Shown here piece by piece: positions 1-64,000 of a DNA stretch of 64,000 bases. Below the pieces are notes generated by a model. It saw nothing but the letters and a program-made list of their open reading frames with translations, did not search any database and had not been told where the DNA came from. This DNA comes from Candidatus Daviesbacteria bacterium (GTDB lineage: Bacteria; Patescibacteriota; Microgenomatia; Daviesbacterales; UBA10151), in the NCBI GenBank assembly GCA_041690695.1, contig JBEPVZ010000002.1, positions 1,454-65,453 of the forward strand, in the 5' to 3' direction. How positions within the stretch are numbered: position 1 is the first letter of the stretch; each line of letters starts with the position of its first letter. The position numbers and the translations under genes are program-made.

Positions 1-268
1 TTTTGGTTCGTTTAATTGAAGAAAAGTTTAGTTTAAGTCCTAAAATTGCTAGTACAAGTGTAATTGGTAAAGTTAATAGATCAAGGTGAATTACTAATAA
101 AATATAAGAGATTACCGTAAAGACGACATAACCTAAGGTTACACTTAATATAATCTTGGCCCAGAAATTAATCTGATTAAAAATCTTGTTAATAATTAAT
201 AGTCCTGGTAGGCCAAATAAAACGACGATTAATATAAAAAACAAACTAAATTCGAGAAGAATTTGCAT
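1..268 (-). CDS. hypothetical polytopic membrane protein; N-terminal part only, gene runs past the window start
   Basis: Reverse-strand ATG at 266..268. The frame stays open to position 1 and reads MQILLEFSLFFILIVVLFGLPGLL..., strongly hydrophobic. It is not in the supplied ORF track, which lists complete ORFs only. Confidence 0.4.
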   Translation of the reverse strand, partial: MQILLEFSLFFILIVVLFGLPGLLIINKIFNQINFWAKIILSVTLGYVVFTVISYILLVIHLDLLTLPITLVLAILGLKLNFSSIKRTK

Positions 269-321
269 AGCTGATTAAGCTATTATACGTTAGTTTTACT
301 TCTAGTTGTAAAGCCTGTAAG

Positions 322-1473
322 ATGGGAAAGATGCTTTCTAAAATATCTATTTCTTTGATATTTTCATGTTGTCTTATAATATTCTTTAGTTATTGGATTG
401 GGACTAATTTACATTTAAAATCGCCTACCCCAATAAGTTTTACAATAGCTGATTTATTTGGTAAACACCTTGAAACACCCTTTATCTTGATGATACTAGC
501 TAGTTTGGGGAGTGTTTTCTTACTTTTTTTCGTAGTTCAAAAACTGTTTGATTCAACTCTGGCAAATTTATCGATATTAATCTTTGGACTTAATCCGTGG
601 ACATCTTATGAAAGTGCAAGTAATTCAGTTTATGTCTTATTTACATTTGAGATATTAGCTGTTTTGGGAGCCTTGCTTTTACCGATTAAGAATGTATATC
701 TAAAGAGCCTAATTATCGGGGCGATTAGTTTTATAGCAATAATTTCGAGTTTATGGATGTGGCTAATTATTCCATCTCTAGTTTATTCGGGTTATAGATT
801 GGGTTGGATTAGCTCTAAAGAATTTAAATTCGTTAGCAGCTTGATTGGGCTAGCTCTAATTATTATGTTTATTTTAGGCGTTAAACACGAAAGTTATTTT
901 CTGCGAGTCATTAATCAAAATATTAATCTTTTTCAAAACGCCAAGGTCTTAAATAATATCAATCTATTTCATGATCAATTTAGAATTGGTGGTTATAGAG
1001 TGGGAGAAATTATTGAAAATAAATATTTCTACGATACTCAACATCTCTTTTTTCATTTTGCTGAATATTTCTCCCCAGTCATTTATTTTACCAGCCAAGC
1101 TAAAATAGATGACTTTTCGTTTAGTCCGCCAATTTATCTGGCACTGATCTTCCCCTTTTTTTATGGGTTAGATCTTTTTTTTACTAAATTTAAAATTAAG
1201 TATAAAAAACTACTTTGTATAAATATTATTTTATTGCTGTTACCTGCAACCCTCTCTAATATTCAACCTGATCTAGGTAGATTGTTTCTCATTTTTCCTA
1301 TAATAACTTTTCTAATATCTTTAGGTTTAAGAGGTTTTTATAAGCTATATCATCAATCTCGATCAGCTAAATTTTTGTTAATTTTATTAGCGAGTTTGTT
1401 CTTATTTCAAGTCATTGTGACGATGTCAGATATTGCCAATAGGGAACCAATTAGAATAAAAAACAATGCTTAA
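322..1473 (+). CDS. integral membrane protein; truncated or degenerate paralog of the PMT/ArnT-like GT-C family, lacking the DE loop
   Basis: GLNPWTSY and AEYFSPVIYFTSQ segments align with ISPW... and ...P.FLF.SG... blocks of the 1466, 9013, 10677 and 12245 paralogs. There is no S-L-N-x-D-E motif (ADLFGKH instead) and no C-terminal WQYGYK domain. Confidence 0.5.
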   Translation: MGKMLSKISISLIFSCCLIIFFSYWIGTNLHLKSPTPISFTIADLFGKHLETPFILMILASLGSVFLLFFVVQKLFDSTLANLSILIFGLNPWTSYESASNSVYVLFTFEILAVLGALLLPIKNVYLKSLIIGAISFIAIISSLWMWLIIPSLVYSGYRLGWISSKEFKFVSSLIGLALIIMFILGVKHESYFLRVINQNINLFQNAKVLNNINLFHDQFRIGGYRVGEIIENKYFYDTQHLFFHFAEYFSPVIYFTSQAKIDDFSFSPPIYLALIFPFFYGLDLFFTKFKIKYKKLLCINIILLLLPATLSNIQPDLGRLFLIFPIITFLISLGLRGFYKLYHQSRSAKFLLILLASLFLFQVIVTMSDIANREPIRIKNNA

Positions 1474-3136
1474 ACCATCGAAAAATTTAGTTTTTATAAC
1501 TATATTCATTTTAATTTTTATGTTAGGGACCTTTCTTCGTTTTGTGAACTTTACTAACAACCCAGTCAGCTTGAATATTGACGAGGTGGCTATTGGATAT
1601 AATGCTTACTCGATTTTAAAAACTGGTCGAGATGAATACGGCCTCTTTTTGCCGCTATCATTTAAGTCGGTTGGGGATTATAAACCGCCAGTCTTAATTT
1701 ATTTAACTGTTCCATCAATTGCGATTTTTGGTTTGAATGAATTTGGAGTTAGATTTCCGGTCGCTCTCTTGTCTAGCCTAACAATCTTGTTTGGGTACTT
1801 TCTCTTTAAACGATTAACTGACAATAAAACAATTGCTCTACTCGCGATGTGTCTACTTGCGATTTCACCATGGGGAATTTATTACGCTCGTTATGCTGAT
1901 GAAGCAACGGTAGCATTATTTCTAGTGGTAGTTGGAGCTATTTGTTTTTTTAAAATGATTGATAAGCATAGCTTGTCTTGGCAGGTTCTTTCGGCGGTTT
2001 TTTTAGGAATCTCAATGTATTGTTACTATACCGAACGACTTTTTGTACCAATACTTTTAGGAATACTATTATTTAGTTATATAAAGCAAAGAAAGCTAAC
2101 TTTTAAGGGTTGTTTAATCTTTCTAGTTACTTTGGGATTACTAATTAGTCCGCTTATTCTCTCAACTATTTTTGGTCCTGATAAAACACGGGTAGCTACG
2201 ACATTTATTACCAATGATCCGGAACTACAGCGCCAAGTTTTAACCTCACAAAACCAGATCTTGCCCAATTCATTATTTAGCTTTTTTGATAATAATCTTT
2301 TCCTCTCTATTTTTTATGGCATCCGAAAATATTTGTATTATTTTCATCCAGCCTTTCTTTTTTATAACGGACTAAATATGACAATTGATAATAGCTATGG
2401 GTTAGGAGTTGTCTACTTATTTGAACTGCCATTTCTGCTAATGGGCGGATATATTCTTATTAGAAAAAAGATTAAATCCAAGTTAATTATTTTGAGCTGG
2501 TTATTACTAGGAATTTTACCAGCGGCATTAACTCAAAATGAACAACACTCACTTCGTACGCTAGTGGCATTACCGATCTTTAATTTAATCTCGGCCTTAG
2601 GTGGATACGATCTATTTGGGCGGATTAGAAAAATGAAAGTTAATTACCAGCTGGCGATTGGTTCAGGTTTTACGCTGGTCGTTTTTATTCTTTTAGTCCA
2701 TGCTTATTTTGTTTTTAGTGTTTACTTTAAATATCAAAGGGGAGAAGCCTTTATGGAAGGGACTAAACAAGCCGTTAAATATGCGCTCGATCATAAAGCT
2801 GAGTATAATGAGATTGTTTTTGATCCGGTTAGAGGCGTAGATGGTCCAGATATTGTAAGTATTCCCCATATGTATGTTTTGTTTTACTCTCAATATGATC
2901 CCTCAATTTATCAAACTGAAATGAAAAGATATGGTACAAATAACCAAGATTTGTACGGCTTTGATAAATTTACAATTCGTCATATTGATTGGCCGACTGA
3001 TCACTCCAAAACAAAAACCTTATTTATTGGTAGCCCCTGGTCAATACCCTTGCAAGATATTCCTCAAGATCAAATTCTTCAAAAAATTTATCTGACTAAT
3101 GGCAAACTTGCTTTAATAATTGCCAAATCAGATTAA
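1466..3136 (+). CDS. GT-C fold glycosyltransferase, PMT/ArnT-like (GT39/GT83-type), polyprenyl-phosphate-sugar dependent
   Basis: N-terminal TM, then the SLNIDEVAIGYNAYSILKTGRDEYG loop (DE catalytic motif) and FKSVGDYKPP. Multiple TMs. C-terminal soluble domain ending in the ...PHMYVLFYSQYDP block. Overlaps the upstream gene by 8 bp. Confidence 0.7.
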   Translation: MLKPSKNLVFITIFILIFMLGTFLRFVNFTNNPVSLNIDEVAIGYNAYSILKTGRDEYGLFLPLSFKSVGDYKPPVLIYLTVPSIAIFGLNEFGVRFPVALLSSLTILFGYFLFKRLTDNKTIALLAMCLLAISPWGIYYARYADEATVALFLVVVGAICFFKMIDKHSLSWQVLSAVFLGISMYCYYTERLFVPILLGILLFSYIKQRKLTFKGCLIFLVTLGLLISPLILSTIFGPDKTRVATTFITNDPELQRQVLTSQNQILPNSLFSFFDNNLFLSIFYGIRKYLYYFHPAFLFYNGLNMTIDNSYGLGVVYLFELPFLLMGGYILIRKKIKSKLIILSWLLLGILPAALTQNEQHSLRTLVALPIFNLISALGGYDLFGRIRKMKVNYQLAIGSGFTLVVFILLVHAYFVFSVYFKYQRGEAFMEGTKQAVKYALDHKAEYNEIVFDPVRGVDGPDIVSIPHMYVLFYSQYDPSIYQTEMKRYGTNNQDLYGFDKFTIRHIDWPTDHSKTKTLFIGSPWSIPLQDIPQDQILQKIYLTNGKLALIIAKSD

Positions 3137-3215
3137 ATGAACTTTTGGTAAATAATGTTTTGCTACTTTTATAGCTAAGGGGTTAAAGGTATATTTAGAA
3201 GTATTCCAAATTTCT

Positions 3216-4553
3216 ATGATAATAAAGTTACTTAAAAATAATAAAAAATTACTGATATTAATTGTCCTATTTGTGGCGCTAGTCTTTAGACTTGCCATAA
3301 TAAGTTATGCGACTCATCCTGATATCTTTTCGTTCGCGAGTTGGGGGAAATGGATTTATGATTATGGTACAAAAGGTTTTTATGAGAATAATGTTTGGGT
3401 TTATGAATGGCCGAATCTGCCACCACTATTAAATTTAATTTTTGTGGGTATGAGATGGTTTTATTTGTTTAGTTTGAAAACTGTTCATCTATTTGATTAT
3501 TATCTTATACCATCATTTATTAGCTATAACTTGCCAGGGTGGAAAGACTGGGTGAGCTGGTACGGCGAAACTAATTATTATCCATATACCTTTCTTCCAA
3601 ATGGCTATATTATCTGCCTAAAACTAGTTGGGGTTATTTCTGATCTACTAATTGGCTGGCTTGCCTTTAAGGTGGCCATTAAACACCTTAGTTATAAAAG
3701 CAGTTTAATATTAGCCAGTCTTTTTGTATTACTCCCTTTTAGCTGGTATTTAAGTACCTTATGGGGACAATATGAATCACTTGTCGCCTTATTCTTAATT
3801 GGAGGGATTCTTTTATTAATCAAGAGATCCTTTTTATTATCCGTACTCTTTATAGCAATTAGTATAAGTATTAAACCAACCAGTGGAGTCTATTTACCTG
3901 TTTATCTGGTCTATTTCTTTAGCCTTCGGCCTAAAATATCAACCTTTTTAATCTCAATCTTTTTAGTCATCATTTTGATAATTACTACGGTGGCACCGTT
4001 TGCAAATAAGGACTTATTTACCTACCTTTATAATGATATTTATCCAAAAGTTTTTTCAGAGTATAGATTTAGAATTACAGATCATGCTTTTAATTTTTGG
4101 AGTATTTTTTATCCATCTGGGGTTTGGTTATCTTCAAAGAATATATTGTTTTTACCGGCTTCAACGTGGAGTCTTTTCGTATTTGTTGGATTAATAATTT
4201 GGTCAAGTTTAATAGTTATTAAGGGGAATATTAAAAATGTACTTAAAGGCTTTTATTTAATGGGCGGTGGAAGTTACCTCTTTATGACTGGTATGCATGA
4301 TCGATACTTTTTCAGTGCGGTGGCTCTTTTAGGTTTTTTAACTATTTTTTATTCAAAATTACTTAAATATTGGATTTTGACAACTTTGTTGTTCTTTTTT
4401 AACTTACTTTATTCATGGGGCTACCCGATTTTTACTCCTGGTCAGGTTTGGGATAATAGTCTTGTCATCCAAATTTCAAGTATTGGTCAAGTGGTCTTAT
4501 TTATTATCTGTTTGTATGAGTTAGGTTTATTGTATAAAATAAGAAGAGGATAA
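3216..4553 (+). CDS. polytopic membrane protein, probable GT-C-type glycosyltransferase (family unclear)
   Basis: 445 aa with about 10 predicted TM segments. The first loop is aromatic-rich (EWPNLPPLLN, WKDWVSWYG). The operon context is GT-only. Confidence 0.45.
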   Translation: MIIKLLKNNKKLLILIVLFVALVFRLAIISYATHPDIFSFASWGKWIYDYGTKGFYENNVWVYEWPNLPPLLNLIFVGMRWFYLFSLKTVHLFDYYLIPSFISYNLPGWKDWVSWYGETNYYPYTFLPNGYIICLKLVGVISDLLIGWLAFKVAIKHLSYKSSLILASLFVLLPFSWYLSTLWGQYESLVALFLIGGILLLIKRSFLLSVLFIAISISIKPTSGVYLPVYLVYFFSLRPKISTFLISIFLVIILIITTVAPFANKDLFTYLYNDIYPKVFSEYRFRITDHAFNFWSIFYPSGVWLSSKNILFLPASTWSLFVFVGLIIWSSLIVIKGNIKNVLKGFYLMGGGSYLFMTGMHDRYFFSAVALLGFLTIFYSKLLKYWILTTLLFFFNLLYSWGYPIFTPGQVWDNSLVIQISSIGQVVLFIICLYELGLLYKIRRG

Positions 4554-4557
4554 AATT

Positions 4558-5463
4558 ATGGCACAAAACAAGATCACAGTCGTTATTAATACTTTAAACG
4601 AACAAAAAAATATTGCCCGAGCGATCGAATCGGTTAAGTGGGCGGATGAGATTTTAGTCTGCGACATGCAATCAGATGATGATACGGCTTTAATTGCCAG
4701 GAAGATGGGCGCAGTCGTTATTTTCCATAAGAGGATGGGTTTTGTTGAGCCAGCGCGGAATTTTGCTATTTCCAAAGCTTCACATGAATGGGTTTTAATT
4801 GTTGATGCTGATGAAGAGATCCCGGACTCTTTAGCAAAATACCTACAAGAGATGGTCCAAAAGCCAATTGTCTCGACCTTTGTTGAAATACCTCGCCAAA
4901 ATATTATTTTCAATAAATGGATGAAAGCTTCGATGTGGTGGCCAGATTATAATATTCGATTTTTCAAAAAAGAGGCTGTGACATGGAGTGACCATATTCA
5001 CCGCCCACCTAAAACAGAGGGTCAAGGTCTGACTTTACCCGGAGAAGAACGCTGGGCGATAATTCATCATAACTATACTAGTGTTAGCCAATTTATTGAT
5101 CGTTTGAACCGATATTCGACGATTCAAGCCAAAGAGCTTAAACAATCAGGCACAGAATTTAAATGGACGGATCTATTAACTAAACCGATTGAGGAGTTTT
5201 TAGGGCGTTTCTTTGCTAATCGAGGTTTTGACGATGGCTTGCACGGTTTAATTCTGAGTTTATTACAAGCTTTTTCATTTTTGGTTGTTTATATAAAATT
5301 ATGGGAATTAAACGGTTTTAAGGAAGATCAGATTAAATTGAGTGAAGTCAGAATTGAAACGGATAAGATTGGTCAACAGATTAACTATTGGTTTAACTTT
5401 CAGTCTTTGTCGAAAAATCCGCTTCGTCGAGTTATTCAGAAGGCTCGAGCTAAACTAAAATGA
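4558..5463 (+). CDS. GT2 family glycosyltransferase (paralog group A)
   Basis: ITVVINTLNEQKNI...VKWADEILVCD...DTALIA...LIVDADEEI carries the GT2 DxD signature. Paralogous to 6306, 13866 and 46375. Confidence 0.7.
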   Translation: MAQNKITVVINTLNEQKNIARAIESVKWADEILVCDMQSDDDTALIARKMGAVVIFHKRMGFVEPARNFAISKASHEWVLIVDADEEIPDSLAKYLQEMVQKPIVSTFVEIPRQNIIFNKWMKASMWWPDYNIRFFKKEAVTWSDHIHRPPKTEGQGLTLPGEERWAIIHHNYTSVSQFIDRLNRYSTIQAKELKQSGTEFKWTDLLTKPIEEFLGRFFANRGFDDGLHGLILSLLQAFSFLVVYIKLWELNGFKEDQIKLSEVRIETDKIGQQINYWFNFQSLSKNPLRRVIQKARAKLK

Positions 5464-6305
5464 TTAAAGTTGGAGTAGTTATTCTTAACTACAAAGTTAA
5501 GAATTTAGCTCTTAAATGTCTTAATTCTGTTCTGGCTTCATCGTTTAAACCCACACATGTTGTAATGGTTGATAACAGCTCAGGTGATGATATAGAAAAG
5601 GAACTTCCAAAATCTGAGAGGGTAGAATTTATTCAAACAGGTCAAAATCTCGGATATACGGGTGGAAATAATGTTGGGATTAAGCACTTGCTTAAGTATG
5701 ATCTTGACTATATCTGGATTCTTAATCCAGACTTAACTGTCGATAAGAAGGCTTTGGAAATTTTAACAAACAAGTCCGAGCAATTAGGGGCTGGAATTAG
5801 TTGTCCTAAGATCTACTTTGAAGGCTCGAAAAAATTATGGTATGCCGGCGGAATATTCGATAAAGCAAATGTTTTAGGAAGCCATCGAGGGGTTGATGAG
5901 CAAGATACTGGTAAATATGATACTGATCAAGAAACTGATTATGCGACCGGCGCCGCCATGTTTATCTCAAGACAGGTTTTAGAAAAAGTTGGCTTATTTG
6001 AAGAGCGTTATTTTTTATATTATGAAGATAGTGATCTGTCGCTTCGGGCAAAACAAGCCGATTTTAAGGTTATGTATATACCGGAGGCCGTTGTTTTTCA
6101 TAAAAATGCCCAGTCAACTAAGCTTGGTTCACCAATTCAAGATTACTATATTACTAGAAACCGAATGCTACTGGCTTCTAAGTTCTTGCCATTTCGGACC
6201 AGATTTGCTTTACTGCGAGAAGGAGTTCGTAATATTCAACAGCCCATTCGTCGCAAAGCCTTACTAGATTTTTTGCTGGGTAGATTTGGTCAAGGAAAAA
6301 TATAA
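5460..6305 (+). CDS. GT2 family glycosyltransferase (paralog group B, rhamnosyl/WbbL-like)
   Basis: VGVVILNYK...VVMVDNSSGDD...NLGYTGGNNVG...YYEDSDLSLRA. ATGA overlap with the upstream gene. Confidence 0.7.
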   Translation: MIKVGVVILNYKVKNLALKCLNSVLASSFKPTHVVMVDNSSGDDIEKELPKSERVEFIQTGQNLGYTGGNNVGIKHLLKYDLDYIWILNPDLTVDKKALEILTNKSEQLGAGISCPKIYFEGSKKLWYAGGIFDKANVLGSHRGVDEQDTGKYDTDQETDYATGAAMFISRQVLEKVGLFEERYFLYYEDSDLSLRAKQADFKVMYIPEAVVFHKNAQSTKLGSPIQDYYITRNRMLLASKFLPFRTRFALLREGVRNIQQPIRRKALLDFLLGRFGQGKI

Positions 6306-7112
6306 ATGATTAGCGTAATTATTATTACTAAAAATGAGCAAGATCAGATTAAAACTTGTTTAGAATCAGTAAAATGGGCCGATGAGATTATTGTCTATGA
6401 TAACGGTTCAACGGATCAGACTTTAAAAATTGCTAAAGAATATACAGATAAGATTTTTACTTTTGAAGGTCAAGACTATGCTGAACTTCGCAACCGGGCT
6501 TTTAAAAAAGCCACCGGAGACTGGGTTTTATACGTTGATGCCGATGAAAGAGTCTTGACTGATCTGAAAGATGAGTTAATCCAGATCTCAAAGTCTTCCG
6601 ATAAATCGGCTTTTGCAATTTCTAGGCGCAATATTATTTTCGGGTCTGAACAAAAATATGGTCCTTTTTGGCCAGATTGGATGATTCGTTTTTTTAAAGC
6701 TCAAGAATTTAAAACTTGGGTGGGCAAGATTCATGAATATGGAACCTTTAATGGTCAACTGGGTTACACCAAGAATTCATTTTTGCATTTAACTCACCGC
6801 AATTTAGATCAGATCGTTTTGAAAAGTCTCCATTGGTCAAATTTTGATGCTAAATTAAGGCTTGACTCGAAACATCCCAAAATGACGGGCTGGCGATTTT
6901 TAAGAATCTTTATAACCGAGACCTGGAATCAAGGAATTAAAAGACGCGGTTTTTTTAATGGCAGTATTGGAATAATGGATTGTCTTTTACAAACCTTTAG
7001 TCTTTATATGAGCTACATCCGACTTTGGGAGCTTCAGCAGCCTAAATCTTTAGATCAAGTTTATAAAGATATTGATTTGGAGCTTTTAAAAGATCAATTT
7101 CAATATAAATGA
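6306..7112 (+). CDS. GT2 family glycosyltransferase (paralog group A)
   Basis: ISVIIITKNEQDQIKTCLESVKWADEIIVYDNGSTDQT...YVDADERV. Close paralog of 4558..5463. Confidence 0.7.
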   Translation: MISVIIITKNEQDQIKTCLESVKWADEIIVYDNGSTDQTLKIAKEYTDKIFTFEGQDYAELRNRAFKKATGDWVLYVDADERVLTDLKDELIQISKSSDKSAFAISRRNIIFGSEQKYGPFWPDWMIRFFKAQEFKTWVGKIHEYGTFNGQLGYTKNSFLHLTHRNLDQIVLKSLHWSNFDAKLRLDSKHPKMTGWRFLRIFITETWNQGIKRRGFFNGSIGIMDCLLQTFSLYMSYIRLWELQQPKSLDQVYKDIDLELLKDQFQYK

Positions 7113-8182
7113 AAATCGCAATCTATAGTCCTTATTTAGACACTATCGGCGGAGGTGAGCGGTACATGTTAACTATCGCTGAAACATTAGCTTCCGATCA
7201 TCAGGTTGATGTCCTCTTAGATAATCATTTATCTAGTTTAGATATAAATTTATTAAAAGAAACTTTATCTAAAAGATTAAATTTGGACCTAAAAGCAGTT
7301 AATTTTATTAAAGCTCCACTGGGGTCTGATTCAAAAGCGCTGAATCGATCGTTATTTTTGCGAAAATATGATGTTTTGTTTTGTTTAACGGATGGTAGTA
7401 TCTTTTACTCAACCGCCAGGAAAAGTATTTTGCATATTCAATCGCCTTTAACGAATAACCAAAAAACTAAACTTAAAAATAAAATTAAACTGTCGAGTTG
7501 GGACTTGATAATTTATAACTCTGAATTTACCAAAAAACATGCTGAGAAGAGTTGGCCAATTAAATCTCAAGTTATTTATCCGCCTGTTGATCTTTCCGGG
7601 ATAAAGCCGCTTACTAAAAAGAATTACATTTTGTCCGTTGGGCGTTTTTTTGGATATTTGCGCGAAAAGAAACATGAAGTCTTAATTAGGTCTTTTATTG
7701 AGATGTATCAAAAAAATAATTTAAAAGGCTGGAGTTTACATTTAGTGGGATCGGCTACATCAGGTGATACAAAATATTTAAATGAATTAACAAAGATGGC
7801 TGAAGGTTTCCCAATCTATTTATATCCCAATTTAAATTATCAAAAATTACTTAAATTATATGGTCAGTCTTCAATTTATTGGCATGGAGCTGGTTTTGAG
7901 GAAACCGATCCAACTAAAATGGAGCATTTTGGTATAACTACTGTTGAGGCCATGGCGGGAGGATGTGTACCAGTCGTTATTGGACAAGGTGGTCAAACTG
8001 AAATTATCCAAGACAAAACCGATGGGTTTTTATGGAAGGATTTAGATGAATTAAATAAATTAACTCTAAAGATTATTGAGGATAAGACTCTTCGTCAAAG
8101 GATGACTAAACAAGCGATTATTCGAGCGAAAACCTTTTCTAAAGATAAATTTGAGGACCGGATTCGGGAGGTTATTAAATGA
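7109..8182 (+). CDS. GT4 family glycosyltransferase
   Basis: GT-B architecture. C-terminal FGITTVEAMAGGCVPVVIGQGGQTEII gives the E-x7-E motif. Confidence 0.7.
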   Translation: MKIAIYSPYLDTIGGGERYMLTIAETLASDHQVDVLLDNHLSSLDINLLKETLSKRLNLDLKAVNFIKAPLGSDSKALNRSLFLRKYDVLFCLTDGSIFYSTARKSILHIQSPLTNNQKTKLKNKIKLSSWDLIIYNSEFTKKHAEKSWPIKSQVIYPPVDLSGIKPLTKKNYILSVGRFFGYLREKKHEVLIRSFIEMYQKNNLKGWSLHLVGSATSGDTKYLNELTKMAEGFPIYLYPNLNYQKLLKLYGQSSIYWHGAGFEETDPTKMEHFGITTVEAMAGGCVPVVIGQGGQTEIIQDKTDGFLWKDLDELNKLTLKIIEDKTLRQRMTKQAIIRAKTFSKDKFEDRIREVIK

Positions 8183-8958
8183 CTTTACCTAAAGTTTCGG
8201 TTATTACGGTTACTTATAACAGTGAAAAGGCTATTGGCAATTTAGTAAGCTCTTTATCAAAAAGTTTACCATCAGGCAGTGAAATTATTATTGTCGATAA
8301 CGCTTCAACAGATCGAACAATTCAGATTGCAGAGAAGCAAACTGGAGTTAAAGTTATTCAATCTGAAAAAAACTTAGGTTTTTCAGCAGGTTGTAATCTT
8401 GGAGCAAAACAATCTCGGAATGATTATTTATTATTTTTAAATCCTGATACTCAAGTTAATAAAAATTCAGTGGAAGAGTTAATTAATTACTTAGCCAGCC
8501 ATTCTGAGGTTGGAATTGTGGCCCCAAAATTAATTGAAGATAACGGACGAAATCAGCCCTCCGCTCGAAATTTCCCAACTTTTTGGAAGGCTTTTCAAGA
8601 ATATTATTTGGGAAAGAAGTCGATATATGATGGTTTTTCTCCAAAAGGTCTAGATCCCGTTACTATTGAAAGTGTGGTTGGAGCAGCTATGTTAATTCCT
8701 AAGCATGTTTTCCAAAAAGTGGGTGGATTTAGTGAAAAATACTTTATGTATTATGAAGATATTGATCTTTGTTTGAAGGTCAATAAACTTGGTCTGAAAG
8801 TCGTTTATTTACCAACGGCGACTTTTAAACATCAAGTTGGAGGCAGTTTTTCTCCTCAAAAGCAAAAATGGCTAAAGGATTCAGCCAAAATTTACCATGG
8901 TCTTTGGCAATACTGGTTATTAACCATCCTTCTTAAACTACGTCCAAAGTCAAAATAG
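8179..8958 (+). CDS. GT2 family glycosyltransferase (group B)
   Basis: VSVITVTYNSEKAI...IIIVDNASTDRT...NLGFSAGCNLG...YYEDIDLCLK. Confidence 0.7.
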   Translation: MTLPKVSVITVTYNSEKAIGNLVSSLSKSLPSGSEIIIVDNASTDRTIQIAEKQTGVKVIQSEKNLGFSAGCNLGAKQSRNDYLLFLNPDTQVNKNSVEELINYLASHSEVGIVAPKLIEDNGRNQPSARNFPTFWKAFQEYYLGKKSIYDGFSPKGLDPVTIESVVGAAMLIPKHVFQKVGGFSEKYFMYYEDIDLCLKVNKLGLKVVYLPTATFKHQVGGSFSPQKQKWLKDSAKIYHGLWQYWLLTILLKLRPKSK

Positions 8959-9012
8959 TGCTCATGCCAATTGTTTTTTAGGCTCAGAAAATGAGACAAT
9001 AATTCTAATCTT

Positions 9013-10680
9013 ATGTTTGGACTTTCAAAAGATTGGCTAGTAAAAATTACCCTGGTTTTAATTATCGTTTTAGCTTTTTTCTTGAGATTTTACAAAGTTA
9101 CTGAGGATCCACCTTCACTAAATTGGGATGAAGTCGCGATTGGCTATAATGCCTATTCGATTATGAAAACAGGTCGTGATGAGTGGAATCAGCCCTGGCC
9201 GATTCATTTTAAATCGTATGGAGAATATAAACTCCCGGTCCAAATCTATGGTTCTATTCCCGGTATCGCTATTTTTGGTTTAAACGAGCAAGGCGTCAGG
9301 ATTACACCAGTTGTTTATGGGACGCTAACGGTTTTACTAATGTTTTTCTTAGGTAGGGTTTTATTTAAGAGTCGGGCAGTTGGATTATTGTCAGCGTTTT
9401 GTTTAGCCATCTCTCCTTGGCATATTCAACTAACGCGAGCTTCCTTTGAATCTTCATTTTCAGTTTTTTGGATTGTAATGGCGATGTGGTTTTTAATTAA
9501 AGGTTTTAAAAAGCCGATATGGCTAATTTGGTCGATGATCCCATTTGCGATATCGGTTTATACCTATAACAGTGCCAGAGTTTTTAGCCCGTTATTTATC
9601 TTTGCGATTTTAATTATTTATAGAAAAGAGTTATTTAAATTTAAAAAGTATTTAGCTGGAGCATTTATTTTATTTGCTATTTTAATGTTGCCTCTAATTC
9701 CATTTTTTATTACAACTCATGGCACTTCTCGTTATAAGTTAGTTAGTGTGACCGATGATCCAGGTTTGGTGCCTCGAATTGACGAGGCTCGTGGCAAATC
9801 AACCTTACCAGAACCTTTAAAGAGGTTAGTTTTAAATAGAGCGACATACGTAAGTGTAGCTGTAGTCGGAAATTATTTAGCCCATTTTACCCCCCAGTTT
9901 TTATTCATTTCCGGTGCTCCTCATCATCAACATAATGTTCAAGGAATGGGGGAGTTATATTATTGGCAAGCGCCATTTTTATTAATTGGACTGTTTTTGT
10001 TGTTTAAAAAACGTCACCCAAGTCGAGCTTTGTTAATAGCTTGGATATTATTATCGATTGTCCCGGTGAGCATTACTAATGATAGTATTCCTCATGCTTT
10101 AAGAACTTTAATTGCGGCACCGTTTTATCAGTTAATAATAGCTTTTGGTTTATATCAGTCGTGGCTATATTTGAATAAAAAAGATCATTGGTTTGTGCCA
10201 GTCAGCGTCAGCTTATTATGCGGTACGGTTTTAATAAGTTTAGCGATTTACTTAGCTAATTTTTATTTGATTTATCCTGTTAAATATTCAAAAGATTGGC
10301 AATATGGTTATAAACAAGTTGTTAATTATCTGGTTGCTAATCAATCCAAGTATGATGAGATTGTGTTTTCAAGGACATATGGTGAACCACATATGTTTAC
10401 ACTATTTTATTCACAATATGACCCGGCTAAATTTCAAACGAATCCAAATTTAAATCGCTTTGAAACTTATGATTGGGTCAGAGTTTTAAATTTTGATAAA
10501 TATTATTTTCCAGATTTAGGTGATCTTGGAACTAAATATGCCGATATTGTCAATCAGAATCCTGGCAAAAAGCTACTCTTTATTGGAAAACCTGGGGATT
10601 TCCCAGATAGCTTACCTCGTCTTTTAACCGTTAACTTCTTAAACGGCGATAAAGCTGTCGAAGTTGTAGAATCTCCATGA
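9013..10680 (+). CDS. GT-C glycosyltransferase, PMT/ArnT-like (tandem paralog 1 of 3)
   Basis: SLNWDEVAIGYNAYSIMKTGRDEWNQPWPIHFKSYGEYKLPV, multiple TMs, and a C-terminal DWQYGYKQV...EPHMFTLFYSQYDP domain. Confidence 0.7.
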   Translation: MFGLSKDWLVKITLVLIIVLAFFLRFYKVTEDPPSLNWDEVAIGYNAYSIMKTGRDEWNQPWPIHFKSYGEYKLPVQIYGSIPGIAIFGLNEQGVRITPVVYGTLTVLLMFFLGRVLFKSRAVGLLSAFCLAISPWHIQLTRASFESSFSVFWIVMAMWFLIKGFKKPIWLIWSMIPFAISVYTYNSARVFSPLFIFAILIIYRKELFKFKKYLAGAFILFAILMLPLIPFFITTHGTSRYKLVSVTDDPGLVPRIDEARGKSTLPEPLKRLVLNRATYVSVAVVGNYLAHFTPQFLFISGAPHHQHNVQGMGELYYWQAPFLLIGLFLLFKKRHPSRALLIAWILLSIVPVSITNDSIPHALRTLIAAPFYQLIIAFGLYQSWLYLNKKDHWFVPVSVSLLCGTVLISLAIYLANFYLIYPVKYSKDWQYGYKQVVNYLVANQSKYDEIVFSRTYGEPHMFTLFYSQYDPAKFQTNPNLNRFETYDWVRVLNFDKYYFPDLGDLGTKYADIVNQNPGKKLLFIGKPGDFPDSLPRLLTVNFLNGDKAVEVVESP

Positions 10681-12248
10681 AAAAGTTATTTATTTTTTCC
10701 GTCGGTTTAATTCTAGTAATTGGTATTTTTTTACGTTTTTACAATCTTGGTAATACCCCTCCTTCATTAAATTGGGACGAAGCGTCGATTGGGTATGATG
10801 CCTGGTTAATTAGTCAGACTGGGACGGATCAATGGGGAGCACATTGGCCTTTAATTTTTAAGTCATTTGGAGAATATAAATACCCCTTCCATATTTATGC
10901 GACTGCTTTAGTCATTAAATTAATAGGTTTATCAGATTTTGCGGTTAGACTGCCTTCGGCCGTAATGGGACTTGTCTGTTTAGGGCTACTTTATCTTTTA
11001 GCCAAAAGGTTAACTAACTCAAAAATTATTGCTTTAATAGCCGTTAGCTTATTATCAGTTTCGCCGTGGAGTATTCAATTTTCAAGAATAAATTGGGAAA
11101 CAAATTTTGCCTTATCATTTTTTCTGTTTGGATTATTATTGTTTTATAAGGGTTTAGAAAATAAAAGATTGTTATTTATTTTCTCTTTTTTACTTTTTGG
11201 ATTAACTATTTTTACATATAATGCGGCTAAAGTCTTTACCCCACTCTTTGTTGTCTGCTTAATCCTAATTTATCGGAAGGAATTATGGCAGCAAAAGATA
11301 ATTAGTCTTATTGGCATAGCTGTTTTTGGAATTTTTATTTTAGCTAATATTTTAAATCCTCAAATTTCTGGTTTGGTTAGGTATAGTCAGGTTAGTTTTA
11401 CTGAGGACTCAATTAAGGCCACTAATTTATATAACCTGACACATAAGCATCTGTTTGGAAAAGCTCAATTAGTTGTCGGAAGTTATTTATCTTATTATTC
11501 ACCAAAATTCTTATTTTTATCGGGCGATCCGAGTCTGCAGCATTCGACTCAAGCGGTTGGAGAAATATATTGGCTTGAAGGTCTATTCTTAATAATAGGC
11601 GTTGTCTATTTATTTAAAAACAAAAAATCGAAAATTAATCAAATTCTTCTGGCTTGGCTAATAATCGCACCTCTGGCTGGTTCTTTAACCCAAGAAGCTC
11701 CTCATGCCGGTCGGGCGATGTTTGAATTAGGTGCGCTTCAAATTATTGAGGCGATTGGTGTCTACCAACTGTACGGATTATGCAAAACTAAAGTCGCTAA
11801 ACATATATTTGCAATACTGACTCTGTCACTTTTCTTAATTAATATTAGTTTTTACAGTTATAATTACTTTTATGTTTACCCGCTTGCTGATTCTGTTGAT
11901 TGGCAATATGGATACAAAGCTTTTTATCAAAAGTATAGTCCCATTTTAAGTCAATATAACCAGATTTACTTTTCCCCACAATACGCGGAACCTTATATTT
12001 TTGCACTTTATTATTTAAAAGTTCCTGGAAACGAATTTAGATCGACGGCTATTTATAATAAAGAGAGCGAATGGGGATTTTCAACGGTAACGAGCTTTGC
12101 TAACTTTAATTTTAATAGATTTAGCGATGTTCCACTAGGTAATAATTTAATTGTTTCTGAAAAGCCAGGTCAATTTAAAGGTTACAATTTAACTGATCAG
12201 ATCAAATTTTTAGATCAATCAACCGCCTTTTATATCTATAGTCAATGA
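10677..12248 (+). CDS. GT-C glycosyltransferase, PMT/ArnT-like (tandem paralog 2 of 3)
   Basis: SLNWDEASIGYDAWLISQTGTDQWG...FKSFGEYKYP and a C-terminal DWQYGYKAF...EPYIFALYYLKVP block. 4-bp overlap with both neighbours. Confidence 0.7.
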   Translation: MKKLFIFSVGLILVIGIFLRFYNLGNTPPSLNWDEASIGYDAWLISQTGTDQWGAHWPLIFKSFGEYKYPFHIYATALVIKLIGLSDFAVRLPSAVMGLVCLGLLYLLAKRLTNSKIIALIAVSLLSVSPWSIQFSRINWETNFALSFFLFGLLLFYKGLENKRLLFIFSFLLFGLTIFTYNAAKVFTPLFVVCLILIYRKELWQQKIISLIGIAVFGIFILANILNPQISGLVRYSQVSFTEDSIKATNLYNLTHKHLFGKAQLVVGSYLSYYSPKFLFLSGDPSLQHSTQAVGEIYWLEGLFLIIGVVYLFKNKKSKINQILLAWLIIAPLAGSLTQEAPHAGRAMFELGALQIIEAIGVYQLYGLCKTKVAKHIFAILTLSLFLINISFYSYNYFYVYPLADSVDWQYGYKAFYQKYSPILSQYNQIYFSPQYAEPYIFALYYLKVPGNEFRSTAIYNKESEWGFSTVTSFANFNFNRFSDVPLGNNLIVSEKPGQFKGYNLTDQIKFLDQSTAFYIYSQ

Positions 12249-13861
12249 AAAATTTAACGAAAATCTGCTTATTTTTGATAATTTTGCTAGCTTTTGGCTT
12301 GAGAGTTTATCAGTTGAATACAGTCCCACCGTCGCTTGATTGGGATGAGGTTGATGTTGGTTACAATGCTTTTACAATTGCCAATTATGGACATGACGAA
12401 TGGGGGAAAGCCTTTCCTCTAACCTTTCAATCCTTTGGTGATTATAAAAGTCCAGTTCATATTTACTTAACGGCTTTAGTTGTTAAGCTACTCGGATTAT
12501 CAGATTTTGCTGTTCGCTTGCCAATGGCGTTAGTTGGTACTTTGTCGGTCTTGATGATCTTTTTTCTAGCCAGGGAACTATTTAAAAATGATTATATTGG
12601 GATAATTGCGGCTTTAGTACTTGCGGTCTCACCATATAGTTTACAGTTTTCTCGATTTAATCATGAAGGGGTAGTGGCGGTGTTTGTATTTATGTTGGCG
12701 CTCTACTTGTTCTTAAAAGGAATACGACTAAAAAATTGGCTATTACCACTCGGTTTTATTTGTTTTGGAATTACTTTAATTACATATCATCCGCCTAAAA
12801 TAGTTACCCCGATTTTTTTGGTTTTATTAATCGCAATTTATTTTAAAGAACTTTTAAAAGTAAAAAAACTATTTGTGATTGGACTCTTAGGTTTAGGCCT
12901 AGTCTGTGGTTTATTCTTTCTTGATCCTAATTTAAGCGGTTTGGCTAGATCGGCTCAGACTTCAATACCAGATAGCTATTATATGCAGCAACCGATTTAT
13001 GCGGAGACACATAATCTGTTATTAGCTAAAGTAAAAGTTGATAGCGATCGCTACTTGTCTCATTTTTCTCTCAATTATCTATTTATTCATGGAGATCAAA
13101 TTGCTCGTCATTCGACCCAACTGGTTGGTGAGTTTTATATTATCGATCTATTCTGGTTATTAATCGGTGTTATTAGCTTAATTAAGCTTAAGAATAAATC
13201 AACTTTGGTAGTTTTTAGCTGGGCATTACTTGCTCCTCTTCCAGCCAGCATTACGGGTGGTATTGGAGAAGCTCCCCATGCGGCGCGAGCTATTTTAATG
13301 ATGGGCAGTTGGCATCTTATTATTGCCTTTGGTCTTTATAGTTTTATTATTTTGCTGAAAAGGCCTATTTTAAAGAAAGTTGTTCTTCTCTCGATTGGAT
13401 TGATATATCTTTTTCTAGTTGTAACATATCTAAGAGGTTATTACACGGTTTATCCGATAAAACAGGCTATTGAATGGCAGTATGGGGTAGCTAAAGCGGC
13501 TCAATATGTCAAGGATCACCCTCACCAGTACCAACGGGTTTTTGTAACTGCCGAAAGATCTCAGCCATATATATTCTTTTTATATACGCTCAAGGTACCA
13601 TTACCGGAATATTTAGATAATGTCACTCTTAATCAGGACTCGCATAAAAGTAGTAATTTAGTGTCGATTTTTTGGTTTAATCATACTCAATATAATTTCG
13701 GTAACTGGGATCCGATTGAAAGTATGCCTGATCCTAATGTACTGTACATTTTAACTCCGAGTGAGTACGATGGTTTACGACACAAAACGGATTTTGAAAT
13801 TAAAGATTTAATTAAATATCCGAGTGGAGTCGAAGCATTTTTCTTAGTTAGTAAAAAATAA
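12245..13861 (+). CDS. GT-C glycosyltransferase, PMT/ArnT-like (tandem paralog 3 of 3)
   Basis: SLDWDEVDVGYNAFTIANYGHDEWG...FQSFGDYKSPV and a C-terminal EWQYGVAKAAQYV...QPYIFFLYTLKVP block. Confidence 0.7.
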   Translation: MKNLTKICLFLIILLAFGLRVYQLNTVPPSLDWDEVDVGYNAFTIANYGHDEWGKAFPLTFQSFGDYKSPVHIYLTALVVKLLGLSDFAVRLPMALVGTLSVLMIFFLARELFKNDYIGIIAALVLAVSPYSLQFSRFNHEGVVAVFVFMLALYLFLKGIRLKNWLLPLGFICFGITLITYHPPKIVTPIFLVLLIAIYFKELLKVKKLFVIGLLGLGLVCGLFFLDPNLSGLARSAQTSIPDSYYMQQPIYAETHNLLLAKVKVDSDRYLSHFSLNYLFIHGDQIARHSTQLVGEFYIIDLFWLLIGVISLIKLKNKSTLVVFSWALLAPLPASITGGIGEAPHAARAILMMGSWHLIIAFGLYSFIILLKRPILKKVVLLSIGLIYLFLVVTYLRGYYTVYPIKQAIEWQYGVAKAAQYVKDHPHQYQRVFVTAERSQPYIFFLYTLKVPLPEYLDNVTLNQDSHKSSNLVSIFWFNHTQYNFGNWDPIESMPDPNVLYILTPSEYDGLRHKTDFEIKDLIKYPSGVEAFFLVSKK

Positions 13862-13865
13862 TTTT

Positions 13866-14729
13866 ATGACAAAAATCTCTGTAGTTTTAGCTGTTTATAA
13901 TGAAGAATCAAATCTTGATGTCTGTCTTAAATCAGTTGAGGGCTTAGCTGAGGAAATAGTTATTGTTGATGGTGGCTCGAGTGATAAAACTGTTGAAATT
14001 GCCAATAAATATCGAGCTCGGGTAATTGTGACTGATAACCCGCCTGTTTTTCATATTAATAAGCAAAAAGCTCTTGAAGCAGCCAAATATGAATGGATTC
14101 TTCAACTAGATGCCGATGAGATTATTCCCAAAGCTTTATCTCAGGAAATATTGTTGGTAACAAAGATGGATCAGATTGAGCTTGAAAAATATCAACATTC
14201 GCTACCTAGTCGAAAGTTATTTTTGAGACATCAAGCTTTAGTTGCTGCCCGAGATGGGCGAGTGGGTGATGAAACGGGCAGTTATAATGCCTTCTTTATT
14301 CCTCGCTTAAATTATTTCTTAGGTAAATATTTAAAATATGGGGGTACTTATCCTGATCCAGCTATTCGGTTGGTTAAGAAGGGCTATGCGCATTTTCCAG
14401 CTAAAAGCGTTCACGAGCAGATGCAAGTTGAGGGACAAGTTGGTTGGTTAGAAAGTCCGATGTTACATCGTGATTCACCAACCTTTAGTCGTTATTTAAA
14501 GCGAAATAATCGATATATTGATTTGATGGTTAAAGAATTTAAAATTCAGCATTTGCCGAAAAGTTTTATTAACGGTTTAAACTATTTGGTTATTAAGCCT
14601 GTAGGTTGGTTTTTACTAACTTCAATTCGTCATAAAGGCCTACTAGATGGCTATCAAGGGCTTATTTTTTCGTTTTTTTCATCACTTCGCTTTCCAAGAT
14701 CTTATTGGCGATATTTATGGAGTAAATAA
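13866..14729 (+). CDS. GT2 family glycosyltransferase (group A-like)
   Basis: ISVVLAVYNEESNLDVCLKSVEGLAEEIVIVDGGSSDKT...LQLDADEII. Confidence 0.65.
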   Translation: MTKISVVLAVYNEESNLDVCLKSVEGLAEEIVIVDGGSSDKTVEIANKYRARVIVTDNPPVFHINKQKALEAAKYEWILQLDADEIIPKALSQEILLVTKMDQIELEKYQHSLPSRKLFLRHQALVAARDGRVGDETGSYNAFFIPRLNYFLGKYLKYGGTYPDPAIRLVKKGYAHFPAKSVHEQMQVEGQVGWLESPMLHRDSPTFSRYLKRNNRYIDLMVKEFKIQHLPKSFINGLNYLVIKPVGWFLLTSIRHKGLLDGYQGLIFSFFSSLRFPRSYWRYLWSK

Positions 14730-15769
14730 TGAAAGTTGCGATTCAGGTAGATAAAAATAGTGGCCATAGTTTGAGAGGAATTGGCTATTATACCGACAGC
14801 TTGGTCAAGGCTTTGGAGAAGTGTCCTGATCTAGAGATTAAGCTGTTTAATAAGACAGAAGAAATAACAAATGTAGATTTAATTCATTATCCATCCTTTG
14901 ATCTGTTTAAAAAAACATTACCACTTCATCATAAATACCCCGTAGTTGTCACTATCCATGATTTGACCCCACTTTTATTTCCTAAAAACTATCCACCCGG
15001 ACTTAGAGGTCGACTTAATTTTAATCTTCAAAAGCTGGCTTTAAGAAATGTTAGTCATATAATCACTGACTCTGAGTCTTCGAAAAAAGATATTGTTCGA
15101 ATTTTAAAAATTAATCCCGAAATAGTTAATGTAATCTATCTAGCCCAGCCGGATTTTTTTAAGATAATCTCGGATAAAGCTACGCTTAAAAAGATTCAAA
15201 TTAAGTACAGTTTGCCAGAAAAATTTGGTTTGTTTGTAGGAAGTGTTAATTGGAATAAAAACTTATTGAATATGGCTGAGGCCAGTTTAATGGCGGGATT
15301 GGATCTGGTTTTAGTTGGTAAAGATTTTGAAAAGGCTCATGATCTTAACCATCCAGAGCTAAAATCTTACAAAGAGTTCTTGCATAAATACGTTGATAAT
15401 CCGAAGATTCATAAATTAGGCTTTCTCTCGGATGAAGATCTAGTTAAGGTTACAAATCTGGCGACCGTTCAGCTTTTCCCCTCTTTTTATGAGGGCTTTG
15501 GATTGCCAATCTTACAGGCTCAAGCTTGTGGTGTGCCAGTTATTACAAGTAATGTCTCCTCTATGCCGGAGGTCGCAGGAAAAGGGGCTATTTTAATTAC
15601 CCCAGGCCATGTTGGGGAGATTATCCAAGCTATCACCGATATCCAGAATAATTCTACGGTTCGTCAGAATTTAATTAAATTAGGGTTTATAAATGTAAAT
15701 AAGTTCTCTTGGCAAAAAGCGGCGCAACAGACTATTAATATTTATGAAAAAGCAGTTAAATCAAAATAA
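14729..15769 (+). CDS. GT4 family glycosyltransferase
   Basis: FYEGFGLPILQAQACGVPVITSNVSSMPEVAG is the GT4 E-x7-E region. Confidence 0.7.
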   Translation: MKVAIQVDKNSGHSLRGIGYYTDSLVKALEKCPDLEIKLFNKTEEITNVDLIHYPSFDLFKKTLPLHHKYPVVVTIHDLTPLLFPKNYPPGLRGRLNFNLQKLALRNVSHIITDSESSKKDIVRILKINPEIVNVIYLAQPDFFKIISDKATLKKIQIKYSLPEKFGLFVGSVNWNKNLLNMAEASLMAGLDLVLVGKDFEKAHDLNHPELKSYKEFLHKYVDNPKIHKLGFLSDEDLVKVTNLATVQLFPSFYEGFGLPILQAQACGVPVITSNVSSMPEVAGKGAILITPGHVGEIIQAITDIQNNSTVRQNLIKLGFINVNKFSWQKAAQQTINIYEKAVKSK

Positions 15770-16862
15770 AATTTTAATCTTATTTTTAAGTTGGAGATTA
15801 AGTTTATTTATAGCGGCTTTTATCGGTGGAATTGCTTGGGCATTTCAAGGCAGCTTTCCTTATTTTCAACAAGAACTTATTATAACCGGTTTACCAAATT
15901 GGTTGTGGGGATTTGGTAACTTTGATGGAGTTCATTATTTACGAATTGCCGAATATAGCTATAGTCTAAATTTTACTCAAGTTTTTTTCCCTGTATTTCC
16001 AATCCTGATTAAAAGCTTTAGTTTTATAAGTACCTTTTGGTCAGGGTTAATAATTTCAAATCTAGCATTTTTGGGAGCACTTGGCATCTTATTTAGACTT
16101 TGGAAATTAGATTTTAGTGAAAAAGTTAGCCTTAAAAGCTTACTTTTTTTGATGGCTTTCCCAACTGCCTTTTATTTTGGAGCAATTTATACCGAATCAA
16201 TTTTTTTACTTTGGGTTGTAGCCTGTATATATTCTTTAAGAACAAATCACCTTATTTGGGCGGGTTTGTTCGGAGCTTTAGCATCTGGCACAAGAGTTCT
16301 TGGGGTATTACTTTTTGTGGTGATCTTAATTGAAGCTTGGCCGAAGATCCAAAAACTTAATTTAAAAGCTATCTTAGCTCTACTTTTGGCTCCCTTAGGA
16401 TTAATTATTTATATGGCTTATTTAGGACTCCAATTTAAAAACCCACTTTACTTTTTAACAGCTCAAGTTGCTTTTGGGGCTGATCGAAATGCTACTAAAT
16501 TTGTATTATTGCCGCAAGTTTTATTTAGGTACCTTAAAATTTTATTCTTTTCGGGAAATACCTTAGAAACTTTCTTAAGAGCTTTATTTGAACTTATTAG
16601 TACGCTGGTCGCTTTTGTCCCACTGATTTTGTTATTTCGTAAGGTTAGATTAAGTTACCTGTTATTTAGTTTTGGTTGTCTAATTATCCCAACTTTTACC
16701 GGTACTTTATCGTCAATGCCGAGGTATATTTTGATGGGTTTTTTAATAATCCCGTATTTAGTTACTGGGTTAGGACGATATTATAAAGTAGCGATTACAT
16801 TAATGTGGATATTTCAACTCATTTTGGTTAGTCTTTTTGTGAGAGGTTATTTTATTGCATGA
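15744..16862 (+). CDS. polytopic membrane glycosyltransferase, PIG-V/Gpi18-like (GT-C, mannosyltransferase-type)
   Basis: The first extracytoplasmic loop has FGNFDGVHYLRIAEYSY, matching the D-x-x-H-(F/Y)-L-x-IAE-x-GY signature of the PIG-V mannosyltransferase family. About 9 TMs. Overlaps the upstream gene by 26 bp. Confidence 0.5.
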   Translation: MKKQLNQNKILILFLSWRLSLFIAAFIGGIAWAFQGSFPYFQQELIITGLPNWLWGFGNFDGVHYLRIAEYSYSLNFTQVFFPVFPILIKSFSFISTFWSGLIISNLAFLGALGILFRLWKLDFSEKVSLKSLLFLMAFPTAFYFGAIYTESIFLLWVVACIYSLRTNHLIWAGLFGALASGTRVLGVLLFVVILIEAWPKIQKLNLKAILALLLAPLGLIIYMAYLGLQFKNPLYFLTAQVAFGADRNATKFVLLPQVLFRYLKILFFSGNTLETFLRALFELISTLVAFVPLILLFRKVRLSYLLFSFGCLIIPTFTGTLSSMPRYILMGFLIIPYLVTGLGRYYKVAITLMWIFQLILVSLFVRGYFIA

Positions 16863-18097
16863 AAAAATTAAAAACTGCTTTCGCTAATCCACTTTTTTCG
16901 GGAAGTTTGTTAATGATTATCGGTAGTTTAGGGGCCAGTTTTTTTAGTTATCTTTACCACCTGATTATGGGCAAAATGCTTGGGCCTGAAAGTTATGGAA
17001 TTATCGCTGCAATTTTAACATTGGCTGGATTAATTGGTCTTTTGCCAGCCTCGCTTGGGTTAGTTGTGACTAAGTTTATTTCTAGTTCTCAAACTGATCA
17101 AGATAAAAAAAACTTTATTACTTACTTTTATCGCCGGGTTGTCATTATTGGAATAATATTTGTAATTCTTCTGGTATTTTTGGCTCCCATAATTGGGACT
17201 TTTTTACACATTAATCAAACGGCATATCTTGTGATTAGTTTTTTGATGTTTTTATTTTTTATTCCAACAATGTTTTTAAGAGCCGCCCTGCAGGGTCTAC
17301 TTAAATTTAAAGAATACGTAATTAGTTTTACGCTCGAGAATTTTGCTAAAGTTTCAATCGCTACTCTTTTAGTTTTACTCGGTTTTAAGATTACCGGGGC
17401 GGTTTCGAGCCTAGTCTTAGGATGTTTTGTTGGTTTTATATTTGCATATATTTACTTAAAAAGATTTATTAAGAAGCATGAACGGACAACTACTTTTAAT
17501 TTAAAACCCGTTGCTATTTATGCAATGCCGGTTTTAATTCAGTCGCTGGCGACAACTTCAATGTATTCGACGGATCTCTTGTTAGTTAAACATTTTTTCT
17601 CATCGTTTGACGCAGGAATTTATGCGGCATTATCATTTTTAGGTCGGATTATCTTTTTTGGAGCAAGTCCGATTGCGGCAGCAATGTTCCCGATTGTCGC
17701 CAAGCGACATACCGAAGGTCAATCTTATAAAAAACTTCTTTTTTATAGTATGACCGCGACTTTGATTTTGTCATTTGGGATTTTATTAATCTATGGGTTG
17801 TTTCCAAAACTGGCGCTTGGTTTACTATATAGTTCAGCTTACTTAACCGGCGCAGGCTCTTTATTTATATTCGGAATTTTTATTACGATATTTACGCTCT
17901 CATACCTGCTCTTAAATTTCTATTTAGCGATCGGAAGGATTAAGGTTGTAATAATTCCAGTTGTTACGGCTGTCGTTCAAATTGTTGGAATTATTCTTTT
18001 TCATAATACTTTAGAAATGGTTATTGAAGTATCTTTATTTTCAAGTTTAATGTTATTTATCTCATTAGTTATTTATTACATTTTGGCAAAAATCTAA
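16859..18097 (+). CDS. Wzx-like oligosaccharide flippase (MOP superfamily, polysaccharide biosynthesis protein)
   Basis: 412 aa with about 12 TMs. The N-terminal block SGSLLMIIGSLGASFFSYLYHLIMGKMLGPESYGIIAA is typical of Wzx. Confidence 0.55.
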   Translation: MKKLKTAFANPLFSGSLLMIIGSLGASFFSYLYHLIMGKMLGPESYGIIAAILTLAGLIGLLPASLGLVVTKFISSSQTDQDKKNFITYFYRRVVIIGIIFVILLVFLAPIIGTFLHINQTAYLVISFLMFLFFIPTMFLRAALQGLLKFKEYVISFTLENFAKVSIATLLVLLGFKITGAVSSLVLGCFVGFIFAYIYLKRFIKKHERTTTFNLKPVAIYAMPVLIQSLATTSMYSTDLLLVKHFFSSFDAGIYAALSFLGRIIFFGASPIAAAMFPIVAKRHTEGQSYKKLLFYSMTATLILSFGILLIYGLFPKLALGLLYSSAYLTGAGSLFIFGIFITIFTLSYLLLNFYLAIGRIKVVIIPVVTAVVQIVGIILFHNTLEMVIEVSLFSSLMLFISLVIYYILAKI

Positions 18098-18100
18098 TCT

Positions 18101-18129
18101 TTGACTTGATGATGAGGCGTTTGTATACT
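18101..18129 (+). promoter_or_regulatory. candidate sigma70-type promoter (TTGACT-17 bp-TATACT) for the 18138.. gene
   Basis: TTGACT at 18101..18106, a 17-nt spacer, and TATACT at 18124..18129. Only 8 nt separate the -10 from the ATG at 18138. Confidence 0.35.
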
Positions 18130-18137
18130 CTTATTTA

Positions 18138-18920
18138 ATGTCACAACCGCTTTTATCAGTAATTATTCCAGCCTTTAAGCAAGCGAAGACAATTAAGGAA
18201 GATATACTTGCTATTTCAGCGGCGTTAGATCAACTCGGTCTTTCCTATCAAATGATTATTGTCGATGATGGTTCGCCAGATAAGACTTTTCAAAAAGCTC
18301 GTCAAGTTAAAAACTCTCATATTCAAGTCGTTGGTTATCCAGTTAACAAAGGTAAAGGTTATGCCGTCCGGTATGGAATGTCACGAGCAAAAGGGGATTT
18401 AATTGCTTTTATGGATGCTGGAATGGACTTAAATCCAGCCGGAATATCAATGTTACTTGAACACTTCCGATGGTATGATGCGGATATTGTGGTTGGTTCT
18501 AAGCGTCATTTAGCTTCACAAGTTAATTACCCTCCTCTTAGGCGAGTTTACAGCTTTTTTTACCAACTCATGGTTCGCTACTTATTTGGATTAAAGATTA
18601 AAGATACTCAAGTTGGCTTAAAGTTATTTAAAAGGAAAGTCCTCGAAGATGTTTTACCAAGACTTTTAGTTAAAAAGTATGCTTTCGATATTGAGATATT
18701 ATCCGTTGCTAATAAGTTAGGTTATACAAAAATATATGAAGCTCCTGTTCAACTTCGACATCAATTTTCCTCGTCAGTTAACATTAACGAGGTTTTAAAA
18801 ATGTTTAAAGATACCTTAGCGGTCTTTTATAGACTAAGAGTTCGTCACTATTATGACGATGGTAATAAAAGAAGATGGAAGCTCGATCCGGATTTAAACT
18901 TTAGAGTGAACTTAGGATGA
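18138..18920 (+). CDS. polyprenyl-phosphate sugar synthase, DPM1/GtrB/ArnC-like GT2 (soluble form)
   Basis: LLSVIIPAFKQAKTI...MIIVDDGSPDKT...NKGKGYAVRYGM..AKGDLIAFMDAGMDLNP. No C-terminal TM. Confidence 0.6.
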   Translation: MSQPLLSVIIPAFKQAKTIKEDILAISAALDQLGLSYQMIIVDDGSPDKTFQKARQVKNSHIQVVGYPVNKGKGYAVRYGMSRAKGDLIAFMDAGMDLNPAGISMLLEHFRWYDADIVVGSKRHLASQVNYPPLRRVYSFFYQLMVRYLFGLKIKDTQVGLKLFKRKVLEDVLPRLLVKKYAFDIEILSVANKLGYTKIYEAPVQLRHQFSSSVNINEVLKMFKDTLAVFYRLRVRHYYDDGNKRRWKLDPDLNFRVNLG

Positions 18921-20944
18921 AGCCTGTCCCAATTTTAGTTGCTCTGGGACTTTTTTTTATTCTTTGCCTGATGCCGAGCCGAGTTTTGGCTGATCAATCA
19001 AATTCCTTTGTAACAATTGTTAATCCTGTTCGGATATCGACTTACAATAAAGATCCTCAAGCTAGCTTACTAGCTGAGTACTCAGAAGTTCAAAAGCGGT
19101 CACTTCCGGCAACTTGGTTATTAACAGATGATGTTTTAAATAACTCTAGCATGGTCACAACCTTAAAAAGTTTTGATCCGAAGCAGGAGTTCGGAATATT
19201 TTTAGAGATATCACCAGCTTTAGCTAAAGAAGCTCAAGTCGATTATCCTAAATCTGTTCAGTGGTACTTTGCGAATGCTGTTTTTTTAAGTGGTTATAGT
19301 CAAGGTGATCGAAAAAAGTTAATTGATACGGTTTTTAGTGATTTTAAAAACCAATTTGGATTTTATCCCAAAGTGGTTGGTTCCTGGTGGACAGATAGTT
19401 ATTCTTTAAATTATTTACATCAAAAATACCAAATCACAACAAATTTAGGTTTGGCAGATCAATATTCAACTGATGGATATCAAGTTTGGGGGAGTTATTG
19501 GTCGACCGCCTTTTATCCAAGTTTATTAAATGTGGGTATTCCTGCTAATTCTTTAAGCAATAAGCTTGATGTCGTTAATCTAGAGTGGGCGCCACGTGAT
19601 CCATTAAATGGTTATGGACCAGGGGAGGCTAGTAAATATAGTACTCAAGATTATCAAACATTAAATTTGGGTGATGATTATTTCGCCAAATTATTTAATC
19701 TTTATGCCGTATCACATAATAATAGTTTTGGTCAGATAACTGTCGGCTTAGAAGCTGATCTTTCGCCAGAAGTTTTTCAGCAAACTTTTGCTCGCCAACT
19801 TAACTTAATCTCAACGCAGTCGCAAGTCCAGGTGGTTTTAGCTAGCCAATTTGCCAGTTGGTATATTCAGCATTTCCCGAACCTGTCACCGCCTCAGATA
19901 ATTGTTAGTCAAGATTTATTAGGAGGTAATAAACAAGCTATTTGGTATCAAAGTCCAAACTTTAGAGCAGGTTTAACTTATGATCCTTTGACCAATCAAA
20001 CTAAAATTATCGATCTAAGAACTTATCAACCTGAGATTGAGGATCCATATTATTTAACCCCAAATTCGGAGATGAAGTTACATGTAAATACGCCATCTTT
20101 AATTGACTCAGTTAACGTTCCGAATGATGGTTGGTTAATTTCGACAAGCCTTTTAAATTCAATTAATCAAAACGAGTCTGGGCTTAAAATTACTTATCAA
20201 AACGGTCAGACAATTAATATGAGTGATCAAGGTATAAATTTAACTGGCCAATTATCTCAGCCAGTACCTAAAACCATTACTTCCGGAAAAGTTATCAAAA
20301 TAGATAGTGACGGAAAATCATTGTTAATGACACCAGTTTCAATGTGGCTGGCTCCACCAGCTGGTAGGGTCATAAATACTTTTTTGCCAGAATTACCACT
20401 CCTTTTGCGTCAACGACGCGGCGTTATTGAGATTGCTCTGATTGGTGGACTATTAGTAGTCGGCCAACTTCTAATTTTTGGAAAAATAAAAAGAAAAAGG
20501 CGACCTTTTATACTTATATCGAGTTTAACGATTTTATCTCTACCGTTAATCTGGATATTAATTCATAACCGACAATTCATGGTTACACAGGGTGAAGTAG
20601 ATGGTTTATTTAGACTTTCTCAAATGCCTGTCGGTAAAGTTGTAGTTTATGATCATGAGTGTTTAAATTGTCAGTGGCAAACTATATCTAAACCAGCTAT
20701 TTATGCTAATAAGCGTGGCTATGTGGCTGATTTAAGCCATGATCCAATTATTTATAATAAAATTATATTTGAAACTAAATCACGTGCTGAAGGTCGAAAA
20801 GCCTTGGTCGATTTAAAGGCAAAGTATATTTATTTAGCTAAATATGGAAACTATATTGAAACACTACCATTTTCGCCAGGGGACTATAATATAGAGATGA
20901 TTTTTGAAAATGCCAATTGTCAAATTTGGCAAGTAAAGTCTTAA
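18917..20944 (+). CDS. exported, membrane-anchored hypothetical protein with a large N-terminal ectodomain and a Cys-containing C-terminal domain
   Basis: Signal-peptide-like N-terminus (MKPVPILVALGLFFILCLMPSRVLA). A roughly 480-aa soluble domain (..TWLLTDDVL.., WWTDSYSLNYL) and two TMs near residues 500-550. A C-terminal roughly 120 aa carries the CLNC...C...C pattern. Confidence 0.5.
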   Translation: MKPVPILVALGLFFILCLMPSRVLADQSNSFVTIVNPVRISTYNKDPQASLLAEYSEVQKRSLPATWLLTDDVLNNSSMVTTLKSFDPKQEFGIFLEISPALAKEAQVDYPKSVQWYFANAVFLSGYSQGDRKKLIDTVFSDFKNQFGFYPKVVGSWWTDSYSLNYLHQKYQITTNLGLADQYSTDGYQVWGSYWSTAFYPSLLNVGIPANSLSNKLDVVNLEWAPRDPLNGYGPGEASKYSTQDYQTLNLGDDYFAKLFNLYAVSHNNSFGQITVGLEADLSPEVFQQTFARQLNLISTQSQVQVVLASQFASWYIQHFPNLSPPQIIVSQDLLGGNKQAIWYQSPNFRAGLTYDPLTNQTKIIDLRTYQPEIEDPYYLTPNSEMKLHVNTPSLIDSVNVPNDGWLISTSLLNSINQNESGLKITYQNGQTINMSDQGINLTGQLSQPVPKTITSGKVIKIDSDGKSLLMTPVSMWLAPPAGRVINTFLPELPLLLRQRRGVIEIALIGGLLVVGQLLIFGKIKRKRRPFILISSLTILSLPLIWILIHNRQFMVTQGEVDGLFRLSQMPVGKVVVYDHECLNCQWQTISKPAIYANKRGYVADLSHDPIIYNKIIFETKSRAEGRKALVDLKAKYIYLAKYGNYIETLPFSPGDYNIEMIFENANCQIWQVKS

Positions 20945-20953
20945 TAAAAAATC

Positions 20954-22078
20954 ATGAACATATTAATTTTTTCTTGGCGCGATCTAAAGCATCCTCTTTC
21001 TGGAGGAGCTGAGCAAGTTATGCACGAGCATGCTAAAGGCTGGATTGCGGCTGGACATTCGGTAACTTGGTTTTCATCAACTTATAAAGATGCCCCGCAA
21101 AATGAGATTTTAGATGGCATAACAATTTTTCGTAGGGGAGGACAGCTATTAGATGTTCAGGTTCGAGGTTTTATCTGGTATTTATTTGGCAAACACTCAA
21201 AGTTTGATTTAGTTGTTGACCAATTTCATGGGATATCTTTTTTTACGCCTCTTTATGTCAGAGTTAAAAAACTAGCAGTTTTACAAGAGGTTGCTCGCGA
21301 AATTTGGTTAGCTAATTATCTTCCCAAACCTTTTAATTGGATTATTGGTACGATCGGTTATCTTGGTGAACCATTTATCTTTTTACTTTATAAGAATGTA
21401 TCATTTATGGTTGGATCTCAATCAGCTAAAAAAGATTTAACAACTTATGGGATTGCGGGCAATCACATAACTATTATTCCGCACGGGGTTATCATTGAGC
21501 AGCCTGATCTTAAAATAAAAAAAGAAGCTAAAAAAACTATTATTTTTTTAGGAGCTTTACAGCAGGATAAAGGTACATCAGATGCTATTAAAGCCTTTTC
21601 ACTTTTAAAAGATATAAATAATTCTCAACTGTGGATTATTGGACGAGGTAGTATAGATTATACAAACTACTTAAAAAAACTCTGTAAAGACTTAAAGGTT
21701 ATGAATAAAGTTAAATTTTGGGGATTTGTCTCTCAACATCAAAAGTTTGAACTTCTTAGAAGGTCTCATTTATTGGTAAACCCATCTATTCGTGAAGGGT
21801 GGGGGTTAGTTAATATTGAAGCAAATAGTATGGGTATTCCAGTTGTCGCATATAAATCGGCTGGATTAATCGATTCAGTTAAAGATGATGAAAGTGGCGT
21901 TTTTGTAGATAAAAATACCCCCGAGGAATTGGCGAACAAGATTAATCTTCTATTAGACGATAATTCTTTATATAAACGCCTAAGTTTAGGAGCTCTAAAC
22001 TGGAGTAAGCAGTTTAATTGGCAAAAGTCTAAAGAATTAAGCCTAAAATTAATTGAATCACTTACTTCCGAGCAATAA
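20954..22078 (+). CDS. GT4 family glycosyltransferase
   Basis: ILIFSWRDLKHPLSGGAEQVMHEHAKGW...REGWGLVNIEANSMGIPVVAYKSAGLIDSV. Confidence 0.7.
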   Translation: MNILIFSWRDLKHPLSGGAEQVMHEHAKGWIAAGHSVTWFSSTYKDAPQNEILDGITIFRRGGQLLDVQVRGFIWYLFGKHSKFDLVVDQFHGISFFTPLYVRVKKLAVLQEVAREIWLANYLPKPFNWIIGTIGYLGEPFIFLLYKNVSFMVGSQSAKKDLTTYGIAGNHITIIPHGVIIEQPDLKIKKEAKKTIIFLGALQQDKGTSDAIKAFSLLKDINNSQLWIIGRGSIDYTNYLKKLCKDLKVMNKVKFWGFVSQHQKFELLRRSHLLVNPSIREGWGLVNIEANSMGIPVVAYKSAGLIDSVKDDESGVFVDKNTPEELANKINLLLDDNSLYKRLSLGALNWSKQFNWQKSKELSLKLIESLTSEQ

Positions 22079-22817
22079 TTAAATAATTAACCGTAAATAT
22101 ATTGGGATATTTGGGAAAGAGTTGAGAGATTAGATTGAAAATTATGCATAAAATATTTAATGGAATAATTAGACTAATAGCGATTATTCCAAACAGTCCA
22201 CTAAATAGTTTGGCAGATAAGCTTTTCTTATGAAGTTGTAATTTAAGGTTTTTAAATAAGCAAACGAGTATCGATAAAAATATAAAATCTGAGAATGTTC
22301 CTTGGGATTTAACTTCAACTACTTTTAGATTAGCTTTTTTAATAAAATCAACTAAGGCGTAACTCGTAAATCTATTTCTATCATAGGGAATGTCATGAAT
22401 TGAGTACATGAATGGGGATGACAAAATTAAAATTCCGCCTTTTTTTAAAATTCTTGAGATCTCATTTAATGATTTCTGAGGGTCATCGACATATTCCATG
22501 ACTTGTATGAAAAGAGCCGTGTCATATTGGGAATCTTTTATGGGAAGTTTTTCTACAGGAGCTAAAATATCGGCTTTATTTTTTGATAAATATAACTTAA
22601 CAGTTTTAGGACTATCGATTCCAGTATAAGATTTAATATGTTCTTTTAAATATTCTTTATACTCCATTCGACCACAACCAATATCAATCAGATCTCCTCG
22701 ACTGTACTTTTGGGCGGCGGCAATAATTTCTTTTCGGTAACGATTATAAATAAATTGTGGATGAATAATAGTTTCACCGAAGCCTCCGCTAAATTTAATC
22801 CAAAAATCTTTTAACAT
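22062..22817 (-). CDS. class I SAM-dependent methyltransferase with a C-terminal membrane anchor
   Basis: Motif I LIDIGCGRMEY plus ISRILKKGGILILSSPF. A C-terminal hydrophobic helix (LFSGLFGIIAISLIIPLNILCIIF). The 3' end overlaps the convergent GT4 by 17 bp. Confidence 0.7.
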   Translation of the reverse strand: MLKDFWIKFSGGFGETIIHPQFIYNRYRKEIIAAAQKYSRGDLIDIGCGRMEYKEYLKEHIKSYTGIDSPKTVKLYLSKNKADILAPVEKLPIKDSQYDTALFIQVMEYVDDPQKSLNEISRILKKGGILILSSPFMYSIHDIPYDRNRFTSYALVDFIKKANLKVVEVKSQGTFSDFIFLSILVCLFKNLKLQLHKKSLSAKLFSGLFGIIAISLIIPLNILCIIFNLISQLFPKYPNIFTVNYLIIARK

Positions 22818-22818
22818 T

Positions 22819-23763
22819 TTAATTTAAAACTTCAACCGCGATCTCGTTCATAGATTTTATATTTAATAATCCCTTTTTGTTTTGAATCGCCGCATATTTA
22901 ATAATCTCTTCTAAGCCTTTTAATAGTTGAATTGAATTGTCAGTTAAATCTATGGGGTGAAACCATAAATGGAAAACTTGATGTTTCCTGATGGCTTGTT
23001 GAATACTAAATTTAGCTTTCATAACGCGCAGATTGATTGGTATGAACCTTCTGAATCCTCTGGCAGATAAATAATACATATTTCCAGGGATGTTAACTAG
23101 TCCTTCTTCAATATGAGGATTTGAAGTATGTGGAATTAATAACAGGAGATCAATTAATAATAATAATTTATTAACTAGTTTAAAACGTGAGGCTTGTGTG
23201 GTGAAGCTATCAAGTCCGCGGAAGGATTTAAAACCTAATTTATGTAATAACTTTAGTTGACCGATGAGATTGCATGGAAAAACAAATGATTTAAGTTTAA
23301 TATGCTCCTTACTCGCTAGTTTAATGCATTCCTTAATCTCAGATTCAGCACATTTTTTACTGCAACCTGAATGTCCAATCAGAACATGTGAAAAACTATG
23401 ACTCCCGATCTCTTGTTTTTTACTTTTTTTAATTAACTGGACAATATCTTTACCATACCATTCTGGATTGTCTTTTATTGAGGTTGCAGGGTCATATAGG
23501 AACCAATCGACTTTTCTCCAAGGATAGTTTGGTCTAATTATTTCAGGATGTTTAATTGAGTTTTTAGATGAGCATTGATCTAAAAAAAGATGACCAACAA
23601 TTGCCCATGTGGCGGAAATATTATATTTTTCAAACATTAATAAAAGGCTTTTGATAACAGGTCTTGTCCTCTGAGCTCGAGTTATAAATGGGTGGTAATT
23701 AAAGTCGTGTCTACCCCATAACAGTTCAGTATCTAGCGAAATACAAAACGTCCCTTTATTCAT
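22819..23763 (-). CDS. NodB-homology (CE4-type) polysaccharide deacetylase, divergent
   Basis: CE4 motif 1 variant ISLDTE (for TFDDG), motif 2-like ISATWAIVGHLF, and the His motif EIGSHSFSHV. Confidence 0.55.
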   Translation of the reverse strand: MNKGTFCISLDTELLWGRHDFNYHPFITRAQRTRPVIKSLLLMFEKYNISATWAIVGHLFLDQCSSKNSIKHPEIIRPNYPWRKVDWFLYDPATSIKDNPEWYGKDIVQLIKKSKKQEIGSHSFSHVLIGHSGCSKKCAESEIKECIKLASKEHIKLKSFVFPCNLIGQLKLLHKLGFKSFRGLDSFTTQASRFKLVNKLLLLIDLLLLIPHTSNPHIEEGLVNIPGNMYYLSARGFRRFIPINLRVMKAKFSIQQAIRKHQVFHLWFHPIDLTDNSIQLLKGLEEIIKYAAIQNKKGLLNIKSMNEIAVEVLN

Positions 23764-23810
23764 AAATGCATTATATAATAAGCTCGATCATTTGCTATGA
23801 TACATACTTA

Positions 23811-24965
23811 ATGAGAATTGGTATTTTAACCCATAATTATCCGCAAACATCAGGCCAGCGCAAAGACGCTGGGACATTTATCTACGACTTTGCGGAAGAG
23901 TTATCAGGTCGAGGTCATAAGATTTACGTTTTTTCCCCAAAGTTTATTGGTAAAAAAGAAGCGTATAAAAAAGTCCCAGTAGAGTGGTTTAACTGGAGTG
24001 GCGGAGATAAAAAATTAGCAAATATTAATTTAAAAAGTAGTTCTGGTTTATTTAGCATTTTTAGTTTGCTCTGGAATGGACAAAATCAATCAATACAGTT
24101 TGCTAAAGATCATAATCTCGATTTTTGCTTAGCATTTTGGTCATTCCCGAGTGGGTTATTTGCTTGGTGGATACATAAACGACTAAAAATTCCCTATGGG
24201 ATTATGACAATGGGTTCAGATATTTTTGTCTATGGCAAAAACCCTTTATTAAATTTTCTAAATACTTATCTGTTAAGGCGAGCAGATATTATTTTTGGAG
24301 ATGGTAAAAAAATATCCGAAGTAACAGCTCGTTTGGCAAAAAAAGAATGTACTTACATCCCGATTATTACCGCCATTAGCTTTAATAATGTTAAACCCTT
24401 GAAAAGATCTAAAAATACGTTTAATTTTTTATATGTTGGCCGACTCGAAAGTGTTAAGGGTCCAGATCTTTTAATTGAGGCCGTCAAAATACTTAGCCAG
24501 ACTAATCCTAATTTTAAAGTTAATATAGTCGGGGATGGGTCAATGTTAGAGGATCTACAAGAAAAGGTTCGTAAGTATAACTTAGGAGATAAAGTCACAC
24601 TTTTAGGAAATATATCGGATAAGAAAAGATTAGCAGCCTTTTATTTATCAGCTGATTGTTTAATCGTTCCTTCGCGGAGCGAGAGTCTATCAATGGTTAT
24701 TCCTGAAGCCATAAAAGCTGACCTACCCGTAATTGCGAGCAATGTCGGAGATATGGGTGAGTTTGTTAGAAAAAATAAAATTGGTTATATCTTTCCCTCA
24801 CAAAAAACTAATATATTGGCGAGTAAGATGTTACTTGCCATGAAAGAAGGTCATAATTTTAAAAAAAGACGAAAAGAAAATCTAAGAAAACTAAGTGCAA
24901 TATTTAGCATTGAAAATTGTGTCGATATTTTTTTAAAGCAATTAAAATTAATAAATAAAGAATGA
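23811..24965 (+). CDS. GT4 family glycosyltransferase
   Basis: MRIGILTHNYPQ...DAGTFIYDFAEELSGRGHKIYVF and a C-terminal SESLSMVIPEAIKADLPVIASNVGDMGEFV. The track ORF starts at 23766, but the ATG at 23811 is the likelier start. Confidence 0.65.
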   Translation: MRIGILTHNYPQTSGQRKDAGTFIYDFAEELSGRGHKIYVFSPKFIGKKEAYKKVPVEWFNWSGGDKKLANINLKSSSGLFSIFSLLWNGQNQSIQFAKDHNLDFCLAFWSFPSGLFAWWIHKRLKIPYGIMTMGSDIFVYGKNPLLNFLNTYLLRRADIIFGDGKKISEVTARLAKKECTYIPIITAISFNNVKPLKRSKNTFNFLYVGRLESVKGPDLLIEAVKILSQTNPNFKVNIVGDGSMLEDLQEKVRKYNLGDKVTLLGNISDKKRLAAFYLSADCLIVPSRSESLSMVIPEAIKADLPVIASNVGDMGEFVRKNKIGYIFPSQKTNILASKMLLAMKEGHNFKKRRKENLRKLSAIFSIENCVDIFLKQLKLINKE

Positions 24966-27106
24966 TAAAGTTTAAGTTTAATATAAAAATAACTGCAATT
25001 ATTTTAGGAGTTATTTTTTTTATTTTAGGAATAATTACGTTACCAGATTACGGAATTAATTGGGACACGATTAATCATCTCCCCAGAGGCCAGGCATATT
25101 TACACTATATGTTAACAGGTCGAAAGGACTATAAAGATTTACCGAACTTCTTTAATGGTTGGCAAGTCCCGGGACAATGGTACTGGCAAAATCCGAGCAG
25201 TCTAGGTATTGATACAAATATTCCGTATAACAATATTCCTAAAAGGAGCTTGTATCAGTTAGATAGCCAAGATTTTCAATATAATATGAAAACTGATGGT
25301 TATGGGCATCCTCCGACGAGTGATATTATATCGGCCCTTTTTAATACCGTTCTATTTCAACATCTTCATTGGATTAATGATATTGATTCGTATCACGTTT
25401 ATGGAATTTTATTAGCAGCGGCTTTAGTCGGATTAATCTTTTGGTGGGTTTCAAAAGTTTATGGTCTATTTGCAGGATTTATAGCTGCAATATCTTTATC
25501 TCTATATCCGTTATTTTGGTCAGAATCACATTTTAATACTGAAAAAGATGTTCCGGAAACAGTCTATTGGTCTTTCATGTTTTTTGCTATCTGGCGGGGT
25601 ATCACAACTAAAAGTTGGAAGTGGATTCTAACTTCAGGAGTATTTTTTGGATTAGCACTAGGAACAAAATTTAATATTTTGTTTGCCGGTCCAATTATTT
25701 TGGTCTGGCTCTCGGCATATCTAATCACACAATACTTGAATTCGAAAACAAAAAAAATATCTGTCATCAAAAAATGTATTAGAAGTAATATCAAGTTGAT
25801 TTTAGCCTGCTTAATAGCTCCAATAATTGGTTTTGTTATTTTTGTTGGAACTTGGCCATATCTTTGGACCAATACTTTGAATGGCCTTCAAACGGTCGTG
25901 AGCTTTTATAAAGATATTGGAACTTCGCCATCTATCGATTCTCGGTTTATTTGGCATTTTGGATTAAATCTTTATCCTTCAAAGTGGATTGTTTATACCA
26001 CTCCTTTAATTATTCTTGGATTAAGCCTGTTTGGGTTTGTTGTTGCTATTAGCCGGGTAAGACGAGATAAAGATCAAGTTAGCTTCCTTTTTTTGCTTTG
26101 GCTGTTAATACCGATCGTTCGGGTGACCTTGCCCGGTACGGATATTTATGGAGGAGTCAGACAAATTATGGAATATATTCCTGCACTGGCTATTCTTTCG
26201 GGTCTTGGAGCTTATCAGGTAAAAAAGATGCTTGAGGTTATTTTAAAGAAGTTTTTTATAAAAACTTCTTTTGCCTCGAATTTATCAGGCTTACTTATTA
26301 TTTTAATGTTTATTCCAATTACTCTAAAATTAATTCAAATTCACCCAAATGAAAATGTTTATTTTAATCCTCTTATCGAAGGTTTAGCTGGTGCTAAATC
26401 TAAAGATATCCCTTATTGGGGTGATTCTTTTGGTGCTGCGTATCGCCAAGGGGTTGTTTGGCTAAATCAGCATGCTGAGAAAAACGCTAAGTTAGTTTAT
26501 GCTAATGAATTAATTCCAAATATTCCAAGAATTTGGTTGAGAACTGATTTAGATCTTCAAAATATTTATCGAAGTGGTTATCTTAGAGAAGGTGAGTACG
26601 CTATTACTTTAACCTATCAAGGTACTAATACGCGTTCATATTATGATATGTATTTATCGACTTTTTTGGTACCAGTTTATGAGGCTAAAGTGGATGGTGT
26701 TTCCGTTTTAAGCATTTGGAAAAACGATGATATGCATTTAAAACGTCCTTATACTGAAAAGGCTCTCCTAAATATTCAGATAAGTAAAAATAATAATGAT
26801 TTGATTTTGAATCTAGGAGCAAATTATCCACTTTCTCGATTAGTTGCAACTTACGGTTCTTCTGATTGTTCTGATTTAAAAACTGGGGTCGTTTCGATCT
26901 CACCAAATGATGTTAACTGGGTAAACTTACCCGGAGTTTTACCTGATGATTGGCAAATAACTGCTTTGGGACAACAACCAAAAGGAGGTAATTTTATTGA
27001 ACCTTTTGCTGGTCAGCAGGCTCAATATATAAAATTGTCGGTTGATTCTGCAAAGACCTGTTTAATGAAAAATCTCACCAGTGCGAAGGTTTATGTTTTA
27101 AATTAA
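24962..27106 (+). CDS. large GT-C-type membrane protein with a C-terminal extracytoplasmic domain
   Basis: 714 aa. The N-terminal half has about 11 TMs and a DE/D-rich first loop (YGINWDTINHLPRGQAY). The C-terminal roughly 230 aa are soluble. The stop codon directly abuts the stop of the convergent gene. Confidence 0.5.
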   Translation: MIKFKFNIKITAIILGVIFFILGIITLPDYGINWDTINHLPRGQAYLHYMLTGRKDYKDLPNFFNGWQVPGQWYWQNPSSLGIDTNIPYNNIPKRSLYQLDSQDFQYNMKTDGYGHPPTSDIISALFNTVLFQHLHWINDIDSYHVYGILLAAALVGLIFWWVSKVYGLFAGFIAAISLSLYPLFWSESHFNTEKDVPETVYWSFMFFAIWRGITTKSWKWILTSGVFFGLALGTKFNILFAGPIILVWLSAYLITQYLNSKTKKISVIKKCIRSNIKLILACLIAPIIGFVIFVGTWPYLWTNTLNGLQTVVSFYKDIGTSPSIDSRFIWHFGLNLYPSKWIVYTTPLIILGLSLFGFVVAISRVRRDKDQVSFLFLLWLLIPIVRVTLPGTDIYGGVRQIMEYIPALAILSGLGAYQVKKMLEVILKKFFIKTSFASNLSGLLIILMFIPITLKLIQIHPNENVYFNPLIEGLAGAKSKDIPYWGDSFGAAYRQGVVWLNQHAEKNAKLVYANELIPNIPRIWLRTDLDLQNIYRSGYLREGEYAITLTYQGTNTRSYYDMYLSTFLVPVYEAKVDGVSVLSIWKNDDMHLKRPYTEKALLNIQISKNNNDLILNLGANYPLSRLVATYGSSDCSDLKTGVVSISPNDVNWVNLPGVLPDDWQITALGQQPKGGNFIEPFAGQQAQYIKLSVDSAKTCLMKNLTSAKVYVLN

Positions 27107-28039
27107 TTATAAGATTTGTTTAATAATCTTTTGTTCATTTTTTTGGTTAGTTCTCGCCAACATCATTTCTGCGAGCAGTCCAGTCGAAATAAGTTGAACG
27201 CCAACAATCATTAGTAAGAGTCCAAATATTAAAAGAGGTTGATGTGAGGCAATTCCACCTGTTGTCACCCTTAGGTAAGTGATATATAAACCAACTAAAA
27301 AGCCAATTGTAAAGCTACTGAGTCCGAGTGTTCCGAAAAAATGACCTGGTCTTTTCATATAACCGGTAATAAATACAATTGTTAATAAATCAAGGATACC
27401 TTTCACTCCACGAGTCCAACCATATTTGGTTTTTCCATATTTTCTTGGTCGATGGTCGACAATAATCTCCCCAACCAGATAATTTTGTTTTGAAGCGATG
27501 ATTGGGATGAATCTATAAAGTTCCCCGTATAAATTAAGGTTCTTCACAACTTCTTTTTTGTATGCTTTAAACCCACAATTGGTGTCATGGATCGGAACTT
27601 TAGTTAAGTAGCGCGTAAGTGAGTTTAAAATTCTGGAGGGCAAAACTTTACTCAGTGAGGGATCATGTCTAACTTTTTTCCATCCGGAAACCAGATCGTA
27701 GCCCTCACTAATTTTCTTTAGAAATCGACCAATCTCGCGGGGATTGTCCTGGAGATCGGCATCAAGTGTGAAAATGATATCACCCCGAGCTTCATCAAAA
27801 CCGGTTTGCAATGCTATTGATTTTCCAAAGTTTCCTCTTAATCTAACAACTTTAACACGCCGATCTTGTTTTTTAATCTTTTTTAAGTTTTGGAAAGTTT
27901 TATCTTGTGATCCATCATCGACAAATATAATTTGATAAGGAAGCTTGATTTTTTTCATAACTTCCGAAATCTCTTTATATAATGGACCGACAGAACCTTC
28001 TTCGTCCTTGGCTGGAATAACGAATGATAACGATTGCAT
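27107..28039 (-). CDS. polyprenyl-phosphate glycosyltransferase, GtrB/ArnC/DPM1-like GT2 with two C-terminal TMs
   Basis: LSFVIPAKDEEGSV...IIFVDDGSQDKT...GNFGKSIALQTGFDEARGDIIFTLDADLQDNP, then the C-terminal hallmark LLMIVGVQLISTGLLAEMMLAR. The track ORF begins at a TTG (28078); the ATG at 28039 is the likelier start. Confidence 0.7.
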   Translation of the reverse strand: MQSLSFVIPAKDEEGSVGPLYKEISEVMKKIKLPYQIIFVDDGSQDKTFQNLKKIKKQDRRVKVVRLRGNFGKSIALQTGFDEARGDIIFTLDADLQDNPREIGRFLKKISEGYDLVSGWKKVRHDPSLSKVLPSRILNSLTRYLTKVPIHDTNCGFKAYKKEVVKNLNLYGELYRFIPIIASKQNYLVGEIIVDHRPRKYGKTKYGWTRGVKGILDLLTIVFITGYMKRPGHFFGTLGLSSFTIGFLVGLYITYLRVTTGGIASHQPLLIFGLLLMIVGVQLISTGLLAEMMLARTNQKNEQKIIKQIL

Positions 28040-28113
28040 TTTGGGGTTAAGTATATGAATTCTCTTACACAGTTGCAATCTGCTATTTATTACCGATAAA
28101 ATAACTCAAGTTT

Positions 28114-28941
28114 ATGAAAGTCACGCGTCTAATAAAACCGTTAGTCTCAATTATTATTACTACGAAAAATGAGCAGGCAAATATTGAAGCTTTGCTAAAG
28201 AGTATAAAAATTCAATCATATAAAAACTTTGAAATAATAGTTGTTGATAATAATTCAACTGATAAAACAAAACTTATTGCTAAAAAATATACCAAAAAGG
28301 TTTTTAATTTTGGTCCTGAAAGAAGTGCTCAAAGAAATTTTGGTGTCGATAAATCCGAAGGCATTTATGTTTTAATACTAGATGCGGATATGGTTTTAGA
28401 TCGGAAAGTTTTGGAGGACTGTGTAAAGCAACTTGAAATTAATTCTAAAGCTAAGGCATTAGTTATTCCGGAAAAATCCTTCGGAACTAGTTTTTGGGCA
28501 ACTGTCAAAGGATTTGAAAAAAGTTTTTATTTAGGAGATTCAACTATAGAAGCGGCTCGTTTCTTTGATCACAAAGTATTTAATCAATTTAAAGGTTATG
28601 ATTTAAAAATTACCGGTCCGGAAGATTATGAGTTACCATATCGGATTAGCAAAAAATATTCTATTGATAGAATTCCATCTTTTATCATGCATAATGAGGG
28701 GAATCTCTCACTTTGGAGAACAATGAAGAAAAAGTATTATTATGCGTCCAAGGCATCAAGTTATTTAAAGAAGCATCCTGAAATGCTATTTAAACAAGGA
28801 AATTTATTATTTAGGCCGGCATTTTTCAAGAAATGGCCACTGCTATTAGCTCATCCGTTTTTATCCCTCAGTTTATTTTTTATGAGAGCCATGGAAATGT
28901 CCGCCGCCATGTTAGGTTTTATAAAAGGCAGATATTTATGA
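28114..28941 (+). CDS. GT2 family glycosyltransferase
   Basis: VSIIITTKNEQANIEALLKSI...IIVVDNNSTDKT...VLILDADMVLD. Confidence 0.65.
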   Translation: MKVTRLIKPLVSIIITTKNEQANIEALLKSIKIQSYKNFEIIVVDNNSTDKTKLIAKKYTKKVFNFGPERSAQRNFGVDKSEGIYVLILDADMVLDRKVLEDCVKQLEINSKAKALVIPEKSFGTSFWATVKGFEKSFYLGDSTIEAARFFDHKVFNQFKGYDLKITGPEDYELPYRISKKYSIDRIPSFIMHNEGNLSLWRTMKKKYYYASKASSYLKKHPEMLFKQGNLLFRPAFFKKWPLLLAHPFLSLSLFFMRAMEMSAAMLGFIKGRYL

Positions 28942-29939
28942 TGCCGCTTGTGACGATTTCAATTACGGTTTGGAATGGTTTAGAAGATACTAAAAAATGT
29001 CTAAAAACTCTATCGGCGATAACTTATAAGCCAACTGAAATAATAATTGTTGATAATGGCTCAGCTGATGGAACCGTTGAGTATATTCGTAAGAATTATC
29101 CTAAAGTTAAAGTGTATGAAAATGGATTAAATCTTGGATTTACTGGAGGACATAATCGAGCTATTCAATATGCTAAAGGTAAATACTTCTTGCTTTTAAA
29201 TAATGATATTGAAGTTGAGCCCGGCTTTCTGGAACCACTGGTTAAAGATCTTGAAGGTAATAAAAAACTAGCTGCTGTCCAAAGTAAGACCTATTTATCT
29301 AAAAATCAGCTGGATAACACTGGATCTTTTCTAACTCCACTTGGTTTTTTAAAGCACTATGGTTTTAAACAAACCGATAGCCCCGAATATGATATAGCCA
29401 AAAAAGTCTTTTCACCAAAGGCGGCTTGTTTACTAATCACCAAACAAGCTATTGATAGATTCGGATTATTTGATAACGATTATTTTGCTTATTTTGAAGA
29501 AACAGATTGGGCGTGGAGAATTTATCTGACAGGCTTAGAAATTATGTTTGAACCTCAGTCAAAAGTTTTACATAAGCTAGGTAAAACTAGTACCAGGCTT
29601 CCATATAGTTTTATTTATTTTCATTCCTCTAAGAATACTATTCGATCAATTATTAAAAATACGGGATTTAAATCGTTATTATATATGTTACCCTTGCACC
29701 TGCTAGCCCTAAATTTTATTGGTCTGACATTCTTACTTCAAGGTAAGACTGGGATGTTTTTTAGCGTCATTAAAGCTCAGATTTGGAATATAAGTCATCT
29801 TTTTCGGACTTTAAAGCTAAGAGCGAATGTTCAAAACATCAGAAAAGTTTCAGATAAAGAGCTTTTTAATTTTATTATGGAACCTTTAAATCTTAAAAAT
29901 AGTTTTAAACAATACCTTCAGATTCGTAAAAATTCCTGA
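28938..29939 (+). CDS. GT2 family glycosyltransferase (group B)
   Basis: MMPLVTISITVWNGLEDTKKCL...IIIVDNGSADGT...NLGFTGGHNRA...YFEETDWAWR. The real start is ATG 28938, overlapping the upstream TGA; the track ORF from 28833 is an upstream extension. Confidence 0.65.
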   Translation: MMPLVTISITVWNGLEDTKKCLKTLSAITYKPTEIIIVDNGSADGTVEYIRKNYPKVKVYENGLNLGFTGGHNRAIQYAKGKYFLLLNNDIEVEPGFLEPLVKDLEGNKKLAAVQSKTYLSKNQLDNTGSFLTPLGFLKHYGFKQTDSPEYDIAKKVFSPKAACLLITKQAIDRFGLFDNDYFAYFEETDWAWRIYLTGLEIMFEPQSKVLHKLGKTSTRLPYSFIYFHSSKNTIRSIIKNTGFKSLLYMLPLHLLALNFIGLTFLLQGKTGMFFSVIKAQIWNISHLFRTLKLRANVQNIRKVSDKELFNFIMEPLNLKNSFKQYLQIRKNS

Positions 29940-29947
29940 GAATTAAT

Positions 29948-31249
29948 ATGGCAAAATCCTCTCAGACAGTTGCGATTATTGGAGCCGGCTTTACCGGGTT
30001 AAGTGCCGCTGTTCGATTAAGTAAGTTAGGCTATAAAGTCAGTATTTTTGAATTTTCTGACCAACCAGGAGGTTTGGCACTGGGCTTTAAAGACCGTAGG
30101 TGGAAATGGACACTTGAGCATCATTATCATCACCTTTTTGCAACTGATAAATCTATTCAAAATTTGGCTAAAGAAGTTGATTACAAAATTCATTATGTCA
30201 GACCAAAAACTTCAACTTATTCGCAAAATGTCATCTCTCAGATTGATTCACCGATAAGTTTACTTTGTTTTAGTGGTTTATCGCTTGTGAGTAGGGTAAG
30301 AACTGGTTTAATATTATTTTTACTAAAAATTACACCAATTTGGCAGCCGCTCGAAAAAATTACGGTTAAAGTATTTGTCTTAAAAACAATGGGTAGAGAA
30401 TCTTGGAGGGTACTTTGGCAACCTCTCATGGATAAAAAGTTTGGCAACTTCTCAAATCGGATTCCGGCCTCTTGGTTCTGGGCTAGAATAAAATCTCGGA
30501 CAGCCAGCCTTGGTTATCCGGACCGTGGGTTTTTATCATTTGCACAATCAATTGCTAAAGTTGTCAAAAATAATAATGGACAAATATTTTATTCAACTGC
30601 GATTACGAGCATTTCTGAATTTGAAGATAAAATTAAATTAACGACTCAAACCAATAAACAATATTACTTTGATCAAGTAATTTGTACTTTACCGACAGGA
30701 TTATATCTAAAGATTACCGATGGCTTACCAACAAAATATAGACGTCAGATTAAAAAACTTGAAGGAATTGGGGCAGCCAATCTAGTTTTGTCATTAAAAA
30801 AGAAATTTTTAAATGATGGGACTTACTGGTTAAATATTAACGATCGAAAATTTCCGTTTTTGGCCGTTGTGGAACACACCAATTTCATGGACGCTAAAAA
30901 TTATAACAATGAAAAGATTATTTATGTAGGAAGTTATTTAAACACCACTAGAAAAAACTTTCAAAAATCAGACAAAGATTTATTAAAGATTTATCTACCA
31001 TATTTAAAAATTATTAATCCAGAATTTAATTTATCCTGGATTAATAAATCGTGGTTGTATAAAGCCAATTTTGCGCAGCCAATTATTTCGAAAGGTTATT
31101 CAAAGCAAATCCCAGCTATACAAACACCAATTGATCGATTATATTTAGCTAATATTCAGCAGGTCTATCCGTGGGATAGAGGAACAAACTATGCTGTCCA
31201 ATTAGGTGAAAAGGTTGCAAAAATAGTCCATGACAAAAATTATAACTAA
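29948..31249 (+). CDS. FAD/NAD(P)-binding oxidoreductase (amine-oxidase/UGM-like Rossmann fold)
   Basis: N-terminal dinucleotide-binding motif VAIIGAGFTGLSAAVRL..G..V.IFE...QPGG. 433 aa. Sits inside a glycan locus. Confidence 0.6.
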   Translation: MAKSSQTVAIIGAGFTGLSAAVRLSKLGYKVSIFEFSDQPGGLALGFKDRRWKWTLEHHYHHLFATDKSIQNLAKEVDYKIHYVRPKTSTYSQNVISQIDSPISLLCFSGLSLVSRVRTGLILFLLKITPIWQPLEKITVKVFVLKTMGRESWRVLWQPLMDKKFGNFSNRIPASWFWARIKSRTASLGYPDRGFLSFAQSIAKVVKNNNGQIFYSTAITSISEFEDKIKLTTQTNKQYYFDQVICTLPTGLYLKITDGLPTKYRRQIKKLEGIGAANLVLSLKKKFLNDGTYWLNINDRKFPFLAVVEHTNFMDAKNYNNEKIIYVGSYLNTTRKNFQKSDKDLLKIYLPYLKIINPEFNLSWINKSWLYKANFAQPIISKGYSKQIPAIQTPIDRLYLANIQQVYPWDRGTNYAVQLGEKVAKIVHDKNYN

Positions 31250-31985
31250 ACGTCCGAGTCAATCTTTTGAAATCTTAAATGGCTTGATGAAAGAGTCCAT
31301 TAAATTATTTTTTAAGCTACCCATTATTCAAGATAAAACGATTAACGATAAACCTGCTCAAAAAATAGTTAAACTTTACTCGAAAGGTGAGTATGCTGGG
31401 TTATCAACAAAAATTCGTTTTTGGGATGCTCCTCTTAATGAAATTGAAAAAAGGGTACCAAAACAGGGGACAATTTTAGATTTAGGATGTGGTGAGGGGA
31501 TTTTTAGTAACTATTTGGGGTTATCATCTCCAAGGCGCAAAGTAATTGGTATCGAATTTAATAAAATTAGAGTTAAAACGGCTGACCATGGGGTTAAAAA
31601 TGTGAAATTTCAGTATGGTAACGTTATAACTAAACCATTACCAAAATCTGACTCAATCGTTTTAGGCCATATGTTACATCACCTTCAATCTAAGAAGGAT
31701 CAAGTTAACGTACTGAAAAGGTGTTATCAAAGCCTTAATAAAAAAGGTTATCTAGTAATTGCTGAAGTTGATAAAAGCTTAACTTTAAAATATTTATTAG
31801 GTTGGATTACAGATGTTGTGATTGTACCAATCTTATTTGAAAAACAATTTTATGATCATAATATATTTCATAGAAGTCAAAAAGACTGGAAACAACTTCT
31901 TGAAAAAACGGGTTTTAAAGTAACGAGTATGGAATTGATTAAAAGTGGTCCTTTTCCTGATCTAATAATTGTGGCCAGAAAGTGA
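31230..31985 (+). CDS. class I SAM-dependent methyltransferase
   Basis: Motif I ILDLGCGEGIF. The C-terminus ...PFPDLIIVARK is paralogous to 36207..36950. Confidence 0.65.
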   Translation: MTKIITKRPSQSFEILNGLMKESIKLFFKLPIIQDKTINDKPAQKIVKLYSKGEYAGLSTKIRFWDAPLNEIEKRVPKQGTILDLGCGEGIFSNYLGLSSPRRKVIGIEFNKIRVKTADHGVKNVKFQYGNVITKPLPKSDSIVLGHMLHHLQSKKDQVNVLKRCYQSLNKKGYLVIAEVDKSLTLKYLLGWITDVVIVPILFEKQFYDHNIFHRSQKDWKQLLEKTGFKVTSMELIKSGPFPDLIIVARK

Positions 31986-34207
31986 ATAAGGTTTGGCAGT
32001 TTTTTGTATCAATAGATAGATGGTTAGTTGCTATTCTTCTTTTGGCAATATTTCTCCGATTCGATGGTTCTCGGCCAGGTTATAACTTATTTCATAGTGA
32101 TGAGCCTTTTATTTATGGGAATGCTGTCGAAATGTTTTTGGCGAGTTCGATTAAGCCTGACCGATTTGATTATCCAGCAACAACAGCAATAATTAATACT
32201 TTTTTTTATCGGATAATCTTTGTGCCTTTAAACCTAGGTTCATATTATATTCAACATATTTCGGAAATTAGAGAGCATAGTTTGCATTTCAGAATGTCCT
32301 CAACCGAATTTGATCATTTTTTTAAAACAAAGATCTTAGGGGAGAGAGAAGCCAACGCCATTTATTGGTCACGTGATATTACCGGCCTATTTGGAATTGG
32401 TGTAGTTTTAATTATTTACTTAGTTGCGAAAAGGTTATTTACAAAAAAAGTGGGTTTAATTGCAAGTTTATTAACTGCAGTTAATTACCGCCAAGTTTTA
32501 AATAGCCATTTAGCTTTGCCAGATATTTATAATGCTTTTTTTCTACTACTAGCCCTATATACCGCATTAAACTTATTAACGAATAGAACCACTAAAAACT
32601 TTGTAGTAGCAGGTATTACTGCTGGTTTATCTTTTTCAATAAAGTATCAAATCTTTAGTTTTATACCATTACTTTTAATTTGTCTTTTTAACGCTTTTGA
32701 GAAAAGAGCATGGTCTGATAAATTTAAAACGTTTTTTGACTGGCGAGTCCTATTCATGCCACTGATTGGCATCATAGTTTTTGCTATTTTTAATCCATAC
32801 TTTTTTAAGGATTGGCAAACTGCGCACCAACAACTTAGTTATCTAGCAATTAAATATAGAACAGGAAAAGACTTTTTAGATTTTTATCCGCTATCATATC
32901 TTTATTATATTGGGATTGGCCAATTAACTTCTTTGTTAGTCCTGTTTGGGCTTGGCATCGGATTTTATAAGCATTTAAAAAAGACACTAATCGTTTTGTC
33001 CTTAATAATACCTTTCTTTTTTGTGACTATTTTTTATACCGGTGGTGGGTTTTATACTAGAAACTTTGTTACGATAACACCTTTATTACTACTTTTTGCT
33101 TCTGTGGGGTTAGTCCAGATTAGCTCTATTTGGAAAACTAAAATAAATATAATTTTAGTTGGATTGTTACTTTTAGGACTGACTTATGAAAATATCGCTA
33201 AAGATTTAATTTTAGATCAAGAATATAACAAACCCTGGAATAATCAGTTAATAAATGACTTTATAAAAAATGATATCCCAAATGGATCGGTTATTGCAGC
33301 CGGATCTTTAATTTCTATACCTGATTCGGATCAGAAACTTCAATATGATTATAATAATTTATTTTCAGTAGATGAATTCCGTGACGCGGGGGCGACTTAT
33401 GCCGTAACTAATTTAGAAGCAATTAATGATAGATTTTATTGGTGGATGACTCAATCGACAAAGATTTCACTTAAGTTTTGGAATAAACCTGTGAATATTT
33501 TAGAAAATACCTATCCAGCAATGACAATCAGGGAATTACAGTCCTCAGCTATTTTTGAAGCAATTAAGCCTTGGATGGCTCCCGATACAACTTATATTGC
33601 GGCAAAAGTTCCGCGATATAGTTCAGATTTACTCGGATCACCAATTGATTTTAGTTTTAATAAAGATACGGATGGTTGGACTCAGTCGGGTAAGCTTTGG
33701 TATGGTGACACCAATTTAGGGCTAGGTAACGATAGTTTGTCTATTCAAAAAGTTAACACTATTAGTTCACCGAACTTGGGTTGGCAATCTCCGATAGTTG
33801 ATGTGACTGATTGGCCCGGTTTTACAATTAACTATACAATTGAAACATCCTCATCAAATAGTCAGGCTAAAGATGGTATTGTCGTTGCCCAGTTTTACCT
33901 TAATAAGGATGATGCGCTGAATTCAGTTAATAGAATTGGAGTCAGATTAAGCAGTCGCAATAATAAGTTAAATAGCTGGGTTAATAAGCAGTTAGTTGGG
34001 TTAGTACCATCGGTGGCTAAATTTATGACTATAAAATTTATTGCTTATCCAACATATAGCGTTGATCCTGATGGATATTCAAATATTTACTTAAAAAATA
34101 TCACAATATATAAGTCAAAAACAGCAGTTAATTATAATGGCTGGAAAGTAACACCAGTTAATTTAAGTTCAGATGATCTTTTCTACTTTAGTCAAAGCAA
34201 TTTATAG
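31982..34207 (+). CDS. large GT-C-type membrane protein with a C-terminal extracytoplasmic domain
   Basis: 741 aa. About 12 TMs in the first roughly 430 aa, then a roughly 300-aa soluble domain. The first loop has SDEPFIYGNAVEM. Confidence 0.5.
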   Translation: MNKVWQFFVSIDRWLVAILLLAIFLRFDGSRPGYNLFHSDEPFIYGNAVEMFLASSIKPDRFDYPATTAIINTFFYRIIFVPLNLGSYYIQHISEIREHSLHFRMSSTEFDHFFKTKILGEREANAIYWSRDITGLFGIGVVLIIYLVAKRLFTKKVGLIASLLTAVNYRQVLNSHLALPDIYNAFFLLLALYTALNLLTNRTTKNFVVAGITAGLSFSIKYQIFSFIPLLLICLFNAFEKRAWSDKFKTFFDWRVLFMPLIGIIVFAIFNPYFFKDWQTAHQQLSYLAIKYRTGKDFLDFYPLSYLYYIGIGQLTSLLVLFGLGIGFYKHLKKTLIVLSLIIPFFFVTIFYTGGGFYTRNFVTITPLLLLFASVGLVQISSIWKTKINIILVGLLLLGLTYENIAKDLILDQEYNKPWNNQLINDFIKNDIPNGSVIAAGSLISIPDSDQKLQYDYNNLFSVDEFRDAGATYAVTNLEAINDRFYWWMTQSTKISLKFWNKPVNILENTYPAMTIRELQSSAIFEAIKPWMAPDTTYIAAKVPRYSSDLLGSPIDFSFNKDTDGWTQSGKLWYGDTNLGLGNDSLSIQKVNTISSPNLGWQSPIVDVTDWPGFTINYTIETSSSNSQAKDGIVVAQFYLNKDDALNSVNRIGVRLSSRNNKLNSWVNKQLVGLVPSVAKFMTIKFIAYPTYSVDPDGYSNIYLKNITIYKSKTAVNYNGWKVTPVNLSSDDLFYFSQSNL

Positions 34208-34248
34208 ATGACTATTCTTTTGGAATAAAGAAAGGTAAACTTGAAAAA

Positions 34249-35214
34249 ATGAAAGGCTATCCGAAAGTCTCAATAATTATTCCTTTATACGTTATTGAAG
34301 ATCGTTTTTTTGACGATCTTAAAAAATTTGAGAAACTAAAATATCCTAATTATGAGATTTTAGTGGTTTGTCATAAAAATATTAAACTAACAAACTCAAA
34401 AGCTCGTCTAATTAAAACTGGTTCAAAGCCAACTGGACCAGCTGAAAAACGAGATCTAGCCTTAAAGTATGCCAAGGGTTCATTTTGTGCTTTTATTGAT
34501 GATGATGCCTATCCCGATCCCGGTTGGCTGACTGATTTAGTTCGTGAGTTTAAAAATCCCAACATTGCAGCTGTTGGTGGACCAGGATTAACACCTCCTG
34601 AAGATTCCTTTTGGTCACAGATGACGGGTTTAGTTTACCAATCTTTTTTTTGCGGTGGACCTACTCAACATAGATTTACGAAGTCTAAAAAAAGATATGT
34701 TAACGATTACCCAGCCTACAATTTAATTGTTAGAACAGCAATTTTAAAAAAAGTCGGGGGTTATGGGAGCTATTTCTATGGTGGGGAAGATACGTTCTTA
34801 TGTTTAAAAATTATCAAGGCAGGTTATAAAATTTTATATAGTCCTAAATTTGTTGTTTATCACCATCGCCGACCTTTATTCAAATCTTACTTGAAGCAAA
34901 TTGCAAATGTTGGAAAACATCGGGGTTATTTCGCTAAAAAATTTCCAGAAACTTCACGTCATTGGGCATACTTTATACCCTCGATCTTAACACTTGGTTT
35001 TATTTGTTTGTTACTGCTGTCTCTTTTTAATATAAGATTCCTGTTTTTATTTGGGTTAATATTTATACTCCTATTTTTAATAGGAATTTTACCTGAAGTT
35101 AGAAAGGTTAAAATTTGGGAATTGCCAATAATTGGAGTAAGTATTGTTTTGACTCATTTGGCGTATGGCTGGTCTTTCATGAAAGGTTTGGGGGTTAAAA
35201 AACTAGATGTCTAA
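34249..35214 (+). CDS. GT2 family glycosyltransferase, membrane-anchored by C-terminal TMs
   Basis: VSIIIPLYVIEDRF...FIDDDAYPDPGWL...GGEDTFLCLK...YHHRRP, then about 3 C-terminal TM helices. Confidence 0.6.
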   Translation: MKGYPKVSIIIPLYVIEDRFFDDLKKFEKLKYPNYEILVVCHKNIKLTNSKARLIKTGSKPTGPAEKRDLALKYAKGSFCAFIDDDAYPDPGWLTDLVREFKNPNIAAVGGPGLTPPEDSFWSQMTGLVYQSFFCGGPTQHRFTKSKKRYVNDYPAYNLIVRTAILKKVGGYGSYFYGGEDTFLCLKIIKAGYKILYSPKFVVYHHRRPLFKSYLKQIANVGKHRGYFAKKFPETSRHWAYFIPSILTLGFICLLLLSLFNIRFLFLFGLIFILLFLIGILPEVRKVKIWELPIIGVSIVLTHLAYGWSFMKGLGVKKLDV

Positions 35215-36196
35215 TATATTAAAGATTGATATTTCAGTAATAATTCCCGTTTTTAATGAAGCAGAAAGGATTGCTCGATGTTTAGAAAGCATTAGAAATC
35301 AGAATTACTCTCAAAATAGAATTGAAATAATTTTAATCGACGATTTCTCAACAGATCAAACATTAAAAATTGCTAAGAAGTATCACGTCAAAGTTTACAA
35401 GAATGGTTCACACAATATTGAAAAAGGGAAAAGCATTGGACTTGAACATGCTGGTGGAGAATTCGTCTTTTTTATTGATGCAGATAATTATTTAACTTCT
35501 CGAGATTGGTTTCAGAATGCTAGCTTAATTTTGAAAAAAAACTCAAAAGTTGTGGGTGTCCAATCGTATAAATACTTATATAAGTCGTCAGATCCTATTG
35601 TAAACCGATATTGTGCTTTGTTTGGTATAAATGATCCATTAGTGTTTTATCTTGGTAAGAGAGGTCAACTCCAAGCATATGAAAATAGTTGGATTTACCC
35701 GGAAACGCTATTAAAAGAAAACAAGCTTTTTTACTTAGCTAAATTTAATTCTGATAATTTACCAACAGTTGGTTCCCAGGGATATTTGACTAGAAAGAAT
35801 TTACTTTCAAAAACTGATTGGAAACCTTATTTATTTCATTTAGATTCGGCCCATGATTTAGTGTCCCAAGATAAAAATACTTTTGCATTTATTAAATATG
35901 AGATTGGACATGATTATGTTACTTCAATCGGTGATTTGATTAAAAAGTGGCAACGTAATATAAATCTTTATTATAAGTATGCTGAATTGCGAAGATATAA
36001 ATATCAGATTGATAAATTAAAATTAATCTTAATTCTTTTAATGATGATAACGATTGTTGGTCCGTTAATAGATAGTTTAAAAGGTTTTATCAAAAAAAGA
36101 GATCTAGCTTGGTTTTTACACCCATTGCTCTGTTTAATTGTGGTATTCATATATGGAAAAGAGACTATAAAAGCGTTAAACTATAAGTCAAATTGA
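35207..36196 (+). CDS. GT2 family glycosyltransferase
   Basis: ISVIIPVFNEAERIARCLESI...ILIDDFSTDQT...FFIDADNYL. One C-terminal TM. Confidence 0.6.
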   Translation: MSNILKIDISVIIPVFNEAERIARCLESIRNQNYSQNRIEIILIDDFSTDQTLKIAKKYHVKVYKNGSHNIEKGKSIGLEHAGGEFVFFIDADNYLTSRDWFQNASLILKKNSKVVGVQSYKYLYKSSDPIVNRYCALFGINDPLVFYLGKRGQLQAYENSWIYPETLLKENKLFYLAKFNSDNLPTVGSQGYLTRKNLLSKTDWKPYLFHLDSAHDLVSQDKNTFAFIKYEIGHDYVTSIGDLIKKWQRNINLYYKYAELRRYKYQIDKLKLILILLMMITIVGPLIDSLKGFIKKRDLAWFLHPLLCLIVVFIYGKETIKALNYKSN

Positions 36197-36206
36197 GTTT
36201 AGAACA

Positions 36207-36950
36207 ATGATTAATAAATTAAACGATAAATTTTATACAGATATCTATAGTCAGCAGACCGAAGACAAAAGTGATTTTCGCCAGATGGAATATTTATATC
36301 AGAGAATTCGATCGGTCTTGAAAAATCCAAAAACTATTTTAGATGTAGGTTGTGGTATTGGAACTTTTGGAGTAATTATAAAAAATCATCTACACAGTAA
36401 TGTATCCGGATTAGATATTAATAAAAAGGCTGTTGATACGGCTAGAAAAAGAGGTATTAAAGCTAGTATCTCTGATATTGAGGGCAAGTGGCCGATCAAA
36501 AATAACCAATTTGAACTTGTGTCACTTGTTCAAGTGATTGAACATGTTATGAATCCCGATCATTTGCTTCAAGAAGCGAATAGAGTTCTTAAAAATAATG
36601 GCTACTTAGTTATCGCAACTCCTAATTTAGCAGCTTGGTATAATCGGATCTTACTCCCTCTTGGTTTTCAGCCTTTTTTAACAGAAGTAAGTACTTTAGA
36701 TAAAACTTTAGGAATGAAGTTCATTCGTAAATTAACAAGTAACCGTCAACCATTAGGACATTTAAGAGTCTTTACACTCAGAGGCCTAAAAGATCTATTA
36801 GAGCATCATGGTTATAAAATTATATTGATTAAGGGTGGTAAACAAAGTTATTTTCCCCGTCTAATGCAAGGTATCGATTGGTTAATGTCTTTTTATCCTG
36901 CGCTGTCAACCGATCTAATTATTGTTGCCCAGAAAATCCGAGTAAAATAG
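36207..36950 (+). CDS. class I SAM-dependent methyltransferase
   Basis: Motif [13 protein letters not shown], then [11 protein letters not shown]. The C-terminus ...[10 protein letters not shown] matches 31230..31985. Confidence 0.65.
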
Positions 36951-36964
36951 GTGACTTCAAGGCT

Positions 36965-37546
36965 ATGAAACTTAAATATTTCGTCGGGCGGATTATCTTT
37001 AAAGTTCAGGCTGAGTATAAAAAAAGTCAATTAATTGAAGTTGGAAAGTATACCTATGGTCGACCAAAAGTAATTTATTACGGTGGGCCGGGCAAGGTTA
37101 TCGTTGGAAGCTTTTGCTCCATTGCTAAAAATACAACCTTTATTCTGACCGGAGGACATCGTCCGGAATGGATATCTGCGTATCCTTTCCCAAGCTTAAG
37201 TAATATCTGGCCATCTGCAAGAACAATTAAAAACTCAGTTTGTTATAAAGGAAATATTGTTATTGGTCATGATGTCTGGATAGGTTATGGTGCCACTGTC
37301 TTAGAGGGGGTTACGATAGGGGATGGAGCGATTATTGGAGCGATGTCTGTTGTTACAAAAGATGTCGCATCGTATTCTATAGTGGGGGGGAATCCCGCCA
37401 AGTTAATTAGAAAAAGATTTAGCGACCAGCAAATTAAAAAATTGATTAGATTAAAATGGTGGAATTGGCCAACGCGTAAGATTCTAAAAAGTATTCCATT
37501 ACTATGTAATTCAATCGATAATCTTGAGAAGCTGAGCCATGTTTAA
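36965..37546 (+). CDS. hexapeptide-repeat acetyltransferase of the XAT class (Vat/CatB-like)
   Basis: [13 protein letters not shown] matches the XAT HRxDWVSTYPF signature. LbH repeats ([32 protein letters not shown]) and a C-terminal [18 protein letters not shown] motif. The start is taken as ATG 36965; the track ORF from 36878 overlaps the upstream gene. Confidence 0.7.
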
Positions 37547-39158
37547 TAAATATTTAAAATTTTTTGTAGGTGGAGCGATCCTTTTAGGTATTCTTGTTTA
37601 TCTTCCTTTATGGAATGGATACTTCATTCAAGATGAGTGGCAACTTTTTTCAATTTTTGATTCATATAATAATCAAGGAGTTTTTCAGACTTTTTTATCA
37701 TTTATTATTCCACAACCTGGTCAATATGTACCAATTGCCCAAATTTTGGCATATGGAACATTCTTATTTTTTAAACTCAATTATTTAGGCTATTTTTTAA
37801 TCGGTATTGCTTTGCACTTTATTGTGGCTACATTACTTGCATATCTAGTCTATAGGTTAACTTTAAAGAAAGGATTTGGTGTATTGGCTGGATTATTATT
37901 TTTAATCTCACCTAGTCATTTTCAAGCTACTTCTTGGATTATCGCTAATTTTGGCTATAGCGGGGCAATGATCTTATTTTTATTAGGGCTAATTTTTTAT
38001 TTTAAATGGCTAGATTCAAATAATTTTAAAGATGCAATCCGAGCAGCCTTATTTTTATTTGGATCTTTATTGGCTAAGGAAATTACTATTTTTATTTTTA
38101 TTGCTTTACCGATCTTAACTTATGTATGGACCCAAAATAGGAAGAAAACTCTTCAAACTTTTTGGATTATTATCCCCGTTTTCTTATTTGCAATTTGGCA
38201 TTTTCTTTTTTTGAAGTTTAATCCAACTCCAGACTTGTCGGTCCATCCTTTAAATTTAGGCAATTTATTATCTCTTCCTTTTCGGGCAGTAGCCCAATCT
38301 TTGATTCCTGATCAATGGATTTACCACATTGCGGTTTATCTTGGTCGTCAGCACTTTCTCTTAAATCATATTGCTGCACTCAGAACTAACTTTGATACAG
38401 TTACTCAATCGACGGGCGCGTTAATAATTGTTTTAATTATTAATTTAATTATGTTTATTGGAGGAGTATTTATATATCGGAAAAATCGTTTATTGTTTAA
38501 AATGTATCTCTCTGGGATTATTTTGACAGCTTTATCAAGCTTTCCTTATATTTATGTAGATACAGCCAGATTCTCACTATTGCAGCCACGCTATGTGTAT
38601 ATGGGGGTAGCCTGTATGAGTTTGTCCGTGATTGCATTACTTGAGACGCTTTTAAAAGTAAATCGAAAAGCTACCTTTTTATTGGGTTTTATAATTATCA
38701 TGAGTTTTAGTTTGGCGACTTATAATAATTCACGGGGCTTGGCGAATGAGGGTATTATTAGAAAATCTTTACTAAAAGCCATTTCAAATTCTATTCCACA
38801 AAATTCAAATCAAACAATTATTTATATTGAATCAGATTCACCATATTATGGACTGGTCGAGAGTGTTCATATTTTGCCATTCCAAAATGGTTTAGGAAAA
38901 ACTTTAGCTATATATTTAGCAGATAAAGTTTATATTCCTCCAGTTGTTTATGTTTCAAATACATTATGGCCTATTCAAAGTCAAGGTGTTTTTTATAATC
39001 AATACGGTGCTTTTGGATACTTTAGAGACTACAACACCCTTAAAGAAGCTGTTTTGATACAAAAGCTCTCCCCCGAAAACATTTACGCTTTTTCATGGCA
39101 TGATACAACTCAAGCCTTACAGAATATTAGTCAACAAGTCAGAGAATCTTTAAAATGA
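37539..39158 (+). CDS. polytopic membrane protein (GT-C or polymerase-like, family unclear)
   Basis: 539 aa with about 12 TMs. QDEW in the first loop. No soluble catalytic domain recognised. Confidence 0.4.
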
Positions 39159-42082
39159 TTATTTTTTTGAAATGGTTTAAATATATTTTGCTACTATGTT
39201 TTTGTCTTACTCCACTAGTCTGGTTTAAGGGCCACCCCTTAGCTATTATTGATGGAGTTGATACCAACTTTCCTTTGAATCCTTTGGTCTGGTTTCTTCG
39301 GCGATTTTATGATTGGAATGATATTGGTAATGCCGGGAGCGACTTCTCTTCTTCTGTTGCCGGATTATTCTTTCATTTTATTCAACTTGTACCTTATCTT
39401 TTAGGATTTAGTCTTCATTGGGTTGAATTAATTAGCTTAATATTTTGGTTTAGTGCAATTGTCTTAGGATCATATTTCTTCGCCCGCGTAATTTTACCCA
39501 AAAATAGTCTAGCACAGCTAATTTTAGTTAGCCTTTATTCTTTTAATATCTATTTATTTAATACTTGGGAGAATGTTAAAGTTTCAAATTTATGTTTAGC
39601 TGCAGTTTTACCTGCCTTTTTAGCTCTTTTGCTTGCATTTGATAAAAGGCTACTTAATTTGTCTCGTTTAATCTTTTTAGCAACATTATTCGCAATTATA
39701 GCTTCTGGTACGGGTATTAATCCGGCTTATTTTTTGACCTTAATTATGGCAATTTTTATTTTAAGCGTTATGAGGCTATTATATGTTCCTCAAAAGCTAG
39801 AGAGAATCTTAATCTTAAAAAGTACATTTTTAGTTTTAGCAATTCTTTTTTTTGTTAACCTATTTTGGATTTTACCAACAATTAACCATTTATTATTTTC
39901 AGGCAATAAACTCACTCAAATTAGTGATATTGGATTTAATGATTGGGTTGATAGTCTGTCAGCGAATACTAGTTTATTAAATACTTTTAGATTCCAAGGA
40001 GCATGGGACTGGTATACGATTGATACTGGGTCGAGCTTACCCCTTTATATTCCATATGCAGTTAGCTATTTTAATCGATTATCCTTTTTAAGTTATAGCT
40101 TTTTATTAACAGGCTTAGCTCTCGTAGCCTATCTTTTTAGAAGGAAAGACCAGGCGGTTTTATATAGTTTTTTGGGGGTAATGGGAGTATTAGCAATCTT
40201 CCTCGGATCTGGTAGCCATCCACCAACTGGTACTTTATTCAATCTGTTAGATCGACATGTGCCTTTTTTCTCGTTTTTTCGCAGCCCTTGGTATATATTT
40301 ACTCCGCTATGGATTTTGGCAGAAGCGGGGTTAATTGCTTTACTCATTTCAAATTTAAAAATAAAATCTTCGAGATGGGCAATCGGATTATTTACTGTTC
40401 TTGTATTGGGGAATATTATTTATTGTTATCCGCTTTGGACCGGTAAAATTTTTCGTCCAAATCGACCAGATGGCTTTTATATAAACTTCCCAAATTATGT
40501 AAATCAATCAGCTAATTGGTTAAATGATAATTATAGTTCGACGAGTCCCCAACGAATCATCGCTTATCCTAATGATGAAATTGAACAGTTCAAGTGGGGA
40601 TATCGAGGAATTGAATCCATTCTTGAGCTTTTTGCTAAAAACGAGGTTTTGTTTGCTTCTATTAATGGTATTCAATCTCCGCTGGATGGTGTCGTGAACT
40701 TATTTTATCAGACTGCTGCAAAAGGCCAAAGGGAGGCTGCTTCTAATTTAGGAGAAAAGCTTAATTTAGGGCTAATCTTTCAAAAGAACGACCAGAGTTC
40801 TCTCTCACAAAAATTACCCGACAATTTTTTAGTGACAAAAGTTACTCAGTTTAATGCTTGGAGCTTCTATAAGTTTCCAAACGCGCTTCAACCTAAAATA
40901 TTTACAGCTACTAATTTAATGGCTAACTATTCGGTTAGCCCGGCCGTGATCGAGCCCTTATCGGTTTTACCGATCGATAGTTTGCTTATAAATCCTCATG
41001 ATCAAGTTGTTGCAGGAATTCCCCAGTCAAGCGATTTTACAGGCCAGGTTATTTTAACGACTAACTCTCAATTAACGGATATGACAGGGGTTAAATCAGT
41101 TGGTCCAGAATTAAACTTTCAACAAAAGGATCTATCTGTTGTTAAATTTAGTTTTAATATTCCGCAAAAAGGTTCATATCAAGTGGTTTTAGATAGATAT
41201 CAGGTCGAGCAGTTTGGAATTGACTTAAATAATAATCTTAAGATAACGCTTGATGATAATGATACCTTCTTACATCCGGATAAAGTAACAGATAGTTTTA
41301 TTTATTTTTCAGATTTAGATTTGAGCGAGGGGAATCATCAATTATCCTTTAATTTGACAGAGTCAAGTCCGATTCTTAACCAAGGCATTTTTAAGTACCA
41401 ACTAGCGACTCTAGACCCGCTATCAAGTTATTTGATTCAATTTGAATATAAATCTGACTATGCTCAAAGTAATCAATTGAAGTTAGAACAATTTAGCCCC
41501 TCATCGCCAGTTCAGTTTGTTAGTAAGCAACTTCCTTTTTCTTCAGATTGGCAGGTTTATAATCAATACTTTACACCAATCCAAACAAATTCAAAATTAA
41601 ATATTGAATTTACCAGTTTGAACACTTTGGGAAGGACGGGCAATAAAGCAATCTATCAAGGGTTAACAGTTAAAAAGGTGTTTTTAAATAACCTGTTTTT
41701 AATTAATAAATCAGATATTAAACCGCTCCAAACTTCAATAATTAATTTTAATCAGGTTTCACCTGTACTTTATACGGGAGAAGCTAAGAACGCAGATCAT
41801 CCCCAACTGCTTGTTTTCTCAGAGAATTATTCACCAAATTGGAAATTAAGTCTTTATGATGATAATGGAGAGTCACTTATTGTTAAGCCGCTTCATTTCA
41901 CAGCCAATAATTATGCAAATGCTTGGTATATCGAAGGAGTTCCTTCGAGCTATCATTTTAAAATTTATTATACTCCTCAAAGTATTTTAAACCTTGGATT
42001 TTTAATTTCAGGTTTAACAGTTCTTATTAGTTTGGTTTTTGCTCTTCTGCAGATTAAAAAACACAAGTTAAGCAAAAAATGA
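39155..42082 (+). CDS. very large membrane protein with YfhO-like architecture (N-terminal TM bundle, large ectodomain, single C-terminal TM anchor)
   Basis: 975 aa. About 13 TMs in the first roughly 430 aa and about 500 aa of hydrophilic domain. A C-terminal TM (GFLISGLTVLISLVFALL) is followed by basic residues KKHKLSKK. Confidence 0.45.
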   Translation: MIIFLKWFKYILLLCFCLTPLVWFKGHPLAIIDGVDTNFPLNPLVWFLRRFYDWNDIGNAGSDFSSSVAGLFFHFIQLVPYLLGFSLHWVELISLIFWFSAIVLGSYFFARVILPKNSLAQLILVSLYSFNIYLFNTWENVKVSNLCLAAVLPAFLALLLAFDKRLLNLSRLIFLATLFAIIASGTGINPAYFLTLIMAIFILSVMRLLYVPQKLERILILKSTFLVLAILFFVNLFWILPTINHLLFSGNKLTQISDIGFNDWVDSLSANTSLLNTFRFQGAWDWYTIDTGSSLPLYIPYAVSYFNRLSFLSYSFLLTGLALVAYLFRRKDQAVLYSFLGVMGVLAIFLGSGSHPPTGTLFNLLDRHVPFFSFFRSPWYIFTPLWILAEAGLIALLISNLKIKSSRWAIGLFTVLVLGNIIYCYPLWTGKIFRPNRPDGFYINFPNYVNQSANWLNDNYSSTSPQRIIAYPNDEIEQFKWGYRGIESILELFAKNEVLFASINGIQSPLDGVVNLFYQTAAKGQREAASNLGEKLNLGLIFQKNDQSSLSQKLPDNFLVTKVTQFNAWSFYKFPNALQPKIFTATNLMANYSVSPAVIEPLSVLPIDSLLINPHDQVVAGIPQSSDFTGQVILTTNSQLTDMTGVKSVGPELNFQQKDLSVVKFSFNIPQKGSYQVVLDRYQVEQFGIDLNNNLKITLDDNDTFLHPDKVTDSFIYFSDLDLSEGNHQLSFNLTESSPILNQGIFKYQLATLDPLSSYLIQFEYKSDYAQSNQLKLEQFSPSSPVQFVSKQLPFSSDWQVYNQYFTPIQTNSKLNIEFTSLNTLGRTGNKAIYQGLTVKKVFLNNLFLINKSDIKPLQTSIINFNQVSPVLYTGEAKNADHPQLLVFSENYSPNWKLSLYDDNGESLIVKPLHFTANNYANAWYIEGVPSSYHFKIYYTPQSILNLGFLISGLTVLISLVFALLQIKKHKLSKK

Positions 42083-42447
42083 TCAAAACTTTTCTAAAAT
42101 CCCTTAATATTTGGAAACCTACAATTGAAGATTGGGCACGAAATCATGTTTTAGGGTTATTTATTTTTAACTTAATTTTAATGTTATTAATATTGCTACA
42201 TTCAGCGGGTTATTTTGCGCCATATCTTGAAATTACAATTAACCTCATTTTCTTTATATGCTTACTTGCCTTAATTTTATTATTAAAAGCTACGAGCAAA
42301 GTTATCTTTATTATTGCGATTGCCTTTTGGATATTTGCGGGAGTACTTAGAATTATTGGAATCGATATTTGGGCAGAGCGAACAGCTATTTATACTTTTG
42401 AGGGTTTTTTAGTAGGGGTCTTTCTCCAAATAATCGAGGATAAATAA
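42079..42447 (+). CDS. small 4-TM membrane protein, GtrA-like in size and topology
   Basis: 122 aa with four hydrophobic helices. It sits between two YfhO-like genes with 4-bp overlaps. No sequence motif confirmed. Confidence 0.4.
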   Translation: MIKTFLKSLNIWKPTIEDWARNHVLGLFIFNLILMLLILLHSAGYFAPYLEITINLIFFICLLALILLLKATSKVIFIIAIAFWIFAGVLRIIGIDIWAERTAIYTFEGFLVGVFLQIIEDK

Positions 42448-42468
42448 GTCTAATGATTTATTTTTTTA

Positions 42469-45123
42469 TTGCGGGTAGTGAATCTTTTAGCTACAATTGA
42501 GATCACCAAAATGAAAAAATGGATTCTAGTAATTATCCCATTCCTAATTATTTTTCAATCTTTTTTTAGTGGCTCACATCTAGTATGGGGCGATTCACCA
42601 TACTTTTATCCTGAAAATTTAAAAGAATTATTCTCTTTGCCGCAAGCATGGGATAATCGTACTGATAATTTTGGTGGGCCGCAGAACTTAGTTTTATGGT
42701 TATATTTTCCAACTTTTTTGTACGGTCTCATTAACCACTTTTTAGGATTAAGTAATGATTGGTTAATTAGAATAATTTTTTACTTTCCGGCTACGATTCT
42801 TGGTATAAGTGGCTGTTATTTCTTTTTAAAGCGCTATACCCAAAATACTATCTCCCAACTTTTCGGAAGTTTAATCTATTTATTTAATAGCTATTTTTTA
42901 TTATTGATCGATGGAGGACAAGTTGGTGTTGCGCTCGCATATGGATTATTTCCATGGGTGGTATATTTAGGATTAAGTTTTTTAAACAAAAATAAACTCC
43001 AAAGTTATCTGGCGAGTTTAATGGCTCTAATTCTCATAACGAATATTGATTTAAGAGTTGCGATATTGTCGGTTGGGATGATTATCGTATTAAGCCTGTT
43101 TGATTTTAAAATTCCAAAGCGTTGTATCTTAAAAGGTCTGACACTTTTATTTGTTCCAATTATTTTAATAGATGCTTTTTGGCTTATACCACTTCTTCAG
43201 GCGACGGTATCATCACAGATTATCGCTATTCCACTTGTACAAGACTTAAAAACGACGACATTACTCGATAGTTTAGTACTTTTTCAACCACATTTCCCTT
43301 TGAATGAATTTGGGCATATCTTTCCGATCCCATTTTATTATTTTGTCTTACCGCTGTTGTTAATTATTGGTGGACTATTAAAAAAGGATAATAAGTATTT
43401 ACTCATTTTATTTTTGTGTTTCGCCTTTTTAGCCAAGGGTTCTACCTTTCCGTTTGGCAAAATTTATGATTTTTTGGTAACTAAACTTCCATTCGGAATT
43501 GCATTTCGTGATTCAACTAAGTTTTATATTCCTTTAATAATGTTGGCCAGTATTCTATTAGCATTTTTTGTTGATTATCTTAAAAAGTTAAAATATTGTG
43601 GAGTTTATTTAGCGCTGTTATATATTTATTTACTTATTCTAATTTACCCAAGCTTAATCGGAGGTCTGACAGGAGTTTTAAGTAAAAATACCACCAATAC
43701 TGATCAAGACACCATGATCTATCAATTGCTAAAGACCAAAAGTGATGTTAGAAGTTTATGGTTTCCTGAAAAATTACCGTTAGCTTTTAGTAGCCAGCAA
43801 GTTCCGGCTATTTCGGCGGATAGCTTGTATTTAGAAAGACCATTTGCATCCATGATCGATGGCACATATGATTTATACAACTATCTAAATAGTCCTCAAC
43901 TTATTCCCTGGCTTAAATTAGTTGGCACTCAGTATTTATTCTTTCCGGAAAATGATCGTAAAAAAACTTGGTCAAATCAAGATGTCTTAGAGAGACAGCA
44001 GTTTATAAGCTTTGTTGATAAAGTATTCTCCACCGAGCAAAGGCTTAGTTTAAATTATCCGGCTTTTAAATTAGATCAGGTTGCATCTCACTTTTTTACG
44101 GTTCCTAAAGTTTATTTTGTGCTGGGCGGGGAAGAGCTTTATAATCAGATTTTTAGAGATAAACCTAATTTTAATTTAGCTAATCAAGGTTTTGTCTTTT
44201 TAGAAGATCCTCGGTTAAACCTTAATCAGTTAAATATGATTAAACAGGGTGATGCTTCAACAATTATATTGGGTAATAAGACTCGAGATGACTTGGCGAT
44301 GGTTTACCTTAACCAAAGCTTATTGAGTGACAAAGCTGTTGTAACTAAAAAGTGGGGTCAAAGATCTGGGGCAGAATATTTAGATTGGAAAAGTGAGTTA
44401 TTAAAAGGTGGAGTTAGAACATATGATTTTGCCAATTCAAGCTCAGTTTATTTTTCTTCAATTAATGGTGAGCTACTGAGTTACAAAAGTAATTTGAGAG
44501 AGGGAGATTATGAGTTGGCGATAAGAAATACTTCAGCTTCAGATAGCGCTAAGTTAAGATTAGAAATTAACAATCAATCTTTCGATGTGAAGGCAAAAAG
44601 TTCAAATCAGTTTACTTGGCAAATAATTGGGCCGATTCATTTATCAGGTAATCAAAAATTAGATATTACCAATCTAGGTGGTTTTCAGGCTATTAATGGA
44701 GTGGCAATTATTAATCAAGATAGTTTGAGTTGGGCTAGAAGCCAAGCAGATCAGCTCCTCAGCCGTTTGCCGCCAGCTCAACTAACAGATATTGAGGCAA
44801 GCTCCGATAAATTTGGTTTGGCTGATGATCAATTTATTAATCTTACGGAACATCGACTTAATTTAAGATCTTCAGATAATTGGTTAATTATGACCGATCA
44901 TTATGATTCTGGTTGGAAGATCAATCCAAGTTCAATCAATTTACCTGGATATGCCATGTTTAATGCCATTTATTTAAGTTCGCACACAGCAGACCAGCTG
45001 ATTGATTTAAAATATCAGCCTCAAAGGACCGTTGATCTTGGTTTAAGAGTATCTTTATTGTCAGCTGTCGTTTTACTATTATGTTTAGGTGGATATTATT
45101 TAAAAAAAAGACATGAATATTAG
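42469..45123 (+). CDS. very large membrane protein with YfhO-like architecture
   Basis: 884 aa. N-terminal TM bundle, roughly 400-aa ectodomain, and a C-terminal TM (LLSAVVLLLCLGGYYL) followed by KKRHEY. The true start may be the ATG at 42511 (MKKWILVII). Confidence 0.45.
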   Translation: MRVVNLLATIEITKMKKWILVIIPFLIIFQSFFSGSHLVWGDSPYFYPENLKELFSLPQAWDNRTDNFGGPQNLVLWLYFPTFLYGLINHFLGLSNDWLIRIIFYFPATILGISGCYFFLKRYTQNTISQLFGSLIYLFNSYFLLLIDGGQVGVALAYGLFPWVVYLGLSFLNKNKLQSYLASLMALILITNIDLRVAILSVGMIIVLSLFDFKIPKRCILKGLTLLFVPIILIDAFWLIPLLQATVSSQIIAIPLVQDLKTTTLLDSLVLFQPHFPLNEFGHIFPIPFYYFVLPLLLIIGGLLKKDNKYLLILFLCFAFLAKGSTFPFGKIYDFLVTKLPFGIAFRDSTKFYIPLIMLASILLAFFVDYLKKLKYCGVYLALLYIYLLILIYPSLIGGLTGVLSKNTTNTDQDTMIYQLLKTKSDVRSLWFPEKLPLAFSSQQVPAISADSLYLERPFASMIDGTYDLYNYLNSPQLIPWLKLVGTQYLFFPENDRKKTWSNQDVLERQQFISFVDKVFSTEQRLSLNYPAFKLDQVASHFFTVPKVYFVLGGEELYNQIFRDKPNFNLANQGFVFLEDPRLNLNQLNMIKQGDASTIILGNKTRDDLAMVYLNQSLLSDKAVVTKKWGQRSGAEYLDWKSELLKGGVRTYDFANSSSVYFSSINGELLSYKSNLREGDYELAIRNTSASDSAKLRLEINNQSFDVKAKSSNQFTWQIIGPIHLSGNQKLDITNLGGFQAINGVAIINQDSLSWARSQADQLLSRLPPAQLTDIEASSDKFGLADDQFINLTEHRLNLRSSDNWLIMTDHYDSGWKINPSSINLPGYAMFNAIYLSSHTADQLIDLKYQPQRTVDLGLRVSLLSAVVLLLCLGGYYLKKRHEY

Positions 45124-46375
45124 TCAGATTTTAAAAACTAAAACTATTTCCCATATTTCAATTAGTACTTTCGGGACTCTTTTAAATGGAATTTTGGGTG
45201 CATTATTTTTTATTATCTTAGCCAAAGCTTTGGGCCCTTCAGATTTTGGGTTATTTGCTGTGGCTATCGCAACCTTAACTTTAATCTCGGATATTGCTGA
45301 CTCGGGAATTAATACAGGACTAATTAATTTTATAAGTAGGCATTTATCATCAAATACTGATCAAGCCTATCGTTTCTTAAAACTCGGTTTAGAAATCAAG
45401 ATAATAATCTGGTTAATCATTTTGCCAATTGGGTGGTTACTGGCACCTTTCCTGTGTCAGACTATTTTTCAAAAACAGGAATTAATTAATCCAATTCGGG
45501 TGATGATGATCGGGGTTGGAGGAGCACTTTTATTCTCCTTTGCAACCAATGCCCTCCAAGCTCTTCAGAAATTTTGGGCATGGAGTTTTCTAAATATTCT
45601 AAGTAATGGGTTACGCTTAATCCTAATTGGTTATCTTGTCTTAATTGGTCGACTTAGTCTCCCTAATGTTTTGTGGGTTTATGTGGGTATTTTATTCCTG
45701 GGGTTTTTTATAGGCTTGAAGTTTCTACCTTTAAGATTCTTAAAAGTTACTAATGAAAAATCAGTTGGCAGAGAATTCTTTCACTATAATAAATGGATTG
45801 CTTTATTTACGATTTTAGCAGCACTTTCTTCAAGATTAGATACTTTTTTAACGGCCCGCTTAGTCACAACTGCTCAACTTGGAATCTATTCAGTGGCTGT
45901 TCAATTATCTTCGGCAGTTCCACAACTAGTTTTTGCGATAGCAGCGGCGATTGCGCCTAAACTGGCTAGTTTTACGACTGATCAACAAGCTAAAAGTTAT
46001 TTAATGAAACTTCAGCTACTTGTTATTGGTATTGCCTTACTTGGAACTGTTAGTTTCCCAATCGCTTACTACTTCTTCCCTTGGCTTGGTCCAGTTTATC
46101 AAGCAAGTATTATGCCATTTATTATTTTAATGGTGGCTCAATTAATATTCTTAATTGCCATCCCGACTCATCAAGTGATCTTCTATTACTTTCAGAAACC
46201 TAACTTCTTTTTTAAGGTCTCATTAATTAGATTTTTTCTAACCCTTGGAGCAGGTTACTTCTTAATTTTAAATTATGGAATTATTGGGGCAGCTTTAGCG
46301 GTTCTAATTGGTAGTTTATCGGATTTCATTTTACCCGCGGTTTGGGTTATTTATCGATTCAATAGACGTAAATAA
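45113..46375 (+). CDS. Wzx-like oligosaccharide flippase (MOP superfamily), second copy
   Basis: 420 aa with about 12 TMs. The N-terminus LLNGILGALFFIILAKALGPSDFGLFAVAIA is Wzx-like. Confidence 0.55.
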   Translation: MNISQILKTKTISHISISTFGTLLNGILGALFFIILAKALGPSDFGLFAVAIATLTLISDIADSGINTGLINFISRHLSSNTDQAYRFLKLGLEIKIIIWLIILPIGWLLAPFLCQTIFQKQELINPIRVMMIGVGGALLFSFATNALQALQKFWAWSFLNILSNGLRLILIGYLVLIGRLSLPNVLWVYVGILFLGFFIGLKFLPLRFLKVTNEKSVGREFFHYNKWIALFTILAALSSRLDTFLTARLVTTAQLGIYSVAVQLSSAVPQLVFAIAAAIAPKLASFTTDQQAKSYLMKLQLLVIGIALLGTVSFPIAYYFFPWLGPVYQASIMPFIILMVAQLIFLIAIPTHQVIFYYFQKPNFFFKVSLIRFFLTLGAGYFLILNYGIIGAALAVLIGSLSDFILPAVWVIYRFNRRK

Positions 46376-47196
46376 TGAAAAAACTTTGGGCAAATGTTTT
46401 AGTTAAGAATGAGGATCGCTATCTCTGGTTTGCGATCATGAGTGTTATTGAGCATGTTGATAAGGTTTTAGTCTGGGATACTGGAAGTTATGATCAAACA
46501 ATATTTATTATTGAGGAGCTTCAAAAGAAATATCCCCAAAAAATTATATATGCTAAAAAAGGTCTTCATTCTCCAGAGGGGGTCTCAAAACTTAGACAAG
46601 AGATGCTGGAAGCTAGTCTTTCAGATTGGATTTTAATTTTAGATGGTGATGAGGTTTGGTGGAAAGATTCTTTAGAAGAGATCCACAAAATTATTAATAA
46701 TTCTAACAATAATCTCTACGCATTAGTTAATCCAACGATTAATTTAATAGGCGATATTTACCATTATCAACCGGCTGAAGCGGGGCAGTATCAAATTTTG
46801 GGTAAAAAGGGTCATTTAAATATTAGATTTATTAATAAACGTACGCCTGGGCTACATGTTAGTGGAATTTATCCGAATGAAGGATTTTATAATAGTGATA
46901 ATATTTTAATTCAAAACTTGGATAGTCATTTAAAATATGTGGATTTGCCATTATTACATTTTACTCACCTGGCACGTTCAACAAAATTTAATAATCCTAA
47001 ACAAAAATATGAACTTGGTAAGACATTTCCCTCTACATTTAAATATCCTGAATCATTAAATCAAAACCGACCGGTATTTGTAATTAGCCCATGGAAAACG
47101 AGAACAAAAGGCTATATTATGAGGGCAGGTTTTGAGACACCGTTAAAAAAGCTTAAAAGGAGAGCGGTTAAGGTTAAACTTAAGATTTTGAAGTAA
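46375..47196 (+). CDS. GT2-like glycosyltransferase (group A-like)
   Basis: ANVLVKNEDRYLWFAIMSVIEHVDKVLVWDTGSYDQT...ILDGDEVW parallels the 4558 and 6306 paralogs. Confidence 0.55.
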   Translation: MKKLWANVLVKNEDRYLWFAIMSVIEHVDKVLVWDTGSYDQTIFIIEELQKKYPQKIIYAKKGLHSPEGVSKLRQEMLEASLSDWILILDGDEVWWKDSLEEIHKIINNSNNNLYALVNPTINLIGDIYHYQPAEAGQYQILGKKGHLNIRFINKRTPGLHVSGIYPNEGFYNSDNILIQNLDSHLKYVDLPLLHFTHLARSTKFNNPKQKYELGKTFPSTFKYPESLNQNRPVFVISPWKTRTKGYIMRAGFETPLKKLKRRAVKVKLKILK

Positions 47197-47199
47197 AAT

Positions 47200-47949
47200 A
47201 TGTACCGCGGAAAATCAGTTTCAATTGCAATCGCGACTTACCGCGAAAAAAACTCGATCAGGCAAGTTATTGATAATTTTTTTGAGACTGGTTTTGTTGA
47301 TGAAGTTATTGTGGTTAACAATAATGCTGAAAAAGGTACTGACCAGGAAGTTAAAAAAACTAAGGCTAAAATAATCTATGAGACCAGGCAAGGATATGGT
47401 TATGCCTTTCAAGCGGCTATTAAATCGGCCACTGGAGACTATGTTGTTGTTTGTGAACCAGATGGGACATTTTTAGCAAAAGATTTAGAACGATTTTTAA
47501 TTTATGCTGAAGATTTCGAAGTAGTTTTAGGAACAAGGACAAGCCAGATCGGTTCGTTATCTGGTCGGGGAATGGGTCTGGCTCGAAAGTTTGCTAATGT
47601 TATTGAGGCAAAAACGATAGAAGTTTTATTTAATAGTTTTGCTTTAACCGATGTTGGTTGTGCCTATAAATTATTTAGACGTCAAGCTTTAAAAAAGATT
47701 ATTCCTTTGTGGAAAAATGAAAAGTCCCCTTTATTTAATACTGAATTAATTTTATTAACGGTCAGCCTAAAACTAAAGTTCGTTGAAATTCCAATCTCTT
47801 ATAATAAGCGTATTGGAACCTCATCAATTGTTGGTAAACGCTACCAAGTTATCAAATGGGCTTTTGTTATCCAATTTTATATTTTTATATTTTGGCTAAA
47901 ATGGTTGATTTTAAAAATGGAGAAGACTAGTAAAAGATCTAAAATTTAA
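47200..47949 (+). CDS. GT2 glycosyltransferase, DPM1/GtrB-like with a C-terminal TM (probable polyprenyl-phosphate sugar synthase)
   Basis: VSIAIATYREKNSI...VIVVNNNAEKGT...QGYGYAFQAAIKSATGDYVVVCEPDGTF. A C-terminal hydrophobic helix (WAFVIQFYIFIFWLKWLIL). Its stop shares a TTAA with the stop of the convergent gene. Confidence 0.55.
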   Translation: MYRGKSVSIAIATYREKNSIRQVIDNFFETGFVDEVIVVNNNAEKGTDQEVKKTKAKIIYETRQGYGYAFQAAIKSATGDYVVVCEPDGTFLAKDLERFLIYAEDFEVVLGTRTSQIGSLSGRGMGLARKFANVIEAKTIEVLFNSFALTDVGCAYKLFRRQALKKIIPLWKNEKSPLFNTELILLTVSLKLKFVEIPISYNKRIGTSSIVGKRYQVIKWAFVIQFYIFIFWLKWLILKMEKTSKRSKI

Positions 47950-49415
47950 TGTTGATAAACATAAGCTTTAAAACCACCTTGTTCGAGCATATATTTATAG
48001 TTTAGGGGAGCTATCGTTGGGGCTCTTTTTTCCGTCATTAAAACTGAGTACTCCGTTGCGCTGGATGAAACTTCTTGGGGATAAAGCCAACTAAAAACTG
48101 AATCTTCGGAACTATGAGCTGGCTTTCGAGCATAATTACTAAAAAGATATCTCCAACCTTCATATTTATGACATGCTCCATCTTGATCTAAATCGTAACT
48201 ATTTTGTCCGACAATATTCATGACTTGTCCGATGAGCTTATTTTTAGTAGCGAGACCAAAATCTCCGCTAGCTGTAAAAACAGTAAAGATGCCATGGATA
48301 ACAAATAAGATGATTACAATATAAGCTAGAATCCTTATTTTTTTAGAAAATGATTCTATAAGTGATGCCATAACTAAAAAGAGGAGAGGAAAAAATCCGA
48401 GTAGATAATATTCAATCGGATGAATAACTGGTAAGGCAATGAATGGAATAAGAAATGACAAACTAAGTAAAACGATTAATCTTGTTTTTGGATTAGTCCA
48501 GGTCGCCTTTTTAATACTAAAGTATAACAAGCCGATTAGAGTTATGGCTGATAATACTAAGCTGCCTTGAGTAGTTGTCGAAAGGGGATTTGTAATACAC
48601 GGATATAAAATTTCATCGGCATTATTTCGATTAGGTGTTAAATACCAGACTCGACTGAAAGATTGAAGAAGGCTATTAAAACGAAGTCCAAGATCTATGT
48701 TGACATGATATTTACTGGAAGATTGTAGAATTCTAATAGGGGTAGTTATATTGCTAGCCTTATGAAAGTAATCAAAAGCGATTAAAGGCGAAATCGTTAT
48801 GATAAATGCCAGAAAACTGAGGATTAAGATTTTTTTATTCAATTTTTTTCTTTGAATAAATGCCCAATAAAGGGCGACTATGATAATGAGAAAAAGAGAC
48901 AAGTGGATATGGAAGACCATTCCGTATGAAATAGCGAAAACAATCCACCATTTATTAGAGCGACTGGTCAGATAAAGTGATATGGCCATCAGTAAAGATA
49001 AAAACGGAACTCCGGGGGGATAAGGCTGCTGGTCATAATAGACCATTAGTGCTGAGCTGGCGTAGAGAAGGGCTGCAACTAGGCCAACTTTTTTATTAAA
49101 AATATATGTGCCAAGTAGATATAGTAAAAAAACTGCTCCAACCCCAAGTAAGCTGGAAATTACTCCCAAAACCAGCGGATTACCTTGGAACAAGGCTACA
49201 AATGGATAGATAATATATATCCAGAGAGGCCCCATGTAAAAATCAAAGCCTAAGGCGCTAACACCAATCCAAATAATATGGAAATGTTTAACAATCGTTT
49301 GAGTAATATAAAGCAAATATTCTTCATCTGGAGTAAAAACCATCAACTTAGAAAGAGTTACTAATCTGATGATTGCTGCCAATAATAAGATGACAATCAA
49401 GGCGTATTTTTGCAT
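47946..49415 (-). CDS. GT-C glycosyltransferase, ArnT/PMT-like (GT39/83-type)
   Basis: The N-terminus AIIRLVTLSKLMVFTPDEEYLLY carries the DE(E) loop motif. About 12 TMs, 489 aa. Confidence 0.6.
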   Translation of the reverse strand: MQKYALIVILLLAAIIRLVTLSKLMVFTPDEEYLLYITQTIVKHFHIIWIGVSALGFDFYMGPLWIYIIYPFVALFQGNPLVLGVISSLLGVGAVFLLYLLGTYIFNKKVGLVAALLYASSALMVYYDQQPYPPGVPFLSLLMAISLYLTSRSNKWWIVFAISYGMVFHIHLSLFLIIIVALYWAFIQRKKLNKKILILSFLAFIITISPLIAFDYFHKASNITTPIRILQSSSKYHVNIDLGLRFNSLLQSFSRVWYLTPNRNNADEILYPCITNPLSTTTQGSLVLSAITLIGLLYFSIKKATWTNPKTRLIVLLSLSFLIPFIALPVIHPIEYYLLGFFPLLFLVMASLIESFSKKIRILAYIVIILFVIHGIFTVFTASGDFGLATKNKLIGQVMNIVGQNSYDLDQDGACHKYEGWRYLFSNYARKPAHSSEDSVFSWLYPQEVSSSATEYSVLMTEKRAPTIAPLNYKYMLEQGGFKAYVYQH

Positions 49416-49422
49416 AAAATAA

Positions 49423-49440
49423 TTGTACCATTTGGTACAA
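49423..49440. promoter_or_regulatory. 18-bp palindrome TTGTACCA-tt-TGGTACAA in a 32-bp divergent intergenic region (candidate operator)
   Basis: Perfect 8-bp inverted arms separated by 2 bp, centred between the minus-strand gene start (49415) and the plus-strand start (49448). Confidence 0.3.
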
Positions 49441-49447
49441 TGTTTAA

Positions 49448-50263
49448 ATGAAATGTTTCTTTCATAAGCAAGACGACTCAGCGCTTTTGTTTATGGCTAA
49501 GGGTTTGCCTATTAAAAAATGTAAAATCGATCAGCTAGTCTTTACTGACAAAAGTTTTGATTTTAGTTATAAAAAATACCATCGTGATTTTGAATATAAT
49601 CAATCAGATCGGCAGTTTAAAAATATTTTCTTAAAAAGAATTAACAAGATAAAAAAATTTAAATTAGATGGTAAGGCTTTGGATATCGGTTGTTCAACGG
49701 GGGCTTATTTAGGTTTATTAAAGGAACTTGGATGGGACGTTACTGGGATTGAAACTTCGAAGCAAGCTGCTAAGATAGCAGCAGACAAAGGTATCCGAGT
49801 CTTGACCCAGTCTTTTGAATCAACTAATTTTAAAGATCAGAGATTTGATCTGATTATCCTAAACCATACCTTAGAGCATCTCGAAAATCCTCTTGATGTC
49901 TTTCAAAAAATCTATAAACTTTTAAATCCTTCAGGAATGGTCATTGTTGACTTGCCAAACTTCGATTGCTTGTCAGAAAAGTATCGCCGCGATAAATGGA
50001 AGTTACTTTTACCAAACGAACATCCCTGGCAATTTACACCTCAAACATTAAGACTATTATTTGAGAAAGCTGGGTTAAAAGATATTCAATATGATACCTC
50101 ATCCGGTTTACTCGATTATGCAAACCCTATTTTTGAATTATTGCTCGCGTTAGTTACTTTTAAAAAACGGTTTTTTAATGAGTTGGCAATGTTACCTTGG
50201 AACTTGGTTGAAACGATCTTGAATAAAGGTAGCGATCTATCGATGGTCGGCTTTAAAAAATGA
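49448..50263 (+). CDS. class I SAM-dependent methyltransferase
   Basis: Motif I ALDIGCSTGAYLGLL; post-I GWDVTGIE; LNPSGMVIVDLPN. Confidence 0.65.
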   Translation: MKCFFHKQDDSALLFMAKGLPIKKCKIDQLVFTDKSFDFSYKKYHRDFEYNQSDRQFKNIFLKRINKIKKFKLDGKALDIGCSTGAYLGLLKELGWDVTGIETSKQAAKIAADKGIRVLTQSFESTNFKDQRFDLIILNHTLEHLENPLDVFQKIYKLLNPSGMVIVDLPNFDCLSEKYRRDKWKLLLPNEHPWQFTPQTLRLLFEKAGLKDIQYDTSSGLLDYANPIFELLLALVTFKKRFFNELAMLPWNLVETILNKGSDLSMVGFKK

Positions 50264-51666
50264 AAAAGTGCATAAGTTTGGGGCCGGTAGTATTGATTTT
50301 GTTATTTCACCTTTGGCTACTTAGTAATTTAATATTTACGGCTTGGCCCGAAATGTTAAGTTATCCATTTTTACTAAATTCCGGTTTTGTAATTTATCGC
50401 GATTTTGTGATGCCTTATCCACCACTATTACCTTTATTTCTTGAATTGTGGTTTAAGTTATTCAATTTTGATGTTCATTCTTTGCGTTTGCTGACTTGGC
50501 TTTTAATTATGATCGTTGATTTCAACTTATTTTATTTAATTAAAAGGATTTCTAAAAGCCAAAAAATAAGTCTAGGTCTTTTAGCGATATATGTACCGAT
50601 CCAAGCTTTATTGGATGGCAACATGTTATGGTTTGATTTTGCGACGCTTGTGCCCTTATCCTTTGGTTTAATAACATTGTTTAAATGGCTAAATAATCAA
50701 AAAGGATCCTACCTTTTTTCTACCGTCGCGTTCTTTGGAATAGCGACGGCTATTAAGCAAACTACGATCCTATACTTTATACCTTTAGCACTTTGCTATC
50801 TAATTTATAAAAAAAAGCTTTACTCGAAAGATTTATTGACCGGAGCATTAGCTTTAGGTTTAATTTGGGTGCCATTAATTAGTTATTTACTTGTAAAAGG
50901 TTCTATTTTGTCGTTCTGGCTATGGAATTTTGTTTATCCATTAACGGAGTGGTCAAAGTTTCCAGGCTATGTTGCGCTATCCTTAACCCGCGATCAAAAG
51001 CTAATTTTAATAATACTGATCGCCTCTATCGTTGTGACAATGATGGGACTCTCCAAAAAAATATGGACTGACTTAAAGTTTTGGACTCTACTGGGATTTG
51101 TATTAGTTGCTGGTATAACCGTTTATCCAAGATTTTCTTTTTTTCATTTACAGCCGGCCTTATTTTTAATCATTTTGCTGTTGGGCTATAGTCTCAGTCG
51201 ACTAAAAAGTAGTTTCCAAGTGATTGTTTTTGGATTATTGGTGATTAATCTTATTTTGATTGTTAAATTTGAGCTTCCAACTACTTTAGGTTCAAATCAA
51301 ATACGTTTTGATGGGCCGGAAGATCAACAATTGACGAAAAGTTTAAAGTCTTATTTAAAGCCAGGCGATAGGGTTTACTTTTTAGGATTATCATCTTTGG
51401 AGTATGTTCAAACTCAAACTTTACCGACCAAGCCTTGGGTAGATAATTTTGGTTGGTACTTAGAAATGCCTGATGTTCAGCGGCAAGTTATTAACGGGTT
51501 AATTAAGAATAAACCTCAGTTTATTTTTTGGCAGAAACCATCAAGCGGTATGTGGTATGAATTGGGAGTTTATCAGCCAAAACAAATAGTATCTTTTATT
51601 AATCAATCTTATATACAATCAGGACAACTAAATAATGGAATAGAAATATGGACCAGAAAAGATTAA
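50260..51666 (+). CDS. polytopic membrane protein, probable GT-C-type glycosyltransferase
   Basis: 468 aa with about 11 TMs and a C-terminal roughly 120-aa soluble segment. Operon context. Confidence 0.45.
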   Translation: MKKCISLGPVVLILLFHLWLLSNLIFTAWPEMLSYPFLLNSGFVIYRDFVMPYPPLLPLFLELWFKLFNFDVHSLRLLTWLLIMIVDFNLFYLIKRISKSQKISLGLLAIYVPIQALLDGNMLWFDFATLVPLSFGLITLFKWLNNQKGSYLFSTVAFFGIATAIKQTTILYFIPLALCYLIYKKKLYSKDLLTGALALGLIWVPLISYLLVKGSILSFWLWNFVYPLTEWSKFPGYVALSLTRDQKLILIILIASIVVTMMGLSKKIWTDLKFWTLLGFVLVAGITVYPRFSFFHLQPALFLIILLLGYSLSRLKSSFQVIVFGLLVINLILIVKFELPTTLGSNQIRFDGPEDQQLTKSLKSYLKPGDRVYFLGLSSLEYVQTQTLPTKPWVDNFGWYLEMPDVQRQVINGLIKNKPQFIFWQKPSSGMWYELGVYQPKQIVSFINQSYIQSGQLNNGIEIWTRKD

Positions 51667-52610
51667 AGATCGCGTTTTTAAGCCGATATAGTGGGATAGT
51701 CGAACGAGGGGCTGAAACCTATGTTCTAGAACTTGCCAAAAGACTAGAAGCCTTTCATCAAGTCGATATTTTATCAGGTCTTGATTCAGATAATTTTTGG
51801 AAGATAGTTCAAGGACATTATGATATTGTCATTTCAACTAATGGTCGCATTCAAGCCTTAAAGGTCAGTTTAGGAAGATTGTTTAGTAATTATAAGTTAA
51901 TTATTTCCGGTCAAGCTGGTATTGGCCGCGATGATATTTGGAATATAGCGATCGCTTGTCCAAATGTATTTGTAGCTCTAACTGATGTCGAGCTTAATTG
52001 GGCTAAAAAGTGGGCATGGTTTAGTAAATTAATAAAGATTCCGAATGGGATTGATTTAAAAAAATTCTCATCGACTGGACAAAAAATCAAACTAGATTTA
52101 GAGCCGCCAGTCATTCTCAGTGTTGGAGCTCTGAGTTGGTATAAACATCACGATAGAACAATTGAAGCAGTTAGTAAGTTAAAAAAAGGGTCGCTATTAA
52201 TTATTGGCCAAGGGCCTCTCAAATCAGAATTGACCAAATTAGGAAATGAGAAACTTGGTAAGACACGTTTTAAGGTTATCAGTGCTCCTTATTCTGAAAT
52301 TGCTAAGTATTATAGAAGTTGTGATCTATTTACTTTACCATCTTGGGACAGAGAAGCTTTTGGGATAGTTTATTTAGAAGCAATGGCTTCAGGTTTAGGA
52401 GTGGTTGCGCCAGATGACTTGTCAAGGCAAGAGATTATTGGGCAGGCTGGAATTTTAGTTGATACTTCAGATCCGGAAAAATTTAGTCAGGCCCTAGAAG
52501 GAGCATTTAAAAAAGACTGGTTAAAAGTTGCTCGACTACAAGCCGAGAAATTTTCATGGGATAAGGTCGCAAATAGTTATTTAGAATTATTTAAGGATTT
52601 AAAGTCATGA
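51648..52610 (+). CDS. GT4 family glycosyltransferase
   Basis: REAFGIVYLEAMASGLGVVAPDDLSRQEIIG is the E-x7-E motif. Confidence 0.65.
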   Translation: MDQKRLKIAFLSRYSGIVERGAETYVLELAKRLEAFHQVDILSGLDSDNFWKIVQGHYDIVISTNGRIQALKVSLGRLFSNYKLIISGQAGIGRDDIWNIAIACPNVFVALTDVELNWAKKWAWFSKLIKIPNGIDLKKFSSTGQKIKLDLEPPVILSVGALSWYKHHDRTIEAVSKLKKGSLLIIGQGPLKSELTKLGNEKLGKTRFKVISAPYSEIAKYYRSCDLFTLPSWDREAFGIVYLEAMASGLGVVAPDDLSRQEIIGQAGILVDTSDPEKFSQALEGAFKKDWLKVARLQAEKFSWDKVANSYLELFKDLKS

Positions 52611-53446
52611 AAGTCTCTGTTATTATTCCTGTTTTTAATGAGGCCAAGGTTTTAGGTGACTGTTTAAAATCTCTTTTAGCTGAAAACTTCCAAGATTATG
52701 AAATTATAGTAGTTGATGATGGTTCAAAAGATCGAAGTTTAGATATTGCAAAACAATTTAAAACTAAAATCTTTCACCAAAAACATAAGGGTCCGGGAGC
52801 CGCTCGAAATTTAGGTGTTAAACATGCTCGGGGGCAAGTAATTGTTTTTGTTGATGCCGATATGACTTTTGATAAAAACTTTATAAAAAAGTTAACTGAG
52901 CCCATTTTTAAAGGCCAAACGATAGGGACATTTAGCAAAGAAGAATATGTTACCAATCCCAAAAAACGTTGGAGCCAAGCGTGGAATATCAACAAGAAAT
53001 TACCAATAGAGCGAATGCATCCTGAGAATTATCCGAGTGAGCAAGCAGTTTTTCGAGCGATTTTAAAATCTGAATTTGAAAAGGTTGGTGGATTTAAAAC
53101 GATTGGTTATATTGATGACTATACATTAAGTGAAAAACTGGGTATTAAAGCTATTGCTGCTCCAGGGGCTATTTTTTATCATCGTAATCCTGAAACTTTC
53201 GGAGAAGTTTGGCGACAAGCCAGGTGGGTGGGTAAAAGTGAATTTAAAAGACGAAAAATTCGGATTGAATTTATCATGAGATTTATTGCCATCTTTAGAT
53301 ATTCTTTGCCAGTCAGTTTAATAAAGGGGATTTTAATTGCGATTAAAAACAAAAAGCTATTTTTTATCTGGTTTAAAGTTATTTACGATTTGGCCGTTGA
53401 AGTTTCTTTATGGAGATCCTTTTTAAGAGAACAACGTTACCGATGA
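52607..53446 (+). CDS. GT2 family glycosyltransferase
   Basis: VSVIIPVFNEAKVLGDCLKSL...IIVVDDGSKDRS...VIVFVDADMTFD. Confidence 0.65.
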   Translation: MKVSVIIPVFNEAKVLGDCLKSLLAENFQDYEIIVVDDGSKDRSLDIAKQFKTKIFHQKHKGPGAARNLGVKHARGQVIVFVDADMTFDKNFIKKLTEPIFKGQTIGTFSKEEYVTNPKKRWSQAWNINKKLPIERMHPENYPSEQAVFRAILKSEFEKVGGFKTIGYIDDYTLSEKLGIKAIAAPGAIFYHRNPETFGEVWRQARWVGKSEFKRRKIRIEFIMRFIAIFRYSLPVSLIKGILIAIKNKKLFFIWFKVIYDLAVEVSLWRSFLREQRYR

Positions 53447-54867
53447 TTTGGATAATTTTATTATTTAGTTTTGCACTCCGATTAATATCGCTAAATCAAT
53501 CGCTTTGGTTAGATGAAGCTATCAGCGTTTTAGCTGTTCGGGGACATGATTTAGCTTATATTTGGAGTCATTTCTTTGCTGTTGATGTTCATCCCCCTGG
53601 ATTTTACTTATTACTCTGGTTAACTGGTAATTTATTTGGCTGGAGTGAGATCATAATTCGTTTACCGTCCGTACTATTGGCGATTGGAACAATTTATTTA
53701 ACTTTTAAAATTGGTCAACTACTTTTTTCAAAACCAGTTGGTTTAATTGCGGCATTACTTTTGGCGGTTAATCCACTTGATCTTTATTATTCGGAGGAGG
53801 CCAGAATGTACTCGTTAGCTACTTTTGGGGTAGCTTTGTCTTTTTACTGTTTTTTTAAATATTTAAAGGGTTTAAGAGTCCGTTGGTGGTTATATGCGAT
53901 TAGCTTGGTGATTATCTTCTGGTCAGATTATCTGCCATATATCGTGGTTTTAATTCAATTGGGCGGCTTTGTATTGTTTAGAAAAAATACTAAAAATAGA
54001 AGTTTTATTTCTGGGCTACTAGTTGGTTTATTGAGTTTGTTACCTTTGATTCCACTAGCTTGGCAACAATTTGTCGGTGGATTAAAAGTTGCTACGGACT
54101 TACCCACTTGGGGAAAGATTGTCGGAGGAGCTGGCTTTAAAGAGCTGGCATTGTTACCACTAAAAACTGAAACTGGTCGAATATCTTTAGCGGGTAACCC
54201 GTTATTTAAAGTTCTAGCTGGGTTTACAAGTTTAATTTATCTTTATCTGTTAGTTTGTCTATGGAGGAGGTTTAATAAACCGGTTGTGGTGTTATTTGCG
54301 TGGCTAATCATTCCACCCGTTTTGACATTCTTGGTTTCATTTTGGATCCCATTATTTTCTTATTATCGTTTTATCTTCATTCTGCCAGCCTTTTGTCTCT
54401 TAGTAGCTATCTCTATTAACAGTCAAAAGCGGGTGGTCCAAAAATTATTAGGATTAGTACTGATTTTTCTTGAATTAACTTTCTGCTTTATTTATCTGAT
54501 TAATCCAACTTTCCATCGTGAAGATTGGCGTGGGGCTGTTAATTTTACGGATCAATTTAAAAATTCTGACCAAATAATTTTATTTGATGATAATAATCTT
54601 GAGGCGCCATTTATCTATTACAGTCAGAATTTAAGTCCGGCTAAACCTGGGTTAGATAAGATCCCAGCCGATTCATCAAATATAAATTCATTAGTGGCTA
54701 AGCTTGAAGGTAAAAATCAGGTTTATTTATATGATTATTTGGTTGATATAACAGATCCAAACCGAATCTTAGCTCAGAATTTAAATAGCTTAGGTTTTAA
54801 ACAAACTCAAACTTATAATTTCAATGGGGTTGGGTTTATCTATTTGTATACTCGAGTTAATCAATAA
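53443..54867 (+). CDS. GT-C glycosyltransferase, ArnT/PMT-like (GT39/83-type)
   Basis: LISLNQSLWLDEAISVLAV has the DE loop. About 12 TMs. The start is taken at ATG 53443 (ATGA overlap with the upstream stop); the track ORF begins at 53410. Confidence 0.6.
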   Translation: MIWIILLFSFALRLISLNQSLWLDEAISVLAVRGHDLAYIWSHFFAVDVHPPGFYLLLWLTGNLFGWSEIIIRLPSVLLAIGTIYLTFKIGQLLFSKPVGLIAALLLAVNPLDLYYSEEARMYSLATFGVALSFYCFFKYLKGLRVRWWLYAISLVIIFWSDYLPYIVVLIQLGGFVLFRKNTKNRSFISGLLVGLLSLLPLIPLAWQQFVGGLKVATDLPTWGKIVGGAGFKELALLPLKTETGRISLAGNPLFKVLAGFTSLIYLYLLVCLWRRFNKPVVVLFAWLIIPPVLTFLVSFWIPLFSYYRFIFILPAFCLLVAISINSQKRVVQKLLGLVLIFLELTFCFIYLINPTFHREDWRGAVNFTDQFKNSDQIILFDDNNLEAPFIYYSQNLSPAKPGLDKIPADSSNINSLVAKLEGKNQVYLYDYLVDITDPNRILAQNLNSLGFKQTQTYNFNGVGFIYLYTRVNQ

Positions 54868-54904
54868 ACACTTCCAGGTCCAACAATTTGTTACAATAAA
54901 AAGT

Positions 54905-55918
54905 ATGAAAGTTGGAATGGATATTTCTCAAACAGCCCATGGCGGAGGAGTGGCGACTTATACTGAAAATTTAGCCAGTCATTTACTTAGTCAGCCTGAG
55001 TTGGAGATGGTTTTCTTTTATTCATCTCTTCGGAAACGCTATCCTGGAAATTTACCTAAATCAAAGTTAAAATCATTTAATTTACCTCCTAGCTTGTTTG
55101 AAGTTCTGTTTAATAAGATTCGTAACTTTCCAATAGAAAAGTTTGTTGGTGAGGTTGATATATTTCATTCGTCAGATTGGGTTCAGCCACCTTCTAAAGC
55201 TCGGAAGGTCACAACTTATCACGATGTTATACCGTTAAAATACCCGGAATGGTCAACTCCTAAAATAGTCAGTGTTCATAAACGTCGGTTACAACTTGTT
55301 GAAAAAGAGATCGATATGGTGATTGCGGTTTCTGAAACAACTAAAAAAGATCTACTAAGTCTATCAAGTATTCCTGAAAATAAGATTACGGTTATTTATG
55401 AAGCAGCCTCCGACGATTTTAAAATTATGGGTGAGTCAAAAGTAGTCGAGTTTAAGAAGAAATATAAATTGCCTGATCAGTTTATATTGGCAATCGGTGG
55501 AATTGGTATTAGACGTAACCTCGCTCGAGTTAAAGAGGCGGCTGATAAGATACCAGTTATTATAACTGGTCAAGATTTACCATTTTTAAAAATGGATGAA
55601 ATGGTCCTACTTTATAATGCAGCTTCGGTTTTAGTTTACCCTTCACTTTATGAAGGTTTTGGTTTGCCAATTTTAGAAGCCATGCAATCAGGTACATCAG
55701 TTGTAACATCAAACTTATCATCAATGGCTGAAATTGGTAAAGATGCAGCTGTTTTAGTCGACCCAACAAAAACCGATTCAATTAGAGAAGGTATTAAGCA
55801 AGCTTTGGCTGATCAAAAACAACTTCAGAAAAAAGGTCTCGAGCGCGCTAAACAATTTAGCTGGCAAAAAGCGGCTCAGCAAACTGCCAAACTTTATGAG
55901 CAGGTTTATGAATCTTGA
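54905..55918 (+). CDS. GT4 family glycosyltransferase
   Basis: MKVGMDISQTAHGGGVATY...YEGFGLPILEAMQSGTSVVTSNLSSMAEIG. The track ORF from 54824 is an upstream extension. Confidence 0.65.
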   Translation: MKVGMDISQTAHGGGVATYTENLASHLLSQPELEMVFFYSSLRKRYPGNLPKSKLKSFNLPPSLFEVLFNKIRNFPIEKFVGEVDIFHSSDWVQPPSKARKVTTYHDVIPLKYPEWSTPKIVSVHKRRLQLVEKEIDMVIAVSETTKKDLLSLSSIPENKITVIYEAASDDFKIMGESKVVEFKKKYKLPDQFILAIGGIGIRRNLARVKEAADKIPVIITGQDLPFLKMDEMVLLYNAASVLVYPSLYEGFGLPILEAMQSGTSVVTSNLSSMAEIGKDAAVLVDPTKTDSIREGIKQALADQKQLQKKGLERAKQFSWQKAAQQTAKLYEQVYES

Positions 55919-57449
55919 TAGATTTTTAATCATTGGTTTACTGGGGTTGGGAATTATTCTTCGATTAGTTTTAACTTCAAATGGTAATTTTTTGTTTAAT
56001 CTTGATAGTGCTCGAGATATGGTTGATGTTCGGGAGATGGTCGAACTTCATAAATTCAGATTAACCGGTCCAACATCGGGTATTGATGGAGTTTATGATG
56101 GGCCAGCTTGGTATTACCTTATGGCAATTCCATATATTTTATCGGCGGGTGATCCTTATTCGATGATTTTGATGGAAATTATCTTTTGGGCGATTGGTGG
56201 CTGGTTTTTATTAAAAATTGTTAGCCGCTATGGCCGAAATATGATAGTTTTAGTGGGTATTCTTTGGATATTTTCAGATTTAACGTTTTTAGCAACTCGT
56301 TATTCTTTAAGCCCAAATTTAGTTTTATTATTATTTCCTGTCCTTTTTTATGTTTTAGAAAAATCACTAAATCTAAAAACTAAAAAAGTTTATCTTTACA
56401 CAATTTTAGTTTGGGGATTAGCAGGTTTTATTTTTAATTTAGAGATGGCTTTTGGATTAGTTGTGCCAATCTTACTTTTGTTTATTTATTGGCTATATGA
56501 CCATAAATTTTATTTAAGATTAGCTAATTATTTCGGAGTTGTAGTTTATGGCTTATTTCTCCTTCCTCAAATAATTTTTGATTTAAAACATCAAAACATG
56601 ATGGGCCAAGCATTAGTTAATTATTTACATCAACCAGGTGGTGGGTCCGCCAGATCTAATCTAATTAATTTATGGAGAGAAACAGTTTCGGGCATCTTGC
56701 TTAATAATCACTTTTTAATTGACTTAAGTTGGGTTTTAGTCGTTTTAACAGTCGTCATAATTATCAAGAAGTTAAAATTGTCGGATAAATATTTGATAAT
56801 CAGTTTAGTCTTTTTTCTTGGTCCGTTATTAATTTATTTTCTAATTCCGATCAACATTATGCTTTGGCATTTACTTAGCTTAAGTGTTGGTTTTTTAATT
56901 TTAATGGCTGGGGGACTAGGACAGCTTAAAAAAGGACAAATTGGTCGATTGCTAGGGGGATTGTTGATAGTTATTTCTGGTTACTTTGGAATAGTGGGCT
57001 TTTTAGATAACTTAAATCAGCTTAGTAATGACGTCTCACTGTTTAAAAATGAATCAGCAGCTATCGATTATGTTTATGCGTCGGCGAATCATCAAAACTT
57101 TAAAGCCTATGTTTATATGCCCTCGGTGATTGATTATCCTTATCAATATTTATTCTGGTGGCAAGGTATTAAAAAATATGGTTATACACCATCAGATTAT
57201 GCTTATTTACCCAATAAACCAGCGTATATTTCGTCTCAACAATCTTTTATAAAACTTAGTTCAGGTGGAGCGAGTGATCGGGTCTATCTCATTAAAGAGC
57301 CAGATCGAATTTATATGCGACAAGCTTGGGAGAATAGTTTTAATGATTTGCCAGTCGTTGAGACGGTAATGGTCGGACCGCTTGAAGTTGAAATTAGGCA
57401 GGACTTGAGTCAGATGAACGCATCTGCTACGCTTGAGATGAATTTATGA
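55896..57449 (+). CDS. polytopic membrane protein, probable GT-C-type glycosyltransferase
   Basis: 517 aa. The first loop is NLDSARDMVDVREM...GPTSGIDGVYDGPAWYY. About 11 TMs and a C-terminal soluble tail. Confidence 0.45.
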   Translation: MSRFMNLDRFLIIGLLGLGIILRLVLTSNGNFLFNLDSARDMVDVREMVELHKFRLTGPTSGIDGVYDGPAWYYLMAIPYILSAGDPYSMILMEIIFWAIGGWFLLKIVSRYGRNMIVLVGILWIFSDLTFLATRYSLSPNLVLLLFPVLFYVLEKSLNLKTKKVYLYTILVWGLAGFIFNLEMAFGLVVPILLLFIYWLYDHKFYLRLANYFGVVVYGLFLLPQIIFDLKHQNMMGQALVNYLHQPGGGSARSNLINLWRETVSGILLNNHFLIDLSWVLVVLTVVIIIKKLKLSDKYLIISLVFFLGPLLIYFLIPINIMLWHLLSLSVGFLILMAGGLGQLKKGQIGRLLGGLLIVISGYFGIVGFLDNLNQLSNDVSLFKNESAAIDYVYASANHQNFKAYVYMPSVIDYPYQYLFWWQGIKKYGYTPSDYAYLPNKPAYISSQQSFIKLSSGGASDRVYLIKEPDRIYMRQAWENSFNDLPVVETVMVGPLEVEIRQDLSQMNASATLEMNL

Positions 57450-58561
57450 AAATTTGGATTGATGGATATGAAGCGAATTCACCAGATCGACTTGGTTCTT
57501 CTCAAGTTGGTTTTGAACTACTGAAAAGCCTTGCCAAGATTGATAAAAAAAACGATTTTACAATTCTTTTGCCATCAGAACCTTTAGCTGATTTACCAAA
57601 GTCTCGAGCTGGCTGGGCATATCAAGTAATTAATCCAAAACGACTTTGGACGAGATTATCTTTACCAAAATTTATTAACCAATCAAAAGATAAGCCAGAT
57701 GTAGTTTTTTCACCAACCCATTATATTCCCCATACTGGAAAAGTCAGACGAGTTAATATGATCTTTGATCTATCCTTTTTGAAATTTAAAGATATGTTTA
57801 AAAAACGTGATCTCTGGCAGTTAACAATTGGTACAAAATATGGAGCTAAGAACTCCAGTCAAATTATTACGATCTCAGAATCTTCGAAAAAAGATATTAT
57901 GGAGGCGTATAAGGTTGACGGCTCAAAAGTGATGGTTAGTTATCCAGGTTATGACAAAGAGATGTTTTATCCTCGTAATGACCGGAAGCAAGTTGTCAAA
58001 ATTTTAGATAAATATAAGATAGTAGGCGATTATGTTATTTATATCGGGACGATTCAACCTCGTAAGAATTTAGAGCGATTAATTGAAGCTTTTAAAGAGA
58101 TCGAAAACTTAAAGCTGGTTATTGTTGGAAAAACTACGGGTCAGGGTCGACAGGGCTGGATGTTTGAGCAAATTTTAAATAAGCCCAAAGATCTTGGGAT
58201 ATCCGACAAGATTATTTTTACTGGCTTTGCTCCAACTGAAGATTTACCCTATCTTTTAACAGGCGCTAAAGCTTATATTCTGCCGTCCCTTTGGGAGGGT
58301 TTTGGAATACCAGTTGTTGAGGCGATGGCTTGCGGAACGCCGGTAATTGTATCCAGAGTGTCTTCACTGCCTGAAGTTGTTGGTGAGGCTGGATTACAAA
58401 TTGATCCCTACTCAATTTTGGATATTAAAAATGCCATTTTGAAAATAGTCAAAGATCGTGAGCTCGCTCAAACTTTATCTAAAAAAGGCTTAGTTCAAGC
58501 CCGCCAATTTTCGTGGGATAAAATGGCCGAACAAGTTTTAAGCGTTTTAGAAAAATCATGA
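57446..58561 (+). CDS. GT4 family glycosyltransferase
   Basis: [31 protein letters not shown] is the E-x7-E motif. Confidence 0.7.
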
Positions 58562-59433
58562 AGATATCAATTGTCATCCCAAATTGGAATGGAGCGGACA
58601 GGTTAACCAAAAATTTACCTCAAGTTTTAAAGACCGATGACGTTAATGAAGTTATAGTAGTTGATGATTATTCAACTGATAATTCACTTGAAGTTTTAAA
58701 ACGGGATTTCCCGGAAGTTAAAGTTATTAAAAAAGATAAAAATAGTGGCTTTTCCACAGCCGTTAATTTGGGAGTTAAAAATGCTAATGGCGATTTAGTT
58801 TTTATTTTAAATAGTGATGCGGTTCCGGAAAAAGATTGTTTGAAGTTTGTGATTCCAAATTTTAAAGATCCGAAGGTTTTTAGCGTTGGTTGCAACGTTG
58901 GGGGAACATGGGCCTGGATTAAATTTAAAAATGGCTATTTTTGGCATTATCAGGGCGAAAAATCTGAGAGTACGCATCAAACTTTATGGTCTTCCGGTGG
59001 AAGTGGAGTCTTTAGAAAAGATTTATGGGAAGAATTGGGTGGTTTAGACGAATTATTTAATCCGTTTTATGAAGAAGATACCGATTTAGGGTATCGGGCA
59101 ACTAAACGGGGTTATCTTAATCTTTGGGAGCCAAAAGCCAAAGTTGAGCACTATAAAACTCCTGGGGTAATCTCGACTAACTTTTCCAAAAAAACGATCT
59201 CAAATACTGCTCAGAGAAATCAGCTCTATTTCACCTGGAAAAATCTCCATGACCGAAAATTAATGAAAGAACATATTCGATATCTGATAAATATGTTATT
59301 TACTCATCCAAAATATTGGTTGGTTTTCTTAGCAGCGTTTAAAAACCTGTCGGTCGTTTTAAGAAAAAGAAAGATTGAAAAGGTTAATTTAAAGGTTTCT
59401 GATCGGGAGATTTTAAATAAGGTTTGGGGATAA
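58558..59433 (+). CDS. GT2 family glycosyltransferase (group B)
   Basis: ISIVIPNWNGADRL...VIVVDDYSTDNS...NSGFSTAVNLG...FYEEDTDLGYR. Confidence 0.6.
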   Translation: MKISIVIPNWNGADRLTKNLPQVLKTDDVNEVIVVDDYSTDNSLEVLKRDFPEVKVIKKDKNSGFSTAVNLGVKNANGDLVFILNSDAVPEKDCLKFVIPNFKDPKVFSVGCNVGGTWAWIKFKNGYFWHYQGEKSESTHQTLWSSGGSGVFRKDLWEELGGLDELFNPFYEEDTDLGYRATKRGYLNLWEPKAKVEHYKTPGVISTNFSKKTISNTAQRNQLYFTWKNLHDRKLMKEHIRYLINMLFTHPKYWLVFLAAFKNLSVVLRKRKIEKVNLKVSDREILNKVWG

Positions 59434-59524
59434 TCAGAGGGTAATTAGCCTGACTCTGGTGCGGCTAGAATCAATTATCAGAGGGATTTCTGATATGAGG
59501 CTAGTATTTCAAGAGATTTAACTT

Positions 59525-59860
59525 CTATAAGATTGTAATTAATTTGCATACATTTCGTAGAATAATCTTCCTTTTACTTGATGTTAATTCTCCAGCCTTA
59601 CCACTAAGTATGGACATATCTGCTGTAAACAGCTTATCTGGTCTCACAAAGCTTTTTAAGGGAAGACCTCCTTTTGCAAAATCGGATTGTTCTATACTTA
59701 TCGCTGTTTTACTTGAATAAGATTTTGAGGTGATTTGGCATAAAATCAAATTATCAAATTCAACTTGAGCTAATACTAATGCTGGACGAATTTTCTTCCC
59801 TTTCAGATTAGAAAATGGAAAAGAAACTAAAACAATACTACCTACTGTAAACTTTTCCAT
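59525..59860 (-). CDS. mazF: MazF/PemK-family type II toxin (mRNA interferase)
   Basis: 111 aa. GSIVLVSFPFSN..GKKIRPALVL is the PemK/MazF N-terminal signature. It overlaps the upstream antitoxin gene by 19 bp. Confidence 0.7.
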   Translation of the reverse strand: MEKFTVGSIVLVSFPFSNLKGKKIRPALVLAQVEFDNLILCQITSKSYSSKTAISIEQSDFAKGGLPLKSFVRPDKLFTADMSILSGKAGELTSSKRKIILRNVCKLITIL

Positions 59861-60081
59861 GCCTCGTCCTCTTCTGGCCTATTCCAGTCAGTTCCCAGAG
59901 ATTTCTCGGATAATAGTGAGGTGTTATTTACCATATTCTTTGTTATTTTTGCTTGAATAATTCTGATCTCGCCTTTTTTAACTTCCAATTCAACTTCATT
60001 GTCTAGTCCACTTTCATCAAGCAATAGCTTTGGAATACGAATCCCTCGAGAATTTCCTATAGAAATAATTGTCGTAATCAT
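59842..60081 (-). CDS. mazE: MazE-type antitoxin (SpoVT/AbrB swapped-hairpin domain)
   Basis: IGNSRGIRIPKLLLDESGL..VELEVKKGEIRI is the AbrB/MazE fold motif. The C-terminus DWNRPEEDEAW parallels the acidic Trp-containing tail of E. coli MazE. The start is taken at ATG 60081 (MITTIISIGNS); the track ORF extends to 60120. Confidence 0.65.
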   Translation of the reverse strand: MITTIISIGNSRGIRIPKLLLDESGLDNEVELEVKKGEIRIIQAKITKNMVNNTSLLSEKSLGTDWNRPEEDEAWKSLQ

Positions 60082-60151
60082 ATGTAATAACATTGTAGAT
60101 ACATATAAAGATGATGTCAATATTTAATTTTGGATTAGAAAATTTAAATAT

Positions 60152-60163
60152 CTCAGATCTGAG
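60152..60163 (-). promoter_or_regulatory. perfect 12-bp palindrome CTCAGATCTGAG upstream of mazE (candidate TA operator overlapping the promoter)
   Basis: Lies about 70 bp upstream of the antitoxin start. On the minus strand it is preceded by TTGTCC-17 nt-TATGCT, a -35/-10-like arrangement whose -10 overlaps the palindrome. Confidence 0.4.
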
Positions 60164-60251
60164 CATATGGTTCGCAGTCCGTGCGGACAATATTTGATAT
60201 TAAACGATAGAATAGATTATTAACTCATTTTAAATAGTTAGAAAACTAGTC

Positions 60252-60911
60252 TTGACAAGGAGTCTTTTAAAACTGAAATTTAGTGACTTAGTTGCTATAA
60301 TAATCCTAATGAGCGTCTTTAAGGATCGAAATGGTCGGAGTTTAACGCTAGCTACGGCTTTTCGAAAAATTGGCCGGAGATTTTTTAGCTATATTGAGGA
60401 TATTGAACTTCTACTTATTAACACCTTAAGTTGGGTGCCTTCGCATTTTTTTAGACTAGCTCTGTATGCTGGCTGCGGAGTGACGGTTGGACGCAAGAGC
60501 AGAATTCATATTGGTGCTCGATTTTTTGAGCCAAAAGGCGTCAAGATTGGTTGGGGGACGATTGTTGGAGAATTGGCCTTTTTAGATGGTCGGGGAGGTT
60601 TAAAAATTGGTAATCATGTCGATATCGCCTCTCAAGTTATGATTTATACTTCAGAACATAATATTCATTCCGAAAGTTTTGAACCAATCTGTCAGCGAGT
60701 TGAGATTGGTGATTATGTTTTTATTGGTCCTAGAGTGATTATTTTACCAGGAGTTAAGATTGGAAATGGTGCGGTGGTTGGTGCTGGGGCAGTTGTCACT
60801 AAAGATGTTTCGGAACTCGCGATTGTCGGAGGTGTTCCAGCTCAAGTTATTGGTACTCGTAAAGTTTCTAGTCTTCACTACCGTTTAGGTCGAGCTCGAT
60901 TATTTCAATGA
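60252..60911 (+). CDS. hexapeptide-repeat (LbH) sugar O-acetyltransferase-like protein
   Basis: LbH repeats IHIGARFFEPKGVKIGWGTIVGELAFLDGRGGLKIGNHVDIASQVMIY...IGPRVIILPGVKIGNGAVVGAGAVVTKDV. The track ORF starts at a TTG; the ATG at 60309 (MSVFKDRNG) is an alternative start. Confidence 0.6.
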   Translation: MTRSLLKLKFSDLVAIIILMSVFKDRNGRSLTLATAFRKIGRRFFSYIEDIELLLINTLSWVPSHFFRLALYAGCGVTVGRKSRIHIGARFFEPKGVKIGWGTIVGELAFLDGRGGLKIGNHVDIASQVMIYTSEHNIHSESFEPICQRVEIGDYVFIGPRVIILPGVKIGNGAVVGAGAVVTKDVSELAIVGGVPAQVIGTRKVSSLHYRLGRARLFQ

Positions 60912-61477
60912 TTAAAAAATTTCTAATTGTTATTGTCAGCTTAATTTTTGTTTTAGGAATAGTTTATTTAGTTTTGCCATATCCGTCGTCAATTAATAGT
61001 TTTCCAGGTTTACCTTATTCAACTAAATCGGATCTAGATGGTGATACCTGGCAACATCCCAATATTAGTGCCTATTTTTCTCAGTTAACTCGAGATGAGG
61101 TAACCGCTTTTTATCGCCAGCAACTTCAAAGTCAATTTTGGGTTGGCAAAATAATTTCTCCTTTAACTCAAAATCGACCACCCGAAGAGGCTTATCAATA
61201 TATTCGTGATCAGCAGCAAAGTACATTTCTTGAGGAATATGTCTATCCTTTTAAAGGAGCCTTATTTGTTAATGGCTACGAACCGATTGTCGAAAATGGC
61301 GGGTCAATAGATTTCGTTTCTGACCATATCGAATTTAAAAATCAATATTATATTTCTAAAACCACTCTCCGGTTTTATCCGACTTCTCGAAAGTATTCAA
61401 TTGCCATTTATTTAGGAATTTGGTTAGCCTTGTTTGGTTTATATAAGATGGGTCGAATAATACTCAAGTTGAAATGA
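60908..61477 (+). CDS. hypothetical bitopic membrane protein
   Basis: 189 aa with N- and C-terminal hydrophobic helices and no recognisable motif. 4-bp overlaps on both sides. Confidence 0.4.
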   Translation: MIKKFLIVIVSLIFVLGIVYLVLPYPSSINSFPGLPYSTKSDLDGDTWQHPNISAYFSQLTRDEVTAFYRQQLQSQFWVGKIISPLTQNRPPEEAYQYIRDQQQSTFLEEYVYPFKGALFVNGYEPIVENGGSIDFVSDHIEFKNQYYISKTTLRFYPTSRKYSIAIYLGIWLALFGLYKMGRIILKLK

Positions 61478-62367
61478 AAGTTGCAATTATCATTGTTGAG
61501 TTTAATACCCGAGATATTTTAAAGAACTGTTTAGAATCGATCTATAAATATAAGTGGCAAAACCAGTTTGAAGTTTTAGTAGTCGATAACGCTTCAACTG
61601 ATGATTCAGTCGAAATGGTCAAAAAAAACTTCCCAAAAGTCAAAGTTATTTCAAGTTCAAAAAATTTAGGTTTTGGAGGAGGTAATAATCTTGGATTAAA
61701 GTCTTCAGATGGCGATTATTATTTACTTCTTAATTCGGATACTATTGTTTTAGATAACTCGCTTGATAATTTAGTTGAGTTTGCTAAAACTCACGACTAT
61801 GGTCTTTCGTCTTGTAAACTACTAAATGCTGATAAAACCTTGCAGCCTAACGTCGGTGATTTACCAATTGGACTGGCTTTATTTAACTGGTTATCCGGTT
61901 TAGATGATTTATTGTCTAAATTTGGTTTTAATCTGTCTTCTTTTCATCAAAGATCATCTGCCTTTTATAAAAAGTCCCGCCAAGTTGGTTGGGTCCAGGG
62001 GGCTGCCATGTTAATTAGAAAAGATGTTTTCGAAAAAATTGGCGGGTTGGACGAGGGTATCTTTATGTATGCTGAAGACGTCGAGTACTGTATGAGAGCT
62101 CAAAAAGCTAAATTTAAAATCGGATTTACAAATAAAGCTGAGATTATTCATTTAGGTGGTGCGAGTTCTTCGGACCCTAGTCTAAAACAGTGGTCTGGCG
62201 AATTTATCGGTTTAATCTATATCTACAAAAAATATTTTAGTAGCTTGGCACAACTAATTTTAAAAGTCTTATTGTATATCTTTATTATTATGAGGATAAT
62301 TATCTTCTTAGCCTTAGGCAAATTTAAAATTGCCTCAACCTATGCAAAAATTATATCAACTTTATAA
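61474..62367 (+). CDS. GT2 family glycosyltransferase (group B)
   Basis: VAIIIVEFNTRDIL...VLVVDNASTDDS...NLGFGGGNNLG...MYAEDVEYCMRA. Confidence 0.65.
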   Translation: MKVAIIIVEFNTRDILKNCLESIYKYKWQNQFEVLVVDNASTDDSVEMVKKNFPKVKVISSSKNLGFGGGNNLGLKSSDGDYYLLLNSDTIVLDNSLDNLVEFAKTHDYGLSSCKLLNADKTLQPNVGDLPIGLALFNWLSGLDDLLSKFGFNLSSFHQRSSAFYKKSRQVGWVQGAAMLIRKDVFEKIGGLDEGIFMYAEDVEYCMRAQKAKFKIGFTNKAEIIHLGGASSSDPSLKQWSGEFIGLIYIYKKYFSSLAQLILKVLLYIFIIMRIIIFLALGKFKIASTYAKIISTL

Positions 62368-63778
62368 TAAATACTTTTTTTGGGTGATAGTTGCCTTAAT
62401 GGCTTTTATCCCTCTTTATCCCAAATTGCCATTATTAAATGTCTCAGGGACTTTCGTGGCGATTAGATTAGAAGACTTTTTAATTGCGGCGACATTAATT
62501 ATTTGGGCGATCTTCTCGGTACCGAAGATTAAAACTTATCTTCATCAGCCGATTCTTCAGGCAATGATCTTATTTTGGTTAATTGGGGGTTTAGGAGTTT
62601 TGTCGGGGGTTTTTATTACCAATAGTGTTAACTTTCATTTAGGTTTTTTTAACTGGTTAAGACGGATCGAGTTTATGTCCTTATTTTTAGTCGGAGCCAC
62701 GGTTTTTCGGACACTTAAACAGATCAGAATATTGGTTGGAACGATTGTTCTAACAACAATTTTAGTTAGTCTGTATGGTTTTGGACAGGTCTGGTTACAT
62801 TTCCCTGTCATTTCAACCAGTAACAACGAATATTCCAAAGGCTTAATCTTAACTTTGACTCCGGGGACTCGGGTTAATTCAACGTTTGCTGGTCAATATG
62901 ATTTAGCGATTTATTTAAATATCGCTTTGGCTATTTTAAGTAGTTTATTTTTTTATTATAAAAAGCTTTTTCAAAAAATTGTTGTTTTAGTCGCTTCCGG
63001 GTTGGGATTTGTGTTGTTAACAATGACGACCGCCCGAATGTCTTTTGCCGCAACCATGACTAGTGTGGCCCTAGCCTTTTGGCTAACCGGTAAAAAGCTC
63101 TTAATTGGCTTATTAATTTTAGGCGGGATAGCGGCCTTAATTATCAGTCCAGATTTAAGGCATCGGATTGTGGCAACAGTAACGGTTAATCTGTTAAACG
63201 GTGGTGGCCCGAAATATAATCCGCCTGCGGGAACTGTTAATATCTTTACCCCAATTCAAAAGATTCCACCGGCTGAGCGCAATCAATACTTAGCTCAAGC
63301 TTTAAAAGAATCGACTTTATCAGCTAGTCAATCATCAAAGATTCCACGAGATATTAGTGCCGGTGAACCGATTAATTCAACTGAGCTTGGGGTTTATCGC
63401 TCACTCGGTATTCGAACGAATGTTGAATGGCCGAGAGCCATTCGGGCTTTTAAAGAAAATCCATTGTTGGGTACTGGATACTCATCAATTACCTTAGCTA
63501 CTGATAATGATATTTTAAGATCTTTAGGTGAAACTGGATTACTTGGAACACTCAGTCTAATCTTTGTGTTTGCGATTTTAATTAAAGGGATGTGGAGGTT
63601 TATAAGACTTGGTCGTGGGCTTAAAAAACTGTTTACAATTGGAGTCTTTACTGGATTTATTGGTTTACTTATGACCAGTACTTTTATTGATGTTTTTGAA
63701 GCTTCAAAAATTGCTGAAGTATTTTGGTTAATATTAGGTGTAAACTGGGCTTTAATAACTCAAGCTGAAGATGATTAA
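62330..63778 (+). CDS. O-antigen ligase/polymerase-family membrane protein (Wzy_C-like)
   Basis: About 11 TMs. The periplasmic-loop block LLTMTTARMSF resembles the Wzy_C (T/S)QSRG motif with its conserved Arg. The downstream DNDILRSLGETGLLG resembles the HN..L..L.E.G..G block, with Asp in the His position. Start uncertain (62330 or 62342). Confidence 0.5.
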   Translation: MPQPMQKLYQLYNKYFFWVIVALMAFIPLYPKLPLLNVSGTFVAIRLEDFLIAATLIIWAIFSVPKIKTYLHQPILQAMILFWLIGGLGVLSGVFITNSVNFHLGFFNWLRRIEFMSLFLVGATVFRTLKQIRILVGTIVLTTILVSLYGFGQVWLHFPVISTSNNEYSKGLILTLTPGTRVNSTFAGQYDLAIYLNIALAILSSLFFYYKKLFQKIVVLVASGLGFVLLTMTTARMSFAATMTSVALAFWLTGKKLLIGLLILGGIAALIISPDLRHRIVATVTVNLLNGGGPKYNPPAGTVNIFTPIQKIPPAERNQYLAQALKESTLSASQSSKIPRDISAGEPINSTELGVYRSLGIRTNVEWPRAIRAFKENPLLGTGYSSITLATDNDILRSLGETGLLGTLSLIFVFAILIKGMWRFIRLGRGLKKLFTIGVFTGFIGLLMTSTFIDVFEASKIAEVFWLILGVNWALITQAEDD

Positions 63779-64000
63779 AAAGATACTTTTAGTTTTAATT
63801 ATTGTGCTGGCTTTCGTTGTCAGACAATACAAGATTGATAATGCCATTGCTGATTGGCATTCTTGGCGCCAAGCCGATACTGCGGCCGTAGCACGAAACT
63901 TTTATAAAGAAGGTTTCAATCCATTTCTTCCAAAATATGATGATATGTCGAGAGTTTCTGAGACCTCGCTTCCTAACCCCAATCGTTATCGATTTGTGGA
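63771..64000 (+). CDS. GT-C glycosyltransferase, ArnT-like; N-terminal fragment, gene runs past the window end
   Basis: MIKKILLVLIIVLAFVVRQYKIDNAIADWHSWRQADTAAVARNF. SWRQADTA is a recurrent first-loop motif of ArnT/PMT_2-type enzymes. 8-bp overlap with the upstream gene. Confidence 0.5.
   Translation, partial: MIKKILLVLIIVLAFVVRQYKIDNAIADWHSWRQADTAAVARNFYKEGFNPFLPKYDDMSRVSETSLPNPNRYRFV

Follow-up and report, generated by a model that had tools for sequence, protein, structure and literature searches.

Organization and gene content of the locus

The window, i.e. the whole stretch of 64,000 nucleotides analyzed here, carries between positions 322 and 64000 a series of 55 complete coding genes and a further one truncated at the window end (63771-64000), as established from the ORF listing (Table 1); the initial annotation had proposed approximately 55 consecutive genes. 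Coding density over this region is 99.1%, most genes are joined by 4-nt overlaps and the GC content (34%) is even along the window. A Pfam cut-off was reached by 45 of the 55 complete ORFs. The run described there as uninterrupted is indeed 99% coding, but it is broken at 59525-60120 (minus strand) by a MazF/MazE pair. This pair is an insertion outside the glycan machinery and is not present at the equivalent junction in relatives.

Above the Pfam thresholds, we counted 16 Glycos_transf_2, seven Glycos_transf_1 (GT4) and nine PMT_2 proteins, together with two Polysacc_synt (Wzx) proteins, four SAM methyltransferases and two hexapeptide acyltransferases. These figures coincide with those proposed earlier (about 13 GT2 plus three lipid-sugar synthases, seven GT4, two flippases, four methyltransferases and two acetyltransferases). 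One Wzy_C-family protein and two deacetylase-like proteins complete the set. The GT-C total obtained from Pfam, hhalign, profile and model evidence was 17 (16 complete, one cut), close to the "about 18" claimed. Family assignments thus support a system for envelope-glycan assembly that is unusually rich in GT-C enzymes and that also has methyl- and acetyltransferases and deacetylase-like proteins.

The paralogues of the window are at most 37-40% identical to each other, so that their diversity is old and does not stem from recent amplification. The best-named homologs of the window proteins belong to Daviesbacteria, Woesebacteria or Patescibacteria. On these sequence grounds, the host, an uncultured, groundwater-type bacterium, is assigned to the Patescibacteria/CPR (Microgenomates group) near Daviesbacteria.

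Table 1. Genes of the window, with strand, assignment and evidence (L numbers designate related loci or contigs).
Position	Strand	Feature	Evidence
322-1473	+	o322, candidate GT-C, ~8 TM	No Pfam match; hhalign 93.1% vs PMT_2 paralogue alignment
1466-3136	+	PMT_2/PMT GT-C	PMT_2 67.3 bits; DE motif after TM1
3216-4553	+	o3216, PIG-M/ALG6/GT87-like GT-C	Family profile vs PDB
4558-5463, 5460-6305, 6306-7112	+	Three GT2	Glycos_transf_2 61-81 bits
7109-8182	+	GT4	Glycos_transf_1 67.3 bits
8179-8958	+	GT2	Glycos_transf_2 99.3 bits
9013-10680, 10677-12248, 12245-13861	+	Three PMT_2 paralogues, start of module A	PMT_2 46-60 bits
13866-14729	+	GT2, module A	Pfam; L089 ortholog 45% identical
14729-15769	+	GT4, module A	Pfam; L089 ortholog 43% identical
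15744-16862	+	o15744, PIG-V-like GT-C, 8 TM, module A	Mannosyl_trans2 22.7 bits (cut-off 22.4)
16859-18097	+	Wzx-type flippase 1, module A	Polysacc_synt 63.4 bits
18138-18920	+	GT2 without TM, module A	Catalytic domain 35% identical to ArnC/GtrB-like protein; L089 ortholog 56%
18917-20944	+	o18917, exported, membrane-anchored DUF3863/CE4-like glycoside-hydrolase/deacetylase-fold protein (predicted), module A	AlphaFold pLDDT 88.7
20954-22078	+	GT4, end of module A	Glycos_transf_1 130 bits
22062-22817	-	SAM methyltransferase	Methyltransf_11 63.8 bits
22819-23763	-	Possible CE4-type deacetylase (weak)	Polysacc_deac_1 18.9 bits (cut-off 23.1); HSFSH motif
23766-24965	+	GT4	Glycos_transf_1 126.8 bits
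24962-27106	+	PMT_2 GT-C, 714 aa	PMT_2 37.7 bits
27107-28078	-	ArnC/GtrB-type polyprenyl-phosphate glycosyltransferase (lipid-P-sugar donor maker)	Full-length match; two C-terminal TM
28114-28941, 28833-29939	+	Two GT2	Pfam
29948-31249	+	FAD amine-oxidase-like oxidoreductase (PRK07233 family)	NF005560 412 bits; Amino_oxidase 93.6 bits
31230-31985	+	SAM methyltransferase	Pfam
31982-34207	+	PMT/PMT_2 GT-C, 741 aa	Pfam
34249-35214	+	GT2	Pfam
35207-36196	+	GT2, TarS/TarP-like, 2 C-terminal TM	Sequence matches; TM prediction
36207-36950	+	SAM methyltransferase, module B	Pfam; best-matching methyltransferases in L005 (same order, 30%) and L007 (opposite strand, 32%)
36878-37546	+	Hexapeptide acyltransferase	Hexapep 40.8 bits
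37539-39158	+	o37539, candidate GT-C, 8 TM, module B	hhalign 96.6% vs PMT_2 paralogues
39155-42082	+	o39155, AftD-like GT-C (predicted), module B	AlphaFold and Foldseek
42079-42447	+	Small 3-TM protein, 122 aa	No Pfam match; at equivalent position, 111-aa gene in L007, 129-aa gene in L005
42469-45123	+	o42469, PTPS_related large membrane protein	PF10131 27.8 bits (cut-off 26.4)
45113-46375	+	Wzx-type flippase 2	Polysacc_synt 82.1 bits; L007 ortholog 48% identical
46375-47196, 47200-47949	+	Two GT2	Pfam
47946-49415	-	PMT_2 GT-C	PMT_2 43.3 bits
49448-50263	+	SAM methyltransferase	Pfam
50260-51666	+	PMT_2 GT-C, start of module C	Pfam; orthologs in L009, L033
51648-52610	+	GT4, module C	Pfam; orthologs 56-63% identical in many loci
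52607-53446	+	GT2, module C	Glycos_transf_2 126.6 bits
53410-54867	+	PMT_2 GT-C, module C	Pfam; orthologs in module C loci of relatives
54824-55918	+	GT4, module C	Pfam; orthologs 56-63% identical
55896-57449	+	o55896, GT-C, 9 TM, module C	No Pfam match; family alignment hhalign 98.7% vs PMT_2 paralogues
57446-58561	+	GT4, module C	Glycos_transf_1 136 bits; identical protein on independent Logan contig L001
58558-59433	+	GT2, module C	Pfam
59525-59860	-	MazF toxin	PemK_toxin 41.7 bits
59842-60120	-	MazE-like antitoxin	MazE_antitoxin 21.5 bits, below its cut-off
60252-60911	+	Hexapeptide acyltransferase, module C	Hexapep 55.7 bits; orthologs 54-65% identical in mapped relatives
60908-61477	+	Conserved 189-aa protein, N-terminal TM, module C	No Pfam/NCBIfam match; ortholog adjoins Hexapep gene in mapped relatives
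61474-62367	+	GT2, module C	Pfam
62330-63778	+	o62330, Wzy_C-family membrane protein (polymerase, ligase or O-oligosaccharyltransferase)	20.9 bits (cut-off 31.7)
63771-64000	+	PMT_2 GT-C N-terminus, cut by window end	Aligns with PMT_2 gene following Wzy-like gene in relatives

GT-C membrane glycosyltransferases

In the hhalign comparisons used to assign o322, o37539 and o55896, the negative controls Wzx and Wzy stayed at 2% or less against the PMT_2 paralogues, and an acidic residue follows TM1 in every GT-C candidate. For o3216, the family profile retrieved GPI mannosyltransferase 1 (PIG-M, E 1.8e-9) and ALG6 (E 1.5e-5) from the PDB, and 4 of its 50 homologs matched GT87. The PMT_2 trio that opens module A shows 30-37% mutual identity; its counterparts in L089 are arranged in the same order and are 63%, 33% and 48% identical. 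Downstream of them, o15744 is kept in L089, an unannotated 397-aa gene occupying the equivalent position in L090.

The AlphaFold model of o39155 (pLDDT 83.4) predicts a membrane domain, beta-rich ectodomains and a C-terminal TM, and its best Foldseek matches in the PDB were mycobacterial AftD structures (6wby and 6w98, E 1e-17). The protein itself falls below the Pfam AftD threshold and gave no PDB match at the sequence level; PF11847 was matched by 14 of the 31 members of its family. o37539 always pairs with this gene: in both L005 and L007, its ortholog immediately precedes the AftD-like gene. o42469 is 26% identical to o39155 across 330 aa and matches PTPS_related, which we take to belong to the GT-C clan of Pfam. 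Finally, all 67 relatives have a PMT_2 gene immediately after the Wzy-like gene, and the L002 ortholog of the gene cut by the window end scores 49 bits against PMT_2.

Cytoplasmic glycosyltransferases, export and decorating enzymes

Three lipid-monosaccharide synthases had been claimed initially, of which one can be demonstrated: only the minus-strand GT2 at 27107 qualifies, its residues 14-306 matching ArnC (E 1.6e-38) and GtrB (E 1.6e-35). Two observations count against the explanation preferred below: there is a single clear lipid-sugar synthase for 17 GT-C enzymes, and no GtrA/GtcA-type small flippase was detected in the window. In the GT2 annotated from 28833, the domain starts at residue 42, and the true start is probably near 28940.

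The ligase/polymerase previously proposed corresponds to o62330. Although this protein remains below the Wzy_C cut-off, 25 of its 26 orthologs match the family (best E 1.2e-10), and more than 463 relatives were found in JGI metagenomes, identity being 42-59% across more than 460 of them. Serotype-specific Wzy polymerases are typically much less conserved.

As for the decorating enzymes, the Foldseek search with the o18917 model returned 3lm3 as best match (E 6e-14), followed by CE4 deacetylases, and a profile match to 3lm3 was also obtained (E 9e-6); the predicted fold of the ectodomain is DUF3863/CE4-like. The deacetylase initially proposed at 22819 possesses a CE4-like H-S-x-x-H motif, but scores below the Pfam threshold and gave no match in a PDB sequence search.

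Conservation of the modules and flanking regions

Modules A, B and C were compared separately with related loci of about 20 kb each. The gene order of module A (9013-22078) recurs in L089, and that of its core in L090; gene pairs of module B are kept in L005 and L007, and module C (from 50260) shows the same gene order in more than 20 metagenome loci. Synteny is preserved at the level of sub-modules and, as these have different neighbours in different genomes, they behave as separable units. The picture of a single exceptional locus is not supported, since three sub-modules or more recur with the same gene order in genomes of the Daviesbacteria and Woesebacteria types.

The window lacks Bac_transf and WecA-type enzymes, enzymes for NDP-sugars and any Wzz protein, as the initial annotation had stated; its only regulator is MazE. 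The lack of Wzz and of NDP-sugar genes in the window weighs against the explanation preferred below. Nevertheless, all 31 related loci whose downstream flank extends for 9.9 kb or more contain a Bac_transf phosphoglycosyltransferase, situated 4.7-9.4 kb beyond the Wzy-like gene and followed by DUF4012. Since the window would end about 5-9 kb short of this gene, the "missing" initiating enzyme is most likely a window-edge effect, its position just past the window end being deduced from the relatives. When a search was performed with the Bac_transf enzyme of a relative, the source contig was not among the best 120 matches. In addition, nucleotide-sugar genes adjoin module A in two relatives and, in L008, housekeeping, cell-division and peptidoglycan/wall genes come after the island.

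Proposed pathway and alternative explanations

Taken as a whole, the gene families and their arrangement make it probable that the locus is a lineage-typical, multi-pathway envelope-glycan island composed of several linked modules, and not one exotic pathway. The building and decoration of cell-surface sugars would then occupy at least 64 kb, which is about 6-8% of a genome of some 1 Mb. The enzyme families themselves are known, and it is the GT-C-rich layout that is unusual.

In the pathway that we propose, a small Bac_transf phosphoglycosyltransferase, probably encoded ~5-9 kb beyond the window end, would prime polyprenyl phosphate at the cytoplasmic face of the membrane. Soluble GT4 and GT2 enzymes would lengthen the lipid-linked oligosaccharide, which methyltransferases and hexapeptide acyltransferases would modify before export of the lipid-linked intermediates by the two Wzx flippases. 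The conserved Wzy_C-family protein may then polymerise these intermediates or ligate them to an acceptor. In parallel, the ArnC/GtrB-type GT2, and possibly other GT2s, would make polyprenyl-phosphate monosaccharides. Outside the membrane, these donors would be used by the 17 GT-C enzymes (PMT_2/ArnT-like, AftD-like, PIG-V-like, PIG-M/ALG6-like and PTPS-related) for extending, branching or decorating the glycan, surface proteins or both, and trimming or de-acetylation of the product may fall to the exported DUF3863/CE4-fold protein. The gene families and their counts, the modelled folds of two proteins and the gene order kept in relatives are observed here, whereas the sequence of steps, the sugars donated, their acceptors and the initiating enzyme of this particular genome are all presumed. 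Given the 17 GT-C enzymes, the ArnC/GtrB-type synthase and the exported CE4-like protein, a large share of extracytoplasmic assembly, as suggested initially, is probable.

An alternative, which we consider unlikely but worth weighing, is that the island mainly serves protein glycosylation rather than making a free or wall-linked polysaccharide: the PMT_2 enzymes would act as protein O-glycosyl (mannosyl) transferases towards surface proteins (S-layer proteins, pilins or others), and the Wzy_C protein as a PglL/WsaB-type O-oligosaccharyltransferase that transfers a lipid-linked glycan to proteins. PMT and PMT_2 are protein-mannosyltransferase Pfam families, TMEM260_N is also matched by the PMT_2 protein of one relative, and the clade-wide conservation of the Wzy_C protein suits an enzyme with a fixed acceptor. 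Furthermore, CPR cells bear pili and surface proteins (PMC6744442, PMC12911398). However, ArnT-like lipid/glycan transferases also fall within PMT_2, the AftD-like, PIG-V-like and PIG-M/ALG6-like members suggest glycan-on-glycan or glycan-on-lipid chemistry, and the window holds no candidate acceptor protein. The downstream DUF4012 and Bac_transf genes are typical of capsule/exopolysaccharide loci (PMC6744442).

It is still less probable that all ~55 genes contribute to a single, highly complex heteropolysaccharide, as the initial annotation implied. The genes are contiguous, 99% coding, nearly all on one strand and joined by overlapping junctions, and module C may need the Wzx of another module, since none lies within 10 kb of it in relatives. 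The two Wzx genes, the preservation of the modules as separate blocks with differing neighbours in L089, L090, L005 and L007, and the location of five glycan genes and the MazEF pair on the opposite strand nevertheless argue against this reading.

A conventional large O-antigen/LPS locus, with its initiating enzyme and sugar-nucleotide cassette outside the window, is very improbable. O-antigen loci have a make-up far from 17 GT-C genes, and Wzz is lacking here. Wzx and Wzy_C-family genes are present and a Bac_transf phosphoglycosyltransferase probably lies just downstream, but the locus would still not be a conventional one because the GT-C dominance stays and because the host's group, the CPR/Microgenomates to which the relatives belong, is described with a Gram-positive-like envelope and not a Gram-negative one (PMC6744442). 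It is moreover peptidoglycan and cell-division genes, and not LPS genes, that come after the island in L008. Finally, misassembly or chimerism of the contig, or the over-calling of ORFs in AT-rich DNA, can practically be discarded: the contig is metagenome-assembled and 34% GC favours long chance ORFs, but the Pfam matches, the even GC, the identical proteins on the independently assembled Logan contigs L001, L003 and L004 and the recurrence of the gene order in dozens of unrelated metagenomes speak against it.

Relation to known systems

S-layer and general protein O-glycosylation loci include the Geobacillus/Paenibacillus slg clusters with WsaP/WsaB, Neisseria PglL and actinobacterial Pmt. 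The multi-module island recalls them by its Bac_transf initiator (in relatives), its candidate Wzy_C-domain O-oligosaccharyltransferase and its PMT-family enzymes, but differs by the absence of an acceptor protein gene in the window and by a GT-C diversity well beyond the PMT family. With the Wzx/Wzy-dependent loci for O-antigen, capsule and exopolysaccharide, in Gram-positive as well as Gram-negative bacteria, it shares cytoplasmic GT2/GT4 enzymes, Wzx, a Wzy_C-family protein and acetyl- and methyltransferases; the relatives' locus also ends with Bac_transf and DUF4012, as does the Bifidobacterium longum CPS/EPS cluster (PMC6744442). In contrast with such loci, the island has no Wzz/PCP or tyrosine-kinase module, is about three to four times larger than usual and carries 17 GT-C genes, and its Wzy_C protein is strongly conserved in the clade and not hypervariable.

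The donor logic is that of the three-component extracytoplasmic systems (GtrA/GtrB/GtrC for O-antigen, CsbB/GtcA/YfhO for teichoic acid, ArnC/ArnT for lipid A), an ArnC/GtrB-type GT2 being combined with GT-C enzymes. Here, however, no GtrA/GtcA-family small flippase was detected, many GT-C enzymes stand beside one clear synthase, and the components sit inside a much larger locus. From mycobacterial and corynebacterial arabinogalactan/lipoarabinomannan assembly (EmbA/B/C, AftA-D, PimE, MptA-C; decaprenyl-phosphate sugars), the island differs by its phylum and tiny genome, by the absence from the window of decaprenyl-phosphoarabinose pathway genes (UbiA, DprE1/2), and by its Wzx and Wzy_C proteins together with a Bac_transf initiator instead of WecA in relatives. 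Both nevertheless possess many GT-C paralogues that work (here, by prediction) outside the membrane with polyprenyl-phosphate sugar donors, as well as a GT2 lipid-sugar synthase, and the modelled o39155 reproduces the AftD architecture of a GT-C domain with beta-rich ectodomains.

Gene layout and composition

Most of a conserved envelope-glycan island, modular in its organisation, lies in the window. The gene content agrees with the envelope-glycan cluster described in the initial annotation, but this cluster is not a singular oddity, since its modules are conserved in relatives. The part in the window (322-64000) contains 55 complete ORFs and the first 76 codons of one more gene, with a coding density of 99.1% and 4-nt overlaps at most junctions. 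All genes except seven are on the + strand, and the composition is even along the window (GC 31-37%). When the window proteins were analyzed with Pfam, 16 GT2, 7 GT4 and 9 PMT_2-type GT-C glycosyltransferases were counted, together with 2 Wzx proteins (Polysacc_synt), 4 SAM methyltransferases, 2 hexapeptide acyltransferases and 1 FAD amine-oxidase-like protein; one CE4-like protein and one Wzy_C protein were found below threshold. A simple hydropathy scan detected 19 polytopic proteins. NCBIfam gave no match for nine unassigned window proteins, and neither tRNA genes nor Rfam families were found across the window.

Paralogues within the window are at most 37-40% identical and DNA repeats are limited to the conserved GT2 motif region, from which it was concluded that the paralogy is ancient. 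Recent paralogue amplification was ruled out by the same identity values, and no recent duplication, invertible element or tandem array was seen in the window DNA. Promoter and terminator scans of the 5' edge and of the MazEF surroundings performed no better than on shuffled sequence. In the mechanical ORF listing, the starts at 28833, 36878 and 62330 fall 109, 73 and 38 nt inside the preceding gene, respectively. Domain positions and ortholog alignment suggest that the true starts would be further downstream, which would restore the usual short overlaps.

Coordinates of the features discussed in the text
Feature	Sequence	Positions	Strand
Glycan-assembly island (part in the window)	window	322-64000	
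Module A	window	9013-22078	
675-aa protein o18917	window	18917-20944	
CE4-like protein o22819	window	22819-23763	-
ArnC/GtrB-type GT2	window	27107-28078	-
FAD amine-oxidase-like protein	window	29948-31249	
Genes assigned to module B (o37539 and AftD-like o39155 among them)	window	from 36207	
122-aa ORF	window	42079-42447	
Module C	window	from 50260	
Stretch collinear with relatives, upstream of Wzy-like gene	window	50260-62367	
GT2 preceding the MazEF pair	window	58558-59433	
GT2/Hexapep junction	window	59433-60252	
MazF/MazE-like pair	window	59525-60120	-
Hexapep gene	window	60252-60911	
189-aa protein	window	60908-61477	
Wzy-like gene o62330	window	62330-63778	
GT-C gene cut by the window end	window	from 63771	
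Island end in a relative	L008	7967-20618	
NDP-sugar genes after module A, Daviesbacteria	L089	13164-16872	
NDP-sugar genes after module A, Woesebacteria	L090	13587-17584	
Discoidin proteins beside AftD-like gene	L005	3598-10017	
Discoidin proteins beside AftD-like gene	L007	1-1670	

Conservation in relatives and the downstream flank

Named homologs of the AftD-like protein o39155, of the 675-aa protein o18917 and of the downstream initiating enzyme belong to Daviesbacteria, Woesebacteria, Microgenomates or the 'Patescibacteria group', and the closest relatives of the variable window proteins are only 43-48% identical. Some window proteins have identical copies on short Logan contigs of run SRR27874556. 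An archaeal origin was rejected, as relatives have mraZ, PBP and Mur genes beside the island and bear the names Daviesbacteria or Woesebacteria. Since the long contigs of relatives measure 0.74-1.15 Mb, the island corresponds to roughly 6-8% of the genome.

A metagenome scan with the conserved C-terminal part of the Wzy-like alignment yielded 80 loci from more than 463 matches; patterns from the N-terminal region of the protein gave no match in the metagenome scan. After mapping by local tblastn and blastp, a PMT_2 gene was found directly after the Wzy-like gene in all 67 of 67 loci. Two contigs, L002 (a GTDB MAG contig) and L008 (a Logan contig, same species), match the 3' end of the window gene for gene, in the order Hexapep, 189-aa protein, GT2, Wzy-like and PMT_2. 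Beyond this last gene, they continue with GT4, GT2, GT4, rsmH (on the opposite strand), GT4, Bac_transf and DUF4012 genes and, past DUF4012, with RecO, a tRNA synthetase, mraZ, PBP, Mur ligase and murB. In relatives, the glycan island is physically linked to the cell-division and wall cluster.

No initiating phosphoglycosyltransferase was detected inside the window with Pfam, as had been noted from the sequence, but the conclusion that it is really absent is not supported. Among the relatives' loci, 31 retain 9.9 kb or more of flank, and all 31 have a same-strand gene of this family (Bac_transf), 4.7-9.4 kb (median 5.6 kb) downstream of the Wzy-like gene and usually with DUF4012 behind it. The absence is therefore most likely an effect of the window edge, with the enzyme probably located 5-9 kb beyond the window end. 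Furthermore, this enzyme is strongly conserved: the best 120 matches to the relative's enzyme are all at least 64% identical, and none of these 120 is from the 93,590-bp source contig. As this case shows, a partner gene that is "absent" next to a window edge is not to be counted as really absent.

The situation is different for the nucleotide-sugar genes. Module A is collinear over ten genes with the Daviesbacteria locus L089, and the core of the module (GT4, PIG-V-like, Wzx, GT2, 675-aa protein, GT4) is found again in the Woesebacteria scaffold L090. In both relatives, the module is directly followed by NDP-sugar epimerase, dehydratase and UDP-glucose-dehydrogenase genes, whereas in the window it is followed by a methyltransferase gene, the CE4-like gene, a GT4 and a PMT_2. 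Because other genes occupy this position, sugar-nucleotide genes are truly absent from the window, in agreement with the initial annotation. Collinearity also extends upstream of the Wzy-like gene, where the relatives carry orthologs of 40-65% identity, and in two further relatives (L005 and L007) the pairs formed by o37539 with the AftD-like gene and by the second Wzx with a GT2 are kept.

Other features were observed in these loci. In L008, L009, L010, L016, L018, L032, L036 and L061, Bac_transf and DUF4012 close the island, with mraZ, PBP, Mur ligase and murB a few kb further downstream, and in a subset of relatives rsmH/mraW is found inside the island on the opposite strand. In L089, large sugar-C-methyltransferase-type genes follow module A as well.

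The GT-C membrane glycosyltransferases

The abundance of GT-C enzymes, polytopic membrane glycosyltransferases first estimated at about 18, is borne out by HMM and fold matches, with a total revised to 17 including the gene cut by the window end. These 17 polytopic proteins are assigned to the GT-C superfamily, as they combine an HMM or fold match with an acidic residue near the N-terminus, such as is expected in the first extracytoplasmic loop. Nine proteins pass the Pfam PMT_2 threshold, while o15744 and o42469 are at or above the PIG-V and PTPS_related cut-offs, respectively. For o55896 (family profile), o37539 and o322, the assignment comes from hhalign alone, with probabilities of 98.7%, 96.6% and 93.1% against the window PMT_2 paralogues; the Wzx and Wzy controls gave at most 2%. 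An exhaustive search with o3216 returned 1,109 representatives, and its 50-sequence profile matched GPI mannosyltransferase 1 (PIG-M, E 1.8e-9) and ALG6 (E 1.5e-5). The cut gene was assigned via its ortholog in a relative.

In a simple Kyte-Doolittle scan, the GT-C candidates show 6-11 hydrophobic segments, to be read against a criterion of eight or more TM helices. By inspection, an Asp or Glu was found shortly after TM1, 25-45 residues from the N-terminus, in all of them. When the PDB was searched by sequence with o39155, o42469, o22819 and o62330, or with the A4 and A6 profiles, nothing useful was matched.

The AftD-like protein

In order to characterize o39155, 31 sequences were aligned and a model was built with AlphaFold (pLDDT 83.4). 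When the model was compared with the PDB by Foldseek, the best matches were three cryo-EM entries of mycobacterial AftD (including 6wby and 6w98; E ~1e-17, TMq 0.52-0.54), followed by PglB, DPY19, ALG12, ArnT and AftA. The region of residues ~460-940 is beta-rich in the model. The predicted architecture is that of AftD, with an N-terminal GT-C domain and C-terminal carbohydrate-binding-like ectodomains.

The likeness to mycobacterial AftD concerns the fold. In contrast, o39155 scores 14.8 bits with Pfam PF11847, under the cut-off of 26, although 14 of the 31 homologs match this family (E <= 1e-3), and no match to the PDB was obtained for o39155 by sequence or by profile. Moreover, no family of the decaprenyl-phosphoarabinose pathway (UbiA-type transferase, DprE1/DprE2) was found among the window proteins, so that the arabinofuranose donor pathway is missing within the window.

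A 122-aa ORF with three TM helices overlaps the AftD-like stop codon by 4 nt; it matched no Pfam family and could not be recognised as a GtrA protein. Genes of similar size occupy the equivalent position in L005 and L007. Discoidin (F5_F8_type_C) proteins of 696-896 aa adjoin the AftD-like gene in these relatives, the one annotated in L005 being the ortholog of the GT-C protein o37539; no discoidin domain was found in the window copy (539 aa).

Lipid-linked donor, flippases and the Wzy_C protein

The ArnC/GtrB-type GT2 carries two TM helices (segments at ~248 and ~276) at its C-terminus, behind the GT-A (GT2) domain. Its residues 14-306 align to residues 7-295 of ArnC (E 1.6e-38), and GtrB is matched with E 1.6e-35; the alignment covers the full length including both helices. 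This protein is predicted to be a polyprenyl-phosphate glycosyltransferase, the expected donor-maker for the GT-C enzymes, and from its co-occurrence polyprenyl-phosphate-linked sugars are the predicted GT-C donors. It is the only one of three lipid-monosaccharide synthases proposed earlier to be retained: the other two are not, and o35207 resembles TarS/TarP.

The GtrA/GtcA small flippase of the three-component Gtr/CsbB-GtcA-YfhO glycosylation is missing, as no window ORF matched GtrA. The Wzx flippase of the Wzx/Wzy-dependent pathway is present, with two Polysacc_synt proteins (63 and 82 bits), but its chain-length regulator Wzz/PCP is not, no Wzz match being obtained in the window; relatives carry DUF4012 at the locus end. 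The Wzy_C family, which also includes ligases and O-oligosaccharyltransferases, was matched by 25 of 26 orthologs of the Wzy-like protein o62330, for which no PDB match was found.

Proposed assembly route and significance

From this gene content, the following route is proposed. The glycan would be primed and extended in the cytoplasm, then methylated and acylated, exported by Wzx, and polymerised or ligated by the Wzy_C protein. GT-C enzymes would finally elongate and decorate it on the extracytoplasmic side with polyprenyl-phosphate sugars. The acceptor could be a polysaccharide or wall polymer; beside these, surface proteins, i.e. protein glycosylation, are kept as a live alternative, since the Wzy_C protein is strongly conserved and PMT family members are present. 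An LPS O-antigen locus is unlikely, because a Gram-positive-like envelope has been reported for CPR bacteria (PMC6744442).

An enrichment of DUF4012 in CPR and its link to capsule or exopolysaccharide loci are noted in the same paper (PMC6744442), and Patescibacteria have been stated, in general terms, to encode many glycosyltransferases (PMC12911398). In the literature, only such generic statements on glycosyltransferases, pili and lectins of Patescibacteria were found; the enzyme families are all known, but no earlier description of a GT-C-dominated island or of its conserved modules was encountered.

The size of the conserved island, at least 64 kb or ~6-8% of the genome, suggests that these probably episymbiotic cells give top priority to surface glycans. 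The CPR/Patescibacteria represent a large share of bacterial diversity, with genomes of ~1 Mb from which most biosynthetic capacity has been lost. As a speculative and rather improbable extension, Microgenomates-type CPR might assemble a major envelope polymer mostly at the external face of the membrane through a relay of ~17 GT-C enzymes including the AftD-like one, paralleling mycobacterial arabinogalactan/LAM assembly; the conserved island (6-8% of the genome) would then specify a previously unrecognised class of wall or surface polymer, which may mediate host attachment. The gene set could inform the chemical analysis of glycans in enrichments, as well as work on host attachment or on phage receptors. 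Together with the conserved function-unassigned proteins (the 675-aa DUF3863-like exoprotein, the 189-aa protein and the relatives' DUF4012), it provides markers for finding the same island elsewhere.

CE4-like and other accessory proteins

The CE4-like protein o22819 reaches 18.9 bits with Polysacc_deac_1 (cut-off 23.1) and contains the HSFSH motif. The 675-aa protein o18917, formerly without annotation ("hypothetical"), was modelled by AlphaFold with a pLDDT of 88.7. The model displays a signal peptide and a DUF3863/CE4-like barrel ectodomain, then two TM helices and a C-terminal domain that contains two cysteines invariant in the family. The ectodomain is matched best by a DUF3863 'glycoside hydrolase/deacetylase' structure (E 6e-14), with CE4 deacetylases next in rank. 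The family alignment has invariant Asp and Glu; because it has no invariant His pair, o18917 could be a hydrolase rather than a deacetylase, a glycoside-hydrolase-like activity being as possible as deacetylation. Homologs in Daviesbacteria and Woesebacteria are 44-48% identical, always with GT2 and Wzx genes beside them.

The 189-aa protein, which begins with an N-terminal TM helix, matched no family. Its ortholog in the mapped relatives adjoins the Hexapep gene and precedes the Wzy-like gene. The FAD amine-oxidase-like protein scores 412 bits with NF005560 of NCBIfam (PRK07233, 'hypothetical protein'), and its neighbours are GT2 and methyltransferase genes.

A MazEF insertion

Between a GT2 gene and the Hexapep gene, a MazF/MazE-like pair was found. 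MazF scores 41.7 bits with PemK_toxin and the adjacent 92-aa ORF weakly matches MazE (21.5 bits, cut-off 24.7), so that the pair has the organisation of a MazEF type II toxin-antitoxin system, a toxin with an adjacent upstream small antitoxin. Its flanks are the two largest intergenic gaps of the window (91 and 131 nt). In relatives, MazEF does not occur at this junction, which in L010 is occupied by another insertion, of four genes. The GT2/Hexapep junction looks like an insertion hot spot.

Follow-up and report, generated by a model that had tools for sequence, protein, structure and literature searches.

The window analyzed here, a 64,000-nucleotide stretch from a Candidatus Daviesbacteria genome, encodes several membrane proteins that had been predicted to form a four-copy family of PMT/ArnT-like glycosyltransferases of the GT-C type. 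The locus raises the question of whether these proteins are truly one family, which known enzymes they are closest to, and what several copies could be doing side by side. The coordinates of the four ORFs, here called A to D, matched the original prediction exactly, and all lie on the forward strand (Table 1). A is separated from the B-C-D triple by a 5.9-kb cassette. The four copies are real, but four is an undercount, as the window holds five more distant PMT_2 genes.

Table 1. Features of the GT-C locus and its surroundings (positions in the window).
Feature	Coordinates	Strand	Description
Polytopic protein	322..1473	+	383 aa; overlaps A by 8 nt
Paralog A	1466..3136	+	556 aa; GT-C / PMT_2 glycosyltransferase; upstream of B-C-D triple
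DE codons of A	1580-1585	+	Equivalent to Asp39-Glu40 of B; translation checked
A-B cassette	3216..8958	+	Polytopic protein, four GT2 and one GT4 (Pfam)
Polytopic protein	3216-4553	+	A-B cassette
GT2 genes	4558-5463; 5460-6305; 6306-7112; 8179-8958	+	A-B cassette (Pfam)
GT4 gene	7109-8182	+	A-B cassette (Pfam)
Paralog B	9013..10680	+	555 aa; first gene of triple; most conserved gene of block
Asp39-Glu40 codons of B	9127..9132	+	Predicted catalytic acid pair; translation checked
C-terminal domain of B	10285..10677	+	Alpha/beta, predicted extracytoplasmic; residues 425-555, ~130 residues
ATGA overlap	10677..10680	+	B stop / C start; read from sequence
Paralog C	10677..12248	+	523 aa; middle gene of triple
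DE codons of C	10776-10781	+	Equivalent pair; translation checked
ATGA overlap	12245..12248	+	C stop / D start; read from sequence
Paralog D	12245..13861	+	538 aa; third gene of triple
DE codons of D	12344-12349	+	Equivalent pair; translation checked
Downstream syntenic block	13866..20944	+	Pfam
GT2	13866-14729	+	Downstream block
GT4	14729-15769	+	Downstream block
PIG-V-like GT-C	15744-16862	+	Downstream block
Wzx-type flippase	16859-18097	+	Downstream block
Polyprenyl-phosphate-sugar-synthase-like GT2	18138-18920	+	Downstream block
675-aa protein	18917-20944	+	Downstream block; function unassigned
ArnC/GtrB-type GT2	27107..28078	-	323 aa; candidate polyprenyl-phosphate-sugar donor synthase (NCBIfam ArnC)
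More distant PMT_2 genes	24962-27106; 31982-34207; 47946-49415(-); 50260-51666; 53410-54867		

Pairwise BLASTP showed that A to D are one family. Identities were 34% for A-B (E 1e-84), 30% for A-C (1e-53), 30% for A-D (1e-52), 34% for B-C (1e-88), 33% for B-D (1e-79), and 37% for C-D (1e-113), in alignments that span almost the whole protein length. This similarity is far above what transmembrane composition gives, since two unrelated polytopic neighbors, the cassette protein and the PIG-V-like protein, scored E > 0.2 against A to D in the same search.

The N-terminal motifs predicted as shared were found in all four copies, with residue variants between them. The loop motif reads SLNIDEVAIGYNA in A, SLNWDEVAIGYNA in B, SLNWDEASIGYDA in C, and SLDWDEVDVGYNA in D; the second motif reads TGRDEYG, TGRDEWN, TGTDQWG, and YGHDEWG, and the third FKSVGDYK, FKSYGEYK, FKSFGEYK, and FQSFGDYK, in the same order. 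A conserved C-terminal block had also been proposed. The domain is indeed homologous in the four proteins, but its motifs are not literally common to them: B and C alone have an exact DWQYGYK (EWQYGVA in D, AFMEGTK in A), and the second motif is EPHMFTLFY in B, EPYIFALYY in C, QPYIFFLYT in D, and IPHMYVLFY in A. The first helix with the first outer loop (TM1+EL1), which contains the catalytic loop, is 46-56% identical among the copies, the long outer loop 19-36%, and the C-terminal domain, the most diverged part, 14-33% with many indels.

In each of the four copies, K/R residues are dense (14-18 per ~55 residues) in the short loops assigned to the inside and sparse (1 per ~27 residues) in those assigned to the outside. 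From these counts, the predicted location of the DE loop is extracytoplasmic and not cytoplasmic, and the C-terminal domain is likewise predicted to lie outside. The structure model has ~11 membrane helices (counted by eye from the DSSP string), the N-terminus inside, and a long, variable outer loop that joins helices 7 and 8, with low model confidence in that loop (residues 234-310). A, C, and D also end in alpha/beta domains homologous to that of B and strongly diverged.

The protein encoded immediately upstream of A had no Pfam or NCBIfam match. Against the family profile, hhalign gave it a probability of 66% (E 5.6e-5), with family positions 102-390 aligned to its positions 60-346; it is probably a truncated remote relative without the DE loop or C-terminal domain, judging from this alignment. 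The polytopic protein of the A-B cassette was ruled out as a family member (hhalign probability 11%).

All four copies carry D-E-D-K-R-E-H-R at aligned positions 39, 40, 56, 73, 142, 146, 361, and 364. Among 347 family members from 82 loci, D39, E40, D56, R96, R142, E146, and R364 are 92-98% conserved (Asp39 93%, Glu40 92%). The DE pair opens the first outer loop, 13 residues beyond TM1 and on the side poor in K/R. The Asp-Glu pair of Pmt1 (D77/E78) is also found just past TM1, and its role has been described, as have those of ArnT D55/E56, K85, D158, and an Arg at the start of TM10 (PMC7801869). The profile alignment placed K73 over ArnT K85 and E146 over ArnT D158. The equivalence of D39/E40 to ArnT D55/E56 is predicted from the loop position and from the Pfam PMT match that spans the pair. 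Solved GT-C enzymes suggest possible roles for these residues: activation or positioning of the acceptor by D39/E40, contact with the sugar by E146, and binding of the carrier phosphate by K73 and R364.

The Pfam search placed A to D above cutoff for both PMT_2 (46-67 bits; A 67.3, C 60.2, D 55.7; cutoff 26.1) and PMT (27-37 bits; A 36.3; cutoff 22.7). Relatives are named "glycosyltransferase family 39 protein" by NCBI and "ArnT-like" by JGI. The only significant PDB sequence match of the family was ArnT (5EZM/5F15), at 11% identity. The fold search returned Pmt1-Pmt2 (6p25/6p2r) and EmbA-EmbB (7bvf), and ArnT, STT3, and ALG12 were structurally at least as close as Pmt. The DE loop had been taken as a GT39/GT83 signature; a PMT/ArnT-like GT-C family was upheld, but strict membership in GT39 or GT83 was not, as the Pfam search detected no MIR or PMT_4TMC domain in A to D and the NCBIfam equivalogs were far below cutoff (20-23 bits for the two models; bacterial Pmt 20 bits against 800, matching D only; ArnT 22 against 567). 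Because the equivalog models for Pmt, ArnT, Agl23, and ArnC were all below cutoff, function can be transferred at the superfamily level only.

The family name could suggest that A to D are true GT39 protein O-mannosyltransferases, which would use polyprenyl-phosphate-mannose to mannosylate Ser/Thr of secreted proteins, for example, S-layer or pilus subunits. Like Pmt1/2/4 and bacterial Pmt, they have the Pfam PMT N-terminal domain, and PMTs, including those in the Pmt1-Pmt2 structure, have ~11 helices, the seventh and eighth joined by a large loop, as in our model. However, that loop has no MIR domain here, the extra C-terminal alpha/beta domain has no PMT counterpart, and the Pmt equivalog score and the equal or greater closeness of other GT-C folds argue against a strict PMT. 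Many PMT_2 enzymes, moreover, target wall polymers and not proteins (PMC8035078). We consider this reading unlikely.

The JGI name, the ArnC-like GT2 in the window, and the outer soluble domain behind the final helix, as in ArnT, would fit GT83 enzymes that modify a membrane lipid with an aminoarabinose-like sugar. ArnT, however, has 13 helices, compared with the ~11 modeled here. The ArnC-like GT2 matches ArnC end to end (residues 13-306 on positions 4-293 of 316), but at 165 bits, far below the equivalog cutoff of 529 (PgfS 131 bits). A lipid A pathway is not apparent, the scanned ORFs included no further arn pathway gene, and CPR bacteria are not known to possess an outer membrane or lipid A. 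With ArnT itself so far below cutoff, it is extremely improbable that A to D are enzymes of this type.

The best NCBIfam match of A, C, and D was TIGR03663, the family of archaeal PMT_2-like Agl23 (~50 bits). The activity reported for Agl23 is translocation and not transfer: in proteoliposomes, the purified H. hispanica protein moved a lipid-linked oligosaccharide across the membrane (PMC11182771). One or more copies might thus be a flippase or scramblase of lipid-linked sugars, and no GtrA-type flippase was detected among the scanned ORFs, a set that mostly leaves out ORFs of <120 aa, the GtrA size range. Against this, the match is below the 126-bit cutoff, covers approximately the first 185 of 435 model positions, and was not obtained with B; all copies have the acidic pair and phosphate-binding residues typical of transferases, and the window already has genes for two Wzx-type flippases. 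We therefore regard a flippase role as very unlikely.

The subfamily was found in at least 542 loci, usually in arrays of 2-6 genes, and nearly all loci with an informative lineage belong to Microgenomates. In ~28 genomes, B, a middle gene, and D recur together with the GT2, GT4, and PIG-V-like genes as one block. D orthologues (39-50% identity) were present in 28 of the 36 B-carrying loci, mostly ~3 kb downstream of B, and the same gene order follows B-x-D in other genomes: as lower bounds, at least 28 of the 36 loci had the GT2, 25 the GT4, 23 the PIG-V-like gene, and 12 each the Wzx gene and the second GT2. The closest relatives of A (43-53%) also lie upstream of a B orthologue, across an insert of variable length (1.5-6.7 kb). 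Clear orthologues of C occurred only in two loci (L003 and L030; 45-47%), with L005 at 39%. In the NJ tree, whose internal branches are short, bootstrap values were 100% for the D orthogroup, 78% for C+D, 0% for C+M, and 15% (weak) for the A group. C is a D-related copy in a slot usually filled by orthogroup M, and this middle slot is exchangeable. Duplication and divergence, as proposed, did give rise to four diverged paralogs, though not by local expansion; they belong to old orthogroups common to Microgenomates genomes.

The predicted 4-nt ATGA overlaps were found at both the B/C and C/D junctions. They allow translational coupling but do not demonstrate it; such overlaps are a general packing habit of the window, where 17 of the 46 same-strand junctions have one, and none of the four genes is preceded by a Shine-Dalgarno-like core. 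Across related loci, 57 intra-array junctions were 4-nt overlaps, more than of any other type. One possibility is that the products of B, the middle gene, and D are subunits of one obligate hetero-oligomeric GT-C complex rather than separate enzymes, with the gene overlaps serving to match their amounts. The conserved B-x-D order and adjacency, the junctions, and the heteromeric Pmt1-Pmt2 and EmbA-EmbB precedents from the fold search are in line with this. The mycobacterial embCAB operon is likewise a row of three tandem GT-C arabinosyltransferase paralogs in a cell-envelope glycan locus, and EmbA-EmbB is a heterodimer (7BVF). Emb proteins differ in size (~1,050-1,090 aa) and in their large carbohydrate-binding C-terminal domains; the fold relation is distant only, and the organization is analogous while the array is not homologous. 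Every copy here keeps the full catalytic set, so none resembles a purely structural partner, the middle gene is swappable between orthogroups or missing (in L075, B is directly next to D), and the overlaps are generic in this genome. We hold such a complex to be possible but doubtful; it would refine, and not exclude, a set of active transferases.

The GT-C enzymes of several Gram-positive multi-component transmembrane glycosylation systems (GtlB, GttB, GacL, CsdD/CsdF, GtsC, and YkcB) share Pfam PMT_2 with A to D, and in these systems, a GT-A/GT2 polyprenyl-phosphate-sugar synthase, a GtrA- or Wzx-type flippase, and an outside PMT_2 GT-C decorate wall polymers (PMC8035078). All three kinds of genes surround the array here. 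The likeness seen is one of Pfam family and predicted logic and not of sequence-level orthology: the Microgenomates subfamily has its own C-terminal domain and 3-4 paralogs in a conserved array, in contrast to one GT-C per system. By this logic, a GT2 on the cytoplasmic face would load sugar onto polyprenyl phosphate; candidates are the ArnC/GtrB-type GT2, the synthase-like GT2 of the downstream block (best NCBIfam matches PgfS, PpgS, and ArnC, 52-60 bits), and 47200-47949. The lipid-linked sugar would then be flipped across the membrane, possibly by the nearby Wzx-type protein, and there, on the outer face, each GT-C paralog would move it to an acceptor. Donor type, residue roles, and distinct specificities are the inferred part of this scheme.

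A to D are thus uncharacterized members of a well-known enzyme superfamily and not a new kind of system. The explanation that we favor, and consider likely, is that they are paralogs that diverged long ago within one Microgenomates GT-C subfamily of the PMT_2 clan and are all catalytically competent, with like chemistry at envelope-glycan or glycoprotein steps; paralogy, fold, motif conservation, topology bias, synteny, and orthogroups make up its computed part. With a conserved catalytic loop but a diverged long loop and C-terminal domain, the copies most likely have their chemistry in common, while acceptor, linkage, or sugar would differ between them, as the divergence pattern suggests. The paralogs may then carry out successive or parallel steps that build or decorate a cell-envelope glycan or glycoprotein.

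The ORF list contained the four predicted genes A, B, C, and D, all on the plus strand (Table); B, C, and D stand back to back and are called the triple here. All-against-all BLASTP gave nearly full-length alignments, with identities and E values of 34% and 1e-84 (A–B), 30% and 1e-53 (A–C), 30% and 1e-52 (A–D), 34% and 1e-88 (B–C), 33% and 1e-79 (B–D), and 37% and 1e-113 (C–D). Two polytopic proteins encoded nearby, 3216–4553 and 15744–16862, gave E > 0.2 against A–D in the same search. Because the alignments ran nearly end to end and the polytopic neighbors gave such E values, the likeness among A–D is more than hydrophobic composition, and the proposed paralogy stood.

Positions in the window of the genes and regions discussed (lengths and strands of A–D from the ORF list)
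Feature	Position	Strand	Length	Content or match
ORF upstream of A	322–1473
A	1466–3136	+	556 aa	PMT_2, PMT
A–B cassette	3216–8958		5.9 kb	One polytopic membrane protein without assignment, four GT2, one GT4
B	9013–10680	+	555 aa	PMT_2, PMT
C	10677–12248	+	523 aa	PMT_2, PMT
D	12245–13861	+	538 aa	PMT_2, PMT
Wzx-type flippase	16859–18097			Polysacc_synt, 63 bits
Wzx-type flippase	45113–46375
Candidate donor synthase, GT2	18138–18920			Best PgfS, PpgS, ArnC, 52–60 bits
Candidate donor synthase, GT2	27107–28078	–		ArnC 165 bits, PgfS 131 bits
Candidate donor synthase	47200–47949			Like AglJ and dolichyl-phosphate hexose transferases
Further PMT_2 gene	24962–27106			The five further PMT_2 genes encode 468–741 aa
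Further PMT_2 gene	31982–34207
Further PMT_2 gene	47946–49415	–
Further PMT_2 gene	50260–51666
Further PMT_2 gene	53410–54867
Large ORF	18917–20944		675 aa	DUF3863, sub-threshold, 16.9 bits
ORF without Pfam family	3216–4553		445 aa
ORF without Pfam family	37539–39158		539 aa
ORF without Pfam family	39155–42082		975 aa
ORF without Pfam family	55896–57449		517 aa
Toxin–antitoxin pair	59525–60120	–	111 and 92 aa	PemK/MazF-like, MazE/AbrB-like
TTG-start ORF	4527–4913	–	128 aa	Antisense to the GT2 gene 4558–5463

The N-terminal motifs ascribed to the family were common to A–D with slight variations. The claim of shared C-terminal motifs went too far: DWQYGYK is exact in B and C, but the corresponding stretch is EWQYGVA in D and AFMEGTK in A, and for EP(H/Y)(M/I)F, said to occur in all four, D reads QPYIF and A reads IPHMY. 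A tblastn search of the window with A–D revealed no fifth close copy, only weak matches to more distant genes. The description as a four-copy family thus holds for close copies, but PMT_2 genes number nine in all. Against the A–D family HMM, 53410–54867 scored 32 bits and the other four gave nothing; judged by sequence, these five are members of other GT-C subfamilies, distant from A–D. As a fifth member, 3216–4553 was rejected (hhalign probability 11%). ORF 322–1473 had no Pfam or NCBIfam match; it aligned with the family profile over family positions 102–390 (probability 66%, E 5.6e-5) and was too divergent for placement in the tree. If related, it would be a truncated relative without the DE loop (the first outer loop, with the Asp-Glu pair) or the C-terminal domain.

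All four proteins scored above the Pfam curated thresholds for both PMT_2 (PF13231; A 67.3, B 46.2, C 60.2, and D 55.7 bits; gathering threshold 26.1) and the PMT N-terminal domain (PF02366; A 36.3, B 36.9, C 27.7, and D 26.6 bits; cutoff 22.7). A search of solved structures by sequence with the A–D profile returned ArnT alone (E 3e-7), plus a weak STT3 match. The predicted structure of B has the polytopic membrane fold common to this family and solved GT-C enzymes, with fold-comparison figures of 21.2 for ArnT (399 residues aligned), 21.0 for STT3B, 20.0 for ALG12, 18.4 for AglB, 17.8 for PglB, 17.7 for Pmt4, and 17.0 for Pmt2. Based on the Pfam scores, the ArnT and STT3 profile matches, and these figures, A–D are GT-C enzymes of the PMT_2 clan, roughly equidistant from ArnT, STT3, and PMT.

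None of A–D passed any NCBIfam curated model. The best match was TIGR03663 (Agl23 family; cutoff 126.25 bits): A, C, and D scored 50–52 bits against positions ~3–187 of the 435 in the model, and B had no match. Only D matched the bacterial Pmt equivalog NF058602 (20.2 bits; cutoff 800), and the ArnT equivalog NF009784 (cutoff 567 bits) gave 21.8 for A, 22.6 for D, and nothing for B or C. Identity with Pmt, ArnT, or Agl23 at the equivalog level was rejected, the scores being far too low. At E ≤ 0.01 Pfam gave PMT_2 and PMT only, and both the MIR domain and the PMT_4TMC module were absent. That A–D are genuine protein O-mannosyltransferases is unlikely, given these absences and the Pmt equivalog score. 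An Agl23-like flippase is a still weaker candidate: Agl23 itself is reported to have translocation activity (PMC11182771), but the TIGR03663 match is partial and sub-threshold, and we consider this reading very improbable. The PMT/ArnT-like reading of the original prediction was therefore upheld for the Pfam families, the GT-C fold, and the DE pair, but not for the features that define GT39 and GT83. Relatives are labelled "glycosyltransferase family 39 protein" (NCBI) or "ArnT-like" (JGI), and the former, automatic label should not be taken to mean a protein O-mannosyltransferase.

The GT-C hallmark is an acidic motif of DxD or DE type in the first extracytoplasmic loop, soon after TM1 (PMC6801728, PMC7801869). 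In ArnT and Pmt1, the essential acidic pair after TM1 is D55/E56 and D77/E78; ArnT K85 touches the phosphate of the lipid carrier, D158, in the second outer loop right before TM4, touches the sugar or acceptor, and in other GT-C enzymes the N-terminal end of TM10 carries a conserved Arg (PglB R375, STT3 R404, AglB R426) that binds the carrier phosphate (PMC7801869). In the profile alignment, K73 and E146 of the family (B numbering throughout) fell on ArnT chain indices 88 and 161, which are both offset by 3 from K85 and D158, so K73 and E146 are their equivalents. In the model of B, E146 begins helix 145–166. R364 is found where helix 361–388 (TM10) starts, a location similar to that of the Arg that binds the carrier phosphate in STT3 and PglB. 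Conservation was calculated over 347 family members from 82 loci aligned to the family HMM, and was 92% for E40, 93% for D39, D56, Y79, R96, and E146, 94% for Y185, 95% for R142, and 98% for R364. The remainder was mostly gap characters at N-terminal positions, attributed to N-terminally truncated calls by the ATG-first ORF caller. All of A–D have D-E-D-K-R-E-H-R at positions 39, 40, 56, 73, 142, 146, 361, and 364, and none looks like a dead enzyme. A candidate set of catalytic residues that can be mutated is now defined.

TM segments called by a plain Kyte-Doolittle scan were fragmented and overlapped one another; K and R were instead counted in the short loops between the model helices, taken as ~11 membrane spans. 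In each of A–D, the loops assigned to the inside had 14–18 K/R per ~55 residues, and the short loops assigned to the outside had one, the invariant R142, per ~27 residues. From this bias, the N-terminus is predicted to lie inside and the DE loop outside, which speaks against a cytoplasmic DE loop, the arrangement that would have weighed against the original reading; the C-terminal domain and the long loop that joins helices 7 and 8 are likewise predicted to be outside.

The paralogs have not diverged evenly. Identity between them was 46%–56% in TM1 and the first outer loop, 28%–38% in the membrane core, 19%–36% in the long outer loop (residues 234–312, up to 15 indel columns), and 14%–33%, with numerous indels, in the C-terminal domain, an alpha/beta domain of ~130 residues. 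In other GT-C enzymes, a flexible outer loop and soluble domains contact the acceptor (cf. PMC8035078). Taken with that role of the outer parts elsewhere, the region-wise divergence fits enzymes that may have a common chemistry and different acceptors or linkages. With the residue set conserved and orthologues present, decay of redundant copies was ruled out.

The whole 64-kb window consists of glycan-synthesis genes, nearly all on the plus strand. It encodes ~18 GT2, ~9 GT4, five SAM methyltransferases, two hexapeptide acyltransferases, a weak Wzy_C-like protein, an amine-oxidase-type flavoprotein, and, as further polytopic proteins, a PIG-V-like protein and a PTPS_related (YfhO-like) protein. 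Two Wzx-type flippases and three candidate donor synthases were also found (Table). No tRNA genes occurred in the 64 kb, nor any Rfam family at the gathering threshold. In Gram-positive bacteria, the decoration of wall polymers relies on a C55-P-sugar synthase of the GT-A class, a flippase (GtrA- or Wzx-type), and a GT-C enzyme, often PMT_2 (PMC8035078). Such multi-component transmembrane glycosylation systems have the same three types of part as the window, where they would be A–D as the GT-C enzymes, the Wzx protein 16859–18097, and the GT2 enzymes 18138–18920, which travels with the triple, and 27107–28078. We consider it likely, as a class of mechanism, that A–D are extracytoplasmic transferases dependent on polyprenyl-phosphate sugars; they would act on a glycan or glycoprotein of the cell envelope, each at a step of its own. 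Indirect signs of such a donor are the alignment of K73 with ArnT K85, the location of R364, and the candidate donor synthases encoded nearby. Lipid modification of the ArnT type is extremely improbable: besides the low equivalog scores, the ORFs scanned in the window gave little pathway context, their only arn-type gene being the ArnC-like GT2 27107–28078, whose match, although end to end, is far from the equivalog cutoff of 529 bits.

Several other genes of the island deserve mention. The four large ORFs without a Pfam family (Table) may be further divergent GT-C-like proteins; 3216–4553 is plainly polytopic by sequence, and 37692–38156 showed a weak tblastn likeness to residues 61–214 of A (E 6.6e-4). 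The protein 18917–20944 is hydrophobic at its N-terminus and again in a segment near residue 500; at least four related loci have a homologue (42%–43% identity) after the block. A toxin–antitoxin pair lies on the minus strand within the plus-strand island; its genes overlap by 19 nt, and the toxin scored above the cutoff (41.7 bits) and the antitoxin just under it (21.5 bits). The TTG-start ORF is probably spurious.

The C-terminal domain was searched for in 1.84 billion representative proteins and was found in 745 of them at E ≤ 1e-3. Among the 150 matches listed, the domain was C-terminal in proteins of ~520–570 aa or their fragments, with two longer exceptions (766 and 1,060 aa), and it appears to be dedicated to this one architecture. 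B had more than 100 cluster-level relatives at 62%–68% identity, those named being mainly Candidatus Daviesbacteria. When one genome per species was scanned, relatives were encoded at no fewer than 542 loci, and record titles with a lineage name were nearly all Microgenomates (Daviesbacteria, Woesebacteria, Shapirobacteria, Curtissbacteria, Collierbacteria, Levybacteria, Gottesmanbacteria, and Chisholmbacteria). Of the 79 loci kept, about 30 belonged to a single MAG series titled "uncultured Gammaproteobacteria"; two were titled "Clostridia" and one "Parcubacteria." L005, L007, L011, L013, and L016 are among the loci with one of the first two titles. We suspect that the "Gammaproteobacteria" and "Clostridia" titles are mislabels.

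Tandem arrays were the rule in the 82 sources surveyed (81 fetched loci and the window): the longest run was one gene in 15 sources, two in 19, three in 31, four in 12, five in three, and six in two. In two Daviesbacteria genomes, the positional orthologues were 63%–66% identical for B and 47%–48% for D, and the middle gene was 33%–34% identical. Synteny was counted at 36 loci with a B orthologue of at least 53% identity, one of which duplicates another. Downstream of B, a D-type gene was found at 28 (~3 kb away in most), the GT2 gene of the type at 13866 at 28, the GT4 gene of the type at 14729 at 25, the PIG-V-like GT-C gene at 23, and the Wzx gene and the GT2 gene of the type at 18138 at 12 each. 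Each count is a minimum, as the loci stop ~11.6 kb past B. The closest relatives of A (43%–53% identical) also lie upstream of a B orthologue, with inserts of 1.5–6.7 kb, and the A–B cassette of the window is consistent with these. The proposed duplication and divergence was right as to diverged paralogs, but the array is old and conserved across relatives, with no local expansion.

A neighbor-joining tree of 108 array members had clean B, D, and M groups, M being the orthogroup that usually fills the middle slot (slot 2) of the block. Each had 100% support in a 47-sequence subset (200 bootstraps), the groups having been defined from the tree and not from gene position. The group of A and upstream genes had 15% support, internal branches were short, and the tree does not settle deeper relationships. 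M occupied the middle slot in ~20 other loci, and a D-related C in the window and three loci (L003, L030, and L005); no M-type gene was found in the window. C and the middle genes of these three loci grouped with D in 78% of bootstraps and with M in 0%. Since C groups with D and never with M, the window is B-C-D where most relatives are B-M-D, and the phylogeny indicates that slot 2 was taken over by a D-derived copy in this genome. Elsewhere, the second gene of L075 is of D type, and L005 carries C-like and M-like genes in swapped order.

The strict gene order, together with the precedents of Pmt1-Pmt2 and EmbA-EmbB, raises the possibility that the products of the block form a hetero-oligomer. 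This would be compatible with their being extracytoplasmic transferases, but the middle gene can be swapped or missing, and we hold it to be possible rather than probable. We put forward, tentatively, a broader proposal: B, the middle gene, and D, with the Wzx, GT2, GT4, and PIG-V-like GT-C proteins that accompany them, might make up an extracytoplasmic assembly line specific to Microgenomates, possibly with a GT-C hetero-oligomer, whose product would be found in this lineage alone, be it a glycopolymer of the envelope or a glycan on surface proteins. The exchangeable middle subunit (M, or here the D-derived C) would set the glycan type in the fashion of a serotype gene.

Both junctions of the triple were confirmed in the sequence as ATGA overlaps, from which translational coupling of the copies had been predicted. 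Exact 4-nt overlaps occurred at 17 of the 46 same-strand junctions in the window, the others mostly overlapping or lying a few bases apart, and at 57 intra-array junctions in related loci. The overlaps are genuine and not particular to the array. Six of 53 window genes, and none of the four paralogs, had a 4-mer Shine-Dalgarno core between −20 and −4, which suggests that initiation here may be mostly SD-independent and/or coupled; coupling by termination and reinitiation is plausible for the genome in general. Over positions 1–19000, promoter-like sites (66 vs. 72 expected from shuffles) and terminator-like sites (11 vs. 13) gave no information on operon boundaries.

The superfamily, fold, catalytic logic, and three-component pathway are already known, and the proteins are labelled automatically in databases. 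In the literature that we searched on glycosyltransferases of CPR, Patescibacteria, and Microgenomates, we found no description of the A–D family or its arrays, of a Microgenomates-specific subfamily with its own C-terminal domain, of the conserved B-x-D block (x being the middle gene), or of the slot-2 swap; a genome paper mentions just "29 genes of glycosyl transferases" (PMC7143001). The orthogroups A, B, M, and C/D are now defined, which is useful for annotation and for research on the CPR cell surface; the practical value is modest but real.

CPR bacteria have genomes of ~1 Mb and a lifestyle believed to involve attachment to other cells; to our knowledge, almost nothing is known of their surface chemistry. 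With genomes of that size, the island would be a large share of the genome. The presence of this GT-C subfamily as an ordered multi-gene block in many Microgenomates genomes points to a large, conserved investment in extracellular glycan, and the conserved operon is available for heterologous expression, from which the surface products of these organisms could be learned.

Follow-up and report, generated by a model that had tools for sequence, protein, structure and literature searches.

Three GT2 genes within a surface-glycan island

The window analyzed here, a stretch of 64 kb, is part of a surface-glycan island of an uncultivated Microgenomates (Woesebacteria-like) CPR bacterium and contains 16 GT2 genes, seven GT4 genes and two Wzx genes. 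Three of the GT2 genes, designated P1, P2 and P3, were studied in detail.

18138..18920, plus strand: P1, candidate polyprenyl-phosphate glycosyltransferase without a TM helix, 260 aa (Pfam, NCBIfam, AF2, Foldseek)
27107..28039, minus strand: P2, GtrB/ArnC-type polyprenyl-phosphate glycosyltransferase, 310 aa, with a DADLQ motif and two C-terminal TM helices
47200..47949, plus strand: P3, candidate DPM1/AglJ-like polyprenyl-phosphate glycosyltransferase, 249 aa, with one C-terminal TM helix

The original prediction had described three GT2 ORFs at these positions. This was confirmed, as P1 (E = 6e-24, model positions 1–167), P2 (E = 2e-30, positions 1–166) and P3 (E = 4e-19, positions 1–167) each match Pfam Glycos_transf_2 across the whole model of 168 positions. 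The P2 frame is open from 27107 to 28078, where a TTG start is available; starting instead at the ATG at 28039 yields the 310-aa protein found in public databases (P0241). The predicted membrane features were also recovered in a Kyte-Doolittle scan, which detected zero TM segments in P1, C-terminal segments at about aa 248–300 in P2 and a single segment starting at about aa 220 in P3.

The three genes had further been read as DPM1/GtrB/ArnC-type polyprenyl-phosphate synthases, and several comparisons support this. Among the 16 GT2s of the window, only P1, P2 and P3 align with E. coli ArnC past approximately residue 110, and they alone have a polyprenyl-phosphate sugar synthase as best NCBIfam match (the models being ArnC, PgfS, PpgS, AglJ and a Dol-P hexose transferase). 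The remaining GT2s best match generic or oligosaccharide-building, non-Pren-P models, and in both comparisons the three enzymes did not group with processive or oligosaccharide-building GT2s. Their closest solved structures are polyprenyl-phosphate glycosyltransferases (ArnC, GtrB and the archaeal Dol-P-Man synthase); the soluble GT-A enzymes GpgS and MpgS, which use phosphoglycerate acceptors, rank close behind. Judged by sequence, none of the three is orthologous to a characterized enzyme. NCBIfam equivalog scores were 165 against a cut-off of 529 for P2 (ArnC) and 79 against 325 for P3 (AglJ), and P1 is not an orthologue of PpgS because it scored 59 against a cut-off of 370. The annotation is well founded if fairly ordinary, of a known kind of enzyme, and it is P1, with no anchor, that is unusual.

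P1 lacks a membrane anchor and belongs to a conserved gene block

P1 is preceded and followed by genes of a single block:

9013..16862, plus strand: upstream part of the P1 block, six genes (Pfam), namely PMT_2 proteins starting at 9013, 10677 and 12245, a GT2 at 13866, a GT4 at 14729 and a PIG-V/MptA_B-like GT-C at 15744
16859..18097, plus strand: Wzx-like MOP flippase, 412 aa (Pfam Polysacc_synt 3e-17), adjoining P1 upstream
20954..22078, plus strand: GT4 closing the block (BLAST cluster with GT4 genes; NCBIfam generic GT4 matches only)

The block, in the order two to three PMT_2 genes, GT2, GT4, PIG-V-like GT-C, Wzx, P1 and GT4, is conserved across 80 Patescibacteria species genomes, in many of them with identical order. 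In 59/80 genomes the P1 orthologue is immediately preceded by a Wzx homologue, and in 37/80 it is immediately followed by a GT4; a further GT4 precedes it by two to three genes. In two other loci the equivalent of the gene at 15744 bears PF26314 (MptA_B_family). P1 is part of a conserved biosynthetic block and not of a decoration module. Wzx and GT4 neighbours such as these are typical of Und-PP-oligosaccharide pathways.

The layout of P1 is that of GtrB/ArnC minus exactly the TM hairpin. The GT-A domain, both predicted juxtamembrane helices (aa 133–150 and 216–235) and a conserved C-terminal beta-hairpin (aa 247–258) are retained. P1 had originally been called soluble; the lack of TM helices holds, but the two juxtamembrane helices are predicted to be amphipathic and P1 is probably a peripheral membrane protein rather than a truly soluble one.

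In place of D-A-D-L-Q, the metal motif of P1 reads D93-A-G95-M-D97 (D-A-G-x-D). D93 preserves the leading acidic position of the DXD, the proposed catalytic base, while the second Asp is absent; throughout the P1 family an invariant Gly (G95) takes its place. For the donor-phosphate Arg (R205 in ArnC), the family shows no conserved counterpart. K122, R135 and S139 are invariant and align with R117, R131 and S135 of PfDPMS, the acceptor-phosphate ligands equivalent to ArnC R128, R137 and S141 (PMC12690121). When the P1 family profile was searched against the PDB, DPMS (1e-20), GtrB (4.5e-15) and ArnC (1e-13) were the sole matches reaching past approximately position 128. The best NCBIfam match was PgfS, and the alignment to PpgS spans aa 8–206. 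The top 17 Foldseek hits of the AF2 model (pLDDT 86.8) were all ArnC, DPMS or GtrB, with TM-scores of 0.66–0.74.

P1 could instead be an ordinary peripheral GT2 whose acceptor is an Und-PP-linked repeat unit or another glycolipid, not polyprenyl phosphate, with the Wzx protein as exporter. The missing TM helix, the non-canonical DXD, the unconserved donor-phosphate Arg and the conserved Wzx and GT4 neighbourhood would all fit, and WrtF, a GT2 acting on an Und-PP-linked trisaccharide, is among the structure matches (TM-score 0.63). However, WrtF, chondroitin synthase and WcaA align with P1 only to about aa 110, whereas the sequence matches that extend past the N-terminal half are all Pren-P glycosyltransferases. 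The acceptor-phosphate triad is invariant across the family, and the top 17 structure matches, all of the Pren-P type, have E-values four to five orders better than WrtF. We therefore regard this explanation as improbable. It appears very improbable indeed that P1 makes sugar-phosphoglycerates as a soluble enzyme like GpgS or MpgS, or glycosylates a comparable small molecule, and is found in the island by chance: the sequence matches to GpgS are weak (about 5e-6) and confined to aa 6–100, and a role in cytosolic metabolite synthesis is disfavoured because the envelope-glycosylation synteny is strictly conserved. A polyprenyl-phosphate glycosyltransferase remains the preferred reading of P1.

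P2 has the full-length layout of GtrB and ArnC

Around P2 we found the following genes:

24962..27106, plus strand: PMT_2 GT-C, 714 aa (Pfam PMT_2 3e-09), abutting P2 and convergent with it
28114..29939, plus strand: two GT2 genes, 275 aa and 368 aa (Pfam), divergent from P2
31982..34207, plus strand: PMT_2/PMT GT-C near P2, 741 aa (Pfam PMT_2 2e-13, PMT 1.5e-10)

P2 matched the structures of ArnC (9hwj, 1.6e-38) and GtrB (5ekp, 4e-35) over aa 14–306, which includes DADLQ and both TM helices. It also matched the NCBIfam ArnC model (1.9e-48, positions 4–293 of 316), with PgfS second best, as well as E. coli ArnC (5.7e-43) and YfdH (1e-26). The C-terminal LL...E motif noted in the original prediction is present as LLIFGLLLMIVGVQLISTGLLAEMM and falls on TM helix 2 of ArnC in the alignment. 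Less favourably for the assignment, at the position of ArnC R137 P2 proteins carry Ser, Gly or Thr, with a Lys adjacent. The family shows 65–77% identity across CPR lineages.

Three other loci with P2 orthologues share a divergent pair of GT2 genes (275–328 aa and 340–349 aa) beside P2, and methyltransferases are also among the conserved partners. A PMT_2 protein of 665–760 aa is found at most three genes from P2 in two of these loci (L008 and L010); in the third (L009), a PMT_2 protein of 734 aa, cut by the locus end, lies farther away.

P3 is paired with a convergent GT-C gene

The neighbourhood of P3 includes a GT-C and a flippase gene:

47946..49415, minus strand: PMT_2 GT-C, 489 aa (Pfam PMT_2 5.7e-11), convergent with P3 with a 4-nt overlap
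45113..46375, plus strand: second Wzx-like MOP flippase, 420 aa (Pfam Polysacc_synt 6e-23; weak NCBIfam MOP match)

The metal motif of P3 is E86-P-D88, with E86 as the retained first acidic residue of the DXD (proposed catalytic base). R113, R129 and N133, invariant in the P3 family, align with PfDPMS R117, R131 and S135. AglJ was the best NCBIfam match. The top 11 Foldseek hits of the P3 model were ArnC, DPMS or GtrB, the region of juxtamembrane helix 1 being modelled with low confidence (pLDDT about 50); the P3 family profile by itself gave weak, mostly N-terminal PDB matches.

The convergent GT-C, which carries the loop-1 motif TPDEEY, has orthologues (43–49% identity) in the same position in 3/3 genomes, and the same pairing occurs in 10 metagenome loci. 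This GT-C is likely to be the consumer of the P3 product. More broadly, an immediate neighbour with at least seven TM helices was found in 36/50 loci with P3-family genes against 46% expected, although the loci behind the context statistics are phylogenetically non-independent.

The second Wzx-like gene lies two genes upstream of P3, and a GT2 adjoins P3. Together with the AglJ match, and with P1 lying between a Wzx (upstream, 59/80) and a GT4 (downstream, 37/80), this arrangement could point to archaeal-style priming, in which the Pren-P-monosaccharide made by P1 and/or P3 is a primer and not a monosaccharide donor. GT4 and GT2 enzymes would extend it, the adjacent Wzx would flip the monophosphate-linked oligosaccharide and a GT-C would transfer it en bloc. 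In Haloferax, AglJ, AglG, AglI, AglE and AglB prime, extend and transfer en bloc on a monophosphate carrier. An island with two Wzx, 16 GT2 and seven GT4 genes in which no phosphoglycosyl transferase was detected in the 64 kb (Pfam; phmmer with WecA and WcaJ) would also fit, but that phmmer search lacked sensitivity, as an E. coli ArnT query missed the PMT_2 proteins of the window too, and a phosphoglycosyl transferase may be encoded beyond the 64 kb. To our knowledge, en-bloc transfer from monophosphate-linked oligosaccharides occurs only in some Archaea, and the close association between P3 and one PMT_2 GT-C better suits a donor and its consumer. Priming thus seems unlikely, if less so than the alternatives weighed for P1, and we favour the monosaccharide-donor role.

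GT-C proteins and candidate flippases

Further GT-C and polytopic proteins are distributed through the window:

322..3136, plus strand: GT-C-like protein (322..1473, local HMM 9e-11) and PMT_2 GT-C (1466..3136, Pfam PMT_2 2e-18)
37539..39158, plus strand: polytopic PMT_2-like protein, 539 aa (local HMM 1.3e-6 over aa 50–394)
39155..45123, plus strand: two large GT-C-like proteins (Pfam), 975 aa (weak AftD-type) and 884 aa (PTPS_related/YfhO-like)
42079..42447, plus strand: conserved 4-TM protein, 122 aa (ORF scan), after the 975-aa GT-C
50260..57449, plus strand: GT-Cs at 50260 and 53410 (PMT_2, Pfam) and 55896 (PMT_2-like, local HMM 1.6e-7), interspersed with GT4 and GT2 genes

The earlier estimate of about 18 GT-C proteins was somewhat too high; we counted about 15. 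Nine match Pfam PMT_2 (1466, 9013, 10677, 12245, 24962, 31982, 47946 on the minus strand, 50260 and 53410), and in seven of them TM1 is followed by a D-E motif. A local HMM trained on the nine added 322, 37539 (no match in the Pfam search) and 55896, at 1e-6 to 1e-10, and three belong to other families in Pfam (15744, PIG-V; 39155, weak AftD-type; 42469, PTPS_related/YfhO-like). An orthologue from the 39155..45123 pair in another locus, with 35% identity over 1015 aligned positions, bears PF11847. Two other polytopic proteins, 3216..4553 and 62330..63778 (weak Wzy_C), were left outside the count.

Neither Pfam nor phmmer searches found GtrA, ArnE or ArnF homologues in the window. The size of the 4-TM protein at 42079 would suit GtrA, yet it does not belong to the GtrA family; no Pfam family matched it. 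It has orthologues in two other loci (1e-27 to 1e-35), and a role as flippase or accessory subunit is speculative. As the window has no GtrA-family flippase, the P1, P2 and P3 loci are not literal Gtr cassettes. The linkage of GT-C genes to P1, P2 and P3 is nevertheless conserved in other genomes.

A model for lipid-linked sugar donors

We consider it fairly likely that P1, P2 and P3 are polyprenyl-phosphate monosaccharide synthases supplying the GT-Cs of the window. As inverting GT2s, they would each transfer a single sugar from an NDP-sugar to the phosphate of polyprenyl phosphate, probably undecaprenyl-P, at the cytoplasmic face. P2 would be held in the membrane by two TM helices, as GtrB and ArnC are, P3 by one C-terminal TM helix, and P1 by its two amphipathic juxtamembrane helices, perhaps with a partner protein. 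The Pren-P-sugar would then be flipped, with the two Wzx-type MOP proteins near P1 and P3, or the 4-TM protein at 42079, as candidates. There is precedent for a MOP/MATE flippase within a three-component system: in ORF15/ORF14/ORF12 of Citrobacter youngae, the MATE protein ORF14 is the proposed Pren-P-sugar flippase (PMC11127046), although the synthase there is a phosphoribosyl transferase and not a GT2. Outside the membrane, the roughly 15 GT-Cs would take the flipped lipid-sugars as donors. It is plausible that the three synthases provide several distinct sugars. The analysis shows the family and fold of each enzyme, the corresponding residues and the conserved linkage of genes; catalytic activity, carrier lipid, sugars, flippase and the assignment of donors to GT-Cs are inferred.

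Comparison with known systems

P2 most resembles ArnC and GtrB of the ArnC/ArnT (ArnE/F) and GtrB/GtrA/GtrC systems of Enterobacteria and their phages, sharing their domain order (DADLQ-bearing GT-A domain, juxtamembrane helices, pair of TM helices, C-terminal tail) over a full-length match (E = 1e-35 to 1e-38). A GT-C gene abuts P2, much as arnC is followed by arnT and gtrB by gtrC. Unlike those systems, the window has neither a detected small flippase (GtrA or ArnE/F) nor Ara4N pathway genes, P2 scores far below the ArnC equivalog cut-off, and the genes conserved around it encode two divergently transcribed GT2s, methyltransferases and an approximately 700-aa PMT_2 GT-C.

The Gram-positive CsbB(GtlA)/GtcA/YfhO(GtlB) and streptococcal PgfS systems likewise combine a GtrB-like GT2 with a GT-C, which glycosylates wall polymers extracytoplasmically, and the 884-aa protein has its Pfam match in PTPS_related/YfhO-like. 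Here, however, the GtcA/GtrA family is absent and scores are far under the equivalog cut-offs.

P3 resembles DPMS (P. furiosus; Dpm1 in yeast) with the PMT-family protein O-mannosyltransferases, its partner being a PMT_2-family GT-C with the D-E loop motif; yeast Dpm1, too, has one C-terminal TM helix. Identity to DPMS is only 17–27%, the metal motifs differ (ExD in P3 and DxGxD in P1 versus DADLQ), and a bacterial polyprenol presumably serves as the carrier lipid.

The mycobacterial Ppm1/PpgS system, with PimE, MptA/B/C, Emb and Aft (lipomannan, LAM, arabinogalactan), offers a parallel in that a few synthases would serve many GT-Cs, which assemble or lengthen a polymer on the outer side. The Ppm1 catalytic domain and PpgS are TM-less, like P1, and the P1 block similarly combines GT4 genes with PMT_2 GT-Cs and one GT-C of the PIG-V/MptA_B family; the 975-aa protein weakly matches the AftD GT-C domain. 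Phosphatidylinositol and decaprenyl pathway genes were not seen in the window, and the P1 block differs in including a Wzx-type flippase. For Haloferax volcanii (AglJ, AglD/AglR/AglS), a MOP-superfamily flippase and not GtrA has been proposed to move the Pren-P-sugar. AglR is Wzx-like, and the Wzx proteins beside P1 and P3 would fit such a scheme.

A glycosylation island with three candidate lipid-sugar synthases

The 64-kb stretch is almost wholly given over to glycosylation. Its GC content is 31–37% and its plus strand is almost wholly coding. Pfam scans and all-against-all BLAST of the window ORFs gave the following inventory, in which GT-C denotes polytopic extracytoplasmic glycosyltransferases and PMT_2 one of their Pfam families.

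Glycosylation genes of the window
GT2: 16 genes
GT4: 7 genes
SAM methyltransferases: 4
Hexapeptide acyltransferases: 2
Wzx-type MOP flippases: 2, at 16859 and 45113
PMT_2 GT-C proteins: 9
Polytopic proteins matched by a local HMM built from the nine PMT_2 proteins (1e-6 to 1e-10): 3, at 322, 37539 and 55896
PIG-V-like GT-C: at 15744
975-aa protein with a weak AftD GT-C domain match: at 39155
884-aa PTPS_related/YfhO-like protein: at 42469

The GT-C total is about 15, with two further polytopic proteins left unassigned. The original prediction's figure of about 18 is slightly high. The D–E pair that follows the first transmembrane (TM) helix is kept in seven of the nine PMT_2 proteins. The otherwise uniform island is broken at 59525..60120, where a toxin of the PemK/MazF type (Pfam 1.5e-10) is paired on the minus strand with a MazE-like antitoxin (2e-4).

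Three of the GT2 proteins had been proposed to be polyprenyl-phosphate sugar synthases of the DPM1/GtrB/ArnC type:

18138..18920, plus strand: P1, 260 aa (ORF scan)
27107..28039, minus strand, from ATG: P2, 310 aa, as in the identical public protein P0241; the ORF is open to a TTG at 28078
47200..47949, plus strand: P3, 249 aa (ORF scan)

Their nearest homologues are all Microgenomates proteins (Woesebacteria, Gottesmanbacteria, Levybacteria and Daviesbacteria), which points to a CPR bacterium as the source. TM segments, counted by a simple hydropathy scan, show that the anchoring styles differ: P1 has none, P2 has two TM helices (~aa 248–300) and P3 has one, from ~aa 220.

P1, P2 and P3 fit the polyprenyl-phosphate glycosyltransferase class

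All three proteins match Pfam Glycos_transf_2 (PF00535; P1 6e-24, P2 2e-30, P3 4e-19) over model positions 1–166 or 1–167 of 168. We compared all 16 window GT2s directly with E. coli ArnC, YfdH (GtrB), WcaA and WcaE by phmmer. The ArnC alignment spans aa 14–306 of P2, 6–169 of P1 and 5–204 of P3; past about residue 110, ArnC aligns only with these three, and the other 13 GT2s stop at ~aa 110. Nine of those 13 (eight plus one) were scanned against NCBIfam. Their best matches were generic or oligosaccharide-building models, and they aligned with the polyprenyl-phosphate synthase models ArnC, PgfS, AglJ and PpgS over the N-terminal half only. Two proteins were considered as a fourth synthase: 52607..53446, with PF00535 positions 1–166 and a single C-terminal TM, and 35207..36196, which has two. 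Both were rejected, since neither the NCBIfam models nor ArnC align with them beyond the N-terminal half.

By whole-protein score, none of the three reached a curated NCBIfam equivalog cut-off among ArnC (NF007986), PgfS (NF047588), AglJ (TIGR04182), PpgS (NF058614) and the Dol-P hexose transferase (NF041391). P2 scored 165 against a cut-off of 529 for ArnC and 131 against 500 for PgfS; P3 scored 79 against 325 for AglJ, and also 56 against 375; and P1 scored 60 against 500 for PgfS and 59 against 370 for PpgS. They are therefore relatives of these enzymes rather than orthologues, and sugar specificity is not transferable.

Residues were matched by HMMER and MAFFT alignments to the family features set out in a 2025 paper on the ArnC structure (PMC12690121). 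Of the DADLQ metal motif, the first Asp is proposed to act as the base, and metal is bound by the second Asp together with the Gln. The acceptor-phosphate ligands R117, R131 and S135 of P. furiosus Dol-P-Man synthase (PfDPMS) correspond to ArnC R128, R137 and S141, and the donor-phosphate Arg is ArnC R205. Family members also have a pair of juxtamembrane helices, a pair of TM helices and, at the C-terminus, a beta-hairpin packed on a neighbouring protomer (PMC12690121). We paired PfDPMS R202 with ArnC R205.

In P2, DADLQ and the donor-phosphate Arg are present, and the acceptor positions carry K, S/G/T with an adjacent K, and S. Its alignment takes in DADLQ and both TM helices of E. coli ArnC (1.6e-38), Salmonella ArnC and Synechocystis GtrB (4e-35), and it matches E. 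coli YfdH at 1e-26. The GtrB/ArnC C-terminal hallmark noted for P2 is present as LLIFGLLLMIVGVQLISTGLLAEMM and lines up with TM helix 2 of ArnC.

P3 has the acceptor residues R113, R129 and N133, invariant in its family, a family-invariant metal motif E86-P-D88-G-T, and nearly invariant K203 and R204 for the donor-phosphate Arg. Its best NCBIfam models, over ~200 residues, are AglJ (5e-22) and the haloarchaeal Dol-P hexose transferase (3e-15). A P3 family profile gave weak, mostly N-terminal matches in the PDB, ArnC alone being reached beyond the N-terminal half, so structure prediction was needed to classify this protein. In a Foldseek search of the PDB with an AlphaFold2 model built from the family alignment (mean pLDDT 79.3), ranks 1–11 were ArnC, PfDPMS and GtrB; GpgS, MpgS and WrtF came next, as in all three Foldseek lists. 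The model has helices at 127–144 (low pLDDT) and 214–248 that align with the ArnC juxtamembrane regions.

Altogether, P1, P2 and P3 fit the class by fold, alignment extent and acceptor-phosphate residues, and for P1 and P3 juxtamembrane helices are predicted as well. The core of the original prediction is textbook and correct, and so it is sound as annotation but not surprising.

P1 is probably a TM-less derivative of GtrB/ArnC

The best PDB sequence match of P1 is PfDPMS (6.5e-17, aa 6–204). A 34-sequence family profile placed DPMS (1e-20), GtrB (4.5e-15) and ArnC (1e-13) at the top. Past profile position ~128 it reached these families alone; its matches to chondroitin synthase, WrtF, TarS and GpgS were limited to the generic N-terminal half. 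With an AlphaFold2 model from the family alignment (mean pLDDT 86.8), Foldseek ranks 1–17 in the PDB were ArnC, PfDPMS and GtrB, at TM-scores of 0.66–0.74, followed by GpgS, MpgS and WrtF. A GpgS-like soluble enzyme is barely credible for P1, and we rejected it on sequence coverage and gene context.

In the alignment, the TM1–TM2 hairpin of ArnC, GtrB and P2 is cleanly deleted from P1 and the juxtamembrane regions are kept. P1 has no C-terminal TM, yet this does not exclude it from the class, because TM-less members exist, human DPM1 and PpgS among them. Helices predicted at 133–150 and 216–235 align with the ArnC juxtamembrane regions; their hydrophobic moments (~0.43) did not set them apart from ordinary surface helices. 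The C-terminal tail is strongly conserved and is modelled as a beta-hairpin (247–258).

The acceptor residues K122, R135 and S139 are invariant in the P1 family. So is the metal motif, D93-A-G95-M-D97, which retains the first Asp, has Gly for the second and carries Asp where DADLQ has Gln; the counterpart of ArnC R205 is not conserved. P1 might instead be a peripheral GT2 of the usual kind that works on an Und-PP-linked unit. The lack of a TM helix, the unusual DXD motif and the neighbouring Wzx and GT4 genes would allow this, but sequence coverage, the invariant acceptor-phosphate triad and the structural ranking make it improbable. What P1 adds to plain annotation is a GtrB/ArnC derivative that lacks TM helices and whose whole family shares the DxGxD motif, a compact and probably more tractable variant of this enzyme class.

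P1 lies in a block conserved across Microgenomates

With one genome scanned per species, relatives of P1 were found in at least 575 stretches, and gene context was taken from the best 80 loci. Of these, 59 have a Wzx homologue directly upstream of P1 and 37 have a GT4 directly downstream. Many of them have the full order of two or three PMT_2 genes, GT2, GT4, PIG-V-like GT-C, Wzx, P1 and GT4. The corresponding block in the window, 9013..22078, reads PMT_2 (three), GT2, GT4, PIG-V/MptA_B-like GT-C, Wzx, P1 and GT4. The fixed place of P1 beside Wzx, within a block conserved across Microgenomates, is a further point that annotation alone would not give. A literature search on CPR/Microgenomates, GT-C and mannosyltransferase found no paper describing such a cluster in the library searched. 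NCBIfam gave generic matches or none for the block and the GT-C partners, and hence no clue to sugar or acceptor.

The window also has a 675-aa protein at 18917..20944 (plus strand), whose gene shares 4 nt with the end of P1, stop codon included. One TM helix is N-terminal and two more lie near aa 503–550; the only family match is a weak one to DUF3863. It follows P1 in only three of the 80 related genomes, and we therefore regard it as a lineage-specific insertion in the conserved block.

About a dozen related genomes carry a second, shorter P1-like GT2 of 227–250 aa (in L049, 343 aa) on the upstream side of P1, whose own match is at ~8001 (loci L023, L024, L026, L035, L037, L049, L060, L065, L070 and L083–L085). 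It usually lies between the PIG-V-like GT-C or a GT4 and Wzx, is absent from the window, and may be an additional lipid-sugar synthase paralogue. Many Microgenomates-type contigs at P1 loci are titled 'uncultured Gammaproteobacteria bacterium' (binchicken MAGs, e.g. L016, L019, L022 and L024), and one title each names Bathyarchaeia and Chloroflexia; these records look mislabelled or mis-binned.

P2 and P3 have GT-C neighbours

One PMT_2 GT-C is convergent with each of the remaining synthases:

24962..27106, plus strand: PMT_2 GT-C, abutting P2
47946..49415, minus strand: PMT_2 GT-C, overlapping P3

At three loci with P2 orthologues (L008–L010), the orthologue is always divergent from a GT2 pair, as P2 is from 28114 and 28833 in the window. 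L008 and L010 have a PMT_2 protein of 665–760 aa within three genes of the orthologue; in L009 it is more distant. Between the window GT2 pair and a methyltransferase and PMT_2 GT-C sits a flavin amine-oxidase/NAD_binding_8 protein (29948..31249, plus strand; Pfam 2e-26), missing from the equivalent position in L008–L010.

In all three long contigs examined for P3 orthologues, a convergent, slightly overlapping PMT_2 GT-C of ~490 aa follows the orthologue while the other flanks differ; these GT-Cs are 43–49% identical to 47946..49415. In the closest P3 clade from metagenomes (63–77% identity), the downstream gene is convergent and polytopic at 12 of 13 informative loci, and at ten of those 12 it is an orthologue of the window GT-C. 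Across P3-family loci, 36 of 50 have an immediate neighbour with at least seven TM helices, against 46% expected from the local background (binomial p = 2e-4, for loci from related genomes that are phylogenetically non-independent).

More distant P3 relatives (L117–L165) have a methyltransferase homologue downstream, not a GT-C, and usually a polytopic protein just upstream. The downstream gene (e.g. 5714..6640 in L121 and 5762..6685 in L133) codes for a SAM methyltransferase of ~307 aa with two or three predicted TMs, homologous to window 49448..50263. In many of these loci a second methyltransferase-like protein (~420 aa) is then present. This arrangement hints at a link between methylation and the lipid-sugar pathway.

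Flippase and initiating enzyme

The GtrA family (PF04138) had no match among the Pfam-scanned window ORFs, and phmmer with E. coli YfdG (GtrA), ArnE and ArnF, a search of low sensitivity, gave no match to the window or to any of 89 related loci. The phmmer negatives are weak because an E. coli ArnT query also missed the PMT_2 proteins. Only one small polytopic ORF is present:

42079..42447, plus strand: 122-aa protein with four predicted TM helices, filling the gap after the 975-aa GT-C

It matches no Pfam family and is GtrA-sized, not GtrA. Its orthologues (1e-27 to 1e-35) lie beside the orthologous large GT-C in two contigs with P3 orthologues, L005 and L006, and in L005 directly upstream of the P3 orthologue. 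For one three-component system, a flippase of the MATE/MOP type has been put forward (PMC11127046).

Despite two Wzx, 16 GT2 and seven GT4 genes, no phosphoglycosyl transferase (PF00953, PF02397) was detected in the whole 64-kb window; phmmer with E. coli WecA and WcaJ also found nothing, a negative as weak as those for the flippases. Either the initiating enzyme is encoded outside the window, or the substrate that the cytoplasmic glycosyltransferases extend is not Und-PP-sugar. The second option could take the form of AglJ-like priming, in which neighbouring GT4 and GT2 enzymes extend the polyprenyl-phosphate sugar before Wzx flips it for en bloc transfer. This would explain the two Wzx proteins and 23 cytoplasmic glycosyltransferases alongside no detectable phosphoglycosyl transferase, but that enzyme may be encoded elsewhere. 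We consider such priming rather unlikely.

A proposed pathway

We infer the activity, lipid, sugars, flippase and donor–consumer pairs of P1–P3 as follows. At the inner face of the membrane, each synthase would load polyprenyl phosphate with a single sugar taken from an NDP-sugar; the product would be flipped and then used outside by GT-C enzymes. Candidate flippases are the Wzx-type proteins adjoining P1 and P3 and the 122-aa protein. That three synthases would serve about 15 GT-Cs in a reduced genome is the third point that exceeds plain annotation.

A possible, still speculative reading is that block 9013..22078 encodes an undescribed extracytoplasmic glycopolymer or lipoglycan pathway. P1 would there be a GtrB/ArnC derivative that lost its TM hairpin, changed its metal motif to DxGxD and became the fixed partner of a Wzx-type MOP flippase instead of GtrA. 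P1 and Wzx could form a synthase–flippase complex channelling polyprenyl-phosphate sugar to the GT-Cs. Another possibility is that P1 primes an oligosaccharide linked through a monophosphate, much as archaeal AglJ does.

CPR/Patescibacteria are tiny, mostly uncultivated and live attached to other cells; to our knowledge their surface chemistry is essentially unknown. Three lipid-sugar synthases in the island imply that lipid-linked monosaccharides supply the building or decoration of much of the glycan outside the membrane. The P1 block, in at least 80 species-level genomes, offers a testable target for a core envelope polymer of Microgenomates.

Comparison with known systems

That a GT2 synthase supplies a GT-C enzyme is already textbook, and our finding mostly confirms an annotation-level inference. 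Relative to the three-component Gtr system, P2 is the GtrB-like synthase, by its matches to Synechocystis GtrB and YfdH, and a GT-C stands beside the synthase at both P2 and P3, the P3 pairing being conserved. The difference is that no GtrA-family flippase is encoded with the synthases. The modular Gtr-like decoration systems of the original prediction are therefore not literal Gtr cassettes.

The nearest system analogues are ArnC/ArnT and GtrB/GtrC for P2, and DPMS/PMT and CsbB/YfhO-type pairs for P3. The P1 block comes closest to the logic of mycobacterial Ppm1/PpgS with multiple GT-Cs, and its possible glycopolymer or lipoglycan product would liken it to mycobacterial lipomannan synthesis.
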